Source of the DNA: a virus
Length of the DNA: 64,000 nucleotides
UHGV virus genome: UHGV-1367859
Reading direction: 5' to 3' (one strand)
The notes beneath the pieces are model-generated. The model worked only from the letters and a program-made list of their open reading frames with translations. It was not told the DNA's origin and did no database searches. How positions within the stretch are numbered: the stretch's first letter is position 1; the number at the start of each line of letters is the position of its first letter. This document shows positions 1 to 64,000 of this stretch, piece by piece. Both the position numbers and the translations under genes were made by a program.

Positions 1-244
1 TATATGGTGTCTGTCATAAGCTCTGTTAAGAAGGTCTATCTCCAATATGCCTGTCTTGAAGTCTCCTTGGAACTCATTGGTCACATTGGATTCATACTTG
101 TCTTCCATAGAATACCTTATAGGACTTCTTGGAATGTAACCATTACCATGCCTGGTAGTATAAGTTCTAGTGACTAGGTACAACTCTGCATCTTGAAGGA
201 TATTCTCTTGAATGCCATTAAGACCTACTTTTGAGGGAGTAACA

Positions 245-934
245 TTAGGATAGAATCCATTGTCCATTGTAGTCCATGAGATTGATATGATATACATCCC
301 ATGACTCCTGTACCCTATTGAGTAGCTGAGAAGCAGTCATAGAGTCCACCTCACTTGAGGTACCAAATAGAGTGTTGAACTCTGACTTGGTTATACTTCT
401 GTGAACAGGCTCATCACCAATGGTGATAAGTACACCCTTCTTACCTCTCTTTTCAATGTGGTCTGCACTAACATGGTTAGCAGCAAACCACCAGGCAAGA
501 TTATAAGACTCTCCACCATTACCACCACCATGTCCTTCGAGCCATATGGTCTTGAGCCACCTGTCAAGAAGCTCATCTGAAGACTCAAACTGGCCTACTT
601 GAATAGGTGCAAGGTCACTATATTGGTCTCCTATTCCTAAGAAACATACTTGTGGATGTGCAATCCCCTCATCCATGATTTTCTTCATGATTTCAGGGAA
701 GTCACTTGTGATGAGTTTGTGAGGAATCATGCCCATAGAACCAGTGACATCAAGTGCAATGATAATGGGAAGAGTCTCAGGATGTTCCTCACTATCCTTA
801 CACTCTCTTACCTTGTTCTTTATGTCCATGTCAGGACTCATGCTCCTCTGCTGGAACACCTCTTCTCTTGACATATGAGAGTTGCTTAGTTTCCTAGCAT
901 TATCTCTTATGTATGAATAACATCCACCTCCCAT
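245..934 (-). CDS. von Willebrand factor A (vWA) domain protein
   Basis: 229 aa ORF. The N-terminal IIIALDVTGSMG is a MIDAS-like DxTxS motif followed by a hydrophobic beta strand. TAA stop. Confidence 0.4.
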   Translation of the reverse strand: MGGGCYSYIRDNARKLSNSHMSREEVFQQRSMSPDMDIKNKVRECKDSEEHPETLPIIIALDVTGSMGMIPHKLITSDFPEIMKKIMDEGIAHPQVCFLGIGDQYSDLAPIQVGQFESSDELLDRWLKTIWLEGHGGGNGGESYNLAWWFAANHVSADHIEKRGKKGVLITIGDEPVHRSITKSEFNTLFGTSSEVDSMTASQLLNRVQESWDVYHINLMDYNGQWILS

Positions 935-1338
935 TACTCTTCAACTTTGAATTGATAGTTAGGAAGGACTTTGAGGATGGCACTCTTATCAGTGATAGGA
1001 CCAAAGAGATATTCATACCTCTCAATTACAATCTCAAGCTTGATAATAGCATCCCTCTTGTTGAGACCTATCTCTACATCCTTTGCAAGGAAGTCAGCAG
1101 GTTTGAAGTCAGAGGGTACTACATTGCCATTGAAGGCACTTGAGGGACTGAGGTCAAGGATGAGGTTTTCCCTATCCCTGTCATAGTTCCTTATCTGATG
1201 ACACAGGTCTTCAATCTGTCTCTTGTAGATAATCTCTACATCTTCTGCTACACTCTCAGCTCTTGACTCTTTGAGCTGCTTGAATGTTCTCATGAGGTCT
1301 GTCTTGAAGACACCATGTTTGTTTTCCATTTCTGCCAT
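934..1338 (-). CDS. hypothetical protein
   Basis: 134 aa ORF whose stop/start overlaps the neighbouring genes as ATGA/TAA junctions. Confidence 0.4.
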   Translation of the reverse strand: MAEMENKHGVFKTDLMRTFKQLKESRAESVAEDVEIIYKRQIEDLCHQIRNYDRDRENLILDLSPSSAFNGNVVPSDFKPADFLAKDVEIGLNKRDAIIKLEIVIERYEYLFGPITDKSAILKVLPNYQFKVEE

Positions 1339-1340
1339 AG

Positions 1341-1682
1341 TTATATTTCTTTGTTTAGAATGTTTATAAGTTTCTTCATTAGCTTACTATGTAACCTCCA
1401 GTAGGTGTTATCACCACAGTCATTGTCAGTATCTCTTCCTGCCTTAAGTCCCCATACTATCCAAAAGATGGGGAAAGTTATAAGACTGACCCATCCTATA
1501 TTACCAAGAGCTAAGAGGATAACCCACCAAAGTCTTACTTTGACAGGTTTCTCCTCTTTACTTCTTTCCCATCTCTTACAACCCCAACCATCTTCTACTT
1601 TTTCAAGCCAAAAATAAGTGGTGTTCTTGAGGATGGTAAGCTCTATGATAAATAGTATAATACCTATTACTATCCAGGTCAT
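1341..1682 (-). CDS. hypothetical membrane protein
   Basis: 113 aa with two hydrophobic segments (IVIGIILFIIELTIL and WWVILLALGNIGWVSLITFPIFWIVW). The start overlaps the upstream stop. Confidence 0.4.
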   Translation of the reverse strand: MTWIVIGIILFIIELTILKNTTYFWLEKVEDGWGCKRWERSKEEKPVKVRLWWVILLALGNIGWVSLITFPIFWIVWGLKAGRDTDNDCGDNTYWRLHSKLMKKLINILNKEI

Positions 1683-2470
1683 TTTGTAATATCCTTAAAT
1701 AGTGTAGGTACCTGACCATACTGAGGGAGTTTTCCATCCCACTTCTCAATCCACATCTTCTCAAGAATCTGAGGAGTGAGAGCCTGCTGTTTCAGCCTAT
1801 TGGCTTCAGCTTCTGCCTGTGCAGCCACAAGTAAGCTCTTTGCATTTGCCTCAGCTACAGCTACTTCATTCTGAGCTTTCTGAGCCTCTTGAATTGCCTT
1901 ATTCTTAGCATTTACAGCCTCTACAATAACAGCAGGGTACTTGAGACCTGAGGTAAGCTGTTCAAGCTGAAAATTCTCTCTGAGCAAGTCAGCAGCAAGA
2001 TACCTTTCAATGGCTGATTCAATGGAATCCCTGTTACTTACAATGTAGTCAGTAGTGAAGTTGTTGAGCTGGATTCTGAAGGCATTCTTTACATAGTTGT
2101 AGAGAGTTCCATTGATTACATCCTTCAGTTCTTTCCTGTACTTCTTAAATACAAGAGGGGACTTACCATCTACAATCTTAAGAGAGATAGTAGGGTCAAC
2201 TGTGAACTCTGAACCATCCTTTGCATTGATAGTGAAAGGCTCATAGTCTACTGTCTGCACAAAGGTAGGATACTCATACACACTCTGTGTGAAAGGATTA
2301 TACCATACCATGCCAGTACACATAGATACATCACCTACACCCTTGTCACCACCATAGAGGTTTACAAGGATACCTTCATGTCCTGCATCTACTTTTTCAC
2401 AGGAACTCATGCCAACCATAGCCATTACAGCTACAAGCAGCATCAGAATTTTACTTTTCATTGCTTTCAT
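1679..2470 (-). CDS. lipoprotein with SPFH/band-7-like domain
   Basis: The N-terminus MKAMKSKILMLLVAVMAMVGMSSC is a lipoprotein signal peptide with a lipobox Cys. The C-terminal Ala/Glu-rich coiled region (QEAQKAQNEVAVAEANAKSLLVAAQAEAEANRLKQ) is typical of band-7/HflK proteins. Confidence 0.4.
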   Translation of the reverse strand: MKAMKSKILMLLVAVMAMVGMSSCEKVDAGHEGILVNLYGGDKGVGDVSMCTGMVWYNPFTQSVYEYPTFVQTVDYEPFTINAKDGSEFTVDPTISLKIVDGKSPLVFKKYRKELKDVINGTLYNYVKNAFRIQLNNFTTDYIVSNRDSIESAIERYLAADLLRENFQLEQLTSGLKYPAVIVEAVNAKNKAIQEAQKAQNEVAVAEANAKSLLVAAQAEAEANRLKQQALTPQILEKMWIEKWDGKLPQYGQVPTLFKDITK

Positions 2471-2657
2471 TTTGCTTTTTGTTTATTTTAATTGATGTGA
2501 AACACTTAGTCTGTATAGACAATACTATGAATAGTACTCCTACAATAAAGCCAATTACATTGACTATATTGCTAGAGTATGTGAGCATATAGCCCACTTC
2601 TGTCAGTGCAATCATAAGCACTACTACCCAAATTGATAATGCTATGAAATTCTTCAT
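2451..2657 (-). CDS. small membrane protein
   Basis: 68 aa with two hydrophobic helices. TAA stop. Confidence 0.3.
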   Translation of the reverse strand: MKNFIALSIWVVVLMIALTEVGYMLTYSSNIVNVIGFIVGVLFIVLSIQTKCFTSIKINKKQNESNEK

Positions 2658-3377
2658 TTTATTATTAAGTTATAGTATCCTTCAGTATGAGTATTATAGT
2701 TATATATGAAGTGCCAAGAACCAAAGTGAATTTTTTCTCTGTAGTGAAGTTTTTCATCTATGACTTTGCTCATACATATCATACTACCATACCCAACTAT
2801 GTTCGCTTCTTTGGAAGCAAGGTAGAAAGGAAGAGGGGATATGAATACACTTTTAAGTTTTACTTGGGTGTAGCCTTCTCTAACATAGAATCTTCCAAGG
2901 AATACAGGTTGTCTCCAGTTAGATGCCTTCTTACACAGCTTGATTATCTCGCTCTGTGAGGGCATATTTTTCTCATTGGTAACTCTATAAAGTGGATTTA
3001 GAGTAGGCTGTATATACCTTCTTCTCTTCTTATAGTTAAGGATTCCATTTGTAATATAGAACCCACCCCCACCTTGAGATGTTTTCTTTCTTTTGTATAC
3101 TCCTATAAAACTCTCTTTTAAGGTTATACCTACGCACAGATTTACCACACCTCTTTAAGAACTCAGAGTAAACCTTGTCTATTGGCTTGCCTACATTTGC
3201 TAGTAGGAATTTCTCTAAGTATTCAGCGACATGTACAATTCCTATCCCTCCATATAACCCTCTCATACGCATGTGAGAACCCTCGAAATTCTTGAACTTC
3301 TTTGTTCCTCTTACGAACTTAGGAAATCCTCTACTTCTCTTGCCATTTCCACACCTTCTAACTTTGAATGTTATCAT
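2654..3377 (-). pseudogene. hypothetical gene split into two overlapping frames (2654..3148 and 3036..3377); possible frameshift or two overlapping genes
   Basis: The two ORFs (164 aa and 113 aa) overlap by 113 nt in different frames. Both are Lys/Arg-rich. Confidence 0.2.
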
Positions 3378-3601
3378 ATCTCAAACAGGTATTTATATAC
3401 TCTTCCTTTGTAACATGGACCATCCCAAGCATTGTACCACAGATAGACCCTATAGTGGGAGATAAGCACTACCACTTCAATCTTTGGTTCATAATGTCTG
3501 AACATGGGCCATATAGTACAAAAGAGAAGTACTGTAATTAGTATCATTATATCCATGTTGTTGAACTTTGCAAAAAAAAAGAGGTAAGGGAGTGAATACA
3601 C
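3374..3601 (-). CDS. small membrane protein
   Basis: 75 aa with the hydrophobic core MILITVLLFCTIWPMF. TGA stop overlaps the next start. Confidence 0.3.
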   Translation of the reverse strand: MYSLPYLFFFAKFNNMDIMILITVLLFCTIWPMFRHYEPKIEVVVLISHYRVYLWYNAWDGPCYKGRVYKYLFEI

Positions 3602-3640
3602 TCTCTCACCTCTTCTTGTACTTAAAGTACTTTTTTTTTG
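3571..3640 (-). terminator. Rho-independent terminator (minus-strand transcript)
   Basis: Imperfect hairpin gaggtaagggagtg/ctctctcacctc at 3581-3612. The flanking A-run at 3572-3580 is a T-run on the minus strand, placed after the end of gene 3645..4031(-). A second small palindrome gtacttaaagtac plus a T-run sits at 3619-3640. Confidence 0.5.
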
Positions 3641-3644
3641 CTAC

Positions 3645-4031
3645 TCAGTCATCCAAGACCTCATAGCTGAAGGAAGTTGCACCGAAGTTCTCTGCTATGA
3701 GACTGAGGTGATATTCAAGTCTTTGAGCAGTTGTCATATTCCCCCATACTTTGAGCATTCTTGCTGAGGGGATTTCCCTTCCATCAGTCATGTAGCTATA
3801 TGCCTCCTTGCTGATGGAGATGCACTGCTTTGCGGGCTTTGACTTCCTTGTATTGATGTGAAGGGTTTCTTTTTCTGTTACCAGTTTCTTTCCCTTCTTT
3901 ACCTGATGTTCCACTACTATTGTAGTGTGGTCAAAGGCATCTTTTTTTTTGGACATTTTTTCGCAGTCCTGCGAGCTTAGCATGGTAGCACCTGGTACTT
4001 CCATGCTAAGTCTTACTTTGATTTCACTCAT
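3645..4031 (-). CDS. hypothetical protein
   Basis: 128 aa ORF with a TGA stop. Confidence 0.4.
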   Translation of the reverse strand: MSEIKVRLSMEVPGATMLSSQDCEKMSKKKDAFDHTTIVVEHQVKKGKKLVTEKETLHINTRKSKPAKQCISISKEAYSYMTDGREIPSARMLKVWGNMTTAQRLEYHLSLIAENFGATSFSYEVLDD

Positions 4032-4207
4032 TCTTCTGAGGTTGTATCTTCTTTGTCTTTCTCGGCTTCCAGCTTAGCTTTCAACTCTTTCAGAGCTGTC
4101 ATTCTGAGCAAAGTGTTCTTGTGTAAAGTTTATTTTTGCCATTGTTTACTTTATTAGCCAGTTGAAGTATAATTTGTCAAGCCATACTCTAAGTAGGATT
4201 GAGAGAA

Positions 4208-4588
4208 TTATGACAATGACTGCAACAAATGCAGCTTGTTAGGAAGATAGAACCTTACCCAGCTATAGTAGATGTCTCCCTTGGTGAGTTTAGGCTCCCA
4301 ACCTCCATTAAGAGCCTTGCGGATGATGTCCAGTTTGTAGATGGCTATAAGGTGCTTGCCAAGTCCACACTCTGCCTCTTCTATTCTCTCTATGTCATAG
4401 TTTACATTGCCTTCACTAAGACCAAGAGCCTTGCAAGCATCCTCAAAGGTCTTGATGTCAGTGTAGTGTACTTCCTTGAGTTCATTCTCTGTGAAGGCTT
4501 GCAATGCTACCTCTCTGAGAGCATCATTGCCACTGTTATAGAACTCTTTAGCCTTGTCAAGAGTCAGTGTTACATTTCTTGTTTCCAT
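4208..4588 (-). CDS. hypothetical protein
   Basis: 126 aa ORF with a TAA stop. Confidence 0.4.
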   Translation of the reverse strand: METRNVTLTLDKAKEFYNSGNDALREVALQAFTENELKEVHYTDIKTFEDACKALGLSEGNVNYDIERIEEAECGLGKHLIAIYKLDIIRKALNGGWEPKLTKGDIYYSWVRFYLPNKLHLLQSLS

Positions 4589-4597
4589 TGTTTCTAT

Positions 4598-4918
4598 TTA
4601 GAATCTGAGTAATCTTTTAATTCTGTTCCATAAACCATTTGTGTTGTGATTAGGAGTGATATGCACTCCTTCTCTGTTGATGGTCCTGTTTCTCATGTTG
4701 CTCTCTGTACCTACCATGGTAAAGAGGCACCCTACATACTTGCTATGGTTGGGATTAGATAGTATATTATACCATCTCCATGAAATACTTGATACAGCTC
4801 TGTTGAGCTGCTGTGAAACTTCCCTGAAAGCTTGAGCTTTGTTGTGAGGATTTGCTTTTACAGCTTGGACTAAGACTTGGTCTTCCTCAGCAGTCCATCT
4901 TTTTTTTTGTTCTACCAT
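4598..4918 (-). CDS. Myb/SANT-like DNA-binding protein
   Basis: RWTAEEDQVLVQAV ... W ... WRWYNIL spacing resembles a Myb/SANT helix-turn-helix repeat. 106 aa. Confidence 0.35.
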   Translation of the reverse strand: MVEQKKRWTAEEDQVLVQAVKANPHNKAQAFREVSQQLNRAVSSISWRWYNILSNPNHSKYVGCLFTMVGTESNMRNRTINREGVHITPNHNTNGLWNRIKRLLRF

Positions 4919-4945
4919 TTTGTTTACTTGTAATTTGTTCAGTTG

Positions 4946-4970
4946 TGGAGCATGAGGGAGTCGAACCCTC
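4946..4970 (-). tRNA. orphan tRNA 3' fragment (T-arm plus acceptor 3' strand)
   Basis: The minus strand reads GAGGG-TTCGACT-CCCTC-ATGCTCC-A, a perfect T stem-loop followed by an acceptor 3' strand. No complementary GGAGCAT 5' strand was found within 600 nt. Confidence 0.35.
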
Positions 4971-5572
4971 GTCTTACAAACTTCACATAAGAGAATTGTA
5001 CATGCTTTTCAATTTGGAGTGTTTTCTTCACAGGGTTGACTAGTTGTCTTTCCACCACTCTGTTTTATTGTCCATAAACAGAGAAAAAGTTGGCTTACCT
5101 TCTCCGTGCATATCAGAGCTAATTAAGCACTAGGACCTCGGACTGCCAGTCTTAGTTTCCTTTCAGACTTTTGCACCTTTCTGTTTCCAAGCAAGTGCTG
5201 CTCAGAGTCAAGCTTATGCAGCCATTCTCACAGGAGTTTCATCAACTTCTGCATCTAAGTTTACTTGCTATTTATAGAGTATGCCCTCTTGCATGTTCTC
5301 TTACCTAATAATTTGCAATCAAATACCAGATATGCCCCAAATGTTGCTTCTTCAAAAAGAAAATCTTAAACAAAACTCCGAAGCAAGTTTTGTATTTAGC
5401 CTTATTCTTTACTAACCTTTTGTTTCTCTCCCTTGTAGTCTTCAATAAAGCGAACTTATCTTTTAGGAGCCTACATTAGAGTATGCAGGATACTGCCTTT
5501 TAGAGTCGAGGTCATGACTGTCTAATAAATCATTGGTGATTCCAGTGAGACTCGAACTCACAACCTACAGAT

Positions 5573-5989
5573 TTATCTGTGATGATTATGATGATAAATT
5601 CTATCACTATTCTTATTCTTGCTTTTGTATGTGTCTAACTGTGAGTCACAATTAGGGCAAACAAGTCTAAGATTAGTTCTAATATTGTTGTTAGCATGAC
5701 CATCAATGTGGTCAAGTATAAATACTAATGGTTTATTATTCCAAGTATCAACACATCCACAAATAGAACATTTATGTTCTTGTTCTTTTAGGATATGTTT
5801 CTTTACCCAAAACATATTACTCTGTCCTTCATACTCTTCGGGATGTTGTAAATATCTTTGGTATTTTTGCTTGGATTGGTATTCCATCTGGCATTTATTT
5901 GAACAATACTTTCCAGACATATTATATGCTGGATAAAATTCATCACCACAATTTACGCAGATACAATTACTTCTTCTCTTTGGATTCAT
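5573..5989 (-). CDS. HNH homing endonuclease (inside the split tRNA)
   Basis: 138 aa with Cys-rich zinc knuckles and a ...LDHIDGH...N...LVCPNCDSQ HNH core. Its paralogue sits at 12822. The TAA stop lies 1 nt before the tRNA 3' exon. Confidence 0.7.
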   Translation of the reverse strand: MNPKRRSNCICVNCGDEFYPAYNMSGKYCSNKCQMEYQSKQKYQRYLQHPEEYEGQSNMFWVKKHILKEQEHKCSICGCVDTWNNKPLVFILDHIDGHANNNIRTNLRLVCPNCDSQLDTYKSKNKNSDRIYHHNHHR

Positions 5990-6009
5990 AATATATAAAT
6001 TTATTTTAG

Positions 6010-6082
6010 TCTCCCCTCCCAGACTCGAACTGGGGTTTATGGTTTAGAAGACCATTGTTACTATCCGCTGAACTAAGGGGAG
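6010..6082 (-). tRNA. tRNA-Arg(TCT)
   Basis: Cloverleaf with acceptor CTCCCCT/AGGGGAG, anticodon stem ATGGT/ACCAT, loop CTTCTAA and T-loop TTCGAGT. Confidence 0.7.
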
Positions 6083-6345
6083 TTATGCAAAGTTAGTAAT
6101 AAATTTCTATACTATGAAATCCTTAGAGTTAAAGTATCTTAAGTCTGTTGCTCTATCCATTTGAGCTATGGAACCATTTGCATCACTTCTTTACGTATAT
6201 TGCTAATGCTACTAGATATATGGCATCAAGTGTCATACCTATCAAATAGAATAGGCTGGCTACAGTAATTGCTATGCACTGAAAAATCAGTATTGCTTTC
6301 TCCATTGTTTCTGTTTTCATTTTCCTTCTTACTTTAATTGTTTAG

Positions 6346-6419
6346 TACCCCCAGAAGGACTCGAACCTTCCACCTACAGTTTAGGAAACTGTTGCTCTAT
6401 CCTGATGAGCTATGAGGGC
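6346..6419 (-). tRNA. tRNA-Arg(CCT)
   Basis: Acceptor GCCCTCA/TGGGGGT, D arm GCTC..GAGC, anticodon stem ACAGT/ACTGT, loop TTCCTAA and T arm GAAGG-TTCGAGT-CCTTC. Confidence 0.7.
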
Positions 6420-6509
6420 AAGTAAAAACTCCACATTATCTTCACAGACTATGTGAAGTGTTGCGACGTCATCCTAAAATAATCATCTTTTTACCTTAAA
6501 AAACACAAA

Positions 6510-6740
6510 TCACAATTCATCATCAGGCATTCCTCCGAAGAGTTTATTTCCTGAGAGTATATCAAATTCTTCCTCTGTGATAGTCTTGTAGCATACATAT
6601 ATGAGTAATGCTACAATACCTGTTGCAGGAAAGAAATAACCTTGGTCATAGATGCTGTCTACTCCACATATAGAGAACATAGCCATTACCATGGTAGTGT
6701 AGAGTAGGAGTCCTTTAAGGACAAGTTTCATTGTCTTCAT
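6510..6740 (-). CDS. small membrane protein
   Basis: 76 aa with two TM segments. TGA stop. Confidence 0.3.
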   Translation of the reverse strand: MKTMKLVLKGLLLYTTMVMAMFSICGVDSIYDQGYFFPATGIVALLIYVCYKTITEEEFDILSGNKLFGGMPDDEL

Positions 6741-6777
6741 ATGTCTCTTTCTGGTTTTTCTGTTGTGAGTGCGCCAC

Positions 6778-7104
6778 CTACCATATAGAAGGTAATGCCC
6801 TTAAATGATTTCCTTCTCTCTCTCTTGCCTGCTTTATTGCTTTGGCTTTGTCATAAGTCTTTTTCACAGCAGTTCTATTAGCTGTGTTATACTCCTCAAG
6901 TATTATAGCATAACTGTGTATATCCATATCTACTAGAGTATATGTCTTTGAGTATTTGACAAGATTGTTCCTTTTGAGAGCAGCCCAGAAATGAGATGAC
7001 TTTGGACAGCCACATTCTTTCAGGATTATATCCCATTGCTTCTTGGTGAAGCTTAAGTTATTGAACCAGGATAATCTTTCAACAACTTGTTCTTGCTGTG
7101 TCAT
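6778..7104 (-). CDS. hypothetical protein (ends at TAG)
   Basis: 108 aa. It is the only early minus-strand gene ending in TAG. Read-through would add 21 codons before a TAA at about 6715. Confidence 0.4.
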   Translation of the reverse strand: MTQQEQVVERLSWFNNLSFTKKQWDIILKECGCPKSSHFWAALKRNNLVKYSKTYTLVDMDIHSYAIILEEYNTANRTAVKKTYDKAKAIKQAREREGNHLRALPSIW

Positions 7105-7109
7105 TTGAT

Positions 7110-7403
7110 TTATTCATTGATACCTAACTCTTGTTTGATTTGGGTCTGTACTTCTTTAGGTAGGTAATACTTATATTCCTTGCCTGTCTTCTTTGATACT
7201 CTCTTGACATAACAAGCACCTTTCTTAGTGATAAAGATAGGATACTTGTTACCTTGTTTGTCTTCCCAAATATACTTGGTCTGAGTATCATTTGCAGTAG
7301 ATTTGGTTTGTTCAACCTTGAAGGTGTCACCTTCTCTTTTGACCTCTGCATATCCTGTTACTGCAAATATTGATAGGAGAATGCAGATTATGAGCTTTTT
7401 CAT
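7110..7403 (-). CDS. secreted protein with signal peptide
   Basis: The track ORF is 7110..7493. The probable start is the internal Met giving MKKLIICILLSIFAVTGYAEV, a signal peptide. Confidence 0.4.
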   Translation of the reverse strand: MKKLIICILLSIFAVTGYAEVKREGDTFKVEQTKSTANDTQTKYIWEDKQGNKYPIFITKKGACYVKRVSKKTGKEYKYYLPKEVQTQIKQELGINE

Positions 7404-7538
7404 CGTTTGTTTTTGTGTTCTGAGTATTTTATTAGAAGGAAAAAGATGAAGAATAGTATGATTGTTCCTATTATTAGGTCTAAGTTTTTCCATTGATTAG
7501 TCAGTAAAAACAGTTATACATTATAGATTAAGCCCAAT

Positions 7539-7805
7539 TTAGATGTCCCCGTCAGAGAGCCATTTACATAGGAGGATTGCCAATGCCCAACAAACGAGCA
7601 TTGCAGTAAAGAATAGTAAAATATCCATATTATTAATATTCAAGGGATTACAGTAGAAAAGAGGGATAATAGAGAAGGAATGTTTTATCCTATCCCATAC
7701 TATCCCTCTTGTATAGAGTGTCAAGTAACAGAACATTCTATATCCACTATCAACATTAATACCTTTCAAGTGTAAGACACATAATAGGATACTATTAATG
7801 TTCAA
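7539..7805 (-). CDS. hypothetical small membrane protein
   Basis: 88 aa with the hydrophobic C-terminal segment LLFFTAMLVCWALAILLC. Confidence 0.3.
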   Translation of the reverse strand: MNINSILLCVLHLKGINVDSGYRMFCYLTLYTRGIVWDRIKHSFSIIPLFYCNPLNINNMDILLFFTAMLVCWALAILLCKWLSDGDI

Positions 7806-7822
7806 ACATTATTAATGTTCAG

Positions 7823-7858
7823 AGGATAAAAAGGGGAGCAGGCTTTCGCCTGCCCTCC
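7823..7858 (-). terminator. Rho-independent terminator (minus strand)
   Basis: GC-rich hairpin ggggagcaggc-tttc-gcctgccctcc. The A-run at 7828-7832 is a T-run on the minus strand, right after the gene end at 7860. Confidence 0.6.
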
Positions 7859-7859
7859 A

Positions 7860-8174
7860 TCAGAACTCTGCTACTACAGGTGCACCGCCCTGACCTTCCT
7901 CATGGAGGAGGTAGAACTGCTCACCTTCATTGCCTTTGACAAGGCTAATCATTGGGTGTGCAGGTACACCTTTGGCTGCAACTGCGCCTGTCTTTGCGCC
8001 GAAGGTGAAGAAGAGCTTGCCTGTGTTGGGATTCTTCTTCACTTGGATTTTGTCTACGCGCTTTTCAGCTTTGAACTGTTCGACTGTGAGAGTGTCGAGG
8101 AACTCAAGGTTTTTGTTTGCTTCCATTTGATTGTGGATTAAACGATTGAACATTTTGCCTACCAGGGGTAACAC
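7860..8174 (-). CDS. hypothetical protein
   Basis: 104 aa ORF with a TGA stop. Confidence 0.4.
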   Translation of the reverse strand: MLPLVGKMFNRLIHNQMEANKNLEFLDTLTVEQFKAEKRVDKIQVKKNPNTGKLFFTFGAKTGAVAAKGVPAHPMISLVKGNEGEQFYLLHEEGQGGAPVVAEF

Positions 8175-8302
8175 CCCATTGGGCTAAGTGATGGGGAGGG
8201 TGTGGTTGGTGTATCCCCCACTCACGACAATATCCAAAAAATTTTTTTAAAAAAAAAATTAAAATTTTTCCTTAGCCTCTTGCATATATCAGATATTTTT
8301 AC

Positions 8303-8310
8303 TAACTTTG
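8303..8310 (+). promoter_or_regulatory. Bacteroidetes-type -7 promoter box TAACTTTG
   Basis: The context cttgcatatatcagatatttttactaactttgcac is almost identical to the element at 11504-11540. It sits in the divergent intergenic region. Confidence 0.5.
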
Positions 8311-8593
8311 CACCCACTAGGACATAACAAGTACTAGGCTACATATCCAACCTACTAAGGTTGAAGAGGTTAAGATAGTTGAGAAGTCTCCAAGCCAACA
8401 TGGGAAAGTAAAGGATACCATAAGTAGGGCAGAGGTAATTGGAGCTTGAGATAAGAAGAGAAGAACTAATAGTATATAAACGCCTTCAATGCTATCTTAA
8501 TACTATACCAGAGAGCTTAATTGGTGAATTGCTCTAGGTCTCTTTATATCTTTAAGTGAATAGGTTGATTATGGTAGCTAGGAATTAGAATAA

Positions 8594-9652
8594 TTGTACG
8601 AAGATATGTGGGATAATCTTTCAATGGCTGAAAAAGCTAATATTATAATGTTAGGTATAAAATCGGGTATTGTAGATTTGCCAACCATAAGAAGGGGTTA
8701 TAATAGTTTTGCTAGAGGGGGATATACTAAGTGGAAAGAGAAGATTCAAAAGCATAAAGGAATTATTATAGATGGTGATGACACCTATGACTATAGAGGG
8801 TTTTATGATAGCAATCCTGATGCTGCTTGGGAGATGCTGAAAGAGTCTGGTACAAGTCACTTTCCTGATAGATTTAAGACTGCAAGTCACCCATCCTTCT
8901 CAGATGAATCTCAATACTCTGGCAGAGTAAGTAGACACAATCCTAAAGGTATACAAGGTGGTCATTGGTATAATGACCACATATACCAAATGTCGGAAGA
9001 CCAGTTCAGCACAGACTGGGATACAGATAGAACTTTAGATTATTTCAGTCAAGAAAATGAGTCTCCTGTATTATACGGACCAGATGGCTCTACAGTACTA
9101 AGAAGTATACAAGTTACGCCTCAGTCTTCTGCACTAAATAGAAGTAGAGAGGCAACAAGCCCAAATACTGACTTTAGTAATGCACAGGACATGACAGGAA
9201 CACAACAGTTTGGGGCTAATTGGTTAGCAGAAATACCTATTATAGGTACTAATCCTCACACTTGTCTTAATACAGTTACAGGGTTTTATGACCCTAAGAG
9301 TACTGTAGCATCTAATGCTAATATGGTAGCTAGACCTGAAGATTTTGGGTATAGAGAGATACCACAAACTGAGGCAGTCCCTGGAGATATTATTATACTT
9401 TCAAATAGTGATAATCATCCTACTCACGCTGTAATGTTTGACAGTGTATCTGAGGAAGAGGGGATACATAATGGGTATCATATTGAAGTAGGAGATACCT
9501 TAGTTAACTATTCTAATGGAGGGAGAAATAAAGGCGACTATAGGTTGCAAGGACCATTGCCTAGATTTAATGACCCAGAGAGAGCAGGAGGAGATTTTTC
9601 AGGGGTACATAGGTACTATAGATACACTGGAAAAGGAAGAAAGAAAAAATAA
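8594..9652 (+). CDS. NlpC/P60 or CHAP-like peptidase (putative cell-wall hydrolase)
   Basis: The track starts at a TTG. ATG 8606 is the likely start. A Cys (NPHTCLNTV) followed by GDIIILSNSDNHPTHAVMFD and a later His fits a papain-like Cys/His hydrolase. Confidence 0.35.
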   Translation: MYEDMWDNLSMAEKANIIMLGIKSGIVDLPTIRRGYNSFARGGYTKWKEKIQKHKGIIIDGDDTYDYRGFYDSNPDAAWEMLKESGTSHFPDRFKTASHPSFSDESQYSGRVSRHNPKGIQGGHWYNDHIYQMSEDQFSTDWDTDRTLDYFSQENESPVLYGPDGSTVLRSIQVTPQSSALNRSREATSPNTDFSNAQDMTGTQQFGANWLAEIPIIGTNPHTCLNTVTGFYDPKSTVASNANMVARPEDFGYREIPQTEAVPGDIIILSNSDNHPTHAVMFDSVSEEEGIHNGYHIEVGDTLVNYSNGGRNKGDYRLQGPLPRFNDPERAGGDFSGVHRYYRYTGKGRKKK

Positions 9653-9688
9653 TTCAGTAAAAAAAAAGTTGTATATAAAAAACATAAT

Positions 9689-10261
9689 ATGAAACTAGGC
9701 ACACATAATTCAATGTCTTATCTTAAACCTAAAAGATGGTGGATGAGACCTTTTCACTTCATAGCTAAATGTCAAAGTAGACATATAGACCATTAGTACA
9801 AGCTAGGTGCTAGAATGTTTGATATAAGAGTCTCTTATAATAAGTATGGAGAAGCTGAATTTAGACATGGCTCTATGGCATTTGAAGGAGATGTAGAAGG
9901 AGTATTTAAATATTTGAATAGTCGTAATAGAGCTATCTATGTAAGATTAATTCTAGAAGTGTCAAAGAATACTAAGAACAGGGAAGATAAAGAAAGACTG
10001 TTTATTAATGATTGTAAGAGATGGGCTGAGACATATACCCATATTAAATTTTTCTGCGGAAGAAGAAAATTTGATTGGGTTCAGTTATATAAGTTTGAAC
10101 TAGATGATATAGAGCTTGTTCAGAAAATCTCCTCCATGACTGGTACAGTACTAGATGATTGGTGGCCTTGGCTATATGCAAGGTTCTTCAATAAGAAGAA
10201 TCTAGAAAAGCATAGAGATAGTAAGGATTGGATGTTGATTGATTTTATTGGAATGGTATAA
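9689..10261 (+). CDS. hypothetical protein with one in-frame TAG (9794)
   Basis: ATG at 9689 is in frame with the track ORF 9815..10261. The single TAG is the only interruption. TAA stop. Confidence 0.5.
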
Positions 10262-10267
10262 AGTGTG

Positions 10268-10318
10268 ATAATTTATCTATGGTAATATAAAAGCCATAGA
10301 TAAATTATTTTATTATAT
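10268..10318 (+). terminator. Rho-independent terminator
   Basis: Perfect 15-bp inverted repeat ataatttatctatgg / ccatagataaattat with an 11-nt loop, followed by a T-rich run. Confidence 0.75.
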
Positions 10319-10365
10319 AAGCTAAAAAAAACACTTAGCCTATTGGATATATCATGGCTATTATA

Positions 10366-10373
10366 TAACTTTG
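10366..10373 (+). promoter_or_regulatory. -7 promoter box TAACTTTG
   Basis: ttatataactttgcatta lies 18 nt upstream of ATG 10392. Confidence 0.45.
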
Positions 10374-10391
10374 CATTATATATAAGAATAA

Positions 10392-11426
10392 ATGAAAACT
10401 AGAAAAGAGACTGTACTAGGTAAGAGATTAGTGTAGGGAGACCCTAATCTAGTTACCAAAGATGAAATACTTGTAAAAGAAGTTGGGAATGAAGTTAAGT
10501 TATATGAGAGAAGTGATAATGGTAAACTTGTGTTATTAACTCCTGAAAGTAATAAACCTGCACCTAAAGATTATTTAGAGGTTTATTGGGCTAATTTCTC
10601 ATGTCATATGAACCCAGGAAACATGGTACCTACTGACACTGCGTATACCATAGCTATAGACGCTCTACCATTAAAAAGAAATGGAAAAAATATATAGTAT
10701 TTTTTATTTTCATTTCCTTTTTAGGGAGACTACTCCCTCGATGAGGGAGAAGTGACTGTTCTTACGAGATTAAGAACAGTCGACAACTCCCATTTGTTGG
10801 AGTTGCAAGAATTAAATAAAATACATAATATACAAGACGTCCTTAATATAATAACTAAGGATGCGTTTGTCGAGGACCTACATACAACCAATTATATTCC
10901 ATCTATAATACGCCAAAAATCTAGAGGAATTCTTGGTTTAATTAAATTAACTGCTAATACAGACGATTATCATATTCTAGATGCAAACTTAGAATTTCTT
11001 CCTGCGTTTACACAGAAAGAGGAACTTGAGGAGTAGAAATCTTTATTAGATGGGTCATTCAGAGAATGGAGGTGGAAAGCTAACTTTAAAATAAAAAATA
11101 TAGATAATTAGGTTAGAACCTTCCTAGCTGAAGAAATGTGTTATGTAGATGGAACTGTGATAGCAGGTTCTATAGGACCTACTTATCTTCAAAGCATTCG
11201 CCAGGCAATTATTAAGAATAAAGAAGTCTATGTTGGAGAGGTCCCAGCTAATGGAGGCCGTCATAAAGTAGATAATGGGGTAATACAACATGCTAAGTAT
11301 CTATTTACTAGAAATACCTATGTTGTTAACTAGGCCTATAAAAGCAGATAGACTCCTGTCTCTCAGGAGGATCTTCGCAGGTATTTTATAAAAAACATAA
11401 GCCAACACAAAATTTTAACAAAATAA
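10392..11426 (+). CDS. hypothetical protein with 7 in-frame TAG codons
   Basis: One frame runs from ATG 10392 to TAA 11424-11426. It joins track ORFs 10752..11036 and 11136..11333, which share this frame. The TAG codons are at 10434, 10695, 10722, 11034, 11109, 11331 and 11349. Confidence 0.55.
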
Positions 11427-11434
11427 AAAAAAAA

Positions 11435-11498
11435 GAGAAGGAGAACATGCCACCTGTACCCGACGCGTCGAGTGTGGTGATTCTCCTTTTTTTTCTGT
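11435..11498 (+). terminator. Rho-independent terminator (compound hairpin)
   Basis: gagaaggagaa ... ttctcctt with an inner GC palindrome cgacgcgtcg, followed by tttttttt. Confidence 0.6.
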
Positions 11499-11503
11499 CT
11501 AAA

Positions 11504-11537
11504 AATTTGCATATATCAAAAATTTTACCTAACTTTG
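11504..11537 (+). promoter_or_regulatory. promoter of the tRNA array (TTTG ... TAACTTTG)
   Basis: tttgcatatatcaaaaattttacctaactttgcac has a -33 TTTG and a -7 TAACTTTG about 20 nt apart. The first tRNA starts 22 nt downstream. Confidence 0.55.
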
Positions 11538-11558
11538 CACTGTAATTCAAGAGAACAT

Positions 11559-11630
11559 TGCCACTTGGTGTAATGGTCAGCACATCAGATTTTGGTTCTG
11601 AGTGTAAGGGTTCAAGTCCTTTAGTGGCAA
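11559..11630 (+). tRNA. tRNA-Gln(TTG)
   Basis: Acceptor TGCCACT/AGTGGCA, D arm GTGT-AATGGTCA-GCAC, anticodon stem TCAGA/TCTGA, loop TTTTGGT, T arm AAGGG-TTCAAGT-CCTTT. Confidence 0.8.
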
Positions 11631-11634
11631 CTAT

Positions 11635-11705
11635 GCTCCCTTAGTTCAATGGAAGAACAAGGGTCTTCTAAGCCCTAAGTTGTAAGTTCGAGTCTTACAG
11701 GGAGT
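11635..11705 (+). tRNA. tRNA-Arg(TCT)
   Basis: Acceptor GCTCCCT/AGGGAGT, D arm GTTC..GAAC, anticodon stem AGGGT/GCCCT, loop CTTCTAA, T arm GTAAG-TTCGAGT-CTTAC. Confidence 0.7.
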
Positions 11706-11791
11706 ACAAACTTGTTCGTGAAAAGAATGTAAATGGCAAAGAAGTGAGAATCATTACCTACCTAGCCTGTGAAGGTGCAAGTAGGGTGCAT

Positions 11792-11864
11792 GGTGCCATC
11801 TTCTAAATGGTCAGGAAACTGCCCTTTCAAGGCAGTAATCTGGGTTCAAACCCCAGTGGCACTA
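11792..11864 (+). tRNA. tRNA-Glu(TTC)
   Basis: Acceptor GGTGCCA/TGGCACT, anticodon stem CTGCC/GGCAG, loop CTTTCAA, T arm CTGGG-TTCAAAC-CCCAG. Confidence 0.7.
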
Positions 11865-11872
11865 CAATATAT

Positions 11873-11946
11873 AGCTCATGAAGTGTAATGGTTTTGCATA
11901 TCACACTGTCAATGTGAGGGATGGGGTTCAATTCCCCCATGGGCTG
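11873..11946 (+). tRNA. tRNA-Asp(GTC)-like (irregular D arm)
   Basis: Anticodon stem TCACA/TGTGA, loop CTGTCAA, T arm TGGGG-TTCAATT-CCCCC, acceptor AGCTCAT/ATGGGCT. I could not fold the D region canonically. Confidence 0.4.
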
Positions 11947-11980
11947 CTGGCTATGTAACAAAGGCTCAGAGGAGCCAAAT

Positions 11981-12067
11981 GGAAGTCTAATCTATCAGGG
12001 ATAGAAGCAGTCTTGAAAACTGAATGCTCATGTGAAAGTGGGTGGGGTTCGAGTCCTCAGGCTTCCT
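11981..12067 (+). tRNA. tRNA-Ser(TGA) (class II)
   Basis: Acceptor GGAAGTC/GGCTTCC, anticodon stem CAGT/ACTG, loop CTTGAAA, long variable arm, T arm TGGGG-TTCGAGT-CCTCA. Confidence 0.6.
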
Positions 12068-12069
12068 CT

Positions 12070-12267
12070 ATGATAACAATATTGAGAAGAGAAGGGTGGG
12101 TACTCAACCCTAATGATAAAGTAGTCAACTCAATACTTAAGAGAGTTGAACAGAACAATGGACTATGTCCCTGTCAGAATGACTCTGAGGATAAGCATTG
12201 TCCTTGTTCGAACTATAGAGTACTAGACCACTGTTGCTGCGGTTTATATAAGAAACTTGGAGAGTAA
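12070..12267 (+). CDS. small Cys-rich protein (about 65 aa)
   Basis: The ATG at 12070 is immediately 3' of tRNA-Ser. Cys pattern CPC ... CPC ... CCC. The upstream part of track ORF 12013.. overlaps the tRNA. Confidence 0.25.
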   Translation: MITILRREGWVLNPNDKVVNSILKRVEQNNGLCPCQNDSEDKHCPCSNYRVLDHCCCGLYKKLGE

Positions 12268-12343
12268 TTTATCAAGGTGATAAACCTATCTGCTAAATAG
12301 TGTGGTCATTAATTTGGCTTTGGTTCGAGTCCAATGCTCTCCT
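12259..12343 (+). tRNA. tRNA-Ser(GCT) (class II)
   Basis: Acceptor GGAGAGT/GCTCTCC, anticodon stem CTAT/ATAG, loop CTGCTAA, long variable arm, T loop TTCGAGT. Confidence 0.6.
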
Positions 12344-12349
12344 CAACAT

Positions 12350-12424
12350 AGAGTAGTAGGGTAATAGGTAACCCCCTTCATTTGGGATGAAGTGATACTG
12401 CAAGTTCGAGTCTTGTCTACTCTA
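12350..12424 (+). tRNA. tRNA-Pro(TGG)
   Basis: Acceptor AGAGTAG/CTACTCT, D arm GGGT..ACCC, anticodon stem CTTCA/TGAAG, loop TTTGGGA, T arm GCAAG-TTCGAGT-CTTGT. Confidence 0.7.
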
Positions 12425-12430
12425 CTTAAT

Positions 12431-12504
12431 GGGCGTTGTGGTGTAATTGGCTAACACATCTCCTTTGCAAGGAGAAGTTCAGGGTTCAAGTCCCTCATTG
12501 TCCA
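12431..12504 (+). tRNA. tRNA-Ala(TGC)-like (mismatched acceptor)
   Basis: D arm GTGT..ACAC, anticodon stem TCTCC/GGAGA, loop TTTGCAA, T loop TTCAAGT. The acceptor stem has two or three non-Watson-Crick pairs, so this may be a degenerate copy. Confidence 0.45.
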
Positions 12505-12589
12505 CTTTGTTTTTCATGTTTTCATAAAATTGTAGGACTGTTGTTAGTCCCTCTTTTCGGCAGTTAGAGGATAAAGAAACTGCCCACTT

Positions 12590-12660
12590 TGGGATATAGC
12601 TCGAAGGTCGAGCGTGAGACTGTTAATCTCTTGGTGAGAGTTCGATTCTCTCTATCCCAG
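12590..12660 (+). tRNA. tRNA-Asn(GTT)
   Basis: Acceptor TGGGATA/TATCCCA, U8, D arm GCTC-GAAGGTC-GAGC, anticodon stem TGAGA/TCTCT, loop CTGTTAA, T arm GAGAG-TTCGATT-CTCTC. Confidence 0.7.
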
Positions 12661-12778
12661 CCTAATAAAGAGAATAGTACTAGTGTAAGACTCAACGTAA
12701 CATGTTCAGATATTAGCTCTGTTCTGAGTGTCGTATAACTCAACCTAGCTACAGGGGGTGGTTAAAGGTAGCAACTGG

Positions 12779-12827
12779 TAGGTATGGTACTAGTAAAAGT
12801 TCGATTCTTTTACCTACCACTATGAGA
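12779..12827 (+). ncRNA. tRNA-like minihelix (acceptor stem plus T arm only) overlapping the HNH gene start
   Basis: GGTAGGT-ATGGTACTAGT-AAAAG-TTCGATT-CTTTT-ACCTACC-A has a perfect 7-bp acceptor and a 5-bp T stem but no D or anticodon arms. The HNH ATG (12822) lies inside it. Confidence 0.3.
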
Positions 12828-13298
12828 AGAAAAGGTACAAGTAAAGTATATAGTATCTCTGATAAGGAGTTTATAAATTTAATAAATAGAGTTAATAGTT
12901 ACTCTGATGCCCTGAGAGCATTAGGACTAACTACTAAAGGGGGTTCTTCACAAGATGTCTTGAAAAGAAGAATCCAAGAACTAGGATGTTCAACATCTCA
13001 CTTTGGAGATGTAAGCATAAAATCTCCAACGCAAGTATATCCCATTGAGAACATACTAGTAAAGAATAGTAGCTATGCTAATATAGCTTCACTTAAAAGA
13101 AGGCTTATAGACAATAAGTTGCTAAAATATGAATGCAGTAAATGTGGTATATCCTCGTGGAATGGTCAGCCACTATCTCTACATCTAGACCACATAAATG
13201 GTATAAATAATGACCATAGATTAGAGAATTTAAGATTCTTATGCCCTAACTGTCATTCACAGACAAGTACATACGCAGGTAAAAACAAAAGAAAATAA
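12822..13298 (+). CDS. HNH homing endonuclease
   Basis: C-terminal CSKCG ... HLDHINGINNDHRLENLRFLCPNCHSQ is an HNH motif with zinc-binding Cys pairs. It is a paralogue of ORF 5573..5989(-) and sits inside the tRNA array. Confidence 0.7.
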   Translation: MRRKGTSKVYSISDKEFINLINRVNSYSDALRALGLTTKGGSSQDVLKRRIQELGCSTSHFGDVSIKSPTQVYPIENILVKNSSYANIASLKRRLIDNKLLKYECSKCGISSWNGQPLSLHLDHINGINNDHRLENLRFLCPNCHSQTSTYAGKNKRK

Positions 13299-13307
13299 TC
13301 ATTACTC

Positions 13308-13382
13308 ATTGGTGTAGTGTTAATGGTAGCACAGTGAACTCCAAATTCACAAGTGAGGGTTCGATTCCTTCCACCTTTGCCA
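13308..13382 (+). tRNA. tRNA-Trp(CCA), 3' CCA encoded
   Basis: D arm GTGT-TAATGGTA-GCAC, anticodon stem GTGAA/TTCAC, loop CTCCAAA, T arm GAGGG-TTCGATT-CCTTC. The acceptor has two U.U mismatches. Confidence 0.6.
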
Positions 13383-13385
13383 CAT

Positions 13386-13459
13386 TGGGATATAGCTTAG
13401 ATGGTTAAAGCATCTGACTGATATTCAGAAGACCGTAGGTTCAAGTCCCACTATCCCAA
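13386..13459 (+). tRNA. tRNA-Ile(GAT)
   Basis: Acceptor TGGGATA/TATCCCA, D arm GCTT..AAGC, anticodon stem TCTGA/TCAGA, loop CTGATAT, T loop TTCAAGT. Confidence 0.7.
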
Positions 13460-13461
13460 CT

Positions 13462-13533
13462 GTACTAGTAGCTTAATGGTAAAGCACCACACTGTGAATG
13501 TGGAAGATGTGAGTTCAATTCTCACCTAGCACC
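13462..13533 (+). tRNA. tRNA-His(GTG)
   Basis: D arm GCTT..AAGC, anticodon stem CCACA/TGTGG, loop CTGTGAA, T arm GTGAG-TTCAATT-CTCAC, discriminator C. Confidence 0.7.
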
Positions 13534-13540
13534 CCAACAT

Positions 13541-13617
13541 ATGGATGTATCCCCTGTGTCTTATACACACTAGAAAGGGTAGTTGGTCACACGCAGGTTC
13601 AAGCCCTGCCATCCATA
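13541..13617 (+). tRNA. atypical tRNA-like gene of unknown identity
   Basis: Perfect acceptor ATGGATG/CATCCAT and T arm GCAGG-TTCAAGC-CCTGC. The interior is irregular: the only anticodon-like hairpin is GTGT-CTTATAC-ACAC (anticodon TAT) or TGTG-TCTTATA-CACA (TTA). There is no standard D arm and a 21-nt variable region. Confidence 0.3.
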
Positions 13618-13675
13618 CAATACTCATGAGTGGCATAGTAGTCCCTGGGGTGGTTTCAAACTGCTATGTCTGTAT

Positions 13676-13747
13676 CTCTAGGATTCCGAATGGTTAGGAG
13701 CTGGTCTGCAAAACCAGTATTTGTGGGTTCAATTCCCACCCTAGAGT
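13676..13747 (+). tRNA. tRNA-Cys(GCA)
   Basis: Acceptor CTCTAGG/CCTAGAG, anticodon stem CTGGT/ACCAG, loop CTGCAAA, T arm GTGGG-TTCAATT-CCCAC. Confidence 0.7.
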
Positions 13748-13859
13748 CCTTGGAGGAGCAGGTAGTCTATCCATGGAAAAACCTCCGTAAAAACAGCTAC
13801 AATTGACTACTAAGGAGAAGGAAGGGATAAATAACTCCTTAACAAATACCCTTCTACCA

Positions 13860-13931
13860 CTTCCTATAGCTCAATGGTAGAGCTACTGACTCTTAATCAG
13901 AAGGTTCAAGGTTCAAATCCTTGTAGGAAGA
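13860..13931 (+). tRNA. tRNA-Lys(CTT)
   Basis: Acceptor CTTCCTA/TAGGAAG, D arm GCTC-AATGGTA-GAGC, anticodon stem CTGA/TCAG, loop CTCTTAA, T arm CAAGG-TTCAAAT-CCTTG. Confidence 0.7.
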
Positions 13932-14113
13932 CATAACATTTTAATTAAATAACAGTGTTATGAGAGTACTTAGATTTATTAAGAAAGCAGTCAAAGCTTA
14001 TTTTAGAATGACTGCTGAGAACTATTCTATAAGGTGTACAGGTGATGTATTTATACCTGTCCCTTAAGGATAGTTCCTCCTTCCTCTCTGACAAGTTATT
14101 TGATAATAAATAT

Positions 14114-14194
14114 GGGAGTATCGCGTAGTGGCAATCGCAGTTGACTGTAAATCAACCCTCTAAGAGTTCATAGGTTCGAGTCCTTTTGCTCCCA
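14114..14194 (+). tRNA. tRNA-Tyr(GTA) (class II)
   Basis: Acceptor GGGAGTA/TGCTCCC, anticodon stem GTTGA/TCAAC, loop CTGTAAA, 13-nt variable arm, T loop TTCGAGT. Confidence 0.65.
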
Positions 14195-14259
14195 CTTCAA
14201 TAGAACTTTGGCTTTTATCTATAAGCCTGACAGGGGTAGAGACCTGAATAGATAATATT

Positions 14260-14333
14260 GGAACTTTGGTGTAGATGGTTTGTCACATCAGATTGAAGCT
14301 CTGAGGGCTGGGGTTCGACTCCCTGAGGTTCCA
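14260..14333 (+). tRNA. tRNA-Phe(GAA)
   Basis: Acceptor GGAACTT/AGGTTCC, anticodon stem TCAGA/TCTGA, loop TTGAAGC, T loop TTCGACT. Confidence 0.7.
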
Positions 14334-14356
14334 CTACATAGTAAAAAGAGAAAGAT

Positions 14357-14956
14357 ATGGTAATAAAAAGAGGGGATAAAGGTCCTAATGTAAAGCTCCT
14401 TCAGAGGAAGCTTAATCTGAAAGATGATGGAATATTTGGACCTCTCACAGAAGAAGCAGTCAAAGAATTTCAGAAGGCTAATGGTCTTGTTGTAGATGGC
14501 ATAGTGGGAAATAACACATGGTCTAAGCTGAATGTAACTCAGAACAAGAGGAATATAAAGGAAATTATAGTTCATTGTTCTGCTACTCCTGAAGGTGAGG
14601 ACTTTACTACTGCGCAGATTAAGCAATGGCACCTTCAAAGAGGTTTCTCTGATATAGGTTATCATTATGTAATCTATAGAGATGGGTCAATACATGCTGG
14701 TAGACCAGAGGCTATATCTGGAGCACACTGTACTGGGCACAATACAATGTCTATTGGAGTATGCTATATCGGAGGATGTGCCAAGGATGGAAAAACTCCA
14801 AAAGATACTAGAACTGAAGCTCAAAAAGCTGCTCTAGTACAGCTTCTTAAACAGCTTAAAGCAAAGTACCCTAATGCTACAATACATGGCCATAGGGAGT
14901 TTGCAAATAAAGCATGTCCAAGTTTTGATGCTAAAGCAGAATATACTTCTCTCTAA
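14357..14956 (+). CDS. endolysin: N-acetylmuramoyl-L-alanine amidase (Amidase_2/PGRP, T7-lysozyme-like) with N-terminal peptidoglycan-binding domain
   Basis: N-terminal KGPNVKLLQRKLNL ... DGIFGP ... GLVVDGIVGNNTW matches PG_binding_1. The C-terminus carries HCSAT ... GYHYVI ... CTGHN ... IGV ... HGHRE ... KACP zinc-amidase residues. Confidence 0.75.
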   Translation: MVIKRGDKGPNVKLLQRKLNLKDDGIFGPLTEEAVKEFQKANGLVVDGIVGNNTWSKLNVTQNKRNIKEIIVHCSATPEGEDFTTAQIKQWHLQRGFSDIGYHYVIYRDGSIHAGRPEAISGAHCTGHNTMSIGVCYIGGCAKDGKTPKDTRTEAQKAALVQLLKQLKAKYPNATIHGHREFANKACPSFDAKAEYTSL

Positions 14957-14971
14957 AAAGAGAGACAATAA

Positions 14972-15053
14972 GCCTCTGTGGTGAAATGGTAAACACAAGG
15001 GACTTAAAATCCCTCGGATTTAATCCTTGAGGGTTCAAATCCCTCCAGAGGTA
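14972..15053 (+). tRNA. tRNA-Leu(TAA) (class II)
   Basis: Acceptor GCCTCTG/CAGAGGT, anticodon stem AGGGA/TCCCT, loop CTTAAAA, long variable arm, T arm GAGGG-TTCAAAT-CCCTC. Confidence 0.75.
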
Positions 15054-15057
15054 CAAT

Positions 15058-15144
15058 GCCCCCTTGGTGGAATGGTAGACACGCTGGTCTTAGGAACCAG
15101 TATGAAGTAATAGTAGTGTGAGGGTTCGAGTCTCTCAGGGGGTA
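15058..15144 (+). tRNA. tRNA-Leu(TAG) (class II; reads CUN, not a stop-codon reader)
   Basis: Acceptor GCCCCCT/AGGGGGT, anticodon stem CTGGT/ACCAG, loop CTTAGGA, long variable arm, T arm GAGGG-TTCGAGT-CTCTC. Confidence 0.75.
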
Positions 15145-15149
15145 CTGAA

Positions 15150-15612
15150 ATAAGAAATTAAGTATTTATATAACATTGAGTTTTACTGTAAATATTCAGG
15201 TGGCGTAATTCATGTTATCATAACCCCTTTACTATTTGTAAAAGTATGAAATACACAGTTTAGTATAATAAACAGAAATATCAAGTAGACATATCTGATA
15301 ATAATATAGCTATTTATGATTCCTATAAAATCACTTCATTATCTGATATGAGTAGTTTCTCATTCATTTAAAAGCTAGATTTTACCCATACAGTTCTATT
15401 AATAACAGAACTATGTTTAGCTTACTTAATGAATGGAGAACTCACAATTTATTATATTCTCTTGGTGTTCAAAAAGAAAGAACTGCTAGTGTAGACCTGG
15501 AGTCTAATCAATCTTGGTATATGACCGTAGCTTATGCTATATTATCTCCATTTTATTTACACTTTTATTAAAAATTTATTATCAATTTATTTGGTAATTT
15601 AAATTATTTTTC
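15150..15612. other. about 490-bp AT-rich non-coding spacer inside the tRNA array
   Basis: No ORF of 60 aa or more in any frame. Repeated AATTTATT / TAATTTAAATTA motifs. It ends at the promoter box of the suppressor tRNA. Confidence 0.4.
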
Positions 15613-15620
15613 ATACCTTT
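15613..15620 (+). promoter_or_regulatory. -7 promoter box TACCTTTG upstream of the suppressor tRNA
   Basis: tttttcatacctttgcattg has the same TTTT(T/G)C-TACCTTTGCA consensus as the boxes at 24310, 35484 and 42667. It ends 18 nt before tRNA position 1. Confidence 0.5.
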
Positions 15621-15637
15621 GCATTGTTAATAAAATA

Positions 15638-15709
15638 TTGCCTCATGGTGTAATGGTTAGCACAGAGGACTCTAAATCCTTTGGTCTCTGTTCGAGCCAG
15701 AGTGGGGCG
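15638..15709 (+). tRNA. amber suppressor tRNA, anticodon CUA (tRNA-Sup(CTA), probably Gln-derived)
   Basis: TGCCTCA-TG-GTGT-AATGGTTA-GCAC-A-GAGGA-CTCTAAA-TCCTT-TGGT-CTCTG-TTCGAGC-CAGAG-TGGGGCG-A. The loop has U33, anticodon CTA and A37. The D arm and 5' acceptor match tRNA-Gln(TTG) at 11559. Confidence 0.8.
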
Positions 15710-15725
15710 ACTAACTTTAATCACA

Positions 15726-15875
15726 ATGAATAAGGAAGCTTTAAAATGGTTTATGTCCAATGTAATGCTCTAGCTAGAGCAGATTGACAAAGAGGTAAGT
15801 AACTCACTGTTGCAGGATGAACAGTTTGTTCTTGATTTTTATGATAAATTAAATGAAATAAGTGTTAGAAAATAA
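15726..15875 (+). CDS. small ORF (49 aa) with one in-frame TAG
   Basis: ATG ... TAA in one frame, directly 3' of the suppressor tRNA. Below the track's length cut-off. Confidence 0.2.
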
Positions 15876-15888
15876 AAAAAATATAATT

Positions 15889-16032
15889 ATGGAACAGGTA
15901 AAGATACCACACCCTATTGCTAGGATGGTGCTAACACAGACTAAAATTATTCTTAATAGCCCCAACAACCAAGACAAAGAGTGGCTCAAAACTTTTAAAG
16001 AAGAACTTAATAAACTTATTAATCCTGAGTAA
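15889..16032 (+). CDS. small ORF (47 aa)
   Basis: ATG ... TAA. Below the track's length cut-off. Confidence 0.2.
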   Translation: MEQVKIPHPIARMVLTQTKIILNSPNNQDKEWLKTFKEELNKLINPE

Positions 16033-16043
16033 TCTTTAGGAAA

Positions 16044-16116
16044 GCTTCCTTAGTTCAGCTGGTAGAACTACTGTTTTGTACTCAGTATGTCAGGGGTTCG
16101 AGTCCTCTAGGAAGCT
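16044..16116 (+). tRNA. tRNA-Thr(TGT)
   Basis: Acceptor GCTTCCT/AGGAAGC, D arm GTTC-AGCTGGTA-GAAC, anticodon stem ACTG/CAGT, loop TTTGTAC, T arm AGGGG-TTCGAGT-CCTCT. Confidence 0.65.
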
Positions 16117-16125
16117 CAAGTAAGT

Positions 16126-16196
16126 GCAGGATTAGTTTAATGGTAAAATGCCACTCTTCCAAAGTGGATTTGGGGGTTCGATTCTCCTATCCTGCT
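16126..16196 (+). tRNA. tRNA-Gly(TCC)
   Basis: Acceptor GCAGGAT/ATCCTGC, anticodon stem CCACT/AGTGG, loop CTTCCAA, T loop TTCGATT. Confidence 0.7.
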
Positions 16197-16202
16197 CTAT
16201 AT

Positions 16203-16275
16203 TGTGGGGTGTTAGCAGTGGTAGCTAGTCAGGCTCATAACCTGAAGGTCGGAGGTTCGAGTCCTCCTCCCGCAA
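16203..16275 (+). tRNA. tRNA-Met(CAT) (Met, fMet or Ile2 not resolved)
   Basis: Acceptor TGTGGGG/TCCCGCA, D arm TAGC..GCTA, anticodon stem TCAGG/CCTGA, loop CTCATAA, T arm GGAGG-TTCGAGT-CCTCC. Confidence 0.65.
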
Positions 16276-16290
16276 CTAAATCGAAATATT

Positions 16291-16452
16291 ATGGGAGAAG
16301 ATATGTATAAGAACGGAAAGATAATGAATGCTGTTGAAGCTCAGACTATCAGGGAGCTAGCAGATTTTGCCAATGATTATAAGATACCTAGGGAGGATGT
16401 GGTTTCAATCCTTCCTTCAAGAGAAGGATATGTAATGGTTTACTACTATTGA
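16291..16452 (+). CDS. small ORF (53 aa)
   Basis: ATG ... TGA, placed between the last tRNA and the next gene. Confidence 0.25.
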   Translation: MGEDMYKNGKIMNAVEAQTIRELADFANDYKIPREDVVSILPSREGYVMVYYY

Positions 16453-16691
16453 ACAACATGGAAGAGAACAAAGAGAATGTAAAGGAACTCACACTACTTA
16501 GGTTTGAGGCAGTGTCAAAGTTCAAATCTGTAAAGAGGGCTTGGAGAAGAGGTCATGTTTCAATTTATGGGTTCATTTACCCAAAGAGACCTTTCAATAA
16601 CAGGACATCAAGAAAGAACAGCAGGCCCTTTAATGAACTTAGAAAGGAGATATATGGGCAACTCAGAGATAAAGGCAGACTTGCAGTCTAA
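16449..16691 (+). CDS. hypothetical protein
   Basis: The track ORF starts at TTG. ATG 16458 is the more likely start. Basic 80-aa protein with a TAA stop. Confidence 0.35.
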   Translation: MNNMEENKENVKELTLLRFEAVSKFKSVKRAWRRGHVSIYGFIYPKRPFNNRTSRKNSRPFNELRKEIYGQLRDKGRLAV

Positions 16692-16878
16692 ATATAATAA
16701 TGAACCAGTATTCTATTGCAAACATTGCCTATCTCTTAAAATAAGAGATGCTGGTCTTCCTGACCTACTTTACTGTGATGACTGTGGCTCAGCTGATGTC
16801 CTTTCAACAAGTATAGAAGAATGGGAGAAGATGTACAAAGAGAAATATGGATTTAAGTTTTTAGATAAGGGTTTATAA
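16555..16878 (+). CDS. zinc-ribbon protein
   Basis: CxxC ... CDDCG pairs (YCKHCLSL ... YCDDCGSA). The likely start is the internal Met at about 16653, after the previous stop. Confidence 0.35.
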   Translation: MFQFMGSFTQRDLSITGHQERTAGPLMNLERRYMGNSEIKADLQSKYNNEPVFYCKHCLSLKIRDAGLPDLLYCDDCGSADVLSTSIEEWEKMYKEKYGFKFLDKGL

Positions 16879-16890
16879 TACAAAATAAAA

Positions 16891-17190
16891 ATGGAAGAGA
16901 AGAATGAAAAAATGGCTGAACAGCCTACGAGATTTACTTATGAACAACTTGAGCAGATTGCAAGTAATCTAAGCACTCAGGTACAACAGCTCGGAGCAAG
17001 GCTCCAGGAAGCTAATATGTTCAATATGTTCAAGAGACTGGACTACTGCTTCAAGGTACTTGAAGTTGCTCCTACTCTGTCTGCTGCTATGTTTAGCCCT
17101 GATTTTGTAGAAAGATGTGCCAAGGAAATTGAGGAACTTATGACTCCTCCTACTCCCACACCTACAGAGGAAGAACTTGAAAAGGAGTAA
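16891..17190 (+). CDS. hypothetical protein
   Basis: 99 aa ORF with a TAA stop. Confidence 0.4.
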   Translation: MEEKNEKMAEQPTRFTYEQLEQIASNLSTQVQQLGARLQEANMFNMFKRLDYCFKVLEVAPTLSAAMFSPDFVERCAKEIEELMTPPTPTPTEEELEKE

Positions 17191-17195
17191 AAGCT

Positions 17196-17579
17196 ATGAT
17201 GGGGAAAATGAACAATGTTATTAGAATCCCCACTTCATTAAGCACAGGTTTCTTTAGATTTTGGTTTGAGTTCCTTAGACCTTTTCACAATCTTACTGAC
17301 AGAGAGATGCAGGTAGCTTCCTCCTTACTTAAGAGGAGATATGAGCTTAGTAAAGTCATCCATGATGAAGACATCCTTGATAAGGTTGTGATGAGTGAAG
17401 ATACAAAGAAAGTAGTGAGAGAGGGGTGTAACATCTCTCTCCCCCACTTTCAAGTAATAATGGGGAAACTCAGAAAGAACAAGGTCATCCTTGAGGGCAG
17501 AATCAATCCAAAGTTCATTCCAAACCTCACAGAAGAACAAGGTTCTTTCAGGTTACTTCTTAATTTTGAACTCAGCTGA
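17196..17579 (+). CDS. hypothetical protein
   Basis: 127 aa. The TGA stop overlaps the next ATG as ATGA. Confidence 0.4.
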   Translation: MMGKMNNVIRIPTSLSTGFFRFWFEFLRPFHNLTDREMQVASSLLKRRYELSKVIHDEDILDKVVMSEDTKKVVREGCNISLPHFQVIMGKLRKNKVILEGRINPKFIPNLTEEQGSFRLLLNFELS

Positions 17580-17851
17580 TGAACTACAATGACCTTGTAA
17601 CTCAATTATCTAAAGAACTTAACTTACCACCTAGAGTAGTGGATAAAGTATACAAGTCTTATTGGAAGTTTATAAGGGATTCTATTCAAGGACTACCTCT
17701 TAAAGAGGATATTTCTGAAGAGGAGTTTCAGAAACTAAGGACAAACTTCAATATACCCTCTCTTGGTAAGTTATCATGTACTTATGATAGAGTTAAAAGG
17801 GTAAAAGAAAGATATAAATACATAAGAAATTTAAGGGAGAAGAATGATTAA
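17579..17851 (+). CDS. hypothetical protein
   Basis: 90 aa ORF. Confidence 0.4.
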   Translation: MNYNDLVTQLSKELNLPPRVVDKVYKSYWKFIRDSIQGLPLKEDISEEEFQKLRTNFNIPSLGKLSCTYDRVKRVKERYKYIRNLREKND

Positions 17852-18266
17852 AGTAAAGAAAATAAAGCCAATGTTCACTGCTCTCATTACAACAATGGAC
17901 TTGTATGAGACAGACTCTCTCACTTCTGGAGGTATCATTGACTCTACAAAGCAGAAAGGTACTGTAAAGGAGTATCAGAAGGTAGTTGCAGTTGGTGACT
18001 CAGTCAGAGGTATCAAGGCAGGTGACTTGGTTTGCATAGATGCTACAAGATTTGCCGTAAAGAAGCATAAAGATAACTCAATAAAGACTGACATTGAAGG
18101 AGGCAATCCAATCCTTGAATACAGGTTTGATATTGTAGAGATGGATGGTAAGAGTTACATGCTTCTTCAAGATAGAGATATTCAATTCATTATTGAAGAG
18201 TATGATGAGATTGAGGAACCTAAGAAATCCAATCTGGTAACAGCTCCTCCTGACATCATAATCTAA
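17844..18266 (+). CDS. GroES-like co-chaperonin (Cpn10 fold)
   Basis: IKPMFTALITTMDLYETDSLTSGGIID ... KGTVKEYQKVVAVGD ... IKAGDLVCID ... YMLLQDRDIQFIIEE follows the GroES pattern (IxPLxDRV ... SGGIxL ... GxVVAVG ... VKxGDxV ... ILAIVE). Confidence 0.4.
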   Translation: MIKVKKIKPMFTALITTMDLYETDSLTSGGIIDSTKQKGTVKEYQKVVAVGDSVRGIKAGDLVCIDATRFAVKKHKDNSIKTDIEGGNPILEYRFDIVEMDGKSYMLLQDRDIQFIIEEYDEIEEPKKSNLVTAPPDIII

Positions 18267-18272
18267 TAATCT

Positions 18273-18313
18273 AAGCCTGTATAGATTAAGTTCTGTACAG
18301 GCTATTTTTTTTT
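18273..18313 (+). terminator. Rho-independent terminator
   Basis: agcctgta ... tacaggct hairpin followed by atttttttttt. Confidence 0.7.
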
Positions 18314-18316
18314 GAT

Positions 18317-18982
18317 ATGTACACAGTATATAAACACACCAATAAAGTTAATGGCAAGGTCTACATAGGTCAGACCTCTTTTAATGTGGGAAAGAGATGG
18401 AAAGAGGGGAGAGGATACAAAACAGGTATCTTTAAGAGAGCCATAGAAAAGTATGGGTGGGATAACTTTAAGCATGATATAATAAAAGAAGGACTAACTA
18501 AAGAGGAAGCTAATCTGTTAGAGATAACCTTAATTAAAGAATATAAGGAGCTAGGCATATCTTATAATATAACTGATGGCGGGGAAGGGTCTCTTGGATA
18601 TAGGCATTCTGAAGAGACTAGAAGAAAAATGAGTGTTAAAGGCAAAGGTAAAAAGATACCTGAGCATGTTAAGCTCTTAGTAAGTTCCAGATTCAAAGGT
18701 GTTCCTCTCACAATAGAGCATAAATTAAAGATAAGTTTATCCTTACAAGGAAAGCCTAAGTCTGAAGAGGCTAAGCTTAAGATGAGACTTAATCACAGTT
18801 ATCATGACTTAATTGAAATAGTTAAATGTGATAAAGAAGGAAATATAATTTGTACATACCCATCAATAGCTGATGCAGCTAGAGATACTGGAGTTTTGGA
18901 GACTCACATATCAAGATGTGCTAGAGGTAAAAGACCATCAGCTGGAGGTTATAAATGGAAATATAAAAATGAAACTACTTAA
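18317..18982 (+). CDS. GIY-YIG homing endonuclease
   Basis: VYKHTNKVNGKVYIGQTS ... R ... YGWDNF ... E ... N ... YN ... GG, plus NUMOD-like repeats. It starts right after a terminator. Confidence 0.7.
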   Translation: MYTVYKHTNKVNGKVYIGQTSFNVGKRWKEGRGYKTGIFKRAIEKYGWDNFKHDIIKEGLTKEEANLLEITLIKEYKELGISYNITDGGEGSLGYRHSEETRRKMSVKGKGKKIPEHVKLLVSSRFKGVPLTIEHKLKISLSLQGKPKSEEAKLKMRLNHSYHDLIEIVKCDKEGNIICTYPSIADAARDTGVLETHISRCARGKRPSAGGYKWKYKNETT

Positions 18983-19511
18983 ATTTGAAGGTTATAAGGT
19001 AATCATATCTCCTGAAGCTTTAGCATTAACTCCTTTTAAGAAGATATGGAACAGGGACAGGTCTGCAAACAAAAATAGAGCAATAGCCGAGATTTCCTAC
19101 ATATATTTTATGGCTGACCCAAGAAGTGACTATCAGTACATTATAGATGAGGAAAGTAGGAAGGCTTCTATTAAGGAAGGTGAAGGCTTACCTAATGACT
19201 GGGAGCCTGATAACCTTGTACTTGAGGCAATGGAGTTCTATAAGACTTTCAAGCCAGCATCTGCATTACTTCTTGAAGATACCAGAGTGGCAGTTGATAA
19301 GCTGAGGACTCTATTGAGGGAAATAGACCTTGGTGCCCTTGATGATAAGGGTAAACCTATCTATACTCTCAATACTATCACTGCAACTATCAAGCAGATT
19401 CCTACTCTTGTGAAAGATTTGAATGAAGCTGAAGCAGCTATTGCCAAGGAAATTGCTCAGAGCAATAAGGTAAGAGGTGCTCAGGAAAAAGCAATGTATG
19501 AAGATTTGTAA
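18966..19511 (+). CDS. hypothetical protein
   Basis: The track ORF 18873.. overlaps the endonuclease. The likely start is ATG 18966 (MKLLKFEG ...). Confidence 0.35.
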   Translation, partial: KMKLLKFEGYKVIISPEALALTPFKKIWNRDRSANKNRAIAEISYIYFMADPRSDYQYIIDEESRKASIKEGEGLPNDWEPDNLVLEAMEFYKTFKPASALLLEDTRVAVDKLRTLLREIDLGALDDKGKPIYTLNTITATIKQIPTLVKDLNEAEAAIAKEIAQSNKVRGAQEKAMYEDL

Positions 19512-19920
19512 TATGACACTTGAAGATGTAATTGAATCACTTAATGTGCATATACTGAATAAAAGAAGAGACTTGCACATCTTGTCAAACAGCCAGGAAC
19601 ACCTTGTTCTACAGAGAGTTATAGAACCTCATCCTACATTTAAGTCATATAAGAGGTATGAGTTTATATTATGGGTGGTTGGTAATGATTCAAAGTATAG
19701 ATTACTTACTTTGACTAAGCAGGTTAATATGAGTGATATTCCTTCATATGCACAAGAGAGCTTTATTAAAGCTACAGAATCTGAATTTGTTACTGGGCTA
19801 TTCGGCCTTATTCTAGATGGCAAGTCTTTTAATAAAAAAGACAGAACAATACTTGAAGATATTATCTATGGAGAATACCTCGGCTATGGAGATGAATGTG
19901 TACTAGACCCCCTTGACTGA
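19477..19920 (+). CDS. hypothetical protein
   Basis: 147 aa with a TGA stop. The start is uncertain. Confidence 0.3.
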   Translation: MLRKKQCMKICNMTLEDVIESLNVHILNKRRDLHILSNSQEHLVLQRVIEPHPTFKSYKRYEFILWVVGNDSKYRLLTLTKQVNMSDIPSYAQESFIKATESEFVTGLFGLILDGKSFNKKDRTILEDIIYGEYLGYGDECVLDPLD

Positions 19921-22900
19921 AGAACTCCTTGGGTCTTTACCTGAGGAAGTCAAGGAGGAGTTATTGGACACTATAAATAGTGTAGAACTTATAAAAAGAC
20001 TTATCTCTCCTAATAGGGTATATGCTAAGGATAGACCAAGAGATGAGCAAGGAAGGATTATAGTAGACCTTGCCAATCCTCATATACTTGAGGATATGGA
20101 TTATTTCAGACAACCAGCCTTACACTTTATGAAGCATGGCTGCTATACTTTTCTAAGACCAAATTCTAATCCTAACAGTGAATACAGAAAGCACTGGGAT
20201 GAGGAGATGAGGAGATGTAGAGAGGGTTATGTAAGGGAGAGTGATGGAGAATGGGTCACAGGATTCCTTTATTGGTTTCTTAATTACTGTCCCATGATGG
20301 TAAATAAGGTAATTTCTGGCACAAGGAAAGCTGTCAGAGTTGAGTCTTTCCCCTTCTTCTTTGAAGGAATCTATTGGAGATTTCACTATCTTCATCAAGC
20401 AAGAGAGGCTGGTAAACATGCCATAGAACTTGCAAAGAGAGGTTGTGCAAAGTCATATAGTCTTGCAAGTATAATGTCTCACAACCTTATACTTGGTGAA
20501 TCTACTGAAGTAAAGAGGAGGGTTATTACTGTACTTACTGCTTATCAGAAAGAGTATCTTAGTGACAGTAAGGATGGCACACTCTCTAAGTTCAAACCTG
20601 GAATTAACTTCTCCTTCAAAAATACTCCATTCCCTAGGCTCATGTTAAAGAACTCTCCTAATGAGATGGCATGGCAGATGGGCTACAAGGATGAGTTTGG
20701 TATTGAAAGTGGGTCATTGAATCAGGTGCTTGCTGTTTCTGCAAAGGATGACTCAGAGAAGTTAAGAGGTAAGAGAGGTTGGATTCTATTCGAGGAGATG
20801 GGTTCTTTTAAGGGACTTCTATCCCTGTATGACATCACAAGAAAATCTGTAGAAGATGGTGACTATACATTTGCTACAATGTACCTTGTAGGTTGTGTAT
20901 GTGCTGGTACTAAGGTATGGACATTAGATGGCAGGAATATCAATATAGAGGATTTAAAGAGAGAGGATGGTATCATAGGATTTACAGACTCCTTTGAGTC
21001 AGGTACTGAACCTAATATTCGCCTCACAAGAGGGATTACCAAAGAACCTATAATGAGTTCTATAAGTATTGCTAAAAAACCATGTGTACTTATTAAACTG
21101 AGTAATGGAAATGAACTTAGATGCTCTACAGACCATCCAATTCTTACTCAGAAACAAAGAATGAATCATAATGGGTCTATAAGGTATTATGAAGAAGTAT
21201 TCAAAAATGCTGGAGCTTTAAGTGTAGGAGATAGAATTATAGAGAGTAGGGAAGTTCCAATATTTGGGACAGATACCATGTTTGACCCTAGATTAGTAGG
21301 TATGCTTATTGGAGATGGTTCTTATGGATTAAGGCAATCCCCCAAGTATAGTTCTGAGGATAAAGAGCTTTTAGACTATGTAAAGCATAGATATGAATGG
21401 TCATTATCTGCTACTCATATTACCAAGAAAGGAAAAATATACGAGGATATAAGAATTAAAGGTATTTGTAATAAATTAAGAGAATTAGGTATTTAGGGGC
21501 AAGTAAAATCCAATAAAAGGCTTCCTATCAACTATTAGACTCTTACAAGAGATGATACCTCACTATTGCTATCTGGATTATATGATACTGATGGTAGTAT
21601 AAGCTTTAATAGAGACGGATATATATCTTTAACTCAAAGCAATAGGAAAATATTAGAGCAAGTTAAAGTACTGTGGAGAAAATTTGGAGTAGTTGGCACT
21701 ATTGTGGAGACCAAGCCAAAACTATGTTCTGATAGGAAAGATAGAAATTCTTGGTTTACTCTATCTATATCAGGGAGACATAATTGTACAAGAGTGTGTG
21801 GTGTGCTTCAACTTCTTGTTCCACACAAGAGAGATTGCCTTAAAAGGATAATGGACTATTATAATAGCAATCCGAGTATGAAGGCTCAAAAATATCCAGA
21901 GGATATAATAGTTCACAAAGTTACTTCTGTAGAAGAGATAGGTGAACAAGAAGTATATAATTTAACTGCTGGATTAAGTCATACCTACTTGGCTAACAAT
22001 ATAGTAACTCATAATACTGCTGCTGAGGATGAGTCAGACTTCAGTTCGGCAAAAACTCTTCTTTACAATCCAGATGGTTACAATATTCTGGCTATTGAGA
22101 ATGTCTATGACAGACCTAAGCAAGGAAAGCCTACCTTTGGATTTTTCTTTCCTTCTTATGTAAATAGGGCAGGATGTTACAACAAGGATGGTGTTTCTGA
22201 TGTAACAAAGGCTCTCATAGAAATTCTGTTGGCAAGACACAAAGCTAAATATTCTGCTGACCCTAAGTCAGTATTAAGAGTTATTGCCGAGGACCCAATT
22301 ACACCAGCTGAAGCTATCATTAAAGTGAAGGCTGCCTACTTTCCTACAGTAGCTCTTACTGAGAGATTGGCTCAACTTGACTCAGACCCTCATGCTTTTG
22401 ATGATGTTTACATAGGTAATCTTGCCCTAGCAAGTGGTAATAAGGTAGAGTTTAGAATAGGTAATGATGTGCCTATCAGAAAGTATGGAGTTGACAATTC
22501 AACAGTAGGTGCTATTGAGATATTTGAAATGCCTGAGAAACAAGCAAATGGGGATGATTTCAATATGAGATATATTATAGGCCATGACCCTGTGGATAAT
22601 GATTAGGCAGAGTCTTCTTCTCTTTCTTCAACCTTTGTACTTGACCTGTTTACTGACAGAATTGTAGCAGAATACACTGGTAGGCAGGCATTTGCAGATG
22701 ATAACTTTGAGATAGTAAGAATGCTGTGTCTATTCTATAATGCCAAGTGCATGTACGAGGCTCATCCATATAGTCAGTCTGTACCAACACCAAATGGTAT
22801 GAAACTGTGGAAGGATGTTAAAATAGGGGATAAACTGTTTTCCCCCACAAAGGGTGAAGTAACAGTAACTAATATACCAGTTGATGAGTACATGCCTATA

Positions 22901-24241
22901 TATAAGGTTAAATTAGCTGATGGCAGAATTGTAGAAGCTAGTAATAATCATATATGGCTAGTATATAAAGGAACTTCTAGAACTCCTATCGAAATTACTA
23001 CAGAAGAAATGCTTAGGTCAGGGTTAATAACTAAACACAAGCAACATAAGTTTTTTATACCTGAGCATAATGGGGTTGATTATAGTTATAAAGAATTGCT
23101 CATAGACCCCTATACTATGGGTTTATTGCTTTCTGAAGGGAGTCTAACAGGAGGTCATTGTGGCAAAAATTATGTACAGATGTCCTCTTCTAGGGAAGAT
23201 ATGGATTTCTACAAAAAGAATATCCCATATAGAGTTAACTATATTGGTAACAAGGGGTACTCTTGGCATATTTATATTCCAGGATGTAGAGATATAATGA
23301 CTAAATATGGGTTATATGGAGCTACAAGTCACACTAAGTTCATTCCAAATGAATATCTTTTCAGTAACTATGTTCAGAGAATGGAACTACTGAGGGGAAT
23401 AATGGATGGAGATGGGTGTGCCAGAACTAGGGGGGCTAGTGTATTTATTACATGCTCACAGTCACTTGCAAATAATGTATTATCCTTAGCTAGAAGTTTA
23501 GGGATGAAAGCATGGCTTCAGACTCCTAAAGAAGGGGTATATAGAGTGTTGATATCTTCCATATATAAGATATTCAAACTCCCTAGGAAAGTAGTGGAGC
23601 AACATACTTATAAGCCTTATAGTAAAGGAAGTAGAGCCTCAGCTATATTAGGAAAGACTGCGATAGATAGTATTAAATATTCTCACATGGAAATGGGCAA
23701 ATGTGTCACTGTAGACTCAGATGATGGACTATATATGATAGGAGATTATGTAGTAACTCATAATTGTAATAAGAAAGGACTATATGCCTATTTCAATAAA
23801 ATGAATTGCACACACCTACTGGCAGATACTCCTGAATATTTAAGAGACAAACAGATGATTAAGTATTCTGCCTTTGGCTCAAATGCAAAAGGTATCAATG
23901 CGAATGCTACTATCAACAATTATGCTAATAACCTGATAAGGGATTGGCTACTTCAGCCAGTTCCAACTATAATAAAGGAGGATGGAGAAGAGAAAGAGGT
24001 CAATATTCCAAGGCTCTATTCTCTAAGAAATAGAGCATTACTTGAAGAGTTAATTTCCTACACTCCTGAACTTAATGTGGATAGAATCAGGGCATTAGGT
24101 ATGGTTATGCTGTATAGACAAGAGAAGATTATACTGTATAGAGATAATCTTAATGCTAAGGCACAGGAGGAAGTCAGTAGTTCATACTTAGGCAATGATT
24201 CTTTCTTCCAAAGGAATTACTCCCAAGGGTATATACAGTAA
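19913..24241 (+). CDS. terL: terminase large subunit (TerL) interrupted by two inteins; three in-frame TAG codons
   Basis: Track ORFs 19913..21496, 21566..22606 and 22721..24241 share one frame and are joined through TAGs at 21494, 21536 and 22604. The C-terminal extein after the second intein is TerL-nuclease-like. It ends at TAA. Confidence 0.65.
20894..22015 (+). mobile_element. intein 1 (374 aa) with double-motif LAGLIDADG homing endonuclease
   Basis: It begins CVCAGTKVWTLDG (Hint block A). The LAGLIDADG motifs are LVGMLIGDGSYG and LLSGLYDTDGSIS. It ends VYNL ... IVTHN followed by the extein Thr. Two in-frame TAGs fall inside it. Confidence 0.65.
22760..23764 (+). mobile_element. intein 2 (about 335 aa) with LAGLIDADG endonuclease; N-terminal boundary approximate
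   Basis: The C-terminus GDYVVTHN followed by Cys (N at 23762-23764) is well defined. The LAGLIDADG motifs are MGLLLSEGSL and LLRGIMDGDG. Block A is VPTPNGMKLW ... IGDKL. The first residue could be Ala (22760) or Cys (22748). Confidence 0.5.
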
Positions 24242-24309
24242 ATTTAGCAAAAAAGAGTACTAAGACTTAATATTTTACTTATGGGCTTGCACAAGTTAAA
24301 GGTTTTGCT

Positions 24310-24317
24310 TACCTTTG
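24310..24317 (+). promoter_or_regulatory. -7 promoter box TACCTTTG
   Basis: ttttgcttacctttgcag, 24 nt upstream of the portal ATG. Confidence 0.5.
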
Positions 24318-24341
24318 CAGCACATTTAAGTTGAAGAATAT

Positions 24342-26741
24342 ATGAGTGATTTCACAAATTTACCCCCACAACAACTGCCATTCTCCAGAAAGAATAAGGC
24401 TTGGAGAAAGAAGCACCTTGACTGGGCTGGCTCTAAGACATTTTTCAACTATTCTTTGGTAAGGAAGAGTGTGATACATAAGAAAATCAACTATGATTTA
24501 CTTAATGGTAGGCTTCACATGAGTGACCTTGCAATGGTATTGAACCCTGATAACATAAAGGCAGGTTACATACCTGAAAGGATTCAACATTACCCTATAA
24601 TGAATAGTAAGCTGAATGTTCTTAGGGGAGAAGAGTCCGATAGAGTATTTGACTATAGGGTAGTTGTAACTAATCCAAATGCTATTTCTGAAATAGAGAA
24701 TAATAAAAAGCAGGAATTACTTGCAAGAGTTCAGCAACTATTAGCTGAGGAGACTCAATCAGAGGAAGAGTTCAATGCAGAGCTTGAAAAACTCAATGAC
24801 TTCTTTACTTTTGAGTGGCAAGACATGAGAGAGGTAAGAGCCAATGCTCTCCTTAATCACTACTCTAAAGAGCTTAATTTCCCCTTCCTCTTTAACCAAG
24901 GTTTTACTGATGCAATGGCAGTAGGTGAAGAGATTTACCAATGTGATATTGTAGGTGGTGAACCTATCATAGAAAGACTAAATCCTCTTAAAGTCAGAGT
25001 ATTCAAGTCAGGATATAGTAACAGGATTGAGGATGCTGATATGATTGTACTTGAGGACTATTGGAGTCCTGGTAAAATCATAGACACTTATTATGATGTC
25101 CTTACCAAAAAGGACATGGAGTACATAGAAAAGATGCCCAATAACACAGACCAAGTAACTGACTCTATGGATAACATAGATGATAGAATGGGGTTTGTAA
25201 ATGGGCACATGATAGGGGAAGAATTTACTTCTCAGGAAGGTTTCTTCTGGGACCCCATAGGAATGACAGATGGTGTAGGCACTTCACTTCTTCCTTTTGA
25301 TGTTGCAGGAAATATAAGGGTACTTAGAGTTTACTGGAAATCAAGAAGGAGAATTAAGAAAGTTAAGTCTTACGACCCTCAGACAGGTGAAGAGGTATTT
25401 AATCTCTACCCAGAAACTTACGTTATAGATAAGGACAAAGGTGAGGAGGAAAAGATATTATATATCAATGAAGCCTGGGAAGGGACAAAGATAGGTAATG
25501 ACATCTATGTCAACATGAGACCTAGAGTAGTTCAGTATAACAGACTATCCAATCCTTCAAGGTGCCATTTTGGTATTATAGGTTCTATCTATAACCTTAA
25601 TGACAACAAGCCTTTCTCTCTTGTTGATATGATGAAGCCCTATAACTATCTCTATGATACAATTCATGATAGGCTCAACAAGCTAATCTCAAGAAACTGG
25701 GGTATGCTTATTAACCTTGACCTTGCTAAGGTTCCTAAAGGATGGGAGATAGAGAAATGGATGTACTTTGCTAAGACTAATGGTATTGTAGTTACAGATA
25801 GTTTTAAGGAAGGCAATATTGGTGCTGCTACAGGTAAGCTTGCAGGTGCTCTTAACAATGCAAGTTCTGGAGTTGTCAATGCTGAACTTGGTAATACTAT
25901 ACAGCAATATACCAATCTTCTTGAGTTTATCAAGATGGAAATGTCTGATGTGGCTGGTATTTCTAGGCAAAGAGAAGGTCAGATAAGTAATAGAGAGACT
26001 GTTGGTGGTGTCGAAAGAGCTACCTTACAATCTTCTCATATAACTGAATGGCTCTTTATCATACATGATGATGTAAAGAAGAGGGTTCTTGAGGCATTCC
26101 TTGAAACAGCTAAGATAGCTTTAAGAGGCAGAAGTAAGAAGTTCCAGTATATTCTTTCTGATAATTCAAGTAAGGTTATGGACATAGATGGAGATGAGTT
26201 CTCTGAAAATGATTATGGCCTTGTTGTAGATAATAGTAATGGACTACAGGAGTTACAGCAGAAGATGGATATGCTTGCTCAGGCAGCTTTGCAGAATCAG
26301 ACTCTTACCTTCTCCACTATCATGAAGCTCTATAATAGCTCTTCTCTTGCTGAAAAACAGAGAATGGTTGAGAAGAATGAACAGGAGCTTATGCAAAGAC
26401 AGCAGGAAGCTCAACAGCAGCAATTACAGGCTCAGCAACAATAGGCTCAGATGGAAGCTCAGATAAGGGAAGCTGAAATGCAGCTCAAAGATACAATGAA
26501 TCAGAGAGATAATGAGACTAAGATACTTATAGCAGGTATAGGTTCTCAAAGTCAGGAAGATGGCATCCAAGAGCAGGAGTTTTCTGAAGAGGCAAGAGCT
26601 AATCTGTTTGAAAAGATGAGAGAGTTTGATGAGAGGCTCAAACTTGACAGAGAAAGGTTAGCCTTTGATAAGAAGAAAGCTCAAACTGATGCTGAACTCA
26701 AAAGAAAATAGATTAATAAGAAACCAAATACTAGTAAGTAA
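24342..26741 (+). CDS. portal protein (candidate) with two in-frame TAGs near the C-terminus
   Basis: A 700-aa track ORF follows TerL. It continues in frame through TAG 26442 and TAG 26709 to TAA 26739-26741. Gln-rich tail. Confidence 0.5.
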
Positions 26742-27655
26742 TGAGAAAATTTGATAATATAATACATTCAAATTCAGCCCCTCCTACCAATAGTCTGTGG
26801 CTCCATAATGACAAACTTCAATACCATAACAATGGCAAATGGACTGATATAATATTAACGATAGGAGAAGACAATCCAGAGGCTAAGTTAAAGTTTGAAG
26901 AGAGAGAACTGAGTCCCCTACATGACTATGTACCTGTTATACTTGTAAATAGAGACCGCGACGCGCCACTCAAAATTTTAGCAACGTTTTATAATGGTCA
27001 AGTAACAGCAATTGCCGATGGCAAGGCTATTATTTTCAATGTAGACTACAATGAGAATTGGCTTGTAAAGGAGACTAGAATTATTGACCTTACTCTACTT
27101 CCTACCTATGTTGACCTTGAACTAGGTGACTCTCCTGAGATTGAAGCATATAATAGAGAACAGCTGTCTAGGGTGGCAGGAACATAGTTCCTTGTTCATG
27201 CTGACTATGGCATTGGAGTAGGTTCTTGGTATTATAATGCAGGTGGAGAAGCTACCATCACTACAGCATCAGGTAACAGAGTGCATTACATATTAACTGC
27301 GGATGGAGCTTGTAGAAGGGATGCTGACCACTTTGACCATTCTGAATTATTTTATGATTTAGGGGTTATTAACTTAGCTGAAATAACTCCTACAACTATA
27401 ATAAATAAAGAGATAACTGACTCTGTAGGGGTGGCTCAGTTCAAAAAAGCTTCGAATGTAGTTCTGACTGTTCACACTTCAAATGGAGATTTTGAAGTTA
27501 ATTGCCCTCAGGTTTCAATGGGTCCTATTCAAAAGACATTTAATAGTCCTAGCATTGTAGCTGGTAATGAAGATAGTTGGAATTATCTTAAGATAATAGC
27601 TAACATCCAAACTGACCCAAGCAAAGTATTAATCACTATTGAGGCAATGCAATGA
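26741..27655 (+). CDS. hypothetical virion protein with in-frame TAG at 27185
   Basis: Track ORFs 26741..27187 and 27281..27655 share a frame. The exact 3' end is uncertain (see noticed_but_rejected). Confidence 0.45.
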
Positions 27656-28439
27656 GAAAGTTTAGAGCAATAGTACAAACTCCAAAAGAACCATAGGACC
27701 ATGAAGTCTTATGGTATTGGAAGGGTAATCTACTATACTGGAATAATGGAGGTTGGGAACCATTTCATACCAATATTAAAGCTTCAGATATAAAATTTGA
27801 GTCTATCTTTTTTGATAATAAAGATAATGTAGATGAGGTACTAAGGGCATTACTTGAGATAGTTATAAGTAACCAATGGAAAATAGAGAATGCTTTTACA
27901 GTAATTGAAGCTGACAATATCCTTACTAATTCATTCTTTATTGATAGTACTAAGTATTGGTTATCTGAGATTCTTCAACCTTTTACAGTAGGGGCTAAAT
28001 TTATTAAGGTAGGGAAAGGGTTTCTCTCTAAACAGAGAGCTAAAGCTGCTGTAATCAGAGAAGATGGAGTTCCTGTATTAGCTGTAAAGGGTTCCACTAT
28101 ACCTTGTACCCTTACTTAGCCTTTCTTATTCTTAAATCTGGAAGCAATAGACCCTGATTATAAATTCCCATTCTATGTTACTTTAACATTCAAATTTAAA
28201 GGAACTTCATTTGGTAATATAGAAATAGCTACCGTAGATTAGGATGGTGAGTCTATTGAAATAAAAGATACTTTGAGAATAGAACCTGATAATAAATGGC
28301 ACATATATAAAACTACTTTTTTACTTGATAGGTATAAAGGAATAAGGTTTAATTTAAATGCTGATGTAAGGATAAAGGGGTTAAATATGAGAATGAATGA
28401 GGCTAGGACCCTTCATCTCAAGCCAGAAAGTTTAATTAA
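27651..28439 (+). CDS. hypothetical virion protein with in-frame TAG(s)
   Basis: The ATG overlaps the previous stop as ATGA. The first TAG is at 27693. No track ORF covers it. The TAA end is near 28437-28446. Confidence 0.45.
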
Positions 28440-28453
28440 TAAATAATGTAGAT

Positions 28454-29551
28454 ATGACTAAATAGGAAAAGGATGAACTATTTAATGAGTTGCTAGCTTT
28501 TCTCTCTAGGTCTTCAGTAAGTGTTGAAGACCTTCCAGAGGCTGGCAGCTTAGATGATGTGAATAGTTTTCCTGCATATAAGAAAGACTCTAAGGAGCTG
28601 GTAACCATTCCTTCTAGTGCTCTTAAAGAAGCTTCAAATAAAGCTGATGCAGCTGCTCAGTCTGCACTTAGTGCATCTTAGCAATGTATGATTGCTGGAG
28701 CTAATGCTAACAATGCTGTATAGAGAGTCAACTAGACCTTGAATTCTTTGCCTGGTTAGGTAGAAACACTGGTTAATAATTCTACTAGTGCACAGTCTAA
28801 TGTAAATTCTAGAATTATTAATTTCTATACAAGTAGACCTTCTTCTAATGCACTTGAATTAGAAATAACTGTATCAGAAAATGATTATAGAACTTTTGAA
28901 TAGCTTCTGGAAGAAGAGTATGACTATGCTGATAGTTATGACCATAGACCAATAATATTTACAGTTCTACAGAATAATGGTGTACCTAAGTATAGGAAGA
29001 TTGTTTATGACAATAACCTTAGGGATAGTTAGAACTATATTGACTATGACTTAAGTGGACTTCATGAGAGAATAGATACTCTTGACAGTAGGGTTCCTTA
29101 TGATGCAGGAATAATAGAACTAGATTTAGTAAGTCAAGGAGAAACAACTTCCAAACAGGAAACTTTATTGCCTTCTAATAAAAATTATTTCAAATTTATA
29201 GAGATACTAGAATAGAGGGATAATAGGACTGTGCTATGTACTATTGTCCCATCTAAAACTTAGGTAGGAAGTCCTTATACTGGTTTCAGATTCTTATGTT
29301 CTCTTCATAAGGATGGCTATGACTGGTCTATTCTTACAGGTAAATATATTGATGTTGGTGAGGATGCAATAAACATTTATTATCTTTGTATTAAATGTTA
29401 TAAGCCAACTTTTGGAGTAGGTGATGGGATGAGTATATTAAAGTATCCTATTAAACAAGTAACTATTAGGCTTACTGAAGGTGAAGGAGATGGTCATTGT
29501 ACAGAATTGTAGGAGATTAAAGCAACTGAAATAGTTGAAAAAATGATATAA
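28454..29551 (+). CDS. hypothetical virion protein, about 10 in-frame TAG codons
   Basis: One frame runs from ATG 28454 to TAA 29549. Track ORF 28490..28681 is its N-terminal piece. TAGs seen include tct-tag-caa, gta-tag-aga and aac-tag-acc. Confidence 0.5.
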
Positions 29552-29574
29552 TAAATGATAAATGAATTTTAAGT

Positions 29575-30633
29575 ATGGAAATTGAATATTTAGGAAAAAG
29601 CTCTTTTAATAAAATATAGAACTAGCTTCAGCTTCTTAATTCCTATAGTGAATGGAAAGACATCACTGAAGAGTGTGTTCATATTGGATATAAAGTTAAT
29701 CCACAGATAGTTCCTTAGGATTTGCAAGAAGGTAATGACATTTTTGTGGAAGATGAAAATAGTATTGCAATAAATGCTGTAAGCCTCTTATCAGAGGATG
29801 CTACTTGGTGTGGTGACTTGAACGTTGCGTATAACTTTAAAATATTAATTTAGCCTAAAGCTTCTTCTAGCTCTGACATGGGTTTAATTGCTCAAACTAT
29901 CTTAAGTAAGGATTTTGTTGGAAAAACCCTCGTAGTAAAAGCTGCTAATATTGGAGAGGAAGTGGAAGAGGATTACTCCATATAGGACATAACAGTTAGT
30001 GAAGTTTTAGAAAATGGACTTACATATAAATAGAGGGAGAGCAGGTTTTTCAATGAGAAGGAGCAATTTGTGGCAAGCCTAATGGTAAGTTAGGCAGTAG
30101 TATCTTTCCATTATAACCAGGAATATAAATACAAGGTAGTTTACAAAGACTCTGTCTTTACAACGCCAGCCGACTTTGTAAATAAAATGGTATATGGAGA
30201 CGCTCCTTTTAGTATGATTGGTTAGAAGCTCTCCTCCGCAACTTTCAGTGATGATACCGATTAGATAAGGACCCTCTGGCCATAGGGTTGGGCCTCTTTT
30301 ATAGTTGTTCCAGTATATGAAGGCGAGCCGAATGGTAATGTTAAGTCAGGTCTAAGAGTTGAATATTATAGTGGTGATAACACTAAACATGAAACTATAG
30401 TGGACAATACATCATACCAGTCTATATATGGTTAGACTGATTATCTTATTATACCAAAAGTAAAAGGAGCTACCTAGTCAGACTACCTAGTTATAGGTAG
30501 GATTGACTCAGCTTTTAAACCAGTGGGAGTTGAAATCTATGAGATGACTGCTCCTTATAGATAGATTGTCGATAGGGTAAGTGATGTAGACTATAGAATC
30601 AGAGAATTAGAAAAGTAGCTGAATGCTACATAA
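29575..30633 (+). CDS. hypothetical virion protein, about 17 in-frame TAG codons (about 5%)
   Basis: One frame runs from ATG 29575 to TAA 30631. No track ORF of 60 aa or more covers it because of the TAG density. Confidence 0.5.
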
Positions 30634-30658
30634 ATATAATATTTTTTTTTCTAATCAC

Positions 30659-30704
30659 AATAAATCTACTTATTCTATCGTGTAAGTAGATTTATTGTTT
30701 TAAC
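30659..30704 (+). terminator. Rho-independent terminator
   Basis: Perfect 14-bp stem aataaatctactta / taagtagatttatt with a 10-nt loop, followed by gtttt. Confidence 0.7.
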
Positions 30705-30708
30705 TTTG
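30701..30708 (+). promoter_or_regulatory. -7 promoter box TAACTTTG only 4 nt upstream of ATG 30713
   Basis: ttttaactttgtgcgATG. The leader would be very short or absent. Confidence 0.3.
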
Positions 30709-30712
30709 TGCG

Positions 30713-31138
30713 ATGAAAAAATATATAATTTGTTGGATAATAGTAATAGCAAGTATACTTTCATCAAGCTTAATATCCTGCACAACTACAAGAGAGGTTG
30801 AAGTTCCTGTTTACATCGAGACTACAAAGACTGAATATATCAACTAGCTTTATAAAGATAGCATATTTATACATGATAGTATTGATAGATATATTTCAGG
30901 AGATACTGTGTATCAGTATAAATACAAGTACATATATAAGTATCTGAACAGAACAGACACTATAGTTAAGACTGATAGTATAGAAGTCCCTGTTGAAGTA
31001 AAGACAACTGAAATAAAGGAAGTCAATAAGTTAAAGGGCTATCAATCATTTCTTATGTGCTTTGGATTTGGCTTTATCCTTATCCTGCTTTATAAGGCTA
31101 TTAACTTTGGGAGAACCATTTTTAATAAGAGCAACTAA
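30713..31138 (+). CDS. lipoprotein with C-terminal TM helix (o-spanin-like candidate), one in-frame TAG
   Basis: MKKYIICWIIVIASILSSSLISC is a lipoprotein signal with a lipobox Cys. The C-terminal segment is FLMCFGFGFILILLY. Track ORF 30908..31138 is its C-terminal part. Confidence 0.4.
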
Positions 31139-31317
31139 CTAGTTGTTAGCCTAAATAAACCTTCTAGTTAGCAGTTATGATAACTACAGGTACTACGATA
31201 GTCTCAGTAACTTCAACTCTAGGTATGAGTACAGTAACTCGAATGCTAATTTAGGCTTGCTCAAATCTTTCAAGTGATAATGCTTAAAAGAGCAAAACTC
31301 AACTTGAAAATCAATAT

Positions 31318-31677
31318 ATGGAAATGATTGGGATGGAAACACTCATTACTGGAGGTATAGGGTTACTTACTACTATTGTTAGTGCTTGGGCTTCCTGGGT
31401 ATTTGCCAGGAAGAAATATAACAGTGAGGTAGATAATAACTTAATACAAAACATGCAAGAATCTTTGGACTTTTACAAGAAGTTGTCCGATGATAATAGG
31501 GCAAGGCTGGAAGAGGTTCTGAAGAGAAATGAAGACTTGGAAGATGAGGTTAGAGAACTAAGGGCACAGCTATTCAGCCTTATGAGTTCTATCTGTACTG
31601 ACCTCTCTTGTCAAATAAGAAGAAGGGAACTTACAAACTTAGATACATTCAAACATGAAGAAAGTAAATCTGAATAA
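31318..31677 (+). CDS. N-terminal TM plus coiled-coil protein (i-spanin-like candidate)
   Basis: The TM segment GGIGLLTTIVSAWASWVFA is followed by a charged coiled coil (RARLEEVLKRNEDLEDEVRELRAQL). Confidence 0.3.
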   Translation: MEMIGMETLITGGIGLLTTIVSAWASWVFARKKYNSEVDNNLIQNMQESLDFYKKLSDDNRARLEEVLKRNEDLEDEVRELRAQLFSLMSSICTDLSCQIRRRELTNLDTFKHEESKSE

Positions 31678-31909
31678 CCTATATGAGTCCCCTTATTCCC
31701 CTACAGACATCAAGATTTTATGGGTAGATAGGGATGAATCAACTGGGGACATTAGGGCAATCCACAGGTACAATGTTAAGACCAAGACTTGGGAACCTTA
31801 TCTAGTATCAGTGGATTATATGCAACCTACTCCTCCTGAATCTGAGACCACTCAAGTAATCAGTGAGGAACCCAAGAAAGAAGAAGTAACTAACTCTAAA
31901 GAAGAATAA
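31655..31909 (+). CDS. hypothetical protein
   Basis: 84 aa ORF. Confidence 0.3.
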   Translation: MKKVNLNNLYESPYSPTDIKILWVDRDESTGDIRAIHRYNVKTKTWEPYLVSVDYMQPTPPESETTQVISEEPKKEEVTNSKEE

Positions 31910-31966
31910 CTATGGCTAGAAGAGCAAAACCTATGTCCCCTAAAGCTGGACTTAAAAAGAAAAGAT

Positions 31967-32374
31967 ATGGCAAAGGAGGATGTCTTAAGAAGTGAAGTCC
32001 TGTATAAGGTACTTTTAGGCTCCTTAAAGATTATACCAATGCTGATAGCAATGTGCTATATGTTAAACACAGCACTTGCATATATAGATATTGACATTCC
32101 AGTGTTGAGTAACCTCGCTGGGATGTCTTTGTTTACATGGGTATTCATTTACTTAGCCTCTATAGTATTCAGATTTTGTGCATATCATAGAATGTTTCTG
32201 TACTATATACTTGTCATAGACATACTGAATATAGTTGATTATTATGTAGGAATACCTATATCAGACTTTAATTTAATGATGATTCACAGTGTCATAACAG
32301 GACTGACATTATTCACAATATTATATCTATATGTTAAACATAATAAGCAATCTATTAAGACGTATAGCCGATAG
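31967..32374 (+). CDS. integral membrane protein (about 4 TM)
   Basis: Hydrophobic segments IIPMLIAMCYMLNTALAYI, SLFTWVFIYLASIVF, MFLYYILVIDILNIV and VITGLTLFTILYLYV. Confidence 0.4.
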   Translation: MAKEDVLRSEVLYKVLLGSLKIIPMLIAMCYMLNTALAYIDIDIPVLSNLAGMSLFTWVFIYLASIVFRFCAYHRMFLYYILVIDILNIVDYYVGIPISDFNLMMIHSVITGLTLFTILYLYVKHNKQSIKTYSR

Positions 32375-32627
32375 AATTGATGAAGGTTCCATTAGTTCTA
32401 ACCATGAAGAGACTATGCAGGTTGTGGAGGCTATTCAAGGATTTGTTGATAAGGAACAGAGACTCAGTAAGTATGAAGCCTGTAGATACCTTAATATAAG
32501 TAGAGCTACATTTGATAATTATGTCAGAGCAGGCAGATTGCCTAGAGGTAAACATCAGGCAGGTTTCAAAGAATTATCATGGTCTAAGAAAGAACTTGAT
32601 TCTATTATAAGGGAGAATAGAAAATAA
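32331..32627 (+). CDS. helix-turn-helix DNA-binding protein (excisionase/MerR-like)
   Basis: LSKYEACRYLNISRATFDNYVRAGRLP matches the HTH_17/Xis motif. The start is probably an internal Met. Confidence 0.4.
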   Translation: MLNIISNLLRRIADRIDEGSISSNHEETMQVVEAIQGFVDKEQRLSKYEACRYLNISRATFDNYVRAGRLPRGKHQAGFKELSWSKKELDSIIRENRK

Positions 32628-32856
32628 TTGGGTATTGTAGGGGAAGACTAGATAAAAGTGGTAAATTCTCCTACTAGTAGAATATATGATGGATTTATTT
32701 GGATATACTTAGCATAATAATGCTAAAGATGTTGGCTGGTTTTCAGTAAATTATGTGAGTGGTAGCACTGTTAGGTGTACCACTTTTTATTTATAATTTT
32801 ATCCTCTGTAAGCTTACAATAACAACAAAGTTAACCAATCAAATAATCTAACAATT

Positions 32857-33756
32857 ATGGAAAAAACTTATGTTTTTGACACTGCCGACAGAGGTGGATT
32901 TGATTCTACTGCACTCTTAGCAAGTCTAATGGGTAACAGAGGTGTAGACCCTAATCTAATGGCTATGCTCACTAATGGCTCCAAGAACCAAGATGCTTGG
33001 GGAGGTGGAGGAATGTGGTGGATTTGGGTAATCATTATGTTCTGGCTATGGGGTGGAAATGGTAGAAATGGTATGTTTGGTAATGGTGCTGCTGATGGTA
33101 TTCCTAATCAGCTTAATAATGATTGGGGTAGAGAAGTACTTCTTCAAGCTATCAATGGTAATGGTCAGGCAGTTTCACAACTTGCCACAACTCTTAATTG
33201 TGATGTTAATGCCCTACAAGGTGCTATAGGCAATGTACAGAACTCTGTACAATCTGTAGCTAGTCAGCTTGGTATGACAGGTCAGCAAGTTATCAACTCT
33301 ATTCAGCAAGGTAACTGTCAGTTAGGTAATCAAATGGCCCAGTGCTGCTGCAATATTCAAGATGCCATCACTAGGACTAACTATGAGAGCCAACTTTCTA
33401 ATGTAAATCAAACCAACACTCTACAGAATGCTATTAACTTTGTTAATAGTTCAGTGGAGAGAGGGTTCTCATCTACAGCCTATGCTACTGCACAGCAGAC
33501 TTGTGACCTAAAGAATGCTATTGCACAACAGACCACACTTATTAATGATAAGTTCTGTCAGCTAGAAATGAGAGAAATGCAGAATAAGATTGATGCTCTA
33601 AGACAGGAGAACAGCCAATTAGCTCTAGCTGCTTCTCAGCAAGCACAAACTGCTAATATCATTAGTCAAGTAAGACCTACCCCAACTCCTGCTTATGTAG
33701 TTGCAAATCCTTATTGTAACTGTGGTAGCCCTTATACTAATGGATGCAATTGTTAA
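32857..33756 (+). CDS. Asn/Gln/Gly-rich membrane-anchored protein
   Basis: TM segment MWWIWVIIMFWLWGG, then a low-complexity Q/N-rich region and a Cys-rich tail. All Gln are CAA/CAG and there is no TAG. Confidence 0.4.
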   Translation: MEKTYVFDTADRGGFDSTALLASLMGNRGVDPNLMAMLTNGSKNQDAWGGGGMWWIWVIIMFWLWGGNGRNGMFGNGAADGIPNQLNNDWGREVLLQAINGNGQAVSQLATTLNCDVNALQGAIGNVQNSVQSVASQLGMTGQQVINSIQQGNCQLGNQMAQCCCNIQDAITRTNYESQLSNVNQTNTLQNAINFVNSSVERGFSSTAYATAQQTCDLKNAIAQQTTLINDKFCQLEMREMQNKIDALRQENSQLALAASQQAQTANIISQVRPTPTPAYVVANPYCNCGSPYTNGCNC

Positions 33757-33774
33757 TTTCTAAAGTATACAATT

Positions 33775-34206
33775 ATGGCAGTAACAGTTTCACCAGTAGG
33801 ATTAGCCACTGCTCCAGTGGCTAATGAGTTAGCCTTCATGGCTACTTACAAGGAAAAGCTATGCCGTCCGTTCTGTGTAGATTCAACTATACAACCTCAG
33901 GTATCTGTAGTTTATACTACAGGTACCCCAAGGTTGGTTGAGACAACTGTCTTTATCCCTGTCAAGGCAGTGATAACAGTTGTAACTCAGAATAGTCAGT
34001 GTGGTTGCAATGCACATACTCAGCTATTTACTGAAAACTTTGTAGTTGCATTCCAGGGTCAGACTGCTCTACCTACAACAGTAACACTTACCAATGTGGG
34101 AAGAGACCAGTTTGGGTCTAATATAAATTGTGGATGTGCTTTCTCATACACAATAAATGACTCTCTGACTCTTGCTATAACACCACCTGCTGCACCAGCG
34201 GCATAA
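33775..34206 (+). CDS. hypothetical protein
   Basis: 143 aa ORF. Confidence 0.4.
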   Translation: MAVTVSPVGLATAPVANELAFMATYKEKLCRPFCVDSTIQPQVSVVYTTGTPRLVETTVFIPVKAVITVVTQNSQCGCNAHTQLFTENFVVAFQGQTALPTTVTLTNVGRDQFGSNINCGCAFSYTINDSLTLAITPPAAPAA

Positions 34207-34232
34207 ATTTAACCAACTAAATTATCAACAAT

Positions 34233-34745
34233 ATGTTTTCCAACTTAAGAACTAACAGTCAGATATACATACTGCACAAAGAATCTACCCCCTATGTTGA
34301 AGTGGGTCAGGTACTGAGTGTTTCACAACCTCAGCCTAGATTCCCAGTGGCTAACTTCATGAACCCTCAGGAACTCGTAGTAGATGTTGTAGTGAGGATA
34401 AATGGTAATGATGTTACATTGCAGAAGCTTCCTGCAAACCTTGATGTTGCAGACCAAGGAACTTCTAACGGAGCTTTGGTTATAACTACATCAAGAGAAG
34501 CTATGAATGCAGAGGTAGATTCACTCAGACAGAAGAGTCTTGGCATCCTTAATAGTGTAGATTATCATAAGAAAATAGTTCAAGATTGTGAAGTATTACT
34601 TCAAAGATTAAATCCAGAGTTTGCAGAACAGAAACAACAAAAGCAAGAGATAGATATGCTGAAGTCTCAGATGTCTGAAATGATGACAGATATGAAAGAA
34701 TTAATGGCTCAGCTTAAGTCAAAGGAAAGCACAACTAAATCATAA
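34233..34745 (+). CDS. hypothetical protein
   Basis: 170 aa with a coiled-coil C-terminus. Confidence 0.4.
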   Translation: MFSNLRTNSQIYILHKESTPYVEVGQVLSVSQPQPRFPVANFMNPQELVVDVVVRINGNDVTLQKLPANLDVADQGTSNGALVITTSREAMNAEVDSLRQKSLGILNSVDYHKKIVQDCEVLLQRLNPEFAEQKQQKQEIDMLKSQMSEMMTDMKELMAQLKSKESTTKS

Positions 34746-34750
34746 AAACT

Positions 34751-34981
34751 ATGGGAAGAATTTATCAAATAATGGATGAAGATGAAAGAGGTGGCAGAGG
34801 CTCTAGGAGAGAGGATGAAGACTATATGCTTGAAAAGGCTTTCAAGGAAGGTTGTGAACATGGCTATAAGAAAGCTATGAGAGAAGCAGGCTTTGATGAA
34901 AGGAGAGGTGGTCTTTATAGAGGAAGCTATAGAGAAGGCTTTGAGGAAAAGATTGAAAAACTCAAAGAAAAATATAGATGA
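34751..34981 (+). CDS. hypothetical protein (Arg/Glu-rich)
   Basis: 76 aa ORF. Confidence 0.3.
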   Translation: MGRIYQIMDEDERGGRGSRREDEDYMLEKAFKEGCEHGYKKAMREAGFDERRGGLYRGSYREGFEEKIEKLKEKYR

Positions 34982-34982
34982 T

Positions 34983-35384
34983 ATGGGTCTCAGGCAGCAG
35001 TTCAAGATAAGGAAGTATGACTGGGATGTAGTAATATATTACACTGTAGATGAGAAATAGAAGACTGAGATAGTCACTGAACTTAAAGAGCTTCAGCCTG
35101 ACAAAGAAACCTTTGAGAAACTGGAAAGGAACTTGATGAACTCGGAACTTGATACAGGTTTCATATACTCAAGCTTCTATAAGAAGTTCTCACTTATAGT
35201 CATACATAAGGCTTCAAGTATAGGAGAATTTGTTAACACCTTTGAGCATGAAAAGAATCATCTTGAAATGCACATATGTGAGGCTCTTGACATCAATCCT
35301 TACTCTGAGGAAGCTGCAATACTTAGTGGTGAAACAGCTATGCAGATACTCAATGAAGCACTCTATAATATAGCTGAGCTATAA
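34983..35384 (+). CDS. small protein with HExxH motif (HEKNH), one in-frame TAG
   Basis: ATG 34983 to TAA 35382. The track shows only the C-terminal 83 aa (35133..35384). Confidence 0.35.
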
Positions 35385-35390
35385 TACGAA

Positions 35391-35419
35391 GGGAGACAGT
35401 AGTGTCTCCCTTTATTTTT
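35391..35419 (+). terminator. Rho-independent terminator
   Basis: gggagaca-gtag-tgtctccc followed by tttattttt. Confidence 0.8.
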
Positions 35420-35483
35420 ACATTTTTATTTACACTTCCTATAATATTTCATTTAGGCTATTGTACAGTACAGAAACTTTTTC

Positions 35484-35491
35484 TACCTTTG
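35484..35491 (+). promoter_or_regulatory. -7 promoter box TACCTTTG
   Basis: ctttttctacctttgcagcg, 28 nt upstream of ATG 35520. Confidence 0.5.
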
Positions 35492-35519
35492 CAGCGAAGT
35501 TTAATAATGAGAAGTTAAT

Positions 35520-36668
35520 ATGGAAGAACTATCACTAGATAACATTCTGACAGGCTCTGAGGTAGAGAACCTGTTCATAGATGATGACACATCACAGGAG
35601 CCTGCACCTGATGATACAGGCAAAGAAAAGAAGGATGATAAACCCGATGAGGGTAAAGAAAAAGAAACTACTGAGGTTAATGTAGACTCCTTGTTTACAG
35701 ACAAACCAGAGAGCGTAGGTAGTGGAGATACAGAGGAAAAGGAAGATACTGACCCCGACAAAGGCAGTACTTCTCCCAAAATTTACTCTTCCATTGCCAA
35801 AGCCTTTGCAGAGGAAGGTATCTTCCCAGACCTTGATGAAGAAGCTATTTCTAAAGTAGAAACTCCTGAAGACTTAAGAGAGCTTGTAGAGCAACAGATT
35901 AAAGCTGGTCTTGATGAAAGACAGAAGAGGATTGATGAGGCTCTCAATGTTGGAGTGGAACCTGATACTATCAGGCAGTATGAAGGTGCCATCAACTATC
36001 TTGACAGTATCAAGGATGACTCTATTGCAGCTGAGACTGATGAAGGAGAAAAGCTTAGGAAACAGCTAATATATCAGGACTTCATCAACAGAGGTTACAG
36101 TAAGGAAAGGGCTTCAAGAGAAGTTCAGAAATCCCTTAATGGAGGTACTGATGTAGATGATGCAAGAGAGGCTTTGAAAAGCAACAAGGAATACTTCAAG
36201 TCCAAATATGAGGAAGTAATTGAAGATGCCAAGAAAGAGGAAGAGGCAGAAGTAGCAAAGAGGAAGGAACAGGCTGAGAAGCTGAGAACATCTATCCTCA
36301 CTGAGAAGAAAGTCTTTGGTGATATAGAAGTTGACAAGACAACAAGGCAAAGAATATATGACAATATTGCCAAGCCTATATATAAAGACCCTGAGACAGG
36401 GGAAATGCTCACTGCCATTCAAAGATATGAAATGGAACATAGGACAGAGTTCTTAAAGAATCTTGGTCTTATATTCACACTTACAGATGGCTTCAAGAAC
36501 CTTGATGGGCTTGTAAAAGGTAAGGTAAGAAAAGAAGTAAAGAGAGGGTTCAGAGAACTGGAAAATACTCTAAACAATACTGCTAGAACCTCAGATGGTA
36601 ATCTTAACTATGCAAGTGGAGTTGATTCAGAATCCTTCATAGGTAAGGGCTGGACCATTGATGCTTAA
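35520..36668 (+). CDS. acidic Glu/Lys/Asp-rich protein (head scaffold-like candidate)
   Basis: 382 aa with strongly acidic low-complexity helical stretches. It follows a promoter and precedes the capsid candidate. No TAG. Confidence 0.4.
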   Translation: MEELSLDNILTGSEVENLFIDDDTSQEPAPDDTGKEKKDDKPDEGKEKETTEVNVDSLFTDKPESVGSGDTEEKEDTDPDKGSTSPKIYSSIAKAFAEEGIFPDLDEEAISKVETPEDLRELVEQQIKAGLDERQKRIDEALNVGVEPDTIRQYEGAINYLDSIKDDSIAAETDEGEKLRKQLIYQDFINRGYSKERASREVQKSLNGGTDVDDAREALKSNKEYFKSKYEEVIEDAKKEEEAEVAKRKEQAEKLRTSILTEKKVFGDIEVDKTTRQRIYDNIAKPIYKDPETGEMLTAIQRYEMEHRTEFLKNLGLIFTLTDGFKNLDGLVKGKVRKEVKRGFRELENTLNNTARTSDGNLNYASGVDSESFIGKGWTIDA

Positions 36669-36696
36669 TAAAATATAACCAATAATCAATTTATTT

Positions 36697-38211
36697 ATGG
36701 CTGGAAAACTGAATAAGTTCCAAATGATTGGCTTTTCTCACTGGAAAGGTCTGACAAAGGACAACCACCTTGGTCAAATCTTCCAGCTTGCTCCACAGAA
36801 GGCAACTAACCTAATGGTACAGCTATTAGCTTGGTATAGAGGTAAGACTCTTGATACCTTCCTAAGCCAGTTCCCTACAAAAGAGTTTGAAGATGACTCA
36901 GAATATTACTGGGATGTAATTGGCTCTACCAGAAGGAACATTCCTCTGCTTGAAGCAAGAGATGAGAATGGCAATGTAGTAACCGCAACAACTGTTGCCA
37001 ATGTGGGTGTTGGTACAGCTGTATTTGAGCTTGTCTTCCCTGAAGACTGGTTTGCTGATGGTGAAGTAATTGTAGGTAATCTGAATGAAGTATATCCCAT
37101 GAGGATTCTTGGTAATCCGAGAATGGAAGGTACTAATGCAGTTTACAAGGTAGAGCTAATGGGTGGAATAACCCAAGGTATTCCTGCTGAGAGACTCCTT
37201 CCAGGAGAAAGATTCAGCTATGAATATGCTCCTGTAGAAAGAGCACTTTCAAGGAAAGTTGGTGATGTTAGATTCACTTCTCCCGTATCTATGAGAAATG
37301 AATGGTCTACCATCAGAATCCAACATAAGGTACCTGGCAATATGCTCAACAAGAAACTTGCATGTGGTATTCCTGTAACAAAGGAAACTCCTACAGGTTA
37401 CACTAAGTCTGTGGTTAACATGTGGATGCACTATGTTGACTGGGAAGTTGAACAGACATTCTCTGAATACAAGAATAACATTCTTGCTTTTGGTAGAAGC
37501 AATAGAAACAACAATGGAGAGTATCTGAACTTTGGTAAGTCAGGTGAAGTTATCAAGATGGGTGCTGGTCTGTTTGAACAAATGGAAGTAGCAAATACCC
37601 AATACTACAACAAGTTCAGTCTGAAACTTCTTGAAGATGCTCTGTATGAACTGTCTGCATCCAAGCTTGACTTTGGTGACAGGTACTTCGTCATTAAGAC
37701 AGGTGAAAGAGGTGCTATACAATTCCATAAGGCTGTACTTCAGACTGTAAGTGGATGGACTCAGTTCACACTTAATGGTGATGCTCTGAATGTTGTTGAG
37801 AAGACACAAAGTACTCTTCATACTAATGCTCTTGCAGCTGGCTTCCAGTTTGTAGAGTACAGGGCACCTAATGGTGTAAGAGTGAAGCTTGATGTTGACC
37901 CATACTATGATGACCCAATAAGAAACAAGGTACAACACCCTGATGGTGGACCTGCCTTCTCTTACAGGTATGACATCATGTACATTGGTACTATGGACCA
38001 GCCCAATATCTTCAAGTGTAAGATTAAGGGACAAGATGAGTTCAGAGGTTATCAATGGGGATTGAGAAATCCTTTCACAGGTCAGCTTGGTAATCAATTC
38101 ATGTCATATGATGAAGATTCAGCTACCTTCCATAGGATGGCTACTCTTGGTATTTGTGTTCTTGACCCAACTAGAACAATGTCACTTATCCCTGCTATAC
38201 TACAGGGCTAA
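36697..38211 (+). CDS. major capsid protein candidate
   Basis: 504 aa, which matches the size of crAss-like HK97-fold capsid proteins. It is TAG-free, follows the scaffold-like gene and is followed by a strong terminator. Confidence 0.45.
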   Translation: MAGKLNKFQMIGFSHWKGLTKDNHLGQIFQLAPQKATNLMVQLLAWYRGKTLDTFLSQFPTKEFEDDSEYYWDVIGSTRRNIPLLEARDENGNVVTATTVANVGVGTAVFELVFPEDWFADGEVIVGNLNEVYPMRILGNPRMEGTNAVYKVELMGGITQGIPAERLLPGERFSYEYAPVERALSRKVGDVRFTSPVSMRNEWSTIRIQHKVPGNMLNKKLACGIPVTKETPTGYTKSVVNMWMHYVDWEVEQTFSEYKNNILAFGRSNRNNNGEYLNFGKSGEVIKMGAGLFEQMEVANTQYYNKFSLKLLEDALYELSASKLDFGDRYFVIKTGERGAIQFHKAVLQTVSGWTQFTLNGDALNVVEKTQSTLHTNALAAGFQFVEYRAPNGVRVKLDVDPYYDDPIRNKVQHPDGGPAFSYRYDIMYIGTMDQPNIFKCKIKGQDEFRGYQWGLRNPFTGQLGNQFMSYDEDSATFHRMATLGICVLDPTRTMSLIPAILQG

Positions 38212-38220
38212 ACAAAATAA

Positions 38221-38254
38221 GGGGGAGAGAGCAATTCTCTCTTCCCCTTTCTTT
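38221..38254 (+). terminator. Rho-independent terminator
   Basis: gggggagagag-caatt-ctctcttcccc followed by tttcttt. Confidence 0.8.
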
Positions 38255-38273
38255 AACTTCATAAGGAGAAGAT

Positions 38274-39269
38274 ATGGCAAAGAAAAATATGGAAGAAATA
38301 GATGTAGCTCAGATTGACCTATCTGATGAGTTGCCTCTACAAGAGGTGCCAAAAGTTGTTCCTATAGTTGAGGAACAGCCCGCAAGAAGAGCACCAAAGC
38401 AGCTAATAAACTGCTTAAGAAATGAAAGAATCATTGTGAGACATATACCCAAGCTTGGTGGTATGATTACTAATCCCAAACATATACTCTATGGAGGTAT
38501 GGCCGAGAATGCTACCAAGACATTTACAGTACCTAGGTTAAGCTCAGGTATGTACGTGAATGTACTGACAGATGATGAAAAGGCTTTCCTTGAACATATC
38601 ATGAGACTTGAGGTAAATGCTCTATCTATCTATAGAAAAACAGATAACTTCTGGGATGACACAAATGATAAGGGTATCTCAAGGGTAAGACTTACCAAGC
38701 AAGATAATTATTTTAATCTGGCAGACCCAGAAGATTATATCAGATATAAGATTCTTCTAGCTAATAAGAACTATATTGCTCCCTCACTTGAGGCACTATA
38801 GGATGCTCCCAAGGCAAGCTATCAGTTTGTAATCATTTCTGAAGGTGATGAAACTAAGAATGCTAAGGTTAACATGAGTACTACAATGAAGTGCTATAAG
38901 GAGTTTGGTAAGATAGAGGAAGATGCAGATACACTGAGAGTCATCATTGAAACTATTGATGGTAGACCCCTTGCTTCTACATCTAAGCTTGAGTTCTTAC
39001 AGACCAAGGCTAATGACCTTATCCAAGCAGATAGTAAAATCTTCCTTAGAGCTATTACAGACCCAATGCTTCCTACCAAAGTCCTTATTAGGAAAGCTAT
39101 TGAAGCAGGTCTTATCTCTAATAGAGGAAATTATCTATATCTAAGGAGTGATAATGCCCCATTATGTGAAGCTAATGAAGAACCTACACTCAACATAGCA
39201 GCTAAGTATCTTAATAATCCCAAGCATCAAGAAATTAAATTTTCTCTTGAGGCTAAGTTAAGGCAGTAA
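38274..39269 (+). CDS. hypothetical virion protein with in-frame TAG at 38799
   Basis: Track ORFs 38274..38801 and 38874..39269 share one frame across the TAG. TAA stop. Confidence 0.5.
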
Positions 39270-39287
39270 CTTTAATCTTTAAGTTAC

Positions 39288-40082
39288 ATGTCGCAAATTG
39301 AAAACCTTATGACTGCGGAAGAAAGAAGAATAAGAAATTAGGAATTTAGTAATGAGTTTGATATAATTTACAACAGCATTACAAGTAATCAGGCTCCTGG
39401 TTTGGATGAATATGAGAAGTCTGTATTTCTAACTAAGGCTCAAGATGAAGTAGTAAAAGCTTATTTTAGTCCAAAAACTAATAAGTCTCAAGAAGGTTTT
39501 GACGGAAGTGAGATAAGGTAGATTGATTTCTCTATGCTCGTGGGAGACCGTACAATAGCAGATGCAGACTCTTTTTTAGATGCACACTTTGGCAATAGAA
39601 AAAGCAGTAAAAGTATCATCCTTCAAGATGATATATTCATGTTTATCAACGAGTATGTTACAGTTTAGAGAGGTAATAACGAAACTAGATTAACTGTTAT
39701 CCCTATTAGTTACTTGGAGTATAATAGACTCACTAGCAAACCTTACAAATATCCTCTAAAAAACCAAGCTTGGAGATTGCTTATTTCTGACAGTAATAGA
39801 AAGAAAGTTGAATTAATTTTAGGATATTAGGATTCCTTAATTAGTTATACCTATAGATTTGTTAGACGTCCTAAAGCTATTAGACTAAGTACATTTGACG
39901 GTCTTACTATAGGAGGTGAGAGTAGTGAGGAATGTTGTGAGCTTGACCCAATACTATTTCCAGAGATTATTCAAAGAGCTTGTGAGCTAGCTAAGGCTGC
40001 TTATATTGGAGACCTTACTTCACAGGTTGCTCTTGGTCAGACATCACAGACTAATATGGGTATTGTAACTCAAAGTAGATAA
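39288..40082 (+). CDS. virion protein, paralogue A (5 in-frame TAGs)
   Basis: One frame runs from ATG 39288 to TAA 40080. EFSNEFD ... DEYEKSVFLTKAQDEV is homologous to the N-terminus of the next gene. No track ORF covers it. Confidence 0.5.
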
Positions 40083-40084
40083 TT

Positions 40085-40780
40085 ATGACAAATGAAGAGT
40101 TCTCAAATGAATTTGACAGCTTAGTCAACAGCAACTCTATCATCAAGCCATTTGGTGTAGACTCTATGCCATTGGAATTTGATGAATATGAAAAGTCAAT
40201 GTTCCTTACAAAGGCACAGGAGAGTATAGTGATAGCACTCTACAATGGAAACCTTATAGGAGATTCATTTGAGAAAACAGAGGAACTTAGAAGGTACTTA
40301 AGTGGCCTAGTAAAGGATTACCCTGCTACTGAATATGTAAGAGGTAATAGCCTGACAGGTGACTCTTATATCTTTAACCTTCCTGAGGATGTTTGGTTTA
40401 TAACCTATGAAGCTGTAACATCAGATGATGAGAAACTAGGTTGTGCTAAAGGTTCCATTATGGAAGTAGTTCCTGTATCTCAAGATGAACTTCATAAAAC
40501 AAGAAGCAATCCATTTAGAATGCCTAACAAGAGGAGGGTATTAAGGCTTGATGTGGAAGACAATAAGGTAGAACTTATCTCTGCATTTACTATAAGTAAA
40601 TATCAAATTAGATACTTATCAAAGCCAGACCCCATAATCCTTGTAGACCTGCCTGATGGACTGACAATAAATAAATTATCAAAAGCAACTAAATGCAAAT
40701 TAAACCCTGCAATACACAGAGTAATACTAGAAATGGCAGTTAGCCTTGCCTTGAAGAGTAGAACCAGTGCAGGTAAGTAA
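40085..40780 (+). CDS. virion protein, paralogue B (TAG-free)
   Basis: 231 aa. EFSNEFD ... FDEYEKSMFLTKAQESI is similar to paralogue A. Confidence 0.5.
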   Translation: MTNEEFSNEFDSLVNSNSIIKPFGVDSMPLEFDEYEKSMFLTKAQESIVIALYNGNLIGDSFEKTEELRRYLSGLVKDYPATEYVRGNSLTGDSYIFNLPEDVWFITYEAVTSDDEKLGCAKGSIMEVVPVSQDELHKTRSNPFRMPNKRRVLRLDVEDNKVELISAFTISKYQIRYLSKPDPIILVDLPDGLTINKLSKATKCKLNPAIHRVILEMAVSLALKSRTSAGK

Positions 40781-40798
40781 AACTTAATAAAATAAATT

Positions 40799-41842
40799 AT
40801 GGTATTTTCAACTAACCAAGTAAGACAACTTTATGTAGTCACAGCAGTACAGGGTGCTGCAAAGGGGACAGATGGTAAGGTGAGTGAATCAGATGCTGCT
40901 GGTACCATTGCTCTCAAGGCTGATGCTGAAGGTAAGAACCTGTTCTTCCAGTATAAGGGGGCTGATAACCTTATGAGGAGTGACCTCATCAACATAGACA
41001 ATATTCTCTATGCCAAGGCTGTAAGTGCAGAGGCTGCTACTCAGAAGTATGCACTCAAGCAGGCTGTAGTTAAACTTGATGCTACTGTAAATGGTGGTGC
41101 TCCTATTGGAGGTCAGGATTACATCCTTAGAATCTGCATCAATCCTTATATAGGCATGTCTGATGAGGGACCCTATTATAAGTATGGTGCTGTACATGCT
41201 ACAAGAAACATGACTGCTGCTCAGTTCTATACTAAGCTTGCAGCTTCTCTCTACAAGAACTTCAGCAGAGAACTTAGCAAGATGCTTGAGTTCACTATAG
41301 CTGGAAAGGTTGTAGGAAGGGTAAAGACAGATGTCAATGGGGAAGAAACTCTGATTGATACTACTGGAGCAGCTATTACTGTAGCTGAGGACTATGAGGA
41401 TGGTGTTACTATCACAGAGGTAGAACAGGAATGGACTCGTGGTATCAAGGAGCAGTCTGAGGTTAATTTCACAGTTACTCCTACTACAGTAACCTTTGAT
41501 GGTGAAGAAGTTAAGTGGGGTACAGTGACAGTAAGTGACTCTGCTAAGGTAAGAAACAATGGCAGAATGATTGCAGACCTTGAGTACTTCTGCATGGGTG
41601 AAAGAGGTGACCAATACAGAGATATTGGATGGCCTAATAGCATTCCAACCAAGTATCTTATTGACAACCCTGATACTGCATACAATGTCCTTGAAATCCA
41701 CTATGCTTATGTAGGTTCTAATGAAGGACCACAAAGGTCAGAGAAGGATATCACTATTGTATGTGCTGACAAGGCACAGCTAAACAAGCTCATTGGTCAG
41801 TTTGCTGAAGCCTCTAAGGTACAGGTTGCAGAACTAGCCTAA
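40799..41842 (+). CDS. abundant structural protein candidate (347 aa)
   Basis: TAG-free and followed immediately by a strong terminator. The composition suggests a beta-rich Ig-like fold. Function not assigned. Confidence 0.4.
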   Translation: MVFSTNQVRQLYVVTAVQGAAKGTDGKVSESDAAGTIALKADAEGKNLFFQYKGADNLMRSDLINIDNILYAKAVSAEAATQKYALKQAVVKLDATVNGGAPIGGQDYILRICINPYIGMSDEGPYYKYGAVHATRNMTAAQFYTKLAASLYKNFSRELSKMLEFTIAGKVVGRVKTDVNGEETLIDTTGAAITVAEDYEDGVTITEVEQEWTRGIKEQSEVNFTVTPTTVTFDGEEVKWGTVTVSDSAKVRNNGRMIADLEYFCMGERGDQYRDIGWPNSIPTKYLIDNPDTAYNVLEIHYAYVGSNEGPQRSEKDITIVCADKAQLNKLIGQFAEASKVQVAELA

Positions 41843-41846
41843 TCAT

Positions 41847-41880
41847 AAGGGAGGTCAAAAGCCTCCCTTTTTTATTTTAT
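41847..41880 (+). terminator. Rho-independent terminator
   Basis: aagggagg-tcaaaag-cctccctt followed by ttttttatttt. Confidence 0.8.
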
Positions 41881-41885
41881 ACACT

Positions 41886-42401
41886 ATGATAAAGTATAAT
41901 AAGCTACAGATAGATGGTAACAAGCTCATAATAGACTTTGAGATAGAAGACAAGCCCTATTATGACAGTTTAAGTATAGAGGGTGTAAGAGTTGATACCC
42001 CTCTTACTTATGGAACTGACACTCCATACTTTCTTTACGATGAAGATGATGTAACCCAATATACTACAGAAATCTTCATTCCAGATGCCAAGAAAGAACT
42101 TCTTATCATCACTCCTATAGTCTATATCTCTCTCCCCCCTGATACTCCTTGTGGAGCTGATGTTATTGATATGGCTGCCATTTATGATAGAAATATCTTG
42201 ATAGATAAGGGGCTTGGATACCTTAAAGAGCTTGGGGATACCTGTGAAATATCAAGGGGCTTTGTTGATTTCATACTTAACAGATATGCTCTTGATATGG
42301 CTATAGCTACTTGCAACTATAGTACTGCTATTAAGTACTGGAAGATGCTCACAATGGTAAAAGGAACAACTCTAAAAGGATGTGGATGCAATGGAAGATA
42401 A
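41886..42401 (+). CDS. hypothetical protein
   Basis: 171 aa ORF. Confidence 0.4.
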   Translation: MIKYNKLQIDGNKLIIDFEIEDKPYYDSLSIEGVRVDTPLTYGTDTPYFLYDEDDVTQYTTEIFIPDAKKELLIITPIVYISLPPDTPCGADVIDMAAIYDRNILIDKGLGYLKELGDTCEISRGFVDFILNRYALDMAIATCNYSTAIKYWKMLTMVKGTTLKGCGCNGR

Positions 42402-42627
42402 TAAGCTATATGAAACACTCAACAGATACTTCAAGAGGTTATCTCAGGTGGGTTATATTGCTGATAGTGACACATTCTCTGTTCTAGTACTGACTTACAT
42501 TACAGAGTTGAAGAAAGAACCCTCACTAACTACTGAACAGAAGTATATTATAGAGAGAGCACTTTCTTGTCTACAAGGAAGCTGCCTCATTCCTTATGAT
42601 TCATGTAAAGGAACTTGTATACAGTAA
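42382..42627 (+). CDS. hypothetical protein
   Basis: 81 aa ORF. Confidence 0.3.
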   Translation: MDAMEDNKLYETLNRYFKRLSQVGYIADSDTFSVLVLTYITELKKEPSLTTEQKYIIERALSCLQGSCLIPYDSCKGTCIQ

Positions 42628-42666
42628 AAAATAAAAATTATTATGCTCTTGCAGGATAAGTAAATT

Positions 42667-42674
42667 TTGCTTAC
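42667..42674 (+). promoter_or_regulatory. -7 promoter box TACCTTTG
   Basis: aattttgcttacctttgtacc, upstream of the frameshifted GIY-YIG gene. Confidence 0.45.
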
Positions 42675-42720
42675 CTTTGTACCTAAATATAATCTTAGTG
42701 CAAAGGTAAGCATTTTTAGT

Positions 42721-43372
42721 ATGGTTAGAGGAATTATATACAGATATTTATCTCCTAGTGGGAAGTCTTATATTGGACAAACTACTAATGAGAAACTAAG
42801 ACGAAGAAGTTGGATGTCTGATAAATACCACTATGCTGGAGCTAAAATAGATAGAGCCAGAGCCAAGTATGGTAGTAGCTCATTCTTATATGAAGTATTA
42901 TATATCTAAGAAGCTCGCAATAGAGGACCTAAATAGATTAGAAATATACTACATAGGGCTTTATGATTCATATAGGAATGGTTATAATTGTACTATAGGT
43001 GGGGATGGAGTCCAAGGATTCAATATGAGTGTTTCTCAAAAAGAGCATCTCAGGGAATGTAATCTAGGAAAGAAATTATCTGCATCTACGAAGAGAAAGA
43101 TAGGAATTGCTTCTAGAAGATGGCAAAATACTCCAATTAATAGAGGAAGGATGTCCTCTATAAGAAAAGGCAGAAAAAATCCGAATGCAATAGCAGCAAT
43201 GACCTTAGCTAAAGAGAGACCTATATTGCAGTTCACAATGTCTGGTGAGTTTATTAGAGAGTTCCCCAGTATTAAGGCAGCTTATGAGTTTCTTGGTAAA
43301 GAAGGTAACATAACAAGTGTGTGTAAAGGTAGAAGAGCCTCTGCCTTTGGCTATGTATGGAAGTATAAATAA
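42721..43372 (+). pseudogene. GIY-YIG homing endonuclease disrupted by a frameshift near 42870-42909
   Basis: The GIY ... YIG half (IIYRYLSPSGKSYIGQTTN ... R ... Y) is in track frame 42667..42909. The catalytic Glu/Asn half and NUMOD repeats are in frame 42869..43372. Compare the intact copies at 18317 and 44125. Confidence 0.45.
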
Positions 43373-43394
43373 ATCAAAAAAAAGAAAAATAAAT

Positions 43395-44123
43395 ATGACA
43401 TATAGAGAAATTGCTTACATGTGTCTAGATTCTTTGAAAGTAGTATCTGATGACTCATACATAACATTGGAGCATGTCCTATTTCTAATATCAAAGTTAA
43501 GAGCTTTAATACTGAAGCAAAGATATTCTGATATAAAGAAAGAGATACCCCAAAGTAACTACCAAACTATCTGTTTAGACCTTATACAAGTACCTGCTAT
43601 TGCAGGAGAACCTTGTGAGGGTGGTACATATCTTAGGAGTGAAAAGAAAGTGCCTTCAACTATGTCTATAGGTACAAACACAGTGTATCCTGTAGACTTC
43701 TATCAAGGTACCCATATTACTTATGTAAGTAGGGAAAGAATGAGATATGTGGGTGAAAATAAATGGCTTAAGAATATTATCTATGTATCGAAAGGCCCAG
43801 ATGATTACCTATATTTCAAGTCAAGTAACCCCCAGTTCCTATACCTTGAAAAGGTAAGAATGACAGGCATCTTTGAAGACCCTGACAAAGCAGCAGAACT
43901 TGAGTGTGACTCAGGTGATAAGAAATGTGATGTACTAGACAGGGAGTTCCCTCTTGAAGAAGGACTTGCATCTACACTGATTGAACTTGTAGTCAAGTAT
44001 CTCTCTGGTGCAGTGTATAGGGGAAAAGATACTGCCAACAATGCTTCAGATGATTTGTCGGATATAGCAACATTTATTAGAAGAAATATGAAGGGTAATT
44101 TTCAAAAGCAATTAGAGGAGTAA
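43395..44123 (+). CDS. hypothetical protein
   Basis: Track ORF 43317..44123. The likely start is the internal ATG 43395 (MTYREIAY ...). Confidence 0.4.
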   Translation: MTYREIAYMCLDSLKVVSDDSYITLEHVLFLISKLRALILKQRYSDIKKEIPQSNYQTICLDLIQVPAIAGEPCEGGTYLRSEKKVPSTMSIGTNTVYPVDFYQGTHITYVSRERMRYVGENKWLKNIIYVSKGPDDYLYFKSSNPQFLYLEKVRMTGIFEDPDKAAELECDSGDKKCDVLDREFPLEEGLASTLIELVVKYLSGAVYRGKDTANNASDDLSDIATFIRRNMKGNFQKQLEE

Positions 44124-44124
44124 G

Positions 44125-44832
44125 ATGAAAGAATATTGTTTATATAAACATACCACCCCATCAGGCAAAGTATACATAGGTATAACCAGCCAAGACCCAC
44201 TTCACAGATGGAACAATGGTAAGGGTTACTTTAACTGCAAGAACTCTCCCTTCAAAAATAGTATAATAAAGTATGGATGGGACAATATAACGCATGAAAT
44301 ACTTTATACTGGAATGACAGAACAAGAAGCTATAAGTAAGGAGAAACAATATATAGCCTATTATAAAAACTTAGGGGTCAGTCTTAATATAACAGATGGG
44401 GGAGAAGGATGCACAGGGGTTACTCCTTGGAACAAGGGTATTAAAGTTCCTTATGAAAAATCCAATAAGAGAAGGGGATGTACTCTTACAGAATCTCATA
44501 AGAAGAAGTTGAGTATAGCCCATAGAGGAAAATCATCTAGAGGTTCTGGATGGAAAATGAGTGAGAAACAAAAGGAATGTCTTAGACAAGTAAATCTTGG
44601 TAGGAAAAGACCTATGTGTGAAAGGTTGAAAATATCTGAGAACTCACCAATGTCTAAGATTGTACAAATGCTTGATAGGGAGGGAGAAGTACTAGCTGTG
44701 TACAAATCAGCTACAGAAGCAGCCTTAGCTCTAGGAGTAGATAAATCATGGTTAAGTAAGTGTTGCAGGACTGGTAAGCTTTGCAGAGGATACAAGTTCA
44801 AATATGGAGGAGTTCAGAAAGAAGGTACTTAA
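44125..44832 (+). CDS. GIY-YIG homing endonuclease
   Basis: CLYKHTTPSGKVYIGITS ... R ... YGWDN ... E ... Y ... NITDGGEG plus NUMOD-like repeats. Confidence 0.7.
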   Translation: MKEYCLYKHTTPSGKVYIGITSQDPLHRWNNGKGYFNCKNSPFKNSIIKYGWDNITHEILYTGMTEQEAISKEKQYIAYYKNLGVSLNITDGGEGCTGVTPWNKGIKVPYEKSNKRRGCTLTESHKKKLSIAHRGKSSRGSGWKMSEKQKECLRQVNLGRKRPMCERLKISENSPMSKIVQMLDREGEVLAVYKSATEAALALGVDKSWLSKCCRTGKLCRGYKFKYGGVQKEGT

Positions 44833-45328
44833 AGTAAGTGAGTCAAGAGTCTATAGAGTGAATAACTCATATGGAGTATATGATGCCTACAAGTATATCA
44901 GAAAGAACAAGTGGTTTGATATAGGACAACCTGTCACAGAGCATCAGTTCTACTCCATTATAAGAAGAATGAATAACCTCCTTGCTGATACACTCATACA
45001 TGGACATGACATAGAACTGCCATGCAGGATGGGTACCATAGAGGTAAGGAAGTATGATGCAAGAGTCTCAATTGAAGATGGCAAGGTTAAGACAAACCTT
45101 CCTATAGATTGGGACAGAACACTTAAACTATGGTCAGAAGATGAGGAAGCCTATAAGGAAAGAACACTCATTAAAATGGAGGAAAAAGAAATCTTCAAGG
45201 TCTACTATAACAGGATTGATGCAGACTACAACAATAAATCCCTCTATGAATTTGTAGTGAACAGAGACCTTAAAAGGAGATTGAAGCAAAGAATTAAAAG
45301 TGGTAACTTTGATGCTTTTAAGATATGA
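44804..45328 (+). CDS. hypothetical protein
   Basis: 174 aa ORF. Confidence 0.4.
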   Translation: MEEFRKKVLKVSESRVYRVNNSYGVYDAYKYIRKNKWFDIGQPVTEHQFYSIIRRMNNLLADTLIHGHDIELPCRMGTIEVRKYDARVSIEDGKVKTNLPIDWDRTLKLWSEDEEAYKERTLIKMEEKEIFKVYYNRIDADYNNKSLYEFVVNRDLKRRLKQRIKSGNFDAFKI

Positions 45329-46023
45329 CAAAATATATAAGCATAAGACAAGTTCTTGATAACCTGATGGATAATCCCTTGCTACAAGATTTATCTTTAG
45401 AAAGGGCAGTCAATTATGCTGTCAGGTTCATACAGAAGGTAGGTATGCCCTCAATATTCCTTGAGAAAACAGAGAAGGTTGAGATAGAGAATTATAGAGG
45501 TAAGCTACCTTGCGACTTCTATGAAATGATACAGGTAAGAGCAGTTGGTCATAACTGTAATGGAGTACTTCATGAAGTATTCAGATACTCTACTGATTCA
45601 TTTCATATGAGTCCTGATAAGACAAGAGATAATGACCTTACCTATAAACTACAGGGAAGTTGTATTTTTACTTCTATGAAGGAAGGAACTATAGAAGTAG
45701 CTTATAGAGCTTTCTCGACAGATGAAGAAGGATTCCCTCTCATACCAGAGAATGGTTCTTTTGAGGAAGCACTTGAGCTATTTATAAAGGTAAAACATTT
45801 TACAGTTCAGTTTGAGCTTGGTAGGATAACTCAACAGGTTCTGCAACACGCAGAACAACAATATGCTTGGGCAGTGGGTCAAGCTCAGTCTGACCTTGTT
45901 AGGCCCTCTATTGACCAACTCCAATCTTTCACTAATTCTTGGAATACTTTAATCTCCAGGACTAATGAGCATAGCAAAGGGTTTAAAACTCTTGGTTCTA
46001 AGGAGTATATCAAACTTCATTAA
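45325..46023 (+). CDS. hypothetical protein
   Basis: 232 aa. The start overlaps the previous stop as ATGA. Confidence 0.4.
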   Translation: MTKYISIRQVLDNLMDNPLLQDLSLERAVNYAVRFIQKVGMPSIFLEKTEKVEIENYRGKLPCDFYEMIQVRAVGHNCNGVLHEVFRYSTDSFHMSPDKTRDNDLTYKLQGSCIFTSMKEGTIEVAYRAFSTDEEGFPLIPENGSFEEALELFIKVKHFTVQFELGRITQQVLQHAEQQYAWAVGQAQSDLVRPSIDQLQSFTNSWNTLISRTNEHSKGFKTLGSKEYIKLH

Positions 46024-46033
46024 TTATATTAAC

Positions 46034-49000
46034 ATGATGTATTCAGATAATCATATATTTAAAGGCCTAAGGAGAGATGTTCACCCATCAAGACAAGATG
46101 AGTCTTTTTTATGGGATGCTTTAAATGTGAGACTTACTAATAGGGATAGTGATACTGGGTTTTCTATCACTAATGAGAAGGGAAATACGGACACTGGTGT
46201 TGTTTTTGATGGGTAGTACGTAGGACATTGTGTGCTTAATAGATACTTAGTAGTATTTACTGTAAGTTAGAATGACACTCAGGAAGTATCTAGAATATAT
46301 AGACTCCATGAAGATAAAGGGGAGTGGATTAAAGTTACTCTATTTGAAGGAGTGCTAGGTCTTGATGCTAATCACCCTCTAGAAATATTAGGGGATAGTG
46401 AGTCAGTTCTTGTGAATAAGTTGTATTGGACAGATGGAATTAACCAGCCTAGAGTTATTAATATAACTGCCCCAGAGTTGAAACTTCCTGAAGATATAGC
46501 TAGTAAAGTTATAGTAGACGGAGTTAATTTCTCAAATCCATAGAAAAGTGAGGGAGTTTCCTAGGAAGTTATAGAAAATCTAGAAAAGTGGTATGAAAAA
46601 GGAAATTGGATATACAGAGCTGAGTCTCCATTTGATTTTGTATAGAACCTATAGTTAAAAGAAAGAGTACTGGTAGGTAGAAGTTCCAGTCATGGAGAAT
46701 TTTCTCCTGGAGTAATTCAATATGCTCTTACATACTTTAATAAGTATGGGCAAGAAAGTAACATATTCTATGTATCTCCCATATAGTATATAAGGAATTA
46801 TGATAGAGCTGGTAATCCAGAAGAGAAGGTTATAACTTCTTTCACAATTAAAGTAGAAAATGTTGATAACTTTGATTATATAAGGGTTTATTCTATACAT
46901 AGAACTTCACTAGACGCATAGCCTACAGTTAAGATTGTAGCTGACTTAGACTTAAAAGATTGCTAGGAGGAAAGTGCTGAAGGAGAATACTGGTATGATG
47001 TGTTTGGTTCTGAGGATTAGCTGGTAAAAACAATTGAATATACAGATACTGGTCTTACTGGTTCAATAGAAGACCCTGCTAAACTATTATATACTGGGGG
47101 ACAAACAATATTAGCTGGAACTATCACTAGCAAAGAAGGAGTGATGTTTTATGGAAACATTACTGTTCAGAAAAATACTAAAGAACTAACTACATTACTT
47201 CAATAGGAAGAGGCTGAAAATGGGGACTCTTTAGGGTTAACAGATTGTTTTTTAGCCGAAGATACTTATGATAATTAGGGTATAAATAAATACTATCCTT
47301 ATCTACCATAGTTTAAGCCTGGTCATTTTAAGGCAGGAGAAACATATAGATTAGGAGTTCAATTTTAGTTTAAGACTGGAGAATGGTCAGAACCTATTCC
47401 ATTAAACAAAGTCATAAGGAATAGTGATGGTGATGGTGATGGTTTTCTTGATGTAGAGTTAAATAATTCATATTCTTGGGGCACTATTGACGGGGTGGAT
47501 ACTAAGGAACTTTAGTTATTCCCTAATGCAACTGCCTCATTATTAAAAGCTGGAGTAAGAAGGGCTAGAACTTGTGTTGTTTTCCCTAAGCCAGCGGAGA
47601 GAAATATTATATGTTAGGGAGTTTTAAATCCTACTGTCTACAGTGTGAGAGGAAGGCACATGAATAACCCATATGCAATGTCATCTTGGTTCTTTAGGCC
47701 ATCTCCTGTATATGTAGATGGAAAGCCAAAAGAAACCTCTACCTCGATAGATTAGGGGTCGACTATTTAGTATAAACATAATTATACACTTTTCAGTGGA
47801 GGTAATAGAAGTGCTGAAATATAGTCATCTCTGCCAGGAGATTCCAATAAGTCAATATAGGAAATTATTTCTCCCTCTGATGGTATAAAGTCTCATTATT
47901 CAACTTTTGCTGTTGATAGTAACTTAGTTACTTTACATTCCCCAGAAATTGAGTATGGGTCCTATATAAATACTACTCAATTAGAAGGAGCAAGGCTAAA
48001 TATTGTTGGAGCCGCTAGCCTACATGGATTGTATGGAGATATAGATTTAGCAGTGACCTCTAAAGCTAGTTCTCAGGCTGGAGGATTTATACATCATCCT
48101 GTAGGATTTCCAGTGAACTGTACTACTCCTAATACTACTGTTAATGGAGGATTTGTATCATCATGTTGTTTTGAAGATAAAATACTAAGAGGGGATTTTT
48201 TAGATGAGGATAGGACAGGTATTGTTAAATATTTAGTTTATCCTTGGCATAGAACAGGCTCACTAAATAATGATATTGTCAGGTCTCCTGAGATTATAGA
48301 GAAATCCGGAAGTGATAGAACAGCTATACTAAAATGGAAGATTATTTCCAATTTAAAGTATTTTGAAAGTAAGTCAACTTTTTTTAACTCTAATAACCAC
48401 AATATTAAAATTACAACTCCTAAGTTATTCTCTTCTAAAGAGGTTACAGGCTTAACTGTTCGTGTTCCACATTTAGACTAGGATGTACTATACTTTGGAA
48501 ATGTAGATGATATTGTATCAGCCACATCAGATTATCCTATTTATGCTGGTACTGATGATAGTATTTCACAAGTATCCCCTACTAATGTATCTACTTCTGG
48601 GGAGTCAGTAAGAATGAAGTATAAATCATCTCCTCACTTAGTATTCTCTTTATATGATGAGGATAACCCTAAGGTTATTCCAGTACTACCATACACTTCT
48701 GTTACTGGTGAGACTATAACTTCATAGTATACCCCCTCTGGATGGGAGAATAATACTTCTACCAGTACTTCATATCCTATCCTTTCATTTATAGGCTCAA
48801 AAACCTTTTATGGGACTTATAACAAAGAGGGGAACTTAGTACTAGATGTTGACGATACAAGTGTGACTGCTCTAGGAACCTATCAGATTGTAATGGCTTA
48901 CATTGGATCCATAGCTAAGCGTGTATTGGTTAAAAGGGTAAAGATAGGAGAAGCAGGGTATTGGCAGGTACAAAACTCAGGAACTAAAGTGACTGTTTTA

Positions 49001-50803
49001 GTGAAGAAAGGATGTATAATCTATCATCACTATGTAAATGGTGAGTGGGTAGGAGTTCTTCAGAATGCGGGGCCAATAAAATGGGGTCCTTTTGAAAACT
49101 TACAGGATGGTCATGATAACTTTTAGTATCTTGGGGATTAGGTATTATTAAACTTAAAGGTATCTCTCGGAAATATAGTTGGTATTACATCTTATAAAAT
49201 GTATTCAGAGCCATCTACAGATAATACAGATAATACAGATAATACAGATAATACGTTTACCATCCAGAATAGCACTCTGTAGTTACTTGAAGAGGATAAA
49301 GATTATTCCCCCACATTACCTATAGCTGAATTAACATAGTGGGTTGACCCAGACACTAGGTTTGGAGGTAAATCGGATGAAGCTATCAAAAATAACTTAT
49401 GGGTTCCAAGTAGTGAGTCAGTTCCTCTTGTATCAACTCCACATAAGATAATTACGATTCCTTATGCCTATGGGGATACATGGTGTACAAGATATGATTG
49501 TGTAAAGACTTATCCTTTTGCAGATGATGATACTAATTAGATAGTAGAAATAGGTTCATTTATGCTTGAGTCACATATTAATCTTGATGGAAGATACGAT
49601 ACTAAAAGAGGGCAGCTATCCAACTTCGACATTACTCCTGACTCTTATAAGATAAATGAAGTATACTCTTAGTTAGATAACTTCTTTAACTACAGAACAC
49701 TAGACAAGGACTATTATAAAATAGATACATTTCCTTACTAGGTAGCATGGTCCTTAAAGAAAAATCCCTAGTCTATAATTGACCCATGGACTAATGTCAC
49801 TTTAGCTAGTACCTTAGACCTTCCTGCTGATAAAGGGTCTGTAACATGTCTAACCTCCATCAATGATACTCTTATTGGCTTCTAGGAAAAATCTATTAGC
49901 TAGATTATGTTTAATTCTAGAGTATAGCTCAATCCTACAGACGGAGTACCTATTGAGATAGGAAATTCAAACAGAGTAGATGGGTTCAGGATTCTATCCT
50001 CTACTATTGGATGTGCTAATAAATGGTCTATTATTCCTACCTCAACAGGTCTATTCTTCATAGATAACGAGTCCAAAAGTATTTATAGATATGGTTAGGA
50101 ATTAGTAAATGTAAGTGAGCTTTCAGGAATGAGTTAGTGGGTTAAGAATGATGTTGACTTATCAGAGTGGACTCCTACAGGAATGGGAGTAAGAAGCTTT
50201 GTTGATAATATGAATGGGGATGTATATTTCTCTCCAGCTCATGGCGAAGAAGCTTTATGTTTCTCAACTAAGCTTAACTAGTTCACTTCCTTTTTAAGTT
50301 ATGGTGAAACTGAAGGTATGTTTGACTTTGAAGGTGGTTTTTACTCTATAAAATAGGAATAGGATAAAGTTAGGCTATGGGAGAACTTCACTGGGGTATA
50401 TAATGAGTTCTATGGTAACTTTAAACCATTTAGTTTCACTTATATATCTAATGGTAATTCTCCTTACACAAAAATTTTTGACACAGTGGAAGTTAATGCT
50501 GAAGTACGGAACTTTGGCCAAAAGGATAATTCTGATAAGCCATTTGATTTTATCCAAGCAGAGAATGACTATTAGAAAGCTTATACTGACCTCACTAATA
50601 GTAGAGATATAAGGAAGAAGTTTAATATATGGAGGATTAATATTCCTAGGTCTCCTTATGTAGCACAAGATGGTAAAGATGTTATAAGGCACTATGGTAG
50701 GGCAAGGATTAGAAATCCATGGAGTGAAATAACTCTAGGGAGTGCCTCACATAAAAACTAGAGAGTGACAATATATAATGTATCTACTAAGTACTCTATG
50801 TAA
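46034..50803 (+). CDS. giant virion/tail-fibre-like protein (about 1590 codons) with about 45 in-frame TAG codons
   Basis: ATG 46034 is in frame with track ORFs 45965..46216, 48029..48481 and 48863..49126 (coordinate differences are multiples of 3). The frame reaches TAA 50801 with no TAA or TGA. The track shows about 4.7 kb of gaps here. Confidence 0.55.
49220..49255 (+). repeat. tandem 9-bp repeat (GATAATACA) x4 encoding (DNT)4
   Basis: gataataca-gataataca-gataataca-gataatacg, inside the giant gene. Confidence 0.8.
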
Positions 50804-50810
50804 TTAAAAA

Positions 50811-50837
50811 GGTGTAAGAAAAACCTTACACCTTTTT
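50811..50837 (+). terminator. Rho-independent terminator
   Basis: ggtgtaag-aaaaac-cttacacc followed by ttttt. Confidence 0.75.
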
Positions 50838-50879
50838 AATTAATTGTATTATACTATTGTATTAGTGGGATATTTTTGC

Positions 50880-50887
50880 TACATTTG
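50880..50887 (+). promoter_or_regulatory. -7 promoter box TACATTTG
   Basis: tatttttgctacatttgcat, 19 nt upstream of ATG 50906. Confidence 0.4.
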
Positions 50888-50905
50888 CATACAAAATTCA
50901 TTTAG

Positions 50906-53380
50906 ATGGCAAAGAAACTTATTAAAAAAAGAACAAATAAACTCCTTTTTGGGAGGAATAATTATTTTGCATGGGGAGGTACTCCTGATTATCTAGCTGG
51001 AATACCAGGTATGGATGATGCTTTTTCTATGCCTGGTATTAGAGAAACTATGCCTGGAGAAGCTATATCAACAGGGCTGCAAGCTCTTACTAAAACTACT
51101 CAACCAACTGCTGCTTCAGCAACCCTTCCTCTTCCACCATCTGGAACTACTAATCCATCCTTAGGACTTACTCAATTGGGCAAACAGGGTATAGGACTAG
51201 GAAGTGCCTTAACTGGTTCAATTGTAGGTAATGTAATTGGAGGAAAAAGGTCTAGTGCAGTAGGAAATGGAATTAGTAGTATAGGCTCAACTGTAGGTGG
51301 AGCCTTAATGTCTGTAAACCCAATGGTTGGGGGTATAGTAATGGGAGCAAGTTAGCTACTTGGAGGAGTTACTAATAACTTATTTGGTTCTGAAAGAAAT
51401 GAAAAACTTATAAGTTCTTTAAATAATCAAATATCCCAGGCTGGACAGTTTAAATCAAGTGCTACTGATTATGATGCTTTAGCTTAGGAGATGGCTACTG
51501 CTCCAACAGTTGGATACTTTAATCATGATGATTTAGGCAGTTAGGGTGCATTTAGTCATGATATAGATGATTTATATTAGGATATGAGCAAAAGAGCTGA
51601 TACTGCTAGGCAATATGTTAGTTCTTCTTTAGAAAATGCACAGTATAATATAGGATAGACTAGGAAGAGGGATATACTTAGAAACATAGCCTCATATGGA
51701 GGTCCATTGTACTTTGCAGAAGGTGGAGGAATACATATTAACCCAGAGAATAGAGGTAAGTTCAATGCTACTAAGAAGAGAACAGGAAAGACTACAGAGG
51801 AATTAACCCATAGTAAAAATCCTTTAACTAGAAAGAGAGCTATATTTGCTTAGAACGCTGCTAAGTGGCATCATGCCTTTGGAGGAGACCTTATGACACA
51901 TGGAGCTGACTTTGATACAGGACTTGTTCTTGTGGGTAATGGAGGTACACATGAAGAAAACCCTAATGAAGGAGTTCCTATGGGAATGGATGCTGAAGGC
52001 ATTCCTAACCTTGTAGAAGAGGGAGAAGTTATCTTCAATGATTATGTATTTAGTAACAGACTAAGAGTTCCAAAAGCAGTAAGAAAGAAATATAAACTAA
52101 GAGGAACAAAACCTCTCACCTTTGCAGATGCTGCTATTCAAATGAGCAAAGAATCTGAAGAGAGGCCTAATGACCCTATAAGTCAAGCAGGTCTTGTAGA
52201 TAGTATGGCTAAGTTGATGTCAGTACAAGAGCAAGTAAGAACCAAAGGTGATAAGAACAAGTTTGCAAAAGGTGGTAAGATGGGAAGAGTCTATGCTGGT
52301 GAGCAAGGAGACCCTTATTCTAACCTACTAGCTTTAGGTTTAGGTCCCATAAATCCTTCCTTTACTACATTCGGTTTTGATAGTCCTACCCCACAAGATA
52401 CCCCAGCACCAAGAAATAAAATGGGCATTGTACTTGGAGGATACACTTCAAATCCTACTGTAATAAAGCCAGGTGAATCTACTATACCAGGAATAATTAG
52501 AACTAACAATACTAAATATCCATCTCCTCCTCTTATAAATAAAAAAGATTCTATTGGAGATAGCACATCAACTGAACTGGCTCCTACTTGGATGAGATAT
52601 GTACCTGCATTTGCTTCTGGTGTAATGTCTATCACAGATGCACTAGGTTTGACCAATAAACCTGACTATGGAGAAGCAGAAGCTGCACTTGAAGCATCAA
52701 GAGGAGCAGGCAACTATACTCCTGTAAAATTTAGTCCTGTTAGTAACTATTTAACCTACAGACCTTTTGATAGGGATTTCTATATTAACAAACTCAATGC
52801 TCAAGCTGGAGCTACTAGGAGGAGTATCCTTGATACTTCAGGAGGTAACAGAGCAACTGCAATGGCAGGGCTTCTTGCAGCTGATTATAATGCACAAGGA
52901 AGGATGGGAGACCTTTTCAGGCAAGCTGAAGAGTATAACCTTGCACAGAGACAAAAAGTTGAAGAATTTAATAGAGCAACTAATATGTTCAACTCTGAAG
53001 GAATATTCAAAGCTGACCAAGCTAACCAAGCAGCACAGCTTCAGGCAAGGTCTGCATCTCTTAAGGGAGCACTTACTGCTGCTGAACTCAGACAAAGAGA
53101 GAGACAGCAAGCTGCTGCTGCTAGGAGTGCTAATCTATCAAACTTTATCAACTCTATTGGTGATATTGGCAGGGAGAACTTTTCAAGAAATATGATTATA
53201 AGCGACCCATCTAAGTACTATAGCATCGGGGATAATGGAGAAATTTCCTATAAAGACCCCTTCTATGATTTATCCGAAGCAGAGCAGGATTATGTAACTG
53301 GCCATGCTAGTAGAAAGAGTAAAAGCAAAGGTAGTACTAAGAAAGCAAAAGGTGGTTATTTAACTATAAATAGAAAATAA
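50906..53380 (+). CDS. virion protein (about 824 aa) with 6 in-frame TAGs; Gly-rich N-terminus
   Basis: Track ORFs 50906..51355 and 51893..53380 share a frame (987 nt apart). The intervening codons are open except for TAGs at 51353, about 51485, 51545, 51578, 51655 and 51852. Confidence 0.5.
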
Positions 53381-53381
53381 T

Positions 53382-55160
53382 ATGGCAAGCTACGGTTTAA
53401 TACTTAATACTAAATTCAAGCCATTCTCCTATGCAGAGATGCTTGCACCTGTAGCTGCTGCTACTCAAGCACATCAAGCTCTAGAAGAGGAATATGGCAA
53501 ACTATCTGCTAAGGCTAATGTATGGGAAGAAATGGCTAATGAACAAACAGACCCTTACGCATATAAGATGTATAAGACCTATTCTGATGACCTTGAGACT
53601 AGAGCTGAACAGTTAATGAGGTATGGTCTTAATCCAGCAAGTAGGAAGAGTATGCTTGATATGAGAGCAAGATATAGCAAGGAAATAGTCCCTATTGAAA
53701 CTGCTTATAAGAGAAGAGAGGCACTGGCACAGGAACAGAGACAAGCTATGGCTAAAGACCCTACTCTAAGGTATCAAAGATATGCTAGAGATATGAGCTT
53801 AGACGATTTTATAAAATCTCCTTCATTAGATTATGGCAGTAGTTATTCAGGAGAGCTGCTTAGAAAGCAGGTAAGTCAAATAGTAGCTAATTATCAGAGA
53901 GAATTGACTGACCCAGGCAAGCTGGAGAAACTAGGACTACCTTATCAGTATAAGATTAAGAAACAGCAAGGAGCTACTTCTGCTGATATATGGGCTACCA
54001 TAAACAGAGATGCTAGTATGGGAAATCCTGAAGCAGTGGCCTTTCTTACAAGAATGAGGGATTCAGCTTTACAAGCATCTGGAGTATATGACTGGGCCAG
54101 TAAAGAGGACTTGGTGCACTTCCAGAACTTTGCTAATCTTGGATTGGCTGATGCTATTGGTAAATCTGACATAAGTACAGTTAAAGATGACTATAGTATA
54201 GCTATGGCTAAAGCTGCTTATAGTGGTCTTGGAAGGTCTAGAAGGACTAGAAGGGGAGGTGATTCAAATGATAATGACAGATTGCCCTACAGAAGAATAT
54301 CTACTATTTCTGACACTGATAAGAAATCAATGAGTAAAGGGAAATCAGTACTAGAATTTGTAAATGGGATGATGGGTCATTACGGAGAATTAGCTAATGC
54401 CAACAAGGCAGTAACCCTTTCTAGAAAAGACTCTAAGAAGTTGCTAGAGACTCCCGCAGATGCCACAAGAACGCAGGTTAATATCGGGGCAAGGACTAAT
54501 GGGCAAGAAATAGATACAAGCCTTACTTCTGCAAATGCTGGTAGACGGAGGAAATCTCTTGATGAATATGCTTCCAAATATGGTACTTCTATAGACTACT
54601 CTAGTGAAGCAGCATATGAAGCTAGTATAAAAAAACTGCAAGGAGCTGTACAACAAGATATACAGAAGTCAATGTCACTTAGCTCTGTATGGTATCCTAA
54701 TTCTACAAATCTTGAATATGTAACGGAGCCAATTGTCCAAGCAGTTCAGACTTTAAGTACTACAGCTGCATTAAGAGGTGAAAGAACAGGCATAGTTGAT
54801 AAAAAGGGCAAAGCAGTTTCTTCAAAAGACTTAGACAAAATAGTCTCAAGTAGAGCCAAAATTCAGTTTAATTTTAATAGAGGAGGTGACATAGAGGCAT
54901 GGTTGAGCTATAAAGAAAAGGAGAATGGGGAAAATAAATATATTAAAATACCTGTTGATGCTCTTGATATGGGGGATGGAACACTTATAGGCCTATATAG
55001 TAAAGCCTCCTCAGCTCAAAAATCTGGGGACTTTATAAGAGCAGCAGAGTATATGGATGATATACAATCATATCTAGATGCAGCTGCAAATTCTAGAGCA
55101 GAGGTACAATCAAAATCAAGTTCAAATTTAGAATTTTCATTCCCATGGCTAGAGGATTAA
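53382..55160 (+). CDS. hypothetical virion protein
   Basis: 592 aa, TAG-free, with a TAA stop. Confidence 0.45.
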   Translation: MASYGLILNTKFKPFSYAEMLAPVAAATQAHQALEEEYGKLSAKANVWEEMANEQTDPYAYKMYKTYSDDLETRAEQLMRYGLNPASRKSMLDMRARYSKEIVPIETAYKRREALAQEQRQAMAKDPTLRYQRYARDMSLDDFIKSPSLDYGSSYSGELLRKQVSQIVANYQRELTDPGKLEKLGLPYQYKIKKQQGATSADIWATINRDASMGNPEAVAFLTRMRDSALQASGVYDWASKEDLVHFQNFANLGLADAIGKSDISTVKDDYSIAMAKAAYSGLGRSRRTRRGGDSNDNDRLPYRRISTISDTDKKSMSKGKSVLEFVNGMMGHYGELANANKAVTLSRKDSKKLLETPADATRTQVNIGARTNGQEIDTSLTSANAGRRRKSLDEYASKYGTSIDYSSEAAYEASIKKLQGAVQQDIQKSMSLSSVWYPNSTNLEYVTEPIVQAVQTLSTTAALRGERTGIVDKKGKAVSSKDLDKIVSSRAKIQFNFNRGGDIEAWLSYKEKENGENKYIKIPVDALDMGDGTLIGLYSKASSAQKSGDFIRAAEYMDDIQSYLDAAANSRAEVQSKSSSNLEFSFPWLED

Positions 55161-58100
55161 CAGGTATAAATACAAAAGAAGGGGCGGCTAGAGAAGCAGA
55201 CAGGATGGGTCAAGCTCCCACAAGTTTTAAATCAGCAGTAAGGCAGAGACTAAGAGAAACTCCCTCAACTCAGTATATAGGAGATACTGTACCAGAAACA
55301 TTTGGTGACTCATCATATGATTATAATGCTGTGCTTCCTAGTGAACTTGAAGACCTTCAGGAGCTGAGAGCTTCTGAACAATCAGGTGTGAACCAACTAG
55401 CAGCAGGTATAGCCAAGGGGGCTATACTTGCTGGCGCTACATTTTTAGATGGTACTGTCGGACTGCTCCTAGGAGCTGGAGCTGCTATAAATGAGGGGAG
55501 ATGGTCAGCTATTTGGGATAATGACTTCTCAAAAGCTATGCAAGCTGTAAATGAGTGGTCAGAAGAAGCTCTTCCTAATTACTATTCCAAAGAAGAGCAA
55601 GAAGGGCCATGGTATGACAACATATTTACAGCTAACTTTATTGGTGATAAGTTCATTAAGAACTTAGGGTTCTCAGTAGGAGCCTTATATTCAGGAGGTG
55701 TAACCTCAGCTGGGCTTAAAGCTACAAAGCTGCCTCAATTGATAGGAGCTATAACTAACAGTGCTAAAGCTCCTGCAATGGTATCTACAGCTGTTGGGGC
55801 TGTTACTTCGGCAGTAAATGAGGGAAGAATTGAGGCTTTGAACAATTCTAAGGACTGGCAAAACCTTAAAGTACAGGAGCTGGATGATATATGGAAGCAG
55901 AAATTAAACGAAAAGTATCAGCCTGAGCTAGATGCCTTAAAAGCAGAATATGATGCTGCTCTCGCAGAATATGAATCAACCAAAGGAACTCTTCAAAGAG
56001 CAGGTTCAGGGGATAGTACAGCTTTGGCAGACCCAGCTTATTAGAAGTACAGAGCCAAACTTGATAGTCTTGACAAAAAGATGGAGGCCCTACAAAACAC
56101 TATGAGTGCTATGTGGGACAACAGGTCAGCTGATAAGACATATAGGGAAGCCTTAGGTAGAATCTCAGAGGATAGACTTAAGATGGGAAATACAGACTTG
56201 CTTCTCAATCTTCCTATACTCATGGCCTCTAATATTGTTCAATTTACTAAGTTTTATTCTAGGGGATTTAACACTGGCAGGAGAGCCAGTGTGGGATTGG
56301 CTGAAGGGGCAACTAGAAATGCACCAAGATACATTGGAAAGGAATTTTCGCCTATAAAGGCAGCTGGAAAAGTTATAAAGGGCGCAGCAGCAGAAGGTAC
56401 AGAAGAAATATCTCAGAGTGGCGCCAGTGCAATATCAGGGGATTATTATTCTACCGATGTTAACAACTTCATCAAATCAAAGATAGACCCAGATGCAGAG
56501 CAAGAGACCTTAAGTTGGACTAAATCTTTTGCTAAGGGTATCAATGAGACTATTAATGATAGTTCAGCTTGGGAGGAGTTTTTCATTGGTGCACTTACTG
56601 GTGCTTTGGGGATTCCCACATTTAGAAGTATGAAGAACTCAGAGGGGGGATTTAGACTTCCTATAGAAATACAAGGTGGTGCTTGGAATGAAATAAAAGA
56701 GTATCAAAGAGAGGTTGCAAGGTCCCAAGAAGTTGCGAATTATCTTAACCAAAGGGTGCAATCTCCTGAGTTTCTCAATTATTATCAGGGTCTCATCAGA
56801 CATAATAAGTACCAAAGAGACATGAATCAGGCTGTTGAGGATGATGATGAGTTTAACTTCAAAAATGCAGAACATGCTCAGTTTGTATCTGATATTATAA
56901 TGTTTGATAATGCAGGAAGATTGGAAGACCTTAGAACTCTTATAGATTCTTCCTTTGATATGTCAGATGAAAACTTGCAGTCTATAGTAGAGAATACTAC
57001 TTCTACTGATGAAAATGGTAAAAGGATTGGCCCGTTTGTAGATAATAATGGGAATCCTATGTATGCTACTGAAGAGGGCAAGAAGTAGATGACTGCTAAG
57101 CTTACTGCTTCCAGGGATAATATGATTGCTACTTTAGACAATTATGTAAAAACTAAAGAGAACATTGATATAAGAACAGGTGGAAATCTCACAGATGAGC
57201 AACTGTCAGAACTCACTTGGATGAAAACTCAGGTAGATGACTGGACTAAGAGAGCCAATGAAATGACTCCCCTAGTCAAAAAGACTCTTGCTGATTTAAG
57301 CAACAATTTGGAACTCAGACTTGCATCTACTCTTAATAATGTAAGTAGTGAAGGAAATGCCAGTGATATAGAAGCAGTAGGAGAACTTGCTAATAAACTT
57401 GGCATAGGGAGTAAAAGAATTAAGCAACTTATGGAACTATCTCACATGGAAGATAGTAGGTTGGCTGCAATTTTGACATCCCCTAAAAATGAGAAATTTG
57501 TAGAGGGTCTCATAGAAGATATTAACAGCTTTGGTAGTGATATTATAGCATCGTTAGATAAACAAAATGTGGTGAGGCTCCTACAAGACTTACCAAAAAT
57601 AGGTAAGGGGGTACAGACCTATAATAAGAAGTTAGAAGAGTACCTTACAGACCCTGCTAAAATTCAGGGGGATATTGAAGCTGCTACCCAACAGGTAGCT
57701 ACTCAACAAGCTGAGAAGAAAGCTGCTGATTTAAAAAGCAGACTATCAGCTGCAAATAGTGTATCTGAACTAAGGTCTATCATTACTGAAGAGAACATGG
57801 ATTCTGCTGTAGAGGGTGTTTTAGGGGAACTTGAAGCAGAAGGCAACCAAGTTGCAAAGAATTATAGAGAAACTGCCCAATACAATAGAGAACTGAATAA
57901 GGCTCTTTCAGAAACTGGGGAGGATGAATAGGTACTTCAAGATGCCATGTCCTTGTGGTAGGAACACTCTAATGCTGCTGAGAATCTTGAACAACTTGCT
58001 AATCCTAACTCCATCTTTATCAATAATGAAGAAGCCTTTATGGAAGACTCAGGTGGTGATGTAGATGTTGCTGGTAATAGGTTCCAAAATGCAAGATATG

Positions 58101-61100
58101 CTCTTCAGAGAGCCATGTCAAAGGTTAATAATGACATAAAGTTTAAGAACAGGTTCTCTGAGGAATATAAGAGACCTATAAATGAGCCTGTAAATGACAA
58201 AGGTATTGATAAGGATGAAACTGGAGACAGTGGCACTTCTACTGTACCTCATGTGAACCCAAATGCAACTCCTATTGAAACAACCCCTGCTCCTGTTGGC
58301 AATGTAACTGCTGAGATGGTTGCATCTGAGAATAGTGATTCTAATAGGAGAGTGGAGACTCAGAGAGACCTTGACAGGGGTCAACAAGGTCAAAGGAAGT
58401 ACTATAGACCTGCTATTCCTGAACTTCATATAGAAGCAAGTAAGGAAGGGGACTTTAGACCTTTCGACACTGTAGTATCTGAAAGAGAGTCAGGTGTAGA
58501 CTTCTCAGGTATCTATAGTTACCTCAGAGACAATGGAGCATTCAACTATGTTAATGCAGCTAAGTTGAAACCTGGAGATACTCTTGGTTTCATGATTGAC
58601 CCTGAGTTTAATGACCATACTATCTTCTTAGTAGATACTAGAAACAATCAGATTGTCGGTAGTATTGATGAATCAGATGCTTCAGTTGCTAGATATGAAG
58701 GTCTTGAAAACATCATAAGAAAAGTAAGAGATGAGTTCCAAAAAAGAGGGGAGGAGGCTACTGGCAAGTTTTTTGCTACCCCTCAAACAAGAGTGTCAAA
58801 AATGATGGTAGGTAGAATCCCTTATAGTACAGAAGAGAGAAGCCTTGCTGATATTCCTGGTGTACTTGATGGAGAAACTAAGCCTATCTTTGGTATTATC
58901 AAAAATGGTGTGCTCACTACTAACGAGAAGATTGATGACAGGCTTATAATCAAGCCTGTTGATATGTCTCAGAAAGAAGGTAGACTCTACTTACTTGTAC
59001 CTAATGGAGCTGGTACTTATAGTCTTGCTGCTGTGAGAGTTAGGCACTTTAATACACAAGAGTTCAACCTTGCTGATGCTACAGTTGCAAATACTCCTAT
59101 AGGTAAAGGTATCAATGAATCTCTTGATAGGCTTGCAGATGCAACATCACAGGATGACGTATCTATAGCAATGAAGGAACTTGCCCAGGACATCTATATG
59201 CAGGATGTTATGGTAACTTGGTTTGATGCTAAAGCTGGTAGTGGTATTGTAGTAAGTAAGAAGGTGAGGAAGCCTGATGGCACTTATGAAATGGTTACTA
59301 TCAATGGGCAGGAGCAAATTAAGGAAGAGAAAACTACTATCTATTATCAGAGTAGCAAGAAGGCTATTGAAGTAAATGGTCTTGAGTATACCTTTGAGGC
59401 AGCTAAAGATGCTGGTATAGATATGTCTCTCTTTGGTCAACCAAGAGACCCCTCTGAAATAAGAAGAGACATACTTGATACTATACTTAGGTATAATCTT
59501 CCTCTTCAAGTAAGTGCTTCAAAGATAAATGAGTCAAGTTACAATAATAGGGTAATTAAGTCTAACATACTTACTTCAAACCTTAGAGAAGCTAAGGTTA
59601 TAGGGAGCTGGTTTACTACTGACTACTTTGACAATCAAGGCAATCTTCAAAGAGCTATAAGTCCTTCCTCAGTTAAGCCTACACCAAGTAGAAGAACATC
59701 TTCTCCTGTAGGAGGAACTGAAGGAGTAGTACAAGGCACAAGAGTAGTAATTGGTAATACTCCTTATGTAGTTGACCTTAAGCATAGTATAGCTGTCAAT
59801 GAGAAGACTGGTGAAAGAAGAGCCTTCTCTACTTTCAATTCTCAGGGACTTATTGACATGGCTTGGGCACAGGAAACCTTTGGGGACTCTACTGAATCCT
59901 CAAGGATGACTGAGAATAAAATTATTACACCTAGGGGAGAAGTTCTTAATAGAAATACTGGTAAATATATAACTGGTACAGAGGCACAAAGAATAAAGGA
60001 CAAGATAGCTGGAAGGAATCAGGTTGATGAAGTGAGAATTGCTCAATCCAAGAGAGTTATTGCTGACATCTATGAGAACCAAAAGAGAGTAGATAAGACA
60101 AGAACTGATAGTGACTACTATTATATTCTTGAGGATGATGGTCAGTACCATCAATATTCTAGAGTTCATAGTAGACTAGGAGATAACTGGCTTGGGGAGA
60201 GAACTGCTAACAATAATTCAGAAAGAGCACTTAAGGCAGGCACTGCTGTTGATAAGGTAATTAGAGATTTCTTCACATCTAAAGAAACCCCTGTAAAGCC
60301 TGATACTCTCTCAGAGTCTGCATTTATAGACTTGATTTCAAAACTTACGGAAATCAAATCTAGGATGGAACAAATGGGAGAAACCTTCATGGCAGATAAT
60401 ATTGTTCTATTCCAGAAATATGCTGATGGTTCAAGAGTGGCAGGAGAGGTTGATATTCTATCAGTTGATAAGAATGGCAACTTCAAAATCTACGATGTGA
60501 AGACTAGCAGGTATAGTTTCAGTGATAGATATTTTACTGAGAAGTCTTCTAAGCAAAGGATGAGCACTAAAGACTACTATACCCTACAACTCTCCGCCTA
60601 TCAGAACCTCTTTGAATCTCAGTATGGTGTAAGACCCACAAGGTTAGCTATTCTTCCTTTTGTACTTACATATGAGAATATATCCTCATCCAAGACAACT
60701 TTACCTAATGGTAAAAGAATAAGTTTAGCAGTACCATCTCAAACTTCTACTGGAGGCTATTTTAGAACTGATAAGACTGTATCTGAGGATGAAGCTAGAT
60801 TTGAAATGGTGGAGACTTCTAATGAAGAAGTTGAATTTGCTCCTATTTTAAGTTCTCAAGCTCATAAGACTTCTATGAAAGCTACTGATGCAAATAAGGC
60901 AGCTATAGAATTTGTAGGTGGAGACCCTAAAGAAGCTGTAGACCTTATATTAGTTGAAACAGGTAAAGGAACTAAAGGAGATAAAGGAAGGGTGACTATT
61001 ACTAAGAAAGCAAAGATATTTGCTGTTACTCCAGGTACTCCTTACGTGCCTCAAACTGAATCTAGAGTAGCTTCAATAGAAGGACAAAAAGGTATACCTA

Positions 61101-62497
61101 TTACCTATAATCCTGCTGTTAATGTACCTCTTGCTAGCTCAGTGAGAGCACCTCAGCAACAGAACTCTCTACCTATCTTTGACTCTACAATGGAAACACT
61201 GATTACTGACAAAGAGCAGAATAGGGTTCTTCCTGAGAATGCTTTTGAAGAGGGAGGTGAGATAGGCTACTATGAGAAAGATGGTAAAGTCTACACTGGT
61301 TATCTTAAGAAGATAGGTGAGATAGAAATTACACATCCTGAGGGGCATAAAACCAAAGAATCTATTTATGTTACTAAGGTAAGGGATAGAGGTTTTGGAA
61401 GAGAGGGAGAACTTGGAACTACTTCAGAATATTTACCAGTATTCAGTAATGGCAAGGCTATCAGTACTAGAACTAATTCTGCAAGTGATGCAGAAGCTGC
61501 TAACATAATTATGAAGGCACTATCTGCAAAACCAGAAAAAGTACTGGCTTTAGCTTTAGAGAAGACTATAATAAAATCTGAGAAACCAACTACAGAAAAA
61601 TCTCAGCAAAGCTCTCAGCCTAGTGGAGCAGCTTCTACTATACAAAGAGAAGATGCTATCAATAACCATGATGATGAGCTTGAAGATGACCTTGACCTAG
61701 GAAACCTTAGAAGAGTTGATGACTCTTCAAGGGGTCTATGGGATAGGGAAAAAGAGCTTGCTTGGCTAGAGAGAGTACTTCCTCAACTGTCTGAACAAGA
61801 CAGGGTAAAGGTAGTAAAGGGTCTTATTCAAGTTGCTAAGAATGGTCCTGTTGCTTGGGGAAGATTTAGTAATGGCATCATAGAGCTTTCTGATGTAGCT
61901 GCTGAGGGTACTGTGTACCATGAAGCTTTCCATGTGGTATTCAATCTTATGCTTACCCCAGAGGAGCAGGCAGCTCTGTTTGAAGAAGCTAAGAATATAT
62001 ATGGCGAGAAGTCTTTATTAGATTTGGAAGAGGACATGGCAGAAGGATTTAGAGAATATGTGGCTTCTCAGGAAAATAGAAGTTTTGGCAGAAAGATACT
62101 TGATTTCTTCAAGCAACTCTTTGCTAAGGTTACTAACTGGAAGCATATGAAGCCATCTCTTACTGCTTACTACCAGGCTATAAATCAAGGAAAATACAGC
62201 AAGGATACTCTACCCTTAAAATCTATAGAAAGACTTAGGGAAGAGCAGCCTACTCTAGAGATGCAGACTATCAAAGAAAAGGCTATTGCTAATGGGACTT
62301 TTATGAAAGCTCCTAATGGTAACCCTTTCTCAACAGAGAATGATGACATCAGATTCAGGACAGTTCCTAACTCCTCATGGTCAATAGTAGATAGCCAAGC
62401 AAGAGAACTTTTAGAGGCCAGAGGATGGACTGAAGAGAAGTTCAATTCAATATCTCAAGCTGAAAGAGACCAAGCAATAAAATGCTCAAGTCTTTAA
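55145..62497 (+). CDS. giant virion protein (about 2450 aa) with 4 in-frame TAGs and a C-terminal HExxH (zincin-like) motif
   Basis: Track ORFs 55145..56044, 56081..57088, 57089..57931 and 58040..62497 are all in one frame. They are joined across TAGs at 56042, 57086, 57929 and 57965. HEAFH lies at about 61919-61933. TAA stop. Confidence 0.5.
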
Positions 62498-62532
62498 CAC
62501 AGAAATTTTTTTTTGTTAAGGAGTAAAAAAGA

Positions 62533-62579
62533 GAGGGTAGTGAGTTAATTCTCACTACCCTTTTTGTTTACTGCTTGAA
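62533..62579. terminator. bidirectional Rho-independent terminator between convergent genes
   Basis: gggtagtgag-ttaatt-ctcactaccc is flanked by an A-run on the 5' side and a T-run (tttttgttt) on the 3' side. Confidence 0.8.
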
Positions 62580-64000
62580 GAATGGAATACCATCCTCAGG
62601 ATGTAATCCTCTATAGATTGTTTTATTCATTGGTATGATAGGAGATTCATAGAATAGTCTCACTGCCCTAGATTCACCTTTATATCTACCAGATTTAAGT
62701 ATGGCATCTTCTCCACCTATAATCTCATAGTTATAAGGATTCATAAGACCTATTAAGTCAAGAGTATCTTCAATAGTATTCACACCAGCAGCAGGAGACT
62801 TGACAATCTTCAGACCTTCCCTTACTAACTGTGGGCCAGGAACCATAGAACCAAGTTCAGTGTAAAGTCTTCTTGCCTGATATTCAGCCATCTTAACTAA
62901 CCAAGGTCTATCTTTATCATCTGACCAGTCCATTAGACCAAGTATCAGAGCTACTGCAAGGAAGTGTCCTACCTCAGTTACAGCTCTTTTAATGTTGGCT
63001 TTCTCTGTATTAGTAAGGTTATTCCAGTTAGCTACAAGGGCAAACTGTCCTTCCTTAAGTTCCTTGGCAAGTTGTAGCATAAATCTACTTGTAGTTCTAT
63101 AATATCCCTCAGTCCAGGCATCTAGGTCAAAGTTGTATGTTGCAGACTTGAACCTTCTATTTAGAGATGGTTTAATCCACTTTCTGAACATAACACCCAT
63201 TCTACCAATAGCAAGTCTCTGAACAGCACTTCTATCAAGTTTATTGTAAATACCGTGCATTCTTTGATTGATAGCAGCAGATTTCCTACTGAACCTAATG
63301 ATGTCATCTTTTGTGAACTCAGTACCATCTTCTTTAGTATAGCCTTGCTTAACTTGAAGTCTAGCTCCAAGTTTCTTGTTGCTTGGGTCTATATAAACTA
63401 CCTCCATAGCATCCCACAAACTTACAATCTTGCCATCAGGAGACTTCATCTTATAAGCATCAGCAAGTGCCAAAGAGGTTCTGTGTTGCATCCAATGTTC
63501 ACCAGCATTGTTCATAAAGAATAGAGCTGAAGTATTACCCATCCTAGAGAACCAAGTCTTTCTGTCAAAGTTTACTTCTCTTACATTAGTCTCATACTCT
63601 TGTAATACATTGAATAATTCACTCCATAAAGCTAACTTACTTGTCTTAACCCTGTTCCCAAGTTCAGCAAGGAAAGCAGGCATTGCTTTCCCATACTCTC
63701 TATCAGCCACTATAGTATTTCTTTCTGAGAAGAACTCACCAGATAGTGATTCAATTCTCATCATTACTTTACCAGTAGCTACATTGGATATGCCTGAAAG
63801 AACATTAAGTGCTAAGGTGTTAAGAGAAGTCATTCTATTGACAAAGTTTGCAACCTTACCTTTATCAATCTTGGTATTACCAAAGGTACCTTCATCGGCC
63901 ATATATCTTTCATAGACTTGCATCTCAAAGAAGTCATTTAGCCTTTGAATTATTCTCCTGTCGTCTTTACCCTTGATAACTTTACTCTCTACAGTTCTCC
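62568..64000 (-). CDS. hypothetical protein, partial (continues beyond the window end)
   Basis: 451-aa track ORF. The frame stays open upstream of the annotated Met to the window edge (... RTVESKVIKGKDDRRIIQRLNDFFE-MQVYERY ...). Confidence 0.45.
   Translation of the reverse strand, partial: RTVESKVIKGKDDRRIIQRLNDFFEMQVYERYMADEGTFGNTKIDKGKVANFVNRMTSLNTLALNVLSGISNVATGKVMMRIESLSGEFFSERNTIVADREYGKAMPAFLAELGNRVKTSKLALWSELFNVLQEYETNVREVNFDRKTWFSRMGNTSALFFMNNAGEHWMQHRTSLALADAYKMKSPDGKIVSLWDAMEVVYIDPSNKKLGARLQVKQGYTKEDGTEFTKDDIIRFSRKSAAINQRMHGIYNKLDRSAVQRLAIGRMGVMFRKWIKPSLNRRFKSATYNFDLDAWTEGYYRTTSRFMLQLAKELKEGQFALVANWNNLTNTEKANIKRAVTEVGHFLAVALILGLMDWSDDKDRPWLVKMAEYQARRLYTELGSMVPGPQLVREGLKIVKSPAAGVNTIEDTLDLIGLMNPYNYEIIGGEDAILKSGRYKGESRAVRLFYESPIIPMNKTIYRGLHPEDGIPFFKQ

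Follow-up and report, generated by a model that had tools for sequence, protein, structure and literature searches.

Group I introns that carry homing endonuclease genes are known from the anticodon loops of bacterial tRNA genes, e.g., tRNA-Arg(UCU) of Bacteroidota, and the classic anticodon-loop introns are those of tRNA-Leu(UAA), tRNA-fMet and tRNA-Arg(CCU) (PMC13011429). The published tRNA-Arg(UCU) introns encode PD-(D/E)XK endonucleases and not HNH enzymes (PMC13011429). The locus described here is part of a 64-kb stretch of DNA from a gut crAss-like phage (UHGV-1367859), which was analyzed as a whole and is called the window. It resembles the introns of Bacteroidota in that the insertion lies in the same anticodon loop next to U34, encodes a homing-type endonuclease and has homologues in true group I introns. 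However, in the window the ribozyme core is missing, the exon cannot be restored, the enzyme is of the HNH type and the carrier is a crAss-like phage genome. The papers on crAss-like phages that were consulted describe introns and inteins in protein-coding genes, but not interrupted tRNA genes.

Free-standing homing endonucleases are found in phage tRNA clusters, such as SegB of T4 and the HNH enzymes of T5, and "collaborative homing" pairs the intron of cyanophage psbA with a neighbouring endonuclease. In a similar way the HNH family studied here mostly adjoins intact tRNA-Arg(UCU) genes and sometimes a tRNA-Arg(UCU) gene with an ORF-less intron (L208), whereas the HNH gene of the window is located within its target gene and brings a second copy of the target. 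Friedrich et al. reportedly described in 2007 that nrdA of the Aeromonas phage Aeh1 is split by mobE ("genes in pieces"). There, as in the window, an endonuclease gene without intron or intein leaves a conserved phage gene in two well-preserved pieces, but split protein subunits can reassemble, whereas a cut tRNA without C35 cannot decode and the function would be supplied by the nested spare. In Archaea, tRNA halves (Nanoarchaeum) and bulge-helix-bulge introns occur, and archaeal-type introns can hold endonuclease ORFs. Archaeal split tRNAs share with the window the separation of the halves in the genome and the break at the anticodon loop, but no conserved complementary leader or bulge-helix-bulge motif was found in the window, and we know of no splicing endonuclease in Bacteroidota or their phages. 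Finally, Goddard and Burt are said to have proposed in 1999 that homing endonucleases pass through a cycle of invasion, fixation, degeneration and loss. The present family shows all stages of this cycle, from empty sites and introns with or without an ORF to ORFs that lack the ribozyme or are internally deleted and to truncated exons, but departs from its textbook form as the ribozyme was lost while the selected endonuclease was kept, together with a cargo tRNA.

On the minus strand of the window one tRNA is present in two halves. Positions 6175-6137 read GGTTCCA-TA-GCTC-AAATGGATA-GAGC-A-ACAGA-CTTAAGA and positions 5572-5534 read A-TCTGT-AGGTT-GTGAG-TTCGAGT-CTCAC-TGGAATC-A-CCA. They are separated by 565 nt, which comprise a leader, an intact tRNA-Arg(UCU) and an HNH gene (Table 1). 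In the cloverleaf all stems pair (acceptor 7/7 with one G-U, D 4/4, anticodon 5/5, T 5/5) and the D and T arms are intact, whereas the anticodon loop is not continuous: it is interrupted by the insertion, C35 is missing and its length differs between relatives. In long-intron mode ARAGORN reports 5534-6175 as a single tRNA with a 565-nt insertion, and its remaining long-intron calls in the 64 kb only join adjacent intact tRNAs of the plus-strand array. The 5' half is identical to the intact syntenic tRNA-Arg(UCU) genes of two relatives (L218 and L073) at 29/32 positions and the 3' half matches intact syntenic genes at 32-33/35, with all differences in the acceptor stem or the D loop. Because of this match the split gene is not a product of chance, and the identical arrangement is present in three further assemblies (L001, L002, L138). 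An earlier note on this DNA had recognized the two halves, their 7/7 acceptor and 5/5 anticodon pairing, the HNH ORF that stops 1 nt from the 3' half (TAA at 5575-5573) and the nested tRNA-Arg(TCT), and had considered chance impossible; all of this was borne out.

Table 1. Features of the split tRNA locus and its neighbourhood.
Feature	Position	Strand	Characteristics and evidence
3' half of the split tRNA	5534..5572	-	Extra A (5572), TCTGT, variable loop, T arm, TGGAATC, discriminator A, encoded CCA
HNH endonuclease gene, 138 aa, intact	5573..5989	-	ORF; PHROG HNH families
Nested intact tRNA-Arg(UCU)	6010..6082	-	ARAGORN Arg(tct); Rfam tRNA 56 bits; start 6009/6010
Cassette leader/spacer, 54 nt	6083..6136	-	Holds Bacteroides-type -7 box TAACTTTG
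5' junction CTTAAGA	6137..6143	-	CTT, remnant of loop positions 32-34; AAGA, cassette start
5' half of the split tRNA-Arg(UCU)-type gene	6144..6175	-	Acceptor GGTTCCA, D arm, anticodon-stem ACAGA; sequence, ARAGORN intron mode
tRNA-Arg(CCU), intact neighbour	6345..6419	-	ARAGORN, Rfam
Further intact tRNA-Arg(UCU), main tRNA array	11635..11707	+	ARAGORN; Rfam 67.7 bits

The site is occupied in the window, L001 and L002, and empty in L073, L022, L218, L028 and L047, where a syntenic intact tRNA-Arg(UCU) with the loop C/TTTCTAA is found. The gene order tRNA-Arg(CCU) - tRNA-Arg(UCU) - tmRNA is conserved: at all five empty sites the tRNA-Arg(UCU) gene sits between the other two, and in the window the order is marked by the neighbouring tRNA-Arg(CCU). 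The empty sites read ACAGA-CTTCTAA-TCTGT, the uninterrupted allele being ACAGACTTCTAATCTGT and that of L218 ...GCAACAGACTTCTAATCTGTAGG...; L077 is the syntenic empty site for a second cassette type, that of the RefSeq crAssphage cr53_1. Judged from these intact genes at the same locus of related crAss-like phages, the split gene originally was a tRNA-Arg(UCU) with the loop CTTCTAA and neither a tRNA-Leu nor a suppressor tRNA. The anticodon UAA or UUA that the earlier note had derived from the halves is therefore not supported, the more so as C35 is gone at both junctions, L002 has an indel in the loop and no splicing mechanism is evident. The note had also suggested a comparison with intact homologues, which did yield an uninterrupted tRNA, but at the syntenic locus and with the identity Arg(UCU). 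The intact alleles that were retrieved are all of the GTCTCCA type; none combines the GGTTCCA acceptor with an uninterrupted gene, so that a recent invasion is not demonstrated.

The 138-aa protein matches PHROG HNH endonuclease families (E=3.6e-21, 9.7e-18 and 5.8e-15) and contains the block DHIDGHANNN...NLRL.CPNCDSQLD, which is conserved across its homologues. It gave no match to the Pfam HNH model and only weak sequence matches in the PDB, to I-HmuI and the HNH domain of Cas9. The gene is intact and, according to a dN/dS of 0.08 (versus L002 and L138), under purifying selection. In intron-borne homologues the ORF ends with ...YYRYH-RSAP...NPLNDES* and runs into the ribozyme (ATCATAGG|AGTGC...). 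Aligned with these C-terminal ends, the ORF of the window closes with ...CATCACAGA|TAA|A|TCTGT, its stop codon being built from the tRNA loop positions 36-38 (U36-A37-A38).

At most of 80 metagenomic loci the HNH homologues are tied to tRNA-Arg(UCU) genes. An intact tRNA-Arg(UCU) is present within 400 nt at 41/80 loci and a group I ribozyme core at 17/80, usually straight after the ORF; homologous HNH genes lie within true group I introns of tRNA-Arg(UCU) genes (CTT|intron...G|CTAA). The sequences reveal a family of HNH genes and group I introns specialized on tRNA-Arg(UCU) and UCA suppressor tRNA genes of gut and environmental phages, of which no description was found in the literature searched. 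Split arrangements analogous to that of the window are present in cr53_1 and in more than 10 other contigs. The halves of the cr53_1 type carry matched compensatory variants at the pairs 4-69 and 10-25, position 45 varies too, and a recombinant (L145) pairs through G-U. In L216 the order is 5' half, HNH gene, nested tRNA-Arg, terminator hairpin and 3' half, and in L182 and L195 a covarying T-arm-like hairpin is found where the window has the 3' half. Other copies are damaged: in L138, where a cassette of the window type lies in another genome context, the halves are mismatched, in L148 the 3' half is truncated, in L007 only 5/7 acceptor pairs are left and CTT is lost, and in L016 and L017 the HNH genes are internally deleted. 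Ribozyme-less forms (window type, cr53_1 type, L182/L195) have at least three separate origins, and therefore may represent a stable state rather than an accident. A megablast search of 4300-7600 against GenBank gave no close match, and a sequence-pattern search of IMG/VR for more of the phage lineage of the window retrieved L001 and L002 only.

Infernal searches with the group I models of Rfam, as recommended in the earlier note, did not detect a group I intron in the region. Between 5300 and 6500 (E<=10) only two intact tRNAs and noise were obtained, and the whole 64 kb contain no group I match at the gathering score and no ribozyme of any Rfam class. As Rfam found a group I intron in just one of the relatives (L184, 36 bits, below the gathering score), a custom covariance model, R1, was derived from 11 related loci with a ribozyme core. 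R1 scores 26-159 bits at 19 places across 96 HNH loci, but does not exceed 10.9 bits in the window or, with filters off, 8.8 bits in 5300-6400. The P7 motif AGACTATA...ATAGTC is absent from the window, as is a P7/P3/P8 core.

In all likelihood the locus is a disrupted gene that comes with its own spare, and not an intron from which a new suppressor tRNA is produced. We estimate a probability of roughly 0.6 that a selfish, ribozyme-less HNH cassette inactivated the tRNA-Arg(UCU) gene and brought a replacement tRNA, and of the two alternatives of the earlier note, the killing of a tRNA gene by an inserted endonuclease is the better fit. The split gene is the ancestral tRNA-Arg(UCU) gene of the phage, with a mobile cassette of leader, tRNA-Arg(UCU) and HNH gene sitting in its anticodon loop. 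The endonuclease belongs to a family specialized on phage tRNA-Arg(UCU)-type genes, with many relatives within group I introns at loop position 34/35. In the lineage of the window the whole ribozyme is missing, the ORF ends on the exon's own bases and C35 is gone. The insertion therefore cannot excise itself, and no tRNA-Arg is expected from the split gene. The tRNA-Arg(UCU) of the cassette, behind its -7 box, would replace the lost gene, and the array holds a third copy. The HNH enzyme presumably cuts uninterrupted tRNA-Arg(UCU) genes, the nested tRNA would resist it and compensate for the lost gene, and splicing of the split tRNA probably does not occur.

The nested tRNA differs from that of L002 at 1/73 positions, and homologous nested copies are present in L007, L138 and L148. 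Its leader contains at 6095-6088 the sequence TAACTTTG, which we take to be a promoter box from the published Bacteroides consensus. The box ends 5 nt ahead of the nested tRNA, is the sole TAnnTTTG on the minus strand within 5300-6600 and is kept in L002, L138 and L148; in addition, a AACTCTAAG motif is common to the leaders of the window cassette and the cr53_1-type cassette. In 10 long ORFs arginine is encoded by AGA (230), AGG (96) and CGN (2). As nearly all arginines of the phage are AGA or AGG, spare copies of tRNA-Arg(UCU) matter, and as both the nested and the array copy are present, the split copy is dispensable. The locus shows how a selfish endonuclease can occupy an important phage gene of high conservation even though it has no ribozyme to splice it out: it targets the tRNA reading 70% of the phage's arginine codons, and the cassette brings the spare.

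A tract of 926 nt (6462-5537) is identical in the window and L001; it stops exactly where the 3' half ends and is flanked by sequence with ~20% divergence. L138 carries the cassette (dS of 0.21 to L002) in an unrelated context, and of its two halves the 5' one is donor-like and the 3' one foreign. These patterns indicate horizontal movement of the cassette together with flanking exon sequence. Compared to L002, the halves show 1/67 differences (0/35 in the 3' half), like the adjacent real tRNAs (1/75 and 1/73), whereas divergence reaches 11-22% in the spacer, the ORF and the flanks, and the HNH gene has a dS of 0.77. At a rate of 13% the probability of at most one difference in 67 is 1e-3, and it drops further as the rate increases. 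If the common ancestor of the window and L002 already had the insertion, a dead gene should have decayed. Recent exchange of the cassette accounts for part of this slow evolution, which leaves room for a residual role of the halves and is a concrete, testable puzzle. Gene conversion from other tRNA-Arg(UCU) copies was rejected as a cause of the conservation, the nested and array copies being quite different in sequence.

It is conceivable, but considerably less probable than a disrupted gene, that the halves are still used after the loss of the ribozyme, either by ribozyme-independent joining to a tRNA with changed anticodon or as a tRNA-shaped scaffold, which would process or stabilize the transcript bearing the endonuclease and the nested tRNA. 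Such use would explain why the halves evolve at the pace of real tRNAs, and would give a bacterial virus its own version of the split tRNAs of Archaea, or an mRNA with a natural "tRNA scaffold". Taken by itself, the scaffold is rather doubtful. Here the halves would be kept as a tRNA-like fold of acceptor, D/T and anticodon stems around the cassette transcript and not as a decoding tRNA; the fold could, e.g., signal processing by RNase P/RNase Z, shield the HNH mRNA at its 3' end or offer a binding site through which the endonuclease is regulated. This agrees with the conservation of all four stems, to the same degree as in real tRNAs, next to a loop region that varies including an indel, with the matched variants of the cr53_1-type halves, with the HNH stop codon abutting the 3' stem without a separate terminator and with the hairpin at the same place in L182 and L195. 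However, L138, L007 and L148 have mismatched or truncated halves around intact HNH genes, the terminator of L216 precedes the 3' half, processing of the nested tRNA would detach the 5' half from the mRNA and a conserved leader-trailer helix was not found.

Removal of the insertion at the RNA level without a group I ribozyme in cis, e.g., by a trans-acting ribozyme or by nuclease cuts and an RNA ligase, is improbable. The product would be a class I tRNA whose anticodon is changed to UAA, UAU or UUA, and to UUU in the cr53_1 type. Besides the conserved halves, the discriminator A73 present in all copies is in line with such a product, as are the 7-nt loops that ARAGORN proposes (Leu-UAA in the window, Ile-UAU in L002, Lys-UUU in the cr53_1 type) and the base next to the junction, which is the same on both sides (A in the window, T in the cr53_1 type). 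On the other hand, no Rfam-class ribozyme is available in the region or window, and no bulge-helix-bulge-like or leader-trailer helix between the junctions is conserved in the window, L002, L138 and L009, for which only weak AT-rich junction duplexes were predicted that differ among the four. L002 differs from the window by one A within the would-be anticodon loop, and a single splice rule would give an 8-nt loop in the window and a 7-nt loop in L002. Decayed copies exist in relatives. By the established identity rules, ArgRS would not charge an Arg-type tRNA body without C35 and LeuRS does not accept a class I body, which counts against charging of the product. No RNA ligase or tRNA-repair gene was detected with Pfam among ten long ORFs of the window, and to our knowledge no protein-only tRNA splicing pathway is known in bacteria.

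That the insertion is a conventional group I intron, self-splicing and equipped with a homing endonuclease, is very unlikely, even though it follows U34 in the anticodon loop, its start AAGA is similar to the (T)AAGT with which related group I introns begin (5' ends of the L149 and L184 introns) and homologous HNH genes reside in group I introns of tRNA-Arg(UCU). Outside the nested tRNA and the ORF only 54+19+1 nt are left, which therefore offer no room for a ribozyme core. True intron relatives end with ...G|CTAA, whereas the last inserted bases in the window are ...CACAGA before TAA, with a final A instead of G. The junctions read CTT|A... and ...A|TAA(A), and since C35 is absent from both flanks, as also in L002 and L009, excision could not restore the anticodon. 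By its sequence the present copy thus lacks catalytic core, terminal G and precise insertion; the group-I-like intron of the earlier note holds for the ancestry but not for this copy. A P1-like pairing of CAGACTT with GAGTCTG in the T arm of the nested tRNA was judged to be chance, as the sequence is T-arm consensus and neither L007 nor the cr53_1 type shows a counterpart.

That an assembly artefact joined unrelated fragments is hardly credible, for apart from the origin of the window from an uncultured phage nothing specific suggests it, and the independent, sequence-divergent assemblies L001, L002 and L138 share the arrangement, with analogues in cr53_1 and the other contigs. Such genes escape genome annotation: in the RefSeq entry of cr53_1 the HNH gene is annotated, while the surrounding split tRNA is unannotated. 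In surveys of phage tRNAs, including counts of suppressors, interrupted genes of this kind are invisible to standard tools or easily misread as novel anticodons. On paper, a UAA loop (CTTAA+AA) can still be drawn in the window and in L002.

The split tRNA gene described in the earlier note was confirmed in sequence, stem pairing, nested tRNA and ORF, and in long-intron mode ARAGORN read 5534-6175 as one tRNA interrupted by 565 nt. All other long-intron calls in the window were chimeras of adjacent intact tRNAs in the plus-strand array. The halves form 7/7 acceptor pairs (one G-U) and 5/5 anticodon-stem pairs and are separated by a 54-nt spacer, a complete tRNA-Arg, 19 nt and an ORF whose TAA stop lies 1 nt away from the 3' stem. 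With a slash at each boundary, the junctions read ACAGA-CTT/AAGA... and ...CACAGA/TAA/A/TCTGT; the 3' junction of the related locus L002 is ...CATAGA/TAA/TCTGT, a one-A difference within the would-be loop. C35 is missing from both junction sides. The ORF matches PHROG HNH endonuclease families (E=3.6e-21) and gave no match to the Pfam HNH model. The major capsid protein (729 bits with the Crass_capsid family) identifies the window as part of a crAss-like phage.

Coordinates of the split tRNA, its cassette and other features in the window and in related loci
Sequence	Feature	Position	Strand	Remarks
Window	Split tRNA, 5' half	6175-6137	minus	GGTTCCA-TA-GCTC-AAATGGATA-GAGC-A-ACAGA-CTTAAGA
Window	Split tRNA, 3' half	5572-5534	minus	A-TCTGT-AGGTT-GTGAG-TTCGAGT-CTCAC-TGGAATC-A-CCA
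Window	Nested tRNA-Arg(TCT)	6010-6082		ARAGORN; Rfam, 56 bits
Window	HNH ORF	5573-5989		138 aa
Window	TAnnTTTG box	6095-6088	minus	5 nt upstream of nested tRNA
Window	Second intact tRNA-Arg(UCU)	11635-11707		
Window	tmRNA	4943-5338	minus	RF00023, 69.5 bits (gathering score 47)
Window	Hairpin	5470-5489	minus	CCTGCAT-ACTCTA-ATGTAGG
Window	tRNA, anticodon CUA	15639-15711	plus	ARAGORN label 'Pyl'; Rfam tRNA, 55 bits
Window	LAGLIDADG_3 ORF	21566-22606	plus	E=9e-12
Window	LAGLIDADG_3 ORF	22721-24241	plus	E=4.7e-06
L003	Split tRNA-Arg-type gene	2367-2929		NC_055889, crAssphage cr53_1
L165	Interrupted tRNA(UCA)	1384-2106		
L166	Interrupted tRNA(UCA)	1384-2721		
L168	Interrupted tRNA(UCA)	1384-2105		
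L205	Interrupted tRNA(UCA)	1454-2142		
L182	T-arm-like hairpin	1925-1950		
L002	tRNA calls	6157-6231, 6952-7027	minus	
L002	Rfam tRNA matches	6261-6379, 6800-6935	minus	119 and 136 nt long
L007	Partial GOLLD RNA	3204-3414	plus	RF02032, 66 bits; clipped by locus end

To identify uninterrupted versions of the gene, we scanned with the pattern AGAGCAACAGA-N7-TCTGTAGGT and obtained many intact tRNAs, nearly all with the loop CTTCTAA or TTTCTAA of tRNA-Arg(UCU). The closest matches (L073, L022, and L218) show the gene order of the window, tRNA-Arg(CCU) - tRNA-Arg(UCU) - tmRNA, and are identical to its halves at 29/32 and 32-33/35 positions, with differences confined to acceptor stem and D loop. Since these intact genes are syntenic and match the halves, the split gene is, by sequence, an orthologue of tRNA-Arg(UCU). 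The comparison with intact homologues proposed in the earlier note thus replaces its spliced anticodon, UAA or UUA, by an ancestral UCU. About 200 nt separate the split tRNA from the downstream tmRNA gene, which was not called by ARAGORN in the window; its orthologues were called in L002 (tag AEVDYTPVRMAA before the stop) and L073 (tag GNTSYRVAA before the stop). In the variable tract between the two genes a hairpin, which carries two compensating changes in L002 (CCTGTAT...ATACAGG), may be a small structured RNA.

Group I introns do house relatives of this HNH gene. In L149-L151, L153, L154, L156, L170, L184, and L215 the P7/P3/P8 signature GTAGAGACTATA...CCTAAG...ATGG...AAATAGTCC directly follows the ORF, and in L208 and L213 introns that have this core but no ORF (216-236 nt) interrupt tRNA-Arg(UCU), with the junctions CTT/...G/CTAA (L209 has a similar ORF-less intron with uncertain boundaries). 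Because Rfam reported only L184 among the related loci (RF00028, 36 bits, below the gathering score), we built our own covariance model from 11 ribozyme cores. Applied to 96 HNH loci, it matched 19 times with 26-159 bits, also in loci outside its training set. In the window, where the earlier note had suggested a group I search, it found no ribozyme; the best score was 10.9 bits anywhere and 8.8 bits within 5300-6400 with filters off. The loci L002, L138-L148, L182, and L195 and those of the L007 and cr53_1 types gave no match either. At the ORF ends, intron-borne copies read ...YYRYH-RSAP...ENPLNDES before the stop, and ATCATAGG/AGTGC... runs into the ribozyme; in the window the end is ...CAT CAC AGA/TAA, where TAA is the tRNA's own U36-A37-A38. 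The space left besides nested tRNA and ORF (54+19+1 nt) is insufficient for any group I core. A group I intron, the first alternative of the earlier note, was therefore rejected for the window's element, which has no core and no terminal G and does not restore the exon, and holds only for some of its HNH relatives. The interpretation given in the earlier note is borne out in part.

The window's arrangement recurs in three other assemblies, L001 with an identical cassette, L002 with an ORF of about 87% identity and L138 with the cassette in a different genomic context. HNH homologues of other crAss-like phages likewise lie inside split tRNA-Arg-type genes. L007, L139, L140, and L141 have the nested tRNA-Arg(UCU) and no spacer; near the split tRNA, the crAss-like contig L007 also shows a partial GOLLD RNA match. 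The cr53_1 type (RefSeq NC_055889, L008-L017, and L145-L147) is without nested tRNA. In crAssphage cr53_1 itself the split gene flanks the annotated HNH gene KNV47_gp39 and is unannotated in the record; it is common to more than 10 near-identical gut contigs. L016 and L017 of this type have HNH genes with internal deletions, and L077 is a syntenic empty site bearing an intact tRNA-Arg(UCU).

A metagenome scan with the HNH protein alignment yielded 80 loci, 17 with a group I ribozyme core and 41 with an intact tRNA-Arg(UCU) at most 400 nt from the HNH gene (upstream in 25, downstream in 16). The layout of L216, with 5' half, HNH, nested tRNA-Arg(UCU), terminator-like hairpin and 3' half, shows what by sequence would be an independent version of the split arrangement with a spare tRNA. 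Members of the same family of HNH genes and group I introns, with ribozymes matched by covariance-model search, interrupt tRNAs with a long variable arm in L165, L166, L168, and L205; the restored loop CTT/CAAA has the opal-suppressor-type anticodon UCA. In L158, L159, and L164 an intact tRNA(UCA) lies upstream of the HNH gene. The ribozyme-less HNH insertions into tRNA-Arg(UCU) of L182 and L195 carry a T-arm-like hairpin just 5' of the 3' exon at equivalent positions, which covaries between the loci (GTAGATTA/TAATCTAC vs GTGTTAG/CTAACAC).

We propose a homing endonuclease family aimed at phage tRNA-Arg(UCU) genes that would comprise three kinds of member: those within introns, those standing free next to the tRNA and those that, as in the window, split the tRNA with no ribozyme present. 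In the window's lineage the cassette would break the tRNA gene with splicing-out impossible, and the nested copy would provide tRNA-Arg(UCU) in its place. We infer that the HNH protein cuts uninterrupted alleles and that the nested copy resists cutting; its anticodon stem is AUGGU/ACCAU vs ACAGA/UCUGU in the target. The window has two intact tRNA-Arg(UCU) genes, one of them nested, and a tRNA-Arg(CCU). In ten long ORFs (e.g., 19913-21496, 36697-38211, and 58040-62497) arginine is encoded by AGA 230, AGG 96 and CGN 2 times (of 328), a bias well beyond what a GC content of 36% would by itself lead one to expect, so that a spare tRNA-Arg(UCU) makes sense. The HNH gene is probably expressed from the promoter of the nested tRNA. 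The TAnnTTTG box upstream, presumably a Bacteroides-type -7 element according to the published consensus, is the sole one on the minus strand within 5300-6600 and is kept in L002, L138, and L148. The CUA tRNA elsewhere in the window looks like an amber suppressor, so in some of the phage's genes TAG may be recoded.

Selection and exchange were analyzed by comparing the cassettes. HNH dN/dS is 0.08 against both L002 and L138 (dS 0.77 and 0.83, respectively). Window 4945-7528 and L001 3318-5900 differ at 144/2584 aligned positions in a mosaic, with identical tracts at 6462-5537 and 5339-4945 and about 20% difference at 6730-6463 and 5536-5340; the first identical tract stops exactly at the final base of the 3' half. 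The L138 cassette is near that of L002 (dS 0.21) in unrelated flanks. Its 5' half is donor-like (GGTTCCA...); in its 3' half, T stem and acceptor (TGGCAGT) are different, leaving about 4-5/7 acceptor and 4/5 anticodon-stem pairs. This is the outcome expected of homing into another tRNA-Arg gene with asymmetric co-conversion. Other copies have decayed, namely L148 (3' half truncated), L007 (5/7 acceptor pairs, CTT lost), and L016 and L017 with their HNH deletions. These patterns are evidence that the cassette is a selfish, active and mobile element with presumed cleavage activity, and as far as can be tested in silico it passes as a homing endonuclease gene.

Only one aspect could raise the importance of the feature, namely how well the halves are conserved. 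Between window and L002 they differ at 1/67 positions, like the adjacent real tRNAs (1/75 and 1/73), whereas 11-22% of positions have changed in spacer, ORF and flanks; at most one difference in 67 has a probability of about 1e-3 at a rate of 13% and 6e-6 at 20%. Among cr53_1-type copies there are two haplotypes of the halves, in which pairs 4-69 and 10-25 have changed in concert and position 45 varies as well; one recombinant retains pairing via G-U. Part of this conservation can be put down to a recent exchange of the entire module and to homing into alleles that were functional. Because this covers only a part, the GGTTCCA acceptor was not found in any uninterrupted allele and the lineage is sampled by three sequences only (window, L001, and L002), two rivals were retained. 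The halves could form a tRNA-like fold serving the cassette transcript. Less likely, they would be joined via some ribozyme-independent route, but a search for junction-bridging helices gave nothing conserved and the ten long ORFs include no RNA ligase.

What appears to be new is a cassette without a ribozyme that sits inside the very tRNA gene it targets and carries a spare of the same tRNA. Conceptually it comes closest to collaborative homing, to 'genes in pieces' and to free-standing endonucleases located in the tRNA clusters of phages. Bacterial tRNA anticodon loops are known to harbor group I introns that encode endonucleases, including Bacteroidota tRNA-Arg(UCU) introns with PD-(D/E)XK enzymes (PMC13011429). 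For crAss-like phages, introns and inteins are reported in protein-coding genes, and interrupted tRNA genes are not described in the same papers (PMC7886860; PMC12386605). The two long ORFs of the window with LAGLIDADG_3 domains suggest inteins or intron endonucleases in adjacent genes. In a region of L002 that has no counterpart in the window, tRNA calls include 4-base anticodons (ttgg, ttct) corresponding to 8-nt loops, and the long Rfam matches suggest further interrupted or unusual tRNA genes.

Follow-up and report, generated by a model that had tools for sequence, protein, structure and literature searches.

A recoded large terminase gene of a Steigviridae crAss-like phage with predicted class 1 and class 3 inteins

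How can a functional large terminase subunit (TerL) be made from a gene that is both broken by TAG codons and interrupted by two large insertions? This question is raised by a locus in UHGV virus genome UHGV-1367859, of which a stretch of 64,000 nucleotides (the window) was analyzed. An earlier note on this DNA, made from the sequence alone, had read three ORFs of 527, 346, and 506 aa, separated by TAG codons at 21494, 21536, and 22604, as one TerL invaded by two LAGLIDADG inteins. ORF comparison confirms that the three share one common reading frame and that these TAG codons are where they had been placed. The locus as a whole is very probably explained by a recoded terL precursor that carries two splicing inteins, one of class 1 and one of class 3, both of them mobile. 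The features of the locus are collected in Table 1.

The gene is indeed terL, and the crAss-like phage that carries it belongs to the Steigviridae and is a relative of the genus Kehishuvirus. Over 731 aligned residues in three pieces, the exteins share 80% identity with the TerL of Bacteroides phage crAss001 (gp19, 762 aa), which has no inteins, and phrog_6681 (“terminase large subunit”) matches with an E value of 6e-79; the spliced extein gives no match to Pfam terminase models or PDB sequences. An 800-aa ORF that directly follows terL (24342-26741) is 71% identical to the crAss001 portal protein, and the gene order is that of crAss001. The reading frame is closed by a TAA at 24239-24241, and a run of 1457 codons devoid of TAA and TGA has a chance probability of ~1e-34 at the base composition found here.

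At the N-terminus, all homologues aligned (crAss001, L003, L005, L007, and cr111_1) keep the motif “..(N/K)xYQT(P/E)LT(E/D)EL”, which in the window reads “MNVY-TAG-TPLTEEL”. This conservation places the predicted start upstream of TTG 19913, where the gene had been thought to begin and which lies too far downstream. The start is placed at ATG 19868, with ATG 19886 and, as the latest, ATG 19892 as alternatives. The product computed after both splicing events is a TerL of 748 aa (~86 kDa).

Table 1. Features of the terL locus, in positions of the window
Feature	Position	Strand	Description
terL precursor CDS	19868..24241	+	1457 aa, ~166 kDa; homology to crAss001 gp19 TerL; PHROG match
Extein 1	19868..20893	+	N-terminal ATPase part, ends ...TMYLVG; collinear with crAss001 TerL
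In-frame TAG no. 1	19904..19906	+	within conserved N-terminal YQTPLTEEL
Intein 1	20894..22015	+	374 aa; class 1 (predicted); CVCAG...IVTHN, then Thr
In-frame TAG no. 2	21494..21496	+	intein 1 endonuclease domain
In-frame TAG no. 3	21536..21538	+	intein 1 endonuclease domain; Gln in L004 and L005
Extein 2	22016..22759	+	ATPase end and first nuclease part, ends ...AKCMYE; contains IIGHDPVD
In-frame TAG no. 4	22604..22606	+	extein motif PVDND-Q-AESSS
Intein 2	22760..23764	+	335 aa; class 3 by sequence; AHPYSQ...VVTHN, then Cys
Extein 3	23765..24238	+	C-terminal nuclease part; first residue Cys+1 (TGT 23765-23767)
tRNA(CUA)	15639..15711	+	ARAGORN; Rfam tRNA model 55 bits

Alignment to crAss-like TerL proteins opens two clean gaps at the proposed inteins, and the homologues do not run collinearly through them. 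Alleles free of one or both insertions exist among relatives: crAss001 lacks both, PhiCrAssBcn17 lacks intein 1, and L003, an IMG/VR contig of a near-identical phage, has intein 1 and lacks intein 2. DNA similarity to Kehishuvirus terL genes (megablast, blastn) stops exactly at the intein junctions, which bound the 78% nucleotide identity of extein 2 to crAss001 terL. Searches with Pfam and NCBIfam models return both Hint and LAGLIDADG signatures, and the two LAGLIDADG motifs claimed for each intein, with an acidic residue closing each motif, can be read in both, with Pfam matches over cut-off.

Intein 1 is by its sequence a standard class 1 intein that is predicted to splice. It forms an exact 374-aa gap relative to the intein-free crAss001 and PhiCrAssBcn17 proteins, with conserved flanks and with the boundaries and end residues that the earlier note had given. 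Its Cys1, block B S-T-D-H, C-terminal T-H-N, and Thr+1 are conserved in L003, L004, and L005, which carry orthologues at the same site. The matching models are Intein_splicing (PF14890; 46.2 bits, cut-off 35.8), LAGLIDADG_3 (PF14528; 59.2 bits, cut-off 22.5), and TIGR01445 of NCBIfam (25.6 bits, cut-off 24.5). The LAGLIDADG endonuclease is a single chain with a double motif, LVGMLIGDGSYG and LLSGLYDTDGSIS, in which the two motifs are read as LVGMLIGDG and LLSGLYDTDG. Comparison with L004 gives an approximate dN/dS (dS being saturated, >1) of 0.14 for the intein and 0.13 for its endonuclease part, alongside 0.12-0.13 for the exteins.

Intein 2 forms an exact gap against crAss001 that sets its start at 22760, within the range of 22750-22760 suggested before. 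The DYVVTHN end followed by Cys also stands, but the Cys is not at 23764, which is the last base of the Asn codon. The first residue is Ala in the alignment (MYE/A...N/C against YE-S in crAss001 and L003), and the +1 Cys is Ser in intein-free alleles. By every sequence criterion intein 2 belongs to class 3 and has the complete signature, in agreement with the earlier suggestion of an Ala-initiated, class-3-like intein. At the motif positions defined in PMC2807308 it has N-H-I-W (His B:10, Trp B:12), K-C-V (Cys F:4), and T-H-N (Thr G:5, His G:6, Asn G:7), and none of these residues varies among 10 family members, which occupy several different insertion sites and host proteins. Its best sequence match in the PDB is 6BS8, the Mycobacterium smegmatis class 3 DnaB intein (E 8.8e-6), with the W, C, and THN aligned. 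The endonuclease is again a single chain (MGLLLSEGSL and LLRGIMDGDG), matched over cut-off by LAGLIDADG_3 (PF14528; 28.8 bits, cut-off 22.5) and Hom_end (PF05204; 25.1 bits). The Pfam Intein_splicing model scores under its cut-off (12.4 versus 35.8 bits), and the Hint assignment therefore rests on the PDB match, the motif conservation, and the predicted fold. An AlphaFold (AF2) model of intein 2 (pLDDT 91.4, pTM 0.91) gives an E value of 1e-17 against both PI-SceI and the Tli VMA intein, and a target TM of 0.78 against 6BS8. None of the collections searched contained this exact allele with intein 2.

Both inteins are located at putative, pattern-based motifs. Extein 1 contains a Walker A-like AKRGCAKS and a Walker B-like WILFEE, assigned by sequence pattern, and these two candidate motifs as well as GHD, MYE, and NVD are conserved with crAss001, the residue assignment being by pattern only. 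Intein 1 interrupts the putative ATPase coupling (C) motif, between YLVG and TAA, and intein 2 follows the Glu that is presumed to be catalytic in the nuclease domain, between MYE and C.

Intein 2 might instead not be a working class 3 intein, and either splice in a class 2-like manner, with Cys+1 attacking the N-terminal junction directly, or be dead for splicing and leave TerL inactive. Ala1 excludes the standard first step of splicing, a Cys+1 is present as in the class 2 KlbA inteins (mechanism per PMC2807308), and the splicing-domain score in Pfam is weak. The Trp B:12/Cys F:4/Thr G:5 triplet is nonetheless complete, and the 10 relatives in which it does not vary include some with Ser+1 or Thr+1; the closest solved sequence, in which the triplet aligns, is a characterized class 3 intein. 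The Hint parts are moreover under purifying selection, and the dN/dS of intein 2 against L007 is 0.13, an approximate value given a saturated dS (>1). Since TerL is essential, no phage should survive with a splicing-dead intein, whereas six or more diverged phages have this intein at this very site. On this evidence a non-class-3 or inactive intein 2 is improbable, and class 3 chemistry is the preferred prediction.

The TAG codons are the second obstacle to a functional product. Two of the three already listed do fall inside intein 1 and one (22604) in an extein, but a fourth in-frame TAG, at 19904, had been missed. The latter aligns with Gln in crAss001, L003, L005, L007, and cr111_1, and in the 99%-identical genome L003 the position is occupied by a standard Gln codon. 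The counterparts of TAG 22604 are Gln in crAss001 and P0001-P0004, Ala in L004, and Val in P0005. With TAG 21536, three of the four (19904, 21536, and 22604) thus align with Gln in homologues, while TAG 21494 is kept in L003, and the orthologues in L004 and L005 have a Tyr there instead of a Gln. The TAG load of terL is low (4 TAG versus 33 CAA/CAG). Some neighboring genes carry more, the portal gene has two, both in poorly conserved regions, and in-frame TAGs occur in many other long ORFs of the window (e.g., 40 in 45953-50803).

The window also encodes a suppressor tRNA, tRNA(CUA), one of 20 tRNA genes in an array at 11.5-16.3 kb. In its 5′ half (acceptor and D arm), 23 of 27 positions equal those of the phage’s own tRNA-Gln(UUG). 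The tRNA(CUA) presumably reads TAG as Gln, the residue most likely put in. Because a tRNA(CUA) is encoded and in-frame TAGs are present in many long ORFs, TAG-to-Gln reassignment is a genome-level property rather than a read-through specific to TerL. The earlier claim that TerL depends on TAG decoding is upheld by homology across the TAGs, but this dependence is genome-wide and not special to terL.

Taking the TAGs as genuine stops would make terL a fragmented pseudogene or a set of separate polypeptides, in a phage that is defective or uses another terminase. The standard code does split the frame into separate ORFs, and at 21494 a TAG is found where the orthologues have Tyr, as expected of a nonsense mutation. 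This reading is very unlikely, however, given that in-frame homology runs on across every TAG, that Gln is the aligned residue at three of the four, with a standard Gln codon in L003 at one of them, that TAG is frequent in other long conserved ORFs and TAA and TGA are absent from the 1457 codons, that the decoding tRNA is encoded in the window, and that phages of this family are documented to recode TAG to Gln (PMC7886860; bioRxiv 10.64898/2026.08.21.746148). Decoding of TAG, most likely as Gln, is the reading followed below.

That both insertions are self-splicing group I introns with in-frame LAGLIDADG ORFs, removed from RNA rather than protein, is hardly credible: group I introns bearing homing endonucleases are common in crAss-like phages (PMC7886860) and the terL of the related genome L007 holds an insert with an HNH ORF, but the inserts here (1122 and 1005 nt) have lengths divisible by three and keep the frame of the exteins, their ends are Hint blocks A and G (Cys1 or Ala1 ... 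His-Asn and a nucleophile), they match intein HMMs and a Hint/LAGLIDADG fold, and no Rfam intron family reaches its gathering threshold in the window.

The combination of inteins and TAG codons in terL is not new for crAss-like phages, as a crAss-like TerL with two inteins and TAG recoding was described by Yutin et al. 2021 (Nat Commun 12:1044, Fig. 7b; PMC7886860). Like the gene studied here, the terL of the Delta-group cMAG OBYQ01000140 consists of three in-frame extein fragments with two inteins, and TAGs are present in extein and intein parts under an alternative code (PMC7886860). That genome is of the Delta family, whereas the window is Beta/Steigviridae-like, and its inteins were termed “Hint-Hop type” without a mechanistic class (PMC7886860). 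The window likewise resembles code 15 gut phages, with in-frame TAG in structural and packaging genes and a genomic tRNA(CUA), and shows no substantive difference from them; both the Beta/Steigviridae and the Delta/Suoliviridae groups are reported to combine code 15 with a tRNA(CUA) (PMC7886860; bioRxiv 10.64898/2026.08.21.746148).

Class 3 TerL inteins are already known as well, from mycobacteriophages. Intein 2 shares with the class 3 inteins of mycobacteriophage Bethlehem DnaB, M. smegmatis DnaBi1 (6BS8), and mycobacteriophage TerL1-c, -d, and -e the lack of an N-terminal nucleophile, Trp B:12, Cys F:4, Thr G:5, His-Asn, and a +1 nucleophile, and with the mycobacteriophage TerL inteins also its residence in a phage TerL. 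It differs in (i) its host, a phage of Bacteroidota and not an actinophage, (ii) its site in the nuclease domain, the TerL inteins of mycobacteriophages all being reported in the ATPase domain, and (iii) its Ala-His-Pro-Tyr start and LAGLIDADG endonuclease, DnaBi1 being a mini-intein. In the same subfamily as the window, Asinivirinae, the RefSeq crAss-like phage cr111_1 (Lahndsivirus rarus, NC_055880; TerL YP_010111377, 1099 aa) has a terL intein that is 39% identical to intein 2 and of the same family (Ala1, HLW, KCV, TTHN). This is a single intein that lies in Walker A (GK/S) rather than the nuclease domain, in a terL without TAG. The NC_055880 record annotates the whole intein-containing ORF simply as terminase. 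Structurally, the intein 2 model is best matched by PI-SceI, the Tli VMA intein, and PI-PfuI (E 1e-17 to 1e-11, TM ~0.6-0.7), in which a double-motif LAGLIDADG endonuclease likewise interrupts a Hint domain; unlike intein 2, they are class 1 inteins with Cys1 from eukaryotic or archaeal hosts and are only 12-14% identical to it.

Near-identical phages differ in the inteins that this gene carries. The terL of L003 carries a class 3 paralogue of intein 2 (36% identical) in the Walker A motif. Directly 3′ of the intein 2 site, 14 of 45 nt differ between the window and L003, compared with 0 of the next ~435 nt, so that 23765-23806 in extein 3 constitutes a sharply bounded tract of clustered substitutions. 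The intein pattern of L003 points to recent endonuclease-driven exchange. Presence/absence polymorphism of intein 2 in near-identical genomes, the conversion-like tract at its site, and purifying selection on the endonuclease parts are indirect signs of possible homing, by which the intein may have been gained or lost.

Under the favored explanation, the terL mRNA would yield a single 1457-aa polyprotein, which requires that the phage’s own tRNA(CUA) decode the four TAG codons, most likely as Gln. Both inteins would then excise themselves and the three extein pieces would be joined into mature TerL. In intein 2, the block F Cys would most likely attack the N-terminal junction first and then hand the N-extein to Cys+1. 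Each insertion disrupts an active-site region, and both splicing events should therefore be needed for DNA packaging. Both inteins also contain a double-motif LAGLIDADG homing endonuclease that looks intact and is predicted to be active. The two may thus behave as selfish mobile elements that cleave empty alleles, are copied into them by gene conversion, and spread between co-infecting phages.

The terminase large subunit gene (terL) occupies a single reading frame interrupted only by TAG codons. The three ORFs that an earlier note had assigned to a common frame do share it, and between 19913 and the terminal TAA the only in-frame stops are TAGs 21494, 21536, and 22604. At the base composition of the window, 1457 consecutive codons with neither TAA nor TGA would be expected with a probability of only ~1e-34, so this continuity is not due to chance. 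The translation matches the PHROGs terminase large subunit family phrog_6681 in three separate stretches (E 6e-79). Megablast against GenBank phages returns only Kehishuvirus (crAss001-like) terL genes, with a match (query 2103-2846) that fills exactly the stretch between the two proposed inteins. As in crAss001, the portal gene lies downstream.

Alignment with the intein-free TerL of the Bacteroides phage crAss001 (gp19, 762 aa) shows identity at 583 of 731 aligned residues (80%) and two clean gaps, TMYLVG/CVCAG...NNIVTHN/TAAE and AKCMYE/AHPYSQ...DYVVTHN/(C/S)NKKG, in which the outer slashes mark the junctions of inteins 1 and 2, respectively. A blastn comparison with PhiCrAssBcn17 yields identical junctions, to the base. 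Both inteins lie at the positions first proposed for them. The computed mass is ~166 kDa for the 1457-aa precursor and ~86 kDa for the 748 aa left after both splicing events.

The N-terminal sequence of crAss001 TerL, MNKYQTELTEEL, reaches 17 residues upstream of the TTG at which the earlier note began the gene. In the terL frame, the window reads MENTSAMEMNVY-TAG-TPLTEEL upstream of this TTG, while L003, a near-identical IMG/VR contig, has MENTSAIEMNEYQTPLTDEL here, in which a standard Gln codon takes the place of TAG 19904. The motif YQT(P/E)LT is likewise conserved in the related contigs L005 and L007 and in RefSeq cr111_1. Since the N-terminal homology extends beyond the TTG, the coding sequence starts further upstream and includes TAG 19904. 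The three TAGs originally listed are confirmed, and their total rises to four. A 147-aa ORF upstream overlaps the corrected coding sequence by ~30-50 nt in a different frame.

Coordinates of the features discussed (window positions unless a contig is named)
Feature	Position (strand)	Remarks
terL start, predicted	19868	ATG; at latest 19892
terL ORFs in common frame	19913-21496, 21566-22606, 22721-24241	terminal TAA 24239
Intein 1	20894-22015	374 aa
Intein 2	22760-23764	335 aa
TAG	19904	Gln in aligned homologues
TAG	21494	inside intein 1 endonuclease domain; Tyr (GIYGQVK) in L004 and L005 intein 1 orthologues
TAG	21536	Gln in aligned homologues
TAG	22604	Gln in aligned homologues; Ala in L004, Val in P0005
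147-aa ORF	19474-19920 (+)	stop TGA 19918-19920
tRNA(CUA)	15639-15711	within large tRNA array
tRNA array	11559-16276 (+)	20 of the 23 tRNA genes
Further tRNA genes	6009-6419 (-)	
tmRNA	4943-5338 (-)	full-length
TAG-containing ORF	45953-50803 (+)	40 in-frame TAGs; 1617 codons without TAA/TGA
TAG-containing ORF	29566-30633	14 in-frame TAGs
TAG-containing ORF	28436-29551	10 in-frame TAGs
Tract differing from L003	23776-23806	12/12 terL differences downstream of intein 2 site
L003 Walker A intein	L003:2528-3550	341 aa
cr111_1 terL (NC_055880)	L009:2410-5709	1099 aa
L007 terL insert	L007:6320-7000	~680 nt

The phage encodes a tRNA with anticodon CUA whose acceptor and D-arm half is similar to that of its own tRNA-Gln(UUG), and a Gln identity appears probable; the ARAGORN label "Pyl" is due solely to the anticodon. 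If decoded as Gln, TAG 21494 would amount to a Tyr-to-Gln change, which may either be tolerated by the endonuclease or hint at its drift. Many additional long ORFs emerge once TAG is read as sense, and in the longest of those tabulated the TAG density is far above that of terL, which is sparing in this codon (4 TAG vs 33 CAA/CAG). The terL genes of L004, L005, L007, and cr111_1 contain no TAG, so those of the window are recent substitutions. The earlier proposal that terL depends on TAG decoding stands, but this dependence is not confined to terL: with TAGs abundant in other ORFs and a tRNA(CUA) encoded, the pattern is one of TAG-to-Gln reassignment at the genome level rather than of a device specific to terL. 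Such reassignment is reported in Beta/Steigviridae and Delta crAss-like phages (PMC7886860; bioRxiv 10.64898/2026.08.21.746148). Two TAGs in the portal gene are uninformative on Gln decoding, since the C-terminal stretches that hold them are poorly conserved. A strict early/late split in TAG usage was dropped because some long ORFs left of 19.8 kb also contain in-frame TAGs (9 TAG vs 49 CAA/CAG). The window additionally carries a tmRNA (Rfam RF00023, E ~6e-27, 69.5 bits against a gathering score of 47), the tRNA-like ends of which match well and the middle poorly, and which ARAGORN does not call. A phage-borne tmRNA alongside a genome that uses TAG as sense may merit its own study.

Intein 1 possesses Cys1, the block B sequence S-T-D-H, Asn at block F position 4, and a C-terminal T-H-N followed by Thr+1. 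Its identity as a LAGLIDADG intein is confirmed by the Pfam profiles Intein_splicing (46.2 bits, cut-off 35.8) and LAGLIDADG_3 (59.2 bits over two stretches, above cut-off) and by TIGR01445 intein_Nterm (25.6 bits, cut-off 24.5); both LAGLIDADG motifs retain the acidic residue. L003 (~99.7% nucleotide identity), L004 (76%), and L005/L006 (65%) have orthologues inserted at this position. Against L004, the dN/dS values, which are approximate as dS is saturated, are 0.14 for intein 1, 0.13 for its endonuclease segment, and 0.12-0.13 for the exteins, indicating purifying selection. The insertion site, YLVG/TAA, lies ~30 residues past the Walker B-like WILFEE and is a putative ATPase coupling (C) motif. 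An intein in a C-motif has likewise been reported for a mycobacteriophage TerL (PMC5050341). In an attempt to map the ATPase and nuclease residues, the spliced extein matched neither PDB sequences nor Pfam, and the terL motif positions are therefore pattern-based.

Intein 2 differs in its first residue, which the alignment fixes as Ala, and is followed by Cys at +1, where intein-free alleles have Ser. Class 3 inteins have no N-terminal nucleophile and are marked by a Trp (block B:12), Cys (F:4), and Thr (G:5) triplet, with His at G:6, Asn at G:7, and the +1 residue at G:8 (Tori et al., PMC2807308). Intein 2 reads ...ASNNH-I-W..., ...MGK-C-VTV..., and ...VV-T-H-N/C. With Ala1, the W/C/T triplet, H-N, and Cys+1, it carries every class 3 element, and its sequence supports the class 3 assignment, in agreement with the original guess of an Ala-starting, class-3-like intein. 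A1, H(B:10), W(B:12), C(F:4), T-H-N, and C/S/T at +1 are invariant in 10/10 family members, non-TerL proteins included (the window, L003, and the protein-database relatives P0001, P0003-P0006, P0011, P0019, and P0020). Among PDB sequences, 6BS8, the M. smegmatis class 3 DnaB intein DnaBi1 (PMC6195587), matches best (E 8.8e-6), with W, C, and THN aligned. An AlphaFold2 model built on a sequence alignment (pLDDT 91.4, pTM 0.91) retrieves PI-SceI, the VMA inteins of Tli and Pho, PI-PfuI, and PI-PkoII with Foldseek (E 1e-17 to 1e-9); two class 3 inteins, 6BS8 and 6RIY from M. chimaera, are matched with a target TM of ~0.78. In Pfam, the cut-offs are exceeded by LAGLIDADG_3 (28.8 bits) and by Hom_end (25.1 bits), while Intein_splicing (12.4 bits) falls below; dN/dS against the L007 orthologue is 0.13.

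Intein 2 is inserted right after the Glu of CMYE, 57 residues past the Asp of IIGHDP. This distance would match that between Asp401 and Glu458 in the nuclease of T4 gp17, and the insertion appears to lie at the nuclease active site. All reported mycobacteriophage TerL inteins reside in the ATPase domain (PMC5050341), so a nuclease-domain site represents a modest difference.

At least six further crAss-like contigs, all more distant, have an orthologue of intein 2 at MYE/C (P0001-P0006, L007/L008, L010), and its kin occupy other terL sites, GK/S in RefSeq cr111_1 and GNK/S in P0011. The annotated "terminase large subunit" of cr111_1 hides an unannotated class 3-type intein (AFAYSQ...HLW...KCV...TTHN/S) in the P-loop, between Lys and Ser. 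P0011, P0019, and P0020 belong to the same class 3 family and include the further terL site FFGNK/.../SKGVNAT as well as non-terminase hosts, namely a tail-tube gp19-like protein (PF06841) and an AAA_25/RecA-like ATPase (PF13481). Relatives were drawn from the protein database, from a tblastn search of GenBank phages, and from a single metagenome contig reached by an exact junction 28-mer. The tblastn search places the broad family in 782 phage records, mycobacteriophages accounting for 295. A peptide-pattern scan of IMG/VR returned no relatives, and the exact 506-aa C-terminal ORF has no record in public assemblies. L007 (ENA ERZ27271068 k141_273162), a related 99-kb crAss-like genome, has the intein 2 orthologue and lacks intein 1. 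In its terL, GHDP and VDND are separated by an insert that bears an HNH_3 endonuclease ORF. The insert looks like a group I intron but matches no Rfam family even at E<=1.

The distribution of inteins is polymorphic even between near-isogenic alleles. L003 (IMGVR_UViG_3300045988_037736) is 99.8% identical to the window over 20443-22755, yet intein 2 is precisely absent from it (...CMYE-SNKKG...; empty site ...TGCATGTATGAA/TCCAATAAGAAGGGCCTG...). L003 also carries an additional class 3-type LAGLIDADG intein in its Walker A motif (AKRG/AHPYFQ...FITTHN/CAKS), which shares 36% identity and the class 3 residues with intein 2; the window has no intein there. Immediately 3' of the intein 2 site, 14/45 nt differ when the +1 codon is counted, followed by 0/~435 nt, while upstream there is one change, 4 nt away. 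Such a sharply bounded tract fits endonuclease-initiated gene conversion, although selection for a resistant target could produce the same pattern. The tract gives no verdict on gain versus loss of intein 2, as that of L003 (GYFSRMEC) is the more atypical among the alleles.

In the proposed mechanism, tRNA(CUA) would place Gln at the four terL TAG codons, and intein 1 would follow standard four-step splicing. For intein 2, Cys F:4 would attack the Glu-Ala junction, the N-extein would pass to Cys+1, Asn would cyclise, and an S-to-N shift would follow. Both excisions would be required for TerL because each insertion splits an active-site region, and the LAGLIDADG domains would power homing in co-infection. 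A wider reading, which we consider improbable, is that intein 2 forms, with the inteins in the L003 Walker A motif, the P-loop of cr111_1, and GNK/S of P0011, a clade of class 3 LAGLIDADG inteins actively homing among human-gut Crassvirales, with packaging perhaps timed by suppressor-tRNA-gated translation and thiol-dependent splicing. The terL sites among which this clade may shift would number four or more, one of them a position at the nuclease active site that is unreported for phage TerL inteins. On top of selfish spread, the two layers could act together to set the timing or the conditions of DNA packaging in the anaerobic host. The thiol-dependent layer could reside in the catalytic Cys F:4 and Cys+1 of class 3 splicing, by analogy with the redox-sensitive class 3 intein DnaBi1 (PMC6195587).

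Overall, the earlier observation is confirmed and its interpretation supported with two amendments, four TAGs and genome-wide recoding. Recoding and intein load have both been described before for crAss-like terL (Yutin et al., PMC7886860), and no new mechanistic question is opened. In mycobacteriophages, class 3 inteins in TerL and their proposed phage origin are likewise documented (PMC5050341). In a full-text search for class 3 inteins in crAss-like phages, no paper connected the two, the sole match being that mycobacteriophage study with an incidental "crass". The additions made here stay within known categories: the class assignment of intein 2, its putative nuclease-site location, and a near-isogenic pair of alleles, one filled and one empty. 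For annotation, standard-code gene callers fragment crAss-like terL, which calls for intein-aware code-15 translation; RefSeq, too, labels an intein-bearing crAss-like TerL plain terminase. The window and L003, one intein apart at each of two sites, offer a ready-made pair of substrate and donor in which to test homing and class 3 splicing. Class 3 inteins, mostly studied in actinobacteria and their phages, are here extended to Bacteroidota-infecting Crassvirales and to a putative nuclease-domain site.

Follow-up and report, generated by a model that had tools for sequence, protein, structure and literature searches.

Neighbouring structural genes in the late region of this phage differ sharply in how often they use the codon TAG in frame, raising the question of whether the pattern reflects how these genes are expressed and controlled or where their DNA has come from. 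The window (the whole stretch of 64,000 nucleotides analysed from UHGV-1367859) can be assigned by homology to a gut crAss-like phage (Crassvirales), with muzzle and auxiliary capsid proteins that match their PhiCrAss001 counterparts. Genes were called with TAG as a sense codon and only TAA and TGA as stops, and all counts are given as TAG among Gln-type codons (TAG + CAA + CAG). Long open reading frames without TAA or TGA contain as many as 40 TAGs, a suppressor tRNA(CUA) is encoded, matching sites in a close relative read CAG, and strains show TAG<->CAG/CAA polymorphism, all of which indicates that the recoding is genuine. In the late genes, TAG is most likely decoded as glutamine via the phage's own tRNA(CUA). 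The phage tRNA-Gln(UUG) is the nearest paralogue of this tRNA in the window, at 67% identity and with a D-arm that is almost the same. Peters et al. 2022 (PMC9523058) report metaproteomic confirmation of TAG as glutamine in crAss-like phages.

The suppressor tRNA sits in a small cassette with two ORFs (15726-15875, whose codon 16 is TAG, and 15889-16032), flanked by a conserved promoter-like sequence and tRNA-Thr. In a three-way alignment, the cassette is a clean insertion/deletion relative to a TAG-free sister, blastn of the block against this sister returned no similarity, and the cassette was seen in the window's lineage only. The sister (contig IMGVR_UViG_3300045988_042591, covered by L083, L001 and L162) is the closest relative beyond the window's own strain group, with 98.6% identity in the major capsid protein (MCP), 95.5% in the portal and 85-100% in many other proteins. 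It carries the matching tRNA array minus tRNA(CUA), and the suppressor tRNA was not found in the 64 kb covered of its 104-kb contig. Window homologues exist for 37 of its genes, all of which terminate in TAA (28) or TGA (9) rather than TAG and contain no in-frame TAG.

Table 1. Features of the window and their TAG content (TAG/Gln-type codons unless stated otherwise).
Feature	Position	Strand	TAG content	Basis or remark
Suppressor tRNA, anticodon CUA	15639..15711	+		ARAGORN
Suppressor cassette, tRNA(CUA) and two small ORFs	15625..16095	+		Three-way alignment, blastn
Portal gene, backbone	24342..26741	+	2/50	Both TAGs are CAG in the TAG-free sister
Putative foreign block 1, 4 genes	26753..30817	+	28 in-frame TAGs	blastn dissimilarity to the TAG-free sister
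Gene 28454..	28454-29551		10 TAG; 2.7% of codons, 59% of Gln-type codons	
Gene 29575..	29575-30633		14 TAG; 4.0% of codons, 67% of Gln-type codons	
Q-rich gene	32857-33756		0/32	16 CAA, 16 CAG
Scaffold-like gene	35520-36668		0/11	
MCP gene	36697..38211	+	0/23	K4 (fourfold synonymous divergence) from the TAG-free sister 0.24
Gene 38274..	38274..		1 TAG	
Ring 3/4 protein gene	39288..40082	+	4/15 (intermediate)	Orthologues match Pfam CrAss_Ring_3_4
Auxiliary capsid protein gene, crAss001 gp36 homologue	40799..41842	+	0/15	PDB 7qof gp36, E=1e-69
Tail muzzle protein gene, crAss001 gp44 homologue	46034..50803	+	40 TAG in 1589 codons (2.5%), 65% of Gln-type codons	PDB 7qok gp44, E=8.5e-213
Putative foreign block 2, muzzle core and N-terminal third of cargo protein 1 (CARG1)	46263..51696	+	44 in-frame TAGs	blastn map
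Cargo protein 2 (CARGO2)	53382-55160	+	0/28	
Giant virion protein	55145-62497	+	4/108	

Among 32 late genes, the TAG share of Gln-type codons ranges from 0 to 67% (X2=229, df 31, p=5e-32), and none of 100,000 Monte Carlo draws reached the observed X2. The sharp variation described in the first-pass annotation thus does not dissolve into uniform use under table-15 gene calling, and it holds within 24342-50803 as well (X2=164, df 27, p=1.5e-21). The genes that the annotation had listed as TAG-free (MCP, scaffold-like, auxiliary, Q-rich with all Gln as CAA or CAG, and CARGO2) or as carrying one or two TAGs (portal, 38274.. and 26741.., the last with 1) were recovered as such. Genes 28454.., 29575.. 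and 46034.. are indeed TAG-rich, but the figure of 3-5% given for them was slightly high, with actual values of 2.5-4.0% of codons.

The distribution adopts a bimodal form of two classes with no gradient. Four TAG-rich genes (27652.., 28454.., 29575.. and the muzzle gene) lie at 43-67% TAG and are homogeneous among themselves (p=0.68), and the other 24 genes within 24342-50803 form a homogeneous class with a TAG share of 4.3% (Monte Carlo p=0.07). Of 93 late TAGs, 72 fall inside the two blocks 26753-30817 and 46263-51696, which make up 22% of the late region. The intermediate Ring 3/4 gene contains a small, apparently foreign patch (39537-39935). An assembly artefact can be excluded, because independent assemblies from three other samples (L166, L167 and L082/L002/L081) show the same junctions (97-99.9% identity) and identical TAG counts.

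TAG use follows similarity to the TAG-free sister. Genes at least 80% identical to it hold 4 TAGs among 217 codons, compared with 88 among 389 in divergent or orphan genes, and the share rises with falling nucleotide block identity from 3.4% (at least 82%) through 9.7% (75-82%) and 21% (below 75%) to 34% where no similarity is found (p=4e-16). Seven isolated TAGs in conserved genes could be aligned with the sister, which has CAG at every one of these sites. Across the backbone, CAG->TAG is seen at 5 of 154 sites, whereas the equivalent Leu change CTR->TTR is roughly five times as frequent (11 of 61, p=6e-4); at this pace, TAG accumulation in situ would be too slow. Since the fourfold synonymous divergence K4 between window and sister is 0.1-0.7 in the backbone, the sister not being extremely close, the low TAG content there may owe something to purifying selection and not only to youth.

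Nucleotide similarity to the sister ends at the portal stop codon, and none is detected across block 1, where the TAG share is 11% in 26741-27655, 43% in 27652-28446, and highest in the two genes that follow. These genes probably encode head fibres, as hinted at by a weak match of their N-termini to the capsid anchor of crAss001 head-fibre gp21/gp29. Strain comparison indicates that they are real genes, g27652 showing a dN/dS of 0.04 with TAGs conserved or exchanged for CAG/CAA.

The muzzle gene dominates block 2, and its homologues carry Pfam crAss_MUZ and crAss_MUZ_C. In the adjacent CARG1 gene (50906-53380), 5 of 6 TAGs lie in the sister-dissimilar N-terminal part, and the TAG boundaries coincide with recombination breakpoints within genes (muzzle N-terminus, CARG1 codon ~264) rather than with gene or operon limits. 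The muzzle is 37% identical to the sister's allele and 50-53% to alleles from phages recoded throughout their late block, relative to which its TAG positions are randomised. Its K4 against the sister is saturated at 1.95, as opposed to 0.50 for Ring1 and 0.64 for CARG1; together with the nearest alleles being in fully recoded contigs, this points to a muzzle history separate from that of the backbone. Comparison with homologues, suggested in the first-pass annotation, therefore bore out kinship to fully recoded phages for the muzzle, but yielded no homologues of the fibre-block genes beyond the window's lineage. The best relative in the muzzle donor search was 53% identical, and no actual donor was found.

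The concentration of TAGs in two sister-dissimilar blocks, the saturated muzzle divergence and the recoded origin of the nearest muzzle alleles can be best explained by recombinant blocks of old recoded DNA in a backbone shared with the TAG-free relative, and we put the probability that this is the main cause of the patchwork at roughly two in three. The TAG load of a gene would then be set mostly by the time that its stretch of DNA has spent in suppressor-carrying genomes. The backbone, which makes up most of the late region and is common to the suppressor-less relative, would hold a few fresh CAG->TAG transitions (~2-4% of Gln codons), while the fibre-like genes and the muzzle core with the CARG1 N-terminus would have a much older history in recoded phages, with TAG fully interchangeable with CAA/CAG at or above mutational equilibrium (~63%). 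A second layer of gene-class selection is superimposed and emerges across recoded relatives, the MCP and the auxiliary protein (both ~535 copies) resisting TAG and the muzzle being enriched in it. The TAG-rich blocks were probably imported or retained from a long-recoded lineage: they could be imports, or, just as well, remnants of an old recoded genome in which TAG-free DNA has replaced the rest. Suppression is presumably efficient enough to yield a 40-TAG protein. Of the readings raised at first pass, mosaicism with a fully recoded phage as donor is the best supported and accounts for most of the pattern, with TAG following blocks rather than gene class.

Block exchange is frequent in this lineage. 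The window's sister strain has another CARGO2 (30% identical, 0/33 TAG), another giant protein (22% identical, 0/114 TAG) and a different g29575 allele, and dS between the two strains is 0 for the muzzle versus 0.07-0.08 for the backbone. Nonsynonymous changes between strains far exceed synonymous ones in g26741, g28454 and g29575. Strain-specific insertions comprise homing endonucleases and inteins. CARGO2 and the giant protein have divergent alleles, yet are TAG-poor, and their sister-dissimilar parts are nearly devoid of TAG (0/20 in the C-terminus of CARGO2, 1/34 in the variable parts of the giant protein), so divergence alone does not predict TAG; we assume that these blocks stem from a TAG-free pool.

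Diversifying genes might also gain TAG in situ by several routes (from AAG, GAG, TAT, TTG or CAG) without any recombination, as the TAG-rich genes evolve fastest (10 nonsynonymous and 0 synonymous changes in the muzzle between strains) and relatives have K, E, D or N at the positions of many muzzle TAGs. Constraint on the protein should, however, not alter synonymous rates, which leaves the muzzle K4 of 1.95 next to flanks at 0.5-0.64 unaccounted for. Moreover, TAG and CAA/CAG occupy equally conserved muzzle columns, with TAG not over-represented at variable ones (p=0.86), conserved Gln columns are still ~65% TAG, and the fast-diverging CARGO2 and giant protein are free or nearly free of TAG. 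We regard this as the least probable of the explanations considered.

Gene-class effects become visible in independent recoded relatives, compared by pooled Fisher tests that treat the relatives without regard to phylogenetic relatedness. Against a pooled baseline of 29% TAG, only the MCP (11/163 = 6.7%, p=3e-13) and the auxiliary capsid protein (4/52 = 7.7%, p=3e-4) are depleted, each in eight relatives, and the muzzle is enriched in 6/6 (52%, p=1e-14). In crAss001, the two depleted proteins are the most abundant in the virion, each asymmetric unit of the T=9 capsid containing 9 copies of either (PMC10172136), and a 2026 preprint notes that the MCP of a different recoded crassvirus lacks TAG. 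These observations, like the slow CAG->TAG change in the backbone, would fit selection on expression level, in which TAG is slightly costly, because suppression is incomplete or release factor 1 competes for the codon, and is purged from highly expressed and tolerated in low-copy genes. As the primary cause in the window this is unlikely, since low-copy proteins are equally TAG-poor, as seen for the portal (12 copies), the giant protein (about 6 copies) and CARGO2. Portal, scaffold, cargo and giant proteins lie at 0-4% TAG in the window, and the same families reach 27-30% in fully recoded relatives (portal 30%). Conversely, TAG is abundant in the probable head-fibre genes, whose products would be expected at 60-120 copies, and the bimodal distribution is not graded with abundance. 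The per-gene codon adaptation check proposed earlier had no predictive power for TAG use: CAI relative to capsid genes shows no significant correlation with TAG fraction (rho -0.23, p=0.38), and the partial correlation is -0.05, compared with -0.53 (p=0.03) for similarity to the sister, indicating that history outweighs expression in the window. The suggestion that selection keeps highly expressed genes TAG-free thus stands for the MCP and auxiliary protein as a real but secondary layer, seen with the muzzle enrichment in eight to eleven independent recoded relatives.

The TAG-rich genes reach 63% TAG, above the neutral yardstick of 33-43% and the 29% of fully recoded relatives, a level that history leaves unexplained. 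This excess could be read in favor of adaptive regulation as modelled by Borges et al. (bioRxiv 10.1101/2021.08.26.457843), in which TAG blocks certain late genes until the suppressor is abundant and thereby times assembly and lysis. Those authors found a significant TAG preference in four crAss-like families (amidase, spanin, a tail tube gene and one of unknown function); in the window, TAG-rich 27652-30633 lies directly upstream of a spanin-like gene (30713-31138), the muzzle shows its consistent enrichment, and TAG/(TAG+CAA+CAG) likewise differs significantly by gene family with a tail gene among the enriched. Unlike under a lysis-control reading, the lysis genes are nearly without TAG (endolysin 0/9, holin-like 0/4, spanin-like 1/3), and the signal follows recombination blocks and sister similarity. 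A single TAG suffices for suppressor dependence, forty adding little control at a cost in yield; genes rich in TAG alternate with TAG-free ones along one strand of a single late block; and the boundaries fall at intragenic breakpoints. Regulatory enrichment is therefore very unlikely to be the cause, and graded timing control, also raised at first pass, finds no support in the bimodal distribution or the lysis genes. The words 'recombination' and 'horizontal' do not occur in the text of Borges et al., where a block factor is not considered.

As in known recoded crAss-like phages, the window has tRNA(CUA) in its tRNA array, TAG stands for Gln in homologues, and in-frame TAGs occur solely in the late structural block, with early genes compatible with the standard code. 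Such late-gene recoding with suppressor tRNAs in crAss-like phages was reportedly described by Ivanova in 2014. Code 15 with phage suppressor tRNAs also appears in Yutin et al. 2021 (PMC7886860), Borges et al. and Peters et al. In published descriptions, the late block figures as a single unit with an alternative code, whereas most late genes here are near TAG-free, with TAGs in two blocks. A lineage in the same broad group, described by Yutin et al., likewise gained a suppressor relative to suppressor-less closest relatives and has few TAGs in conserved genes, as in the window, where those of TerL (5), the portal and others are CAG in the sister. That description covers only gradual accumulation; the window adds TAG-saturated genes (up to 40 TAGs) with a non-backbone history. 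The Agate phages of Borges et al. form close standard-code/recoded pairs (>90% ANI) and similarly shift code over a short distance, the standard-code relative having lost the relevant stop codon; unlike that TGA case, ours concerns TAG, and the comparison resolves shared from foreign blocks.

With its sharp block boundaries at or inside genes and its host-interaction genes swapped between near-identical strains, the window resembles other tailed phages. Modular mosaicism is common in these, tail-fibre and host-range modules being exchanged by recombination. What sets the window apart is that its exchanged modules are marked by TAG density. Such modules would carry a code signature revealing the kind of genome in which they have lived, and TAG-rich modules would be transferable only into suppressor-carrying genomes.

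The gene content of the 64-kb window (G+C 37%) is that of a PhiCrAss001-like crassvirus with TAG recoding, a type already known (PMC7886860; bioRxiv 10.1101/2021.08.26.457843; PMC9523058). From ~19.7 to 62.5 kb the plus strand is a tight block of long open reading frames (ORFs), many with in-frame TAG, in which genes were called with only TAA and TGA as stops. Gene roles were taken from PDB and Pfam matches; PHROGs named almost no late genes. Portal, MCP, auxiliary protein, rings R1-R4, tail hub A/B, muzzle, cargo 1/2 and the giant RNAP-related protein follow each other in the conserved order of the PhiCrAss001-like virion module, and this order is repeated at orthologous loci by the Pfam families Crass_capsid, CrAss_Ring_1/2/3_4, crAss_AuxCP, crAss_THA/THB, crAss_MUZ, crAss_CARG1 and crAss_CARGO2. 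At the DNA level, the MCP region matches the crAss-like phages cr116_1 and DAC15/17 with ~75% identity. Outside the tRNA array, two further tRNA genes lie on the minus strand.

The 32 late genes contain 93 in-frame TAGs; one of them, an ORF of 1589 codons, has 40 of these and zero TAA or TGA. At all seven alignable isolated TAGs of conserved genes (TerL codons 53 and 953, portal codons 701 and 790, and one each in the genes starting at 30713, 34983 and 38274), the TAG-free relative, contig IMGVR_UViG_3300045988_042591, has CAG, a single C-to-T transition away in each case. In muzzle alignments, Q or TAG is the commonest partner of a window TAG, and the nearest paralogue of tRNA(CUA) is the phage's own tRNA-Gln(UUG). 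These comparisons predict that TAG means Gln in the late genes, a reading shown for other crAss-like phages (PMC9523058). The TAG-rich ORFs are real genes: between strains, the gene starting at 27652 (g27652) has a dN/dS of 0.04, indicating purifying selection, with conserved TAGs and one CAG/TAG polymorphism, and the other TAG-rich genes exchange TAG for CAG or CAA.

The minus-strand genes at 1-8153 and 62568-63923 have zero in-frame TAG, except for 6715-7104, giving a two-domain genome whose early and replication genes avoid the recoded codon. In the early gene 6715-7104 (minus strand), TAG is codon 109 of 130; the orthologue in the sister strain (contig ending in _037736) aligns to residues 1-96 only, and stopping at the TAG removes an overlap with the next gene. 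This TAG is probably a genuine stop. If so, TAG would end translation of an early gene and encode Gln in the late genes of one and the same phage.

Features of the window, with TAG among Gln-type codons and the pooled TAG share of recoded relatives outside the lineage (baseline 29%)
Feature	Coordinates	TAG/Gln-type codons	TAG share, pooled relatives	Remark
tRNA array	11559-16276			21 genes
Endolysin	14357-14956	0/9		Amidase_2 + PG_binding_1
Suppressor cassette	15625-16095			tRNA(CUA) + two ORFs of 47-49 codons
tRNA, anticodon CUA	15639-15711			suppressor
TerL	19748-24241			1497 codons, two intein-type insertions
Portal		2/50	30% (at baseline)	
g28454	28454..	10/17		
g29575	29575..	14/21		
Spanin-like	30713-31138	1/3		
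Holin-like	31318-31677	0/4		
Gene 32857-33756	32857-33756	0/32		
Scaffold-like		0/11	29% (at baseline)	
MCP		0/23	6.7% (depleted, p=3e-13)	
Auxiliary capsid protein (gp36)	40799-41842	0/15	7.7% (depleted, p=3e-4)	PDB 7qof gp36 match, E=1e-69
Tail muzzle protein	46034-50803	40/62	52% (enriched, p=1e-14)	PhiCrAss001 gp44, PDB 7qok match, E=8.5e-213
Cargo 1	50906-53380			Pfam on orthologous loci
Cargo 2	53382-55160	0/28	30% (at baseline)	Pfam on orthologous loci
Giant virion protein	55145-62497	4/108	27% (at baseline)	next after cargo 2

The sharply uneven TAG use described in the first-pass annotation is upheld after gene calling with TAG as a sense codon. A uniform distribution over all late genes is excluded (X2=229, df 31, p~5e-32; 0/100,000 Monte Carlo draws reach the observed value), and heterogeneity is also strong inside the range originally flagged, 24342-50803 (X2=164, df 27). 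The TAG content of every gene listed there was confirmed, and the richest genes are indeed rich, at 2.5-4.0% of codons instead of the 3-5% first given. Expressed as TAG share, TAG/(TAG+CAA+CAG), the flagged range resolves into two classes: g27652, g28454, g29575 and the muzzle gene are mutually homogeneous at 43-67% (p=0.68), and the remaining 24 genes are homogeneous at 4.3% (p=0.07). Assembly chimerism is excluded, as independent assemblies from three other samples repeat the gene order, junctions and TAG counts.

A further TAG-rich gene, 10392-11426 (7 of 16 Gln-type codons), is not part of the structural block and sits immediately upstream of the tRNA array. Neither Pfam nor PHROGs gave a match for it; the sister strain carries it at 96% identity with 5 TAGs, and both it and 9689-10261 are missing from a more distant TAG-free relative, L180.

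Close relatives found in viral-contig scans fall into two groups, represented by the sister strain and the TAG-free relative. The sister strain has the same suppressor and TAG pattern, its muzzle being 98.9% identical with 40 TAGs. The TAG-free relative is 98.6% identical to the window in MCP, 95.5% in portal and 81-100% in most other virion genes, and its tRNA array has the same tRNAs in the same order, minus tRNA(CUA), which is missing from the 64 kb of the 104-kb contig that the suppressor scan covered. Absent along with this gene is ~330 nt with two small ORFs, between a conserved promoter-like sequence and tRNA-Thr. None of its aligned genes has an in-frame TAG, and its 37 genes with window homologues end in TAA (28) or TGA (9), never in TAG (0). 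In effect, TAG is unassigned in this phage, a state that Borges et al. proposed as a precursor of recoding (bioRxiv 10.1101/2021.08.26.457843).

The suppressor cassette sits 3' of the promoter-like sequence kept in the cassette-less relative, and its ORF directly downstream of tRNA(CUA) has an in-frame TAG at codon 16. An exact 30-mer of the suppressor recovered the sister strain only, a suppressor search of JGI metagenomes and GTDB genomes gave zero matches, and the small cassette ORF has no homologues beyond the lineage. A relaxed suppressor pattern found only eukaryote-type tRNA-Gln(CTG) in metagenome-assembled genomes (MAGs), ~67% identical to the suppressor and rejected as probable contamination. 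These near-identical tRNAs lie on short GTDB contigs (L169-L177) of MAGs from unrelated phyla (Chloroflexota, Rickettsiales, Desulfobacteraceae, Dysgonomonas and others), most likely as eukaryotic contamination.

TAG use tracks similarity to the TAG-free relative. Genes with at least 80% amino acid identity to it have TAG at 4 of 217 Gln-type codons (1.8%), compared with 88 of 389 (22.6%) in genes whose orthologue there is divergent, partial or missing. A blastn block map of the window against this relative reveals sharp blocks of high or absent similarity, and synonymous divergence differs between them, as expected of a mosaic. Sharp dissimilar blocks comprise the suppressor cassette, two TerL inteins and two homing-endonuclease genes, together with two large blocks. 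One of these, the fibre block of probable head-fibre genes (26753-30817), runs from the portal stop codon into the spanin-like gene; the other (46263-51696) opens ~76 codons into muzzle, closes ~264 codons into cargo 1 and contains two weak matches of 65-69% identity. Ring3/4a, cargo 2 and the giant protein are also dissimilar in part. The two large blocks occupy 22% of the late region and harbor 72 of the 93 TAGs. Across block identities of at least 82%, 75-82%, below 75% and no similarity, TAG share is 3.4%, 9.7%, 21% and 34%, respectively (p=4e-16). Of the six TAGs in cargo 1, five fall in its foreign, N-terminal portion. It is block membership, not gene class, that TAG tracks.

The muzzle gene displays a history different from, and older than, that of its neighbours. 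Its fourfold synonymous divergence (K4) from the TAG-free relative is 1.95, a saturated value, compared with 0.50 for its upstream neighbour Ring1, 0.64 for cargo 1 on the downstream side and 0.10-0.7 for the backbone, the late genes shared with that relative. As synonymous rates are independent of protein constraint, the muzzle allele cannot have arisen by divergence in situ after the split of the backbone. Among 5.8 billion proteins searched, no muzzle beyond the lineage was closer than 53%; the nearest alleles (50-53% identical) come from three contigs, L163-L165, all recoded across the whole late block (TAG share 26-28% in giant protein, 24-38% in cargo 2, 46-56% in muzzle). The muzzle of the TAG-free relative is 37% identical and annotated crassvirus alleles are 35-37% identical, whereas MCP is 98.6% identical to the TAG-free relative and 79-80% to L163-L165. 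Hence the expectation that TAG-rich genes are nearest to recoded phages holds for muzzle by pairwise identity (50-53% vs 37%); the fibre genes have no outside homologues.

At Gln columns common with the L163-L165 muzzle alleles, the window uses TAG at ~65%. Common TAG positions carry no information on a common recoded ancestry of these alleles, the positions being randomised (p=0.56-0.98). A preference of TAG for variable muzzle sites was rejected, as TAG and CAA/CAG columns are equally conserved (p=0.86). In muzzle, TAG is a Gln codon at equilibrium and can be freely exchanged with the others. A short tandem peptide repeat, (DNT)x4, occupies muzzle residues ~1010-1025 (window ~49060-49110).

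Between the window (46034-50803) and the same-lineage contig L081 (9920-14749), muzzle shows 10 nonsynonymous changes and no synonymous ones. Its dS of 0, against 0.07-0.08 for portal and MCP of the same two strains, indicates that the TAG-rich allele spread very recently across suppressor-bearing backbones. Along 26741-30633, comparison with another strain contig, L166, gives 23.5 nonsynonymous vs 3 synonymous changes in g26741, g28454 and g29575. The strain changes suggest diversifying selection on host-interaction genes together with very recent spread of the muzzle allele.

The backbone itself has gained little TAG: 5 of 154 ancestral CAG sites changed to TAG, compared with 11 of 61 for the matching Leu CTR-to-TTR change (p=6e-4). 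Either the suppressor is young in the backbone, or TAG is selected against there; accumulation in place over the same period could not reach 63%. As to direction, a backbone recoded only lately may have received the old recoded blocks from elsewhere, or TAG-free DNA may have replaced most of a genome that had long been recoded. The sister strain illustrates such exchange: its g29575 allele is 34% identical to that of the window with 7/21 TAG, and its cargo 2 and giant-protein alleles are 30% and 22% identical with TAG at 0/33 and 0/114. The lineage repeatedly takes up TAG-free alleles, and recombination is rampant at all scales. We consider mosaicism to be the main explanation of the TAG pattern, with a probability of roughly 0.68. 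The first-pass proposal of a mosaic from a recoded donor agrees with the blocks, the synonymous divergence and the identity-based incongruence of muzzle; no donor of the blocks or of the cassette was identifiable. The fibre-block genes have no homologues outside the lineage, the g29575 protein retrieved same-lineage copies only from the 5.8 billion proteins, and IMG/VR scans with the muzzle and g29575 proteins returned the sister strain or nothing.

Two adjacent genes of the fibre region (26741-28446) share an N-terminal motif, MRKF...LW...NNG.W, with a weak match (E=0.007 and 0.03) to the capsid-pocket anchor of gp21 and gp29, head-fibre proteins of PhiCrAss001. This resemblance suggests head fibres in which the anchor is conserved and the distal domains can be swapped. 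In strain contig L167, a single 363-codon gene (8491-9582) replaces g28454 and g29575; this gene covers 43% of the g29575 protein at 97% identity, which makes it a fibre-block variant that arose by deletion or fusion.

Mobile insertions are also seen. Those in TerL (20894-22014 and 22760-23767) are absent from the TAG-free relative, and the orthologue in L166 matches Pfam Intein_splicing and LAGLIDADG_3; TAG codons 583 and 597 fall inside the first intein, so that intein and recoding meet in one gene. Three GIY-YIG/NUMOD homing-endonuclease-like genes (18317-18982, 42833-43372 and 44125-44832), two of them between virion genes, appear as insertions between conserved genes that the TAG-free relative lacks. 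In L164 (1246-3594), MCP is called as two pieces around an HNH + NUMOD4 gene, an arrangement resembling the insertion of an intron or intein-type element into the capsid gene.

An alternative reading of the uneven TAG use, put forward in the first-pass annotation, is selection keeping the most highly expressed genes free of suppressor dependence. In a pool of eight to eleven independent recoded relatives outside the lineage, MCP and auxiliary protein are depleted in TAG, and in PhiCrAss001 these two are the most abundant virion proteins, with nine copies each per asymmetric unit of the T=9 capsid (PMC10172136). Avoidance of TAG by highly expressed genes is therefore valid as a broad trend. It cannot account for the window, because portal, scaffold, cargo 2 and giant protein have TAG shares of 0-4% here and not the ~29% of the pooled relatives. 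Codon adaptation to capsid genes (CAI) was rejected as a predictor of TAG use, with a partial r of -0.05, compared with -0.53 (p=0.03) for similarity to the TAG-free relative. Selection linked to expression is real, but secondary.

In gut phages, the recoding of stop codons is commonly taken as a late-gene timing device, and graded timing control had been the remaining proposal. It finds no support in the two-class distribution, and the endolysin, holin-like and spanin-like genes show none of the TAG preference of a Borges-type lysis-timing signature. The TAG-free endolysin (Amidase_2 plus peptidoglycan-binding domain) lies within the tRNA array, far from the lysis-like genes at 30713-31677.

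History does not account for all of the TAG load. The TAG-rich genes are at 63% TAG, above the neutral expectation of 33-43% from Leu TTR/CTR and third-position A/G ratios of the same genes, and muzzle TAG share is 43-75% in every recoded relative examined (L048, L064, L065, L163-L165), with the window at 65%, a gene-specific excess over the 29% baseline of late genes. Some force beyond history favours TAG in these genes. Possible sources are tRNA supply, as the phage encodes tRNA-Gln UUG and CUA and not CUG, or selection tying host-interaction alleles to suppressor-bearing genomes. A bolder reading, which we regard as rather unlikely, is that the code difference acts as a one-way recombination valve among co-circulating crassviruses, combined with selective loading of muzzle and head fibres with TAG past mutational equilibrium. 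TAG-free alleles would then enter suppressor genomes and TAG-laden alleles could not exit; host-range alleles would be "locked" to suppressor-bearing backbones, where standard-code competitors could not capture them in co-infection. TAG density would in that case serve as a provenance clock for phage modules, and TAG loading as a privatisation mechanism.

Late-gene TAG recoding in crAss-like phages, suppressor tRNAs, fast code switches between close relatives and recoded-codon preferences that differ by gene family are already published, and one recoded crassvirus with a TAG-free MCP is described in a 2026 preprint. Yutin et al. (PMC7886860) reported a beta-group genome in which a TAG suppressor was acquired and TAG begins accumulating in conserved genes; that genome and the window may belong to the same or a similar lineage. 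In the literature consulted, no link of TAG density to recombination blocks was found, nor the idea of asymmetric gene flow across a code boundary. Our analysis indicates that the per-gene load of a recoded codon in one genome can be mostly a record of recombination, with TAG-saturated modules set in a backbone that only recently coexists with the suppressor. Tests for "preferential recoding" of gene families hence have to allow for mosaicism before they can point to regulation. TAG density offers a cheap marker to date modules and to follow them from recoded to standard-code phages or back, and raises the testable question of whether a code difference restricts gene flow asymmetrically between phages of the same host. 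The recoded phage and its TAG-free, suppressor-less sister form a well-matched natural pair for studying how a code change becomes established.

Follow-up and report, generated by a model that had tools for sequence, protein, structure and literature searches.

Unequal TAG content of two tandem tail-ring genes in a crAss-like phage of genetic code 15

The virus genome UHGV-1367859 was analyzed here over a stretch of 64,000 nucleotides (referred to below as the window). Two adjacent genes in it, A and B, resemble each other in sequence and differ in the use of a single codon, as gene A is interrupted by in-frame TAGs and gene B has none. The locus raises the question of what this difference reflects: a duplication followed by divergent codon usage, a copy acquired from a recoded phage, a device that delays the expression of one copy, or simply the composition and history of two old genes.

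The gene pair and its neighborhood

The two genes and their neighbors in the window are as follows.

36697..38211, plus strand: major capsid protein (MCP; gp32 orthologue), Pfam PF23898 (E 2.8e-219), with TAG in 0 of 23 Gln codons
38274..39269, plus strand: gp33 orthologue, 331 aa, with one TAG, at 38799, opposite CAG in relatives
39288..40082, plus strand: gene A, ring protein 4/5 (R4/5; orthologue of gp34 of ΦcrAss001), PF25710, matching PDB chain 7qoj_E
40085..40780, plus strand: gene B, tail-barrel ring protein 3 (R3; orthologue of ΦcrAss001 gp35), PF25710, matching PDB chain 7qoj_D
40799..41842, plus strand: auxiliary capsid protein (AuxCP; gp36 orthologue), TAG-free, Pfam PF25650 (E 5.8e-109)
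41886..42401, plus strand: tail hub protein A, Pfam PF25724 (E 2.6e-23)
43353..44123, plus strand: ring protein 2, Pfam PF25702 (E 7.5e-66)
45325..46023, plus strand: probable ring protein 1, with 63% identity to a gene of the related locus L216 that bears PF24228
45965..50803, plus strand: probable muzzle protein, homologous to an L216 gene with PF25731/PF25729

The products of genes A and B belong to the same Pfam family, PF25710 (CrAss_Ring_3_4, "Phage tail ring protein 3/4"; gathering threshold, 27 bits). Gene A matches the model at positions 2 to 222 of 230 (174.9 bits, E 2e-51), and gene B matches it at positions 1 to 224 (297.1 bits, E 8.8e-89). In comparisons with solved chains, gene A hits "Ring protein 4/5 gp34" (7qoj_E) with an E value of 3.4e-60 and gp35 with 8.6e-17, whereas gene B hits "Ring protein 3 gp35" (7qoj_D) with 4.3e-69 and gp34 with 6.6e-23. 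Both pairs, A with gp34 (49% identity) and B with gp35 (52%), are reciprocal best matches. A PHROGs search matched neither gene, and a protein search for homologues of gene A found 4781. These matches, together with a tRNA of anticodon CTA (see below), bear out the original prediction of tandem paralogous virion genes in a TAG-recoded crAss-like phage. The function and stoichiometry of the rings are inferred by analogy with ΦcrAss001.

That prediction had pointed to a shared N-terminal block. BLASTP of the A and B products, with Gln at each TAG, gives an alignment of 238 aa at 32% identity (E 6e-24), so the similarity is full-length and continues past the N-terminal block. Among 83 related loci that were classified, 77 carry the tandem between gp33 and the auxiliary capsid protein, 66 of them in the A-B arrangement and 11 as A-A-B, with a third copy. 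The order in the window (MCP, gp33, R4/5, R3, AuxCP) is that of ΦcrAss001 gp32 to gp36. Since A and B each match a different ΦcrAss001 protein and stand in tandem in these 77 loci, the duplication is old and conserved. A recent lineage-specific duplication was considered and rejected, as A and B are less similar to each other than each is to its ΦcrAss001 counterpart. Duplication followed by divergent codon usage, one of the two origins originally proposed, thus does not hold for an old and already published pair. Genes A and B belong to the paralogous ring genes that Steigviridae-type crassviruses conserve for their tail barrel, a pair that has been described before.

The frame of gene A, which is free of internal TAA and TGA and closed by TAA, encodes 264 aa when counted from 39288. 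Initiation at the second ATG (39309) would shorten the product to 257 aa, and this is probably the true start, given the N-terminal length of the nearest alleles (L216/L218). Gene B starts 2 nucleotides past the stop of gene A on the same strand, and the two are likely co-transcribed. It encodes 231 aa with only 3 Gln codons and, as originally noted, no TAG. The coordinates, frame, and N-terminal blocks given earlier for the pair proved correct. However, gene A contains four in-frame TAGs (at 39339, 39519, 39666, and 39828, i.e., codons 18, 78, 127, and 181) rather than the five that had been counted. As had been claimed, it lacks a standard-code reading frame: no standard-code ORF of at least 80 aa covers it. 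The four sites are as follows.

39339..39341, plus strand: TAG1, codon 18 from 39288 and codon 11 from 39309; a variable site, with Q, S, L, N, or E in orthologues
39519..39521, plus strand: TAG2, codon 78; the invariant Gln of an R-Q-I-D-F-S motif
39666..39668, plus strand: TAG3, codon 127, in the variable middle region; T, K, W, S, or N in orthologues
39828..39830, plus strand: TAG4, codon 181, in the variable middle region; N, E, or I in orthologues

The suggestion that these TAGs would align with Gln in the paralogue was not borne out, as none of the four does so (they face E, R, A, and a gap), which is uninformative at 32% identity. Orthologues are a better guide, with TAG2 falling on an invariant Gln: over 69 of them, this codon is CAG in 46, CAA in 16, and TAG in 7. 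The nearest standard-code relatives have CAG at this site, and several other recoded relatives have TAG there as well.

Genetic code, suppressor tRNA, and nearest relatives

The window comes from a Steigviridae-like crAss-like phage that uses genetic code 15 (TAG = Gln). It encodes 23 tRNAs, and the following features bear on the code.

11559..11631, plus strand: phage tRNA-Gln(TTG), detected by ARAGORN
15626..16043, plus strand: 418-bp insertion that bears the suppressor tRNA at its 5' end, lies directly upstream of tRNA-Thr, and is missing from the nearest standard-code relatives
15639..15711, plus strand: suppressor tRNA with anticodon CTA, detected by ARAGORN (Rfam tRNA, 55 bits)

Of the tRNAs in the window, the closest to the suppressor is tRNA-Gln(TTG), which shares 64% identity with it, including 23 of the first 26 nucleotides, although its overall lead is only marginal; judging by these sequences, it is likely an evolutionary relative of the suppressor. 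In read-through ORFs of the plus strand, TAG accounts for 105 of the 650 Gln-type codons, and a minus-strand block at 1 to 8.2 kb is essentially without it. When TAGs of the window are aligned with the nearest standard-code relatives, 37 of 79 aligned cells hold CAG or CAA, and the runner-up, Glu, holds 7. This alignment of TAG with Gln predicts that the phage inserts Gln at TAG.

In-frame TAGs number 5 in TerL (which also holds two inteins), 2 in the portal gene, 1 in gp33, 6 in cargo protein 1, and 4 in a 2450-aa read-through ORF at 55145..62497. The muzzle gene, whose start likely lies near 46034, is the most recoded in the window, with 40 TAGs among its 62 Gln-type codons. Homology continues across the in-frame TAGs of gp33, R4/5, portal, TerL, cargo protein 1, and muzzle. 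Searches against Pfam of the TAG-rich fibre-like genes and of the Gln-rich genes gave zero matches. TAG use among the late genes is strongly uneven (chi-square p=3e-35), so the TAG load on the genome scale is shaped by something besides chance. Gene callers that assume the standard code will overlook or break up several genes here, among them R4/5, gp33, portal, TerL, and muzzle.

Code 15 in crAss-like phages has been described previously (Yutin et al., 2021, PMC7886860; Borges et al., bioRxiv 10.1101/2021.08.26.457843). Insertion of Gln at TAG was seen by metaproteomics in two other crAss-like phages (Peters et al., 2022, PMC9523058). A model in which recoded stops gate the translation of late genes has also been published, along with the observation that TAG preference differs by gene family (bioRxiv 10.1101/2021.08.26.457843).

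The closest relative found, the IMG/VR contig 3300045988_037736, is conspecific with the window. Its gene A is 99.5% identical at the DNA level, with the same four TAGs and only 4 codon differences, whereas gene B and the block at 40.2 to 43.4 kb differ; gene B alone shows 50 synonymous and 37 nonsynonymous codon differences. The next-nearest contigs (042591, 025205, 031323, and 049815) share 89 to 95% amino acid identity with the window in the portal protein and 98 to 99% in MCP. None of their matched genes contains an in-frame TAG, and all four have the same syntenic tRNA array without tRNA(CTA). Homology to the standard-code relatives stops at 15625 and restarts at 16044. Rfam and ORF scans of the intervening 418 bp revealed only the tRNA, and IMG/VR searches with the muzzle and with the anticodon arm of the suppressor returned the conspecific contig alone and no donor.

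The TAG share of Gln-type codons varies with local nucleotide identity to the standard-code relatives: it is 3/161 where identity is at least 85%, 9/131 at 70 to 85%, 12/36 below 70%, and 70/274 where there is no nucleotide-level hit (Fisher p=2e-10 for at least 85% versus the rest and 4e-15 for aligned regions of at least 70% versus those below 70% or without a hit). At the level of genes, TAG share and similarity to these relatives correlate only weakly (Spearman -0.35, p=0.09), owing to three Gln-rich genes without a close counterpart (32857..34745), all of them TAG-free (0/56). These near-identical backbones with and without the suppressor tRNA insertion and in-frame TAGs provide a clean natural comparison, which could serve to study how a phage adopts code 15 in place of the standard code and whether recoded modules pass between lineages by recombination. 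The ring 3 and ring 4/5 pair and the TAG-to-Gln code were known already, so the TAG contrast that drew attention to the locus matters little by itself, and this before-and-after comparison is its more useful by-product.

TAG asymmetry and the history of gene A

The contrast between the two ring genes is readily accommodated by their glutamine content. Gene A has 15 Gln-type codons (4 TAG, 4 CAG, and 7 CAA) against 3 in gene B, and TAG shares of 4/15 and 0/3 do not differ significantly (Fisher p=1.0). If every Gln-type codon had the TAG share of the whole window, 0.16, three codons would lack TAG with a probability of 0.59, and at least four TAGs would be seen in 15 codons with a probability of 0.21. 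At the share of 0.075 found in lightly recoded "backbone" genes, four TAGs in 15 Gln codons are somewhat high (P=0.02), which, like the uneven TAG use of the late genes, speaks against this account. A higher glutamine content is also seen in relatives, with means of 11.9 Gln codons in R4 orthologues and 5.5 in R3 orthologues. TAG is not foreign to R3, as its orthologues carry TAGs in L005 (7/9 Gln-type codons), L020 (4/6), L021 (4/14), L024 (4/6), L043 (8/16), and L216 (3/5), and in L218/L219 the pattern is reversed, with 0/15 in R4/5 and 4/7 in R3. In all likelihood, therefore, the contrast reflects Gln content and chance, possibly aided by the history of the allele, and it has neither statistical nor comparative support as a copy-specific property. 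Gene A would carry four TAGs and gene B none mainly through the five-fold excess of glutamine codons in A, and the late genes would be translated with TAG as Gln by the phage's own Gln-like tRNA(CUA).

A regulatory design, in which the TAGs of gene A hold back rings 4 and 5 until the suppressor is active and ring 3, made earlier, imposes an order on the assembly of the tail barrel, is in line with the published gating model. It also draws on the position of TAG1, at codon 11 or 18, where translation would abort almost immediately without suppression. Yet the asymmetry is nonsignificant once Gln content is counted, it is missing or reversed in other recoded relatives, which argues against a copy-specific timing device, and the two genes are likely co-transcribed. 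Moreover, TerL and portal (required no later than the rings themselves), gp33, R4/5, muzzle (the partner of ring 5), cargo protein 1, and the ORF at 55145..62497 all contain TAGs, so virion assembly as a whole would await suppression. R3 could not usefully assemble earlier, and its lack of TAGs would alter nothing (the dependence of assembly being inferred). We therefore reject a copy-specific timing role and consider such a design very unlikely. The original expectation that gene A is made only when TAG is suppressed stands, but the idea that TAG makes this copy in particular a late one does not survive the presence of TAGs in R3 of relatives and the reversal in L218. Still less credible is the reading of gene A as a decaying pseudogene, with B as the sole functional ring 3/4 gene. 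Read with the standard code, its frame is indeed interrupted by four stops and goes uncalled, but its 264 codons contain zero TAA, TGA, or frameshifts, and homology to gp34 spans every TAG. The conspecific contig retains all four TAGs, with only 4 codon differences in the gene, the window encodes a tRNA(CUA), and TAGs in other essential genes stand opposite Gln in relatives. An R4/5 orthologue is, in addition, kept in nearly all relatives. The pseudogene reading was rejected on these grounds.

Acquisition of gene A as an extra copy from a recoded phage, the other origin proposed at the outset, is incompatible with an old pair, but a weaker form of it, in which only the R4/5 allele came from a recoded lineage, draws support from a discordant tree and from the recoded state of the nearest alleles. 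Under this scenario, a long-recoded crassvirus lineage was the source of gene A, and perhaps of the suppressor tRNA and further TAG-rich genes of the tail tip, and homologous recombination joined them to a backbone that standard-code phages have as well. The TAGs of gene A would then date from that lineage, with gene B belonging to the standard-code-like backbone. We regard such an allelic replacement as a real possibility, if short of probable; it is compatible with the explanation by Gln content and chance.

The clade formed by the window with L010, L014, and L038, of which L014 and L038 use the standard code, has NJ bootstrap values of 100% in the MCP, gp33, and AuxCP trees and 83.5% in the R3 tree but 0% in the R4/5 tree. 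Identity to L014 is 56% for gene A against 94% for gp33 and 99% for MCP, and DNA similarity to it runs at ~88% up to 39536, is absent over 39536 to 39935, and returns at ~80% beyond. Among the 4781 homologues, the nearest nonconspecific alleles of gene A are 65 to 67% identical, and the contigs of the two nearest alleles examined (P0002 and P0003; L216 to L219) are TAG-recoded, with MCP ~80% identical to that of the window. The L216/L218 alleles share with gene A a seven-residue-longer N-terminus and a C-terminal CCELDPILFPEIIQRAC motif, and gene B is nearer to L014 (74%) than to L216/L218 (57 to 60%). The genome-wide TAG shares (3/161 at nucleotide identity of at least 85% versus 82/310 below 70% or without a hit) and the clean 418-bp insertion that carries the suppressor and is missing from relatives point the same way.

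On the other side, the 4781 homologues included no donor with a near-identical allele, the L216/L218 alleles carry TAG at none of the sites where gene A does, and a single C-to-T change in situ could account for TAG2, which is CAG in L014. The NJ placement of gene A, on a long branch, has low bootstrap values: it groups with L216/L218/L042 at 12.7% and with L030 at 43%, and its assignment to the recoded L216/L218/L042 clade was dropped for this reason. Identity to L014 at four-fold sites is 0.53 for A and 0.57 for B, as against 0.72 to 0.79 for MCP, gp33, and AuxCP. Both ring genes are low and do not separate, which led us to discard a simple division into a foreign A and a native B; the two may just be recombination-prone or fast-evolving. 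The TAG-free Gln-rich genes at 32857..34745, which lack a close counterpart, and the weak gene-level correlation also speak against the replacement. Coancestry of muzzle with gene A was examined and set aside, as the standard-code L089 matches the N-terminal part of the muzzle about as well (42% identity) as L216/L217 do (44%), so that the comparison does not discriminate between them.

Between the window and its conspecific contig, too, it is B that differs and A that has hardly changed. The ring region is a recombination-prone part of a mosaic genome, whose individual genes would carry different histories. A broader proposal, which we put forward as rather doubtful, is that the phage is a recent chimera of a backbone whose proteins are nearly the same as those of standard-code phages, an acquired 418-bp suppressor cassette, and tail-tip modules (R4/5, muzzle, and fibre-like genes) that had long been under code 15. 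If it were true, the TAG load per Gln codon would serve as a "molecular passport" of the ancestry of each segment, the TAGs of R4/5 would reflect its travel with its docking partner, the muzzle, and code 15 could spread by modular recombination between recoded and standard-code crassviruses, beyond gradual accumulation in place.

Comparison with known systems

The closest characterized counterpart is ΦcrAss001 (Kehishuvirus primarius), for which structures of gp34 and gp35 are available (PDB 7QOJ, 7QOK, 7QOL, and 8CKB; Bayfield et al., Nature 2023, PMC10172136). Its tail barrel consists of five stacked dodecameric rings, with R3 built of gp35 and both R4 and R5 built of gp34; R5 touches the hexameric muzzle, and gp34 and gp35 are described as "more recent paralogues" with 30.6% identity (PMC10172136). 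By analogy, the product of gene A would form both of the distal dodecameric rings, and the outermost would dock on the muzzle. The proteins of this family have a two-domain fold, with three conserved helices and a beta-sandwich, which both products would be expected to share at 49 to 52% identity to solved chains. The window resembles ΦcrAss001 in the membership of both genes in PF25710, in gene order, and in the identity of the paralogues (32% here). However, ΦcrAss001 is a standard-code phage, with zero TAG in its ring genes as against four in gene A, and R4/5 of the window extends further than gp34 at the N-terminus and ends in a C-terminal tail (…TSQTNMGIVTQSR) that is missing in gp34.

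Tail adaptor and tail-joining proteins of HK97, Mu, P22, and gene-transfer agents showed no sequence-level match here; those systems have one ring, whereas crassviruses stack several paralogous ones. With other crAss-like phages of code 15, the phage shares the restriction of TAGs to plus-strand genes, mostly of the late/structural module, as well as a phage-encoded tRNA(CUA), TAGs opposite Gln, close standard-code relatives, and an uneven TAG load. It shows no essential difference from them; here, the closest relatives lack both TAGs and the suppressor, and the latter sits in a defined insertion of 418 bp, which makes for an unusually clean before-and-after pair.

TAG codons in the ring genes and at a terminator

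The TAG at 39519..39521, in the R4/5 gene (gene A), encodes the invariant Gln of an R-Q-I-D-F-S motif. TAG occupies this position in 7 of 69 R4/5 orthologues, which come from several separate recoded lineages (the window and the related loci L005, L007, L020, L021, and L043), and most of the orthologues without TAG there have CAG. This pattern suggests a recurrent C-to-T change at a single site.

In the recoded relative represented by L218 (6001..7478) and L219, the TAG pattern of the ring genes is opposite to that of the window: its R4/5 orthologue uses TAG for none of 15 Gln codons and its R3 orthologue for 4 of 7.

One minus-strand gene of the window has TAG as its terminator:
6715..7104, minus strand, the sole minus-strand gene ending in TAG
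With suppression, its reading frame would run on for 21 more codons before the next TAA.

Segments that differ among relatives

The following segments were compared with the conspecific contig 037736 (IMG/VR 3300045988_037736) and/or with other relatives:
15626..16043, 418-bp insertion with the suppressor tRNA(CTA) at its 5' end
19748..24241, large terminase, a single read-through ORF of 1497 aa with 5 TAGs
28454..30633, two fibre-like genes with 10 and 14 TAGs
32857..34745, three consecutive genes of 299, 143, and 170 aa
44125..44832, GIY-YIG/NUMOD homing endonuclease gene between ring protein 2 and the following tail gene

The nearest standard-code relatives (L137-L140) have tRNA arrays that are otherwise syntenic with that of the window but lack the 418-bp insertion, and the points homologous to its flanks lie just ~15 nt apart. 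The terminase ORF contains two intein/homing-endonuclease insertions (Intein_splicing, LAGLIDADG_3, and Hom_end); within this ORF, 22758-23768 is missing from the conspecific contig, which has ~1 kb of additional sequence at the point matching 20443. The GIY-YIG/NUMOD gene is present in the conspecific contig and absent from the standard-code relatives.

Gene A is 99.5% identical in the window and the conspecific contig. Right after its junction with the R3 gene (gene B) begins a diverged block, 40200..43400 (R3, auxiliary capsid protein, and tail hub), where nucleotide identity falls to 71-93%. 3' of ~52.3 kb, the only alignment left is a weak 458-nt match (52721-53178, ~70% identity).

In the fibre-like genes, TAG makes up 59% (first) and 67% (second) of Gln codons. 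They have no Pfam match and no homologue in the standard-code relatives, and the second shows 34% identity even to the conspecific version. The three genes at 32857..34745, the first of which is Gln/Asn-rich with a Cys-rich C-terminus, also lack Pfam matches and have no counterpart among close relatives; with no TAG among 56 Gln codons, they break the general pattern of abundant TAG in unmatched segments.

A third ring-family gene

In some related loci, the R4/5-like and R3-like genes are separated by a third gene of the ring 3/4 family, ~35-38% identical to gene A. Those named are:
L005, 3438..4439
L043, from 5298
L031, L050, L051, L053, L058, L076, and L082

The ΦcrAss001 paper (PMC10172136) mentions lineages with fewer ring copies and none with more, whereas 11 of the 83 related loci analyzed here carry this one extra copy.
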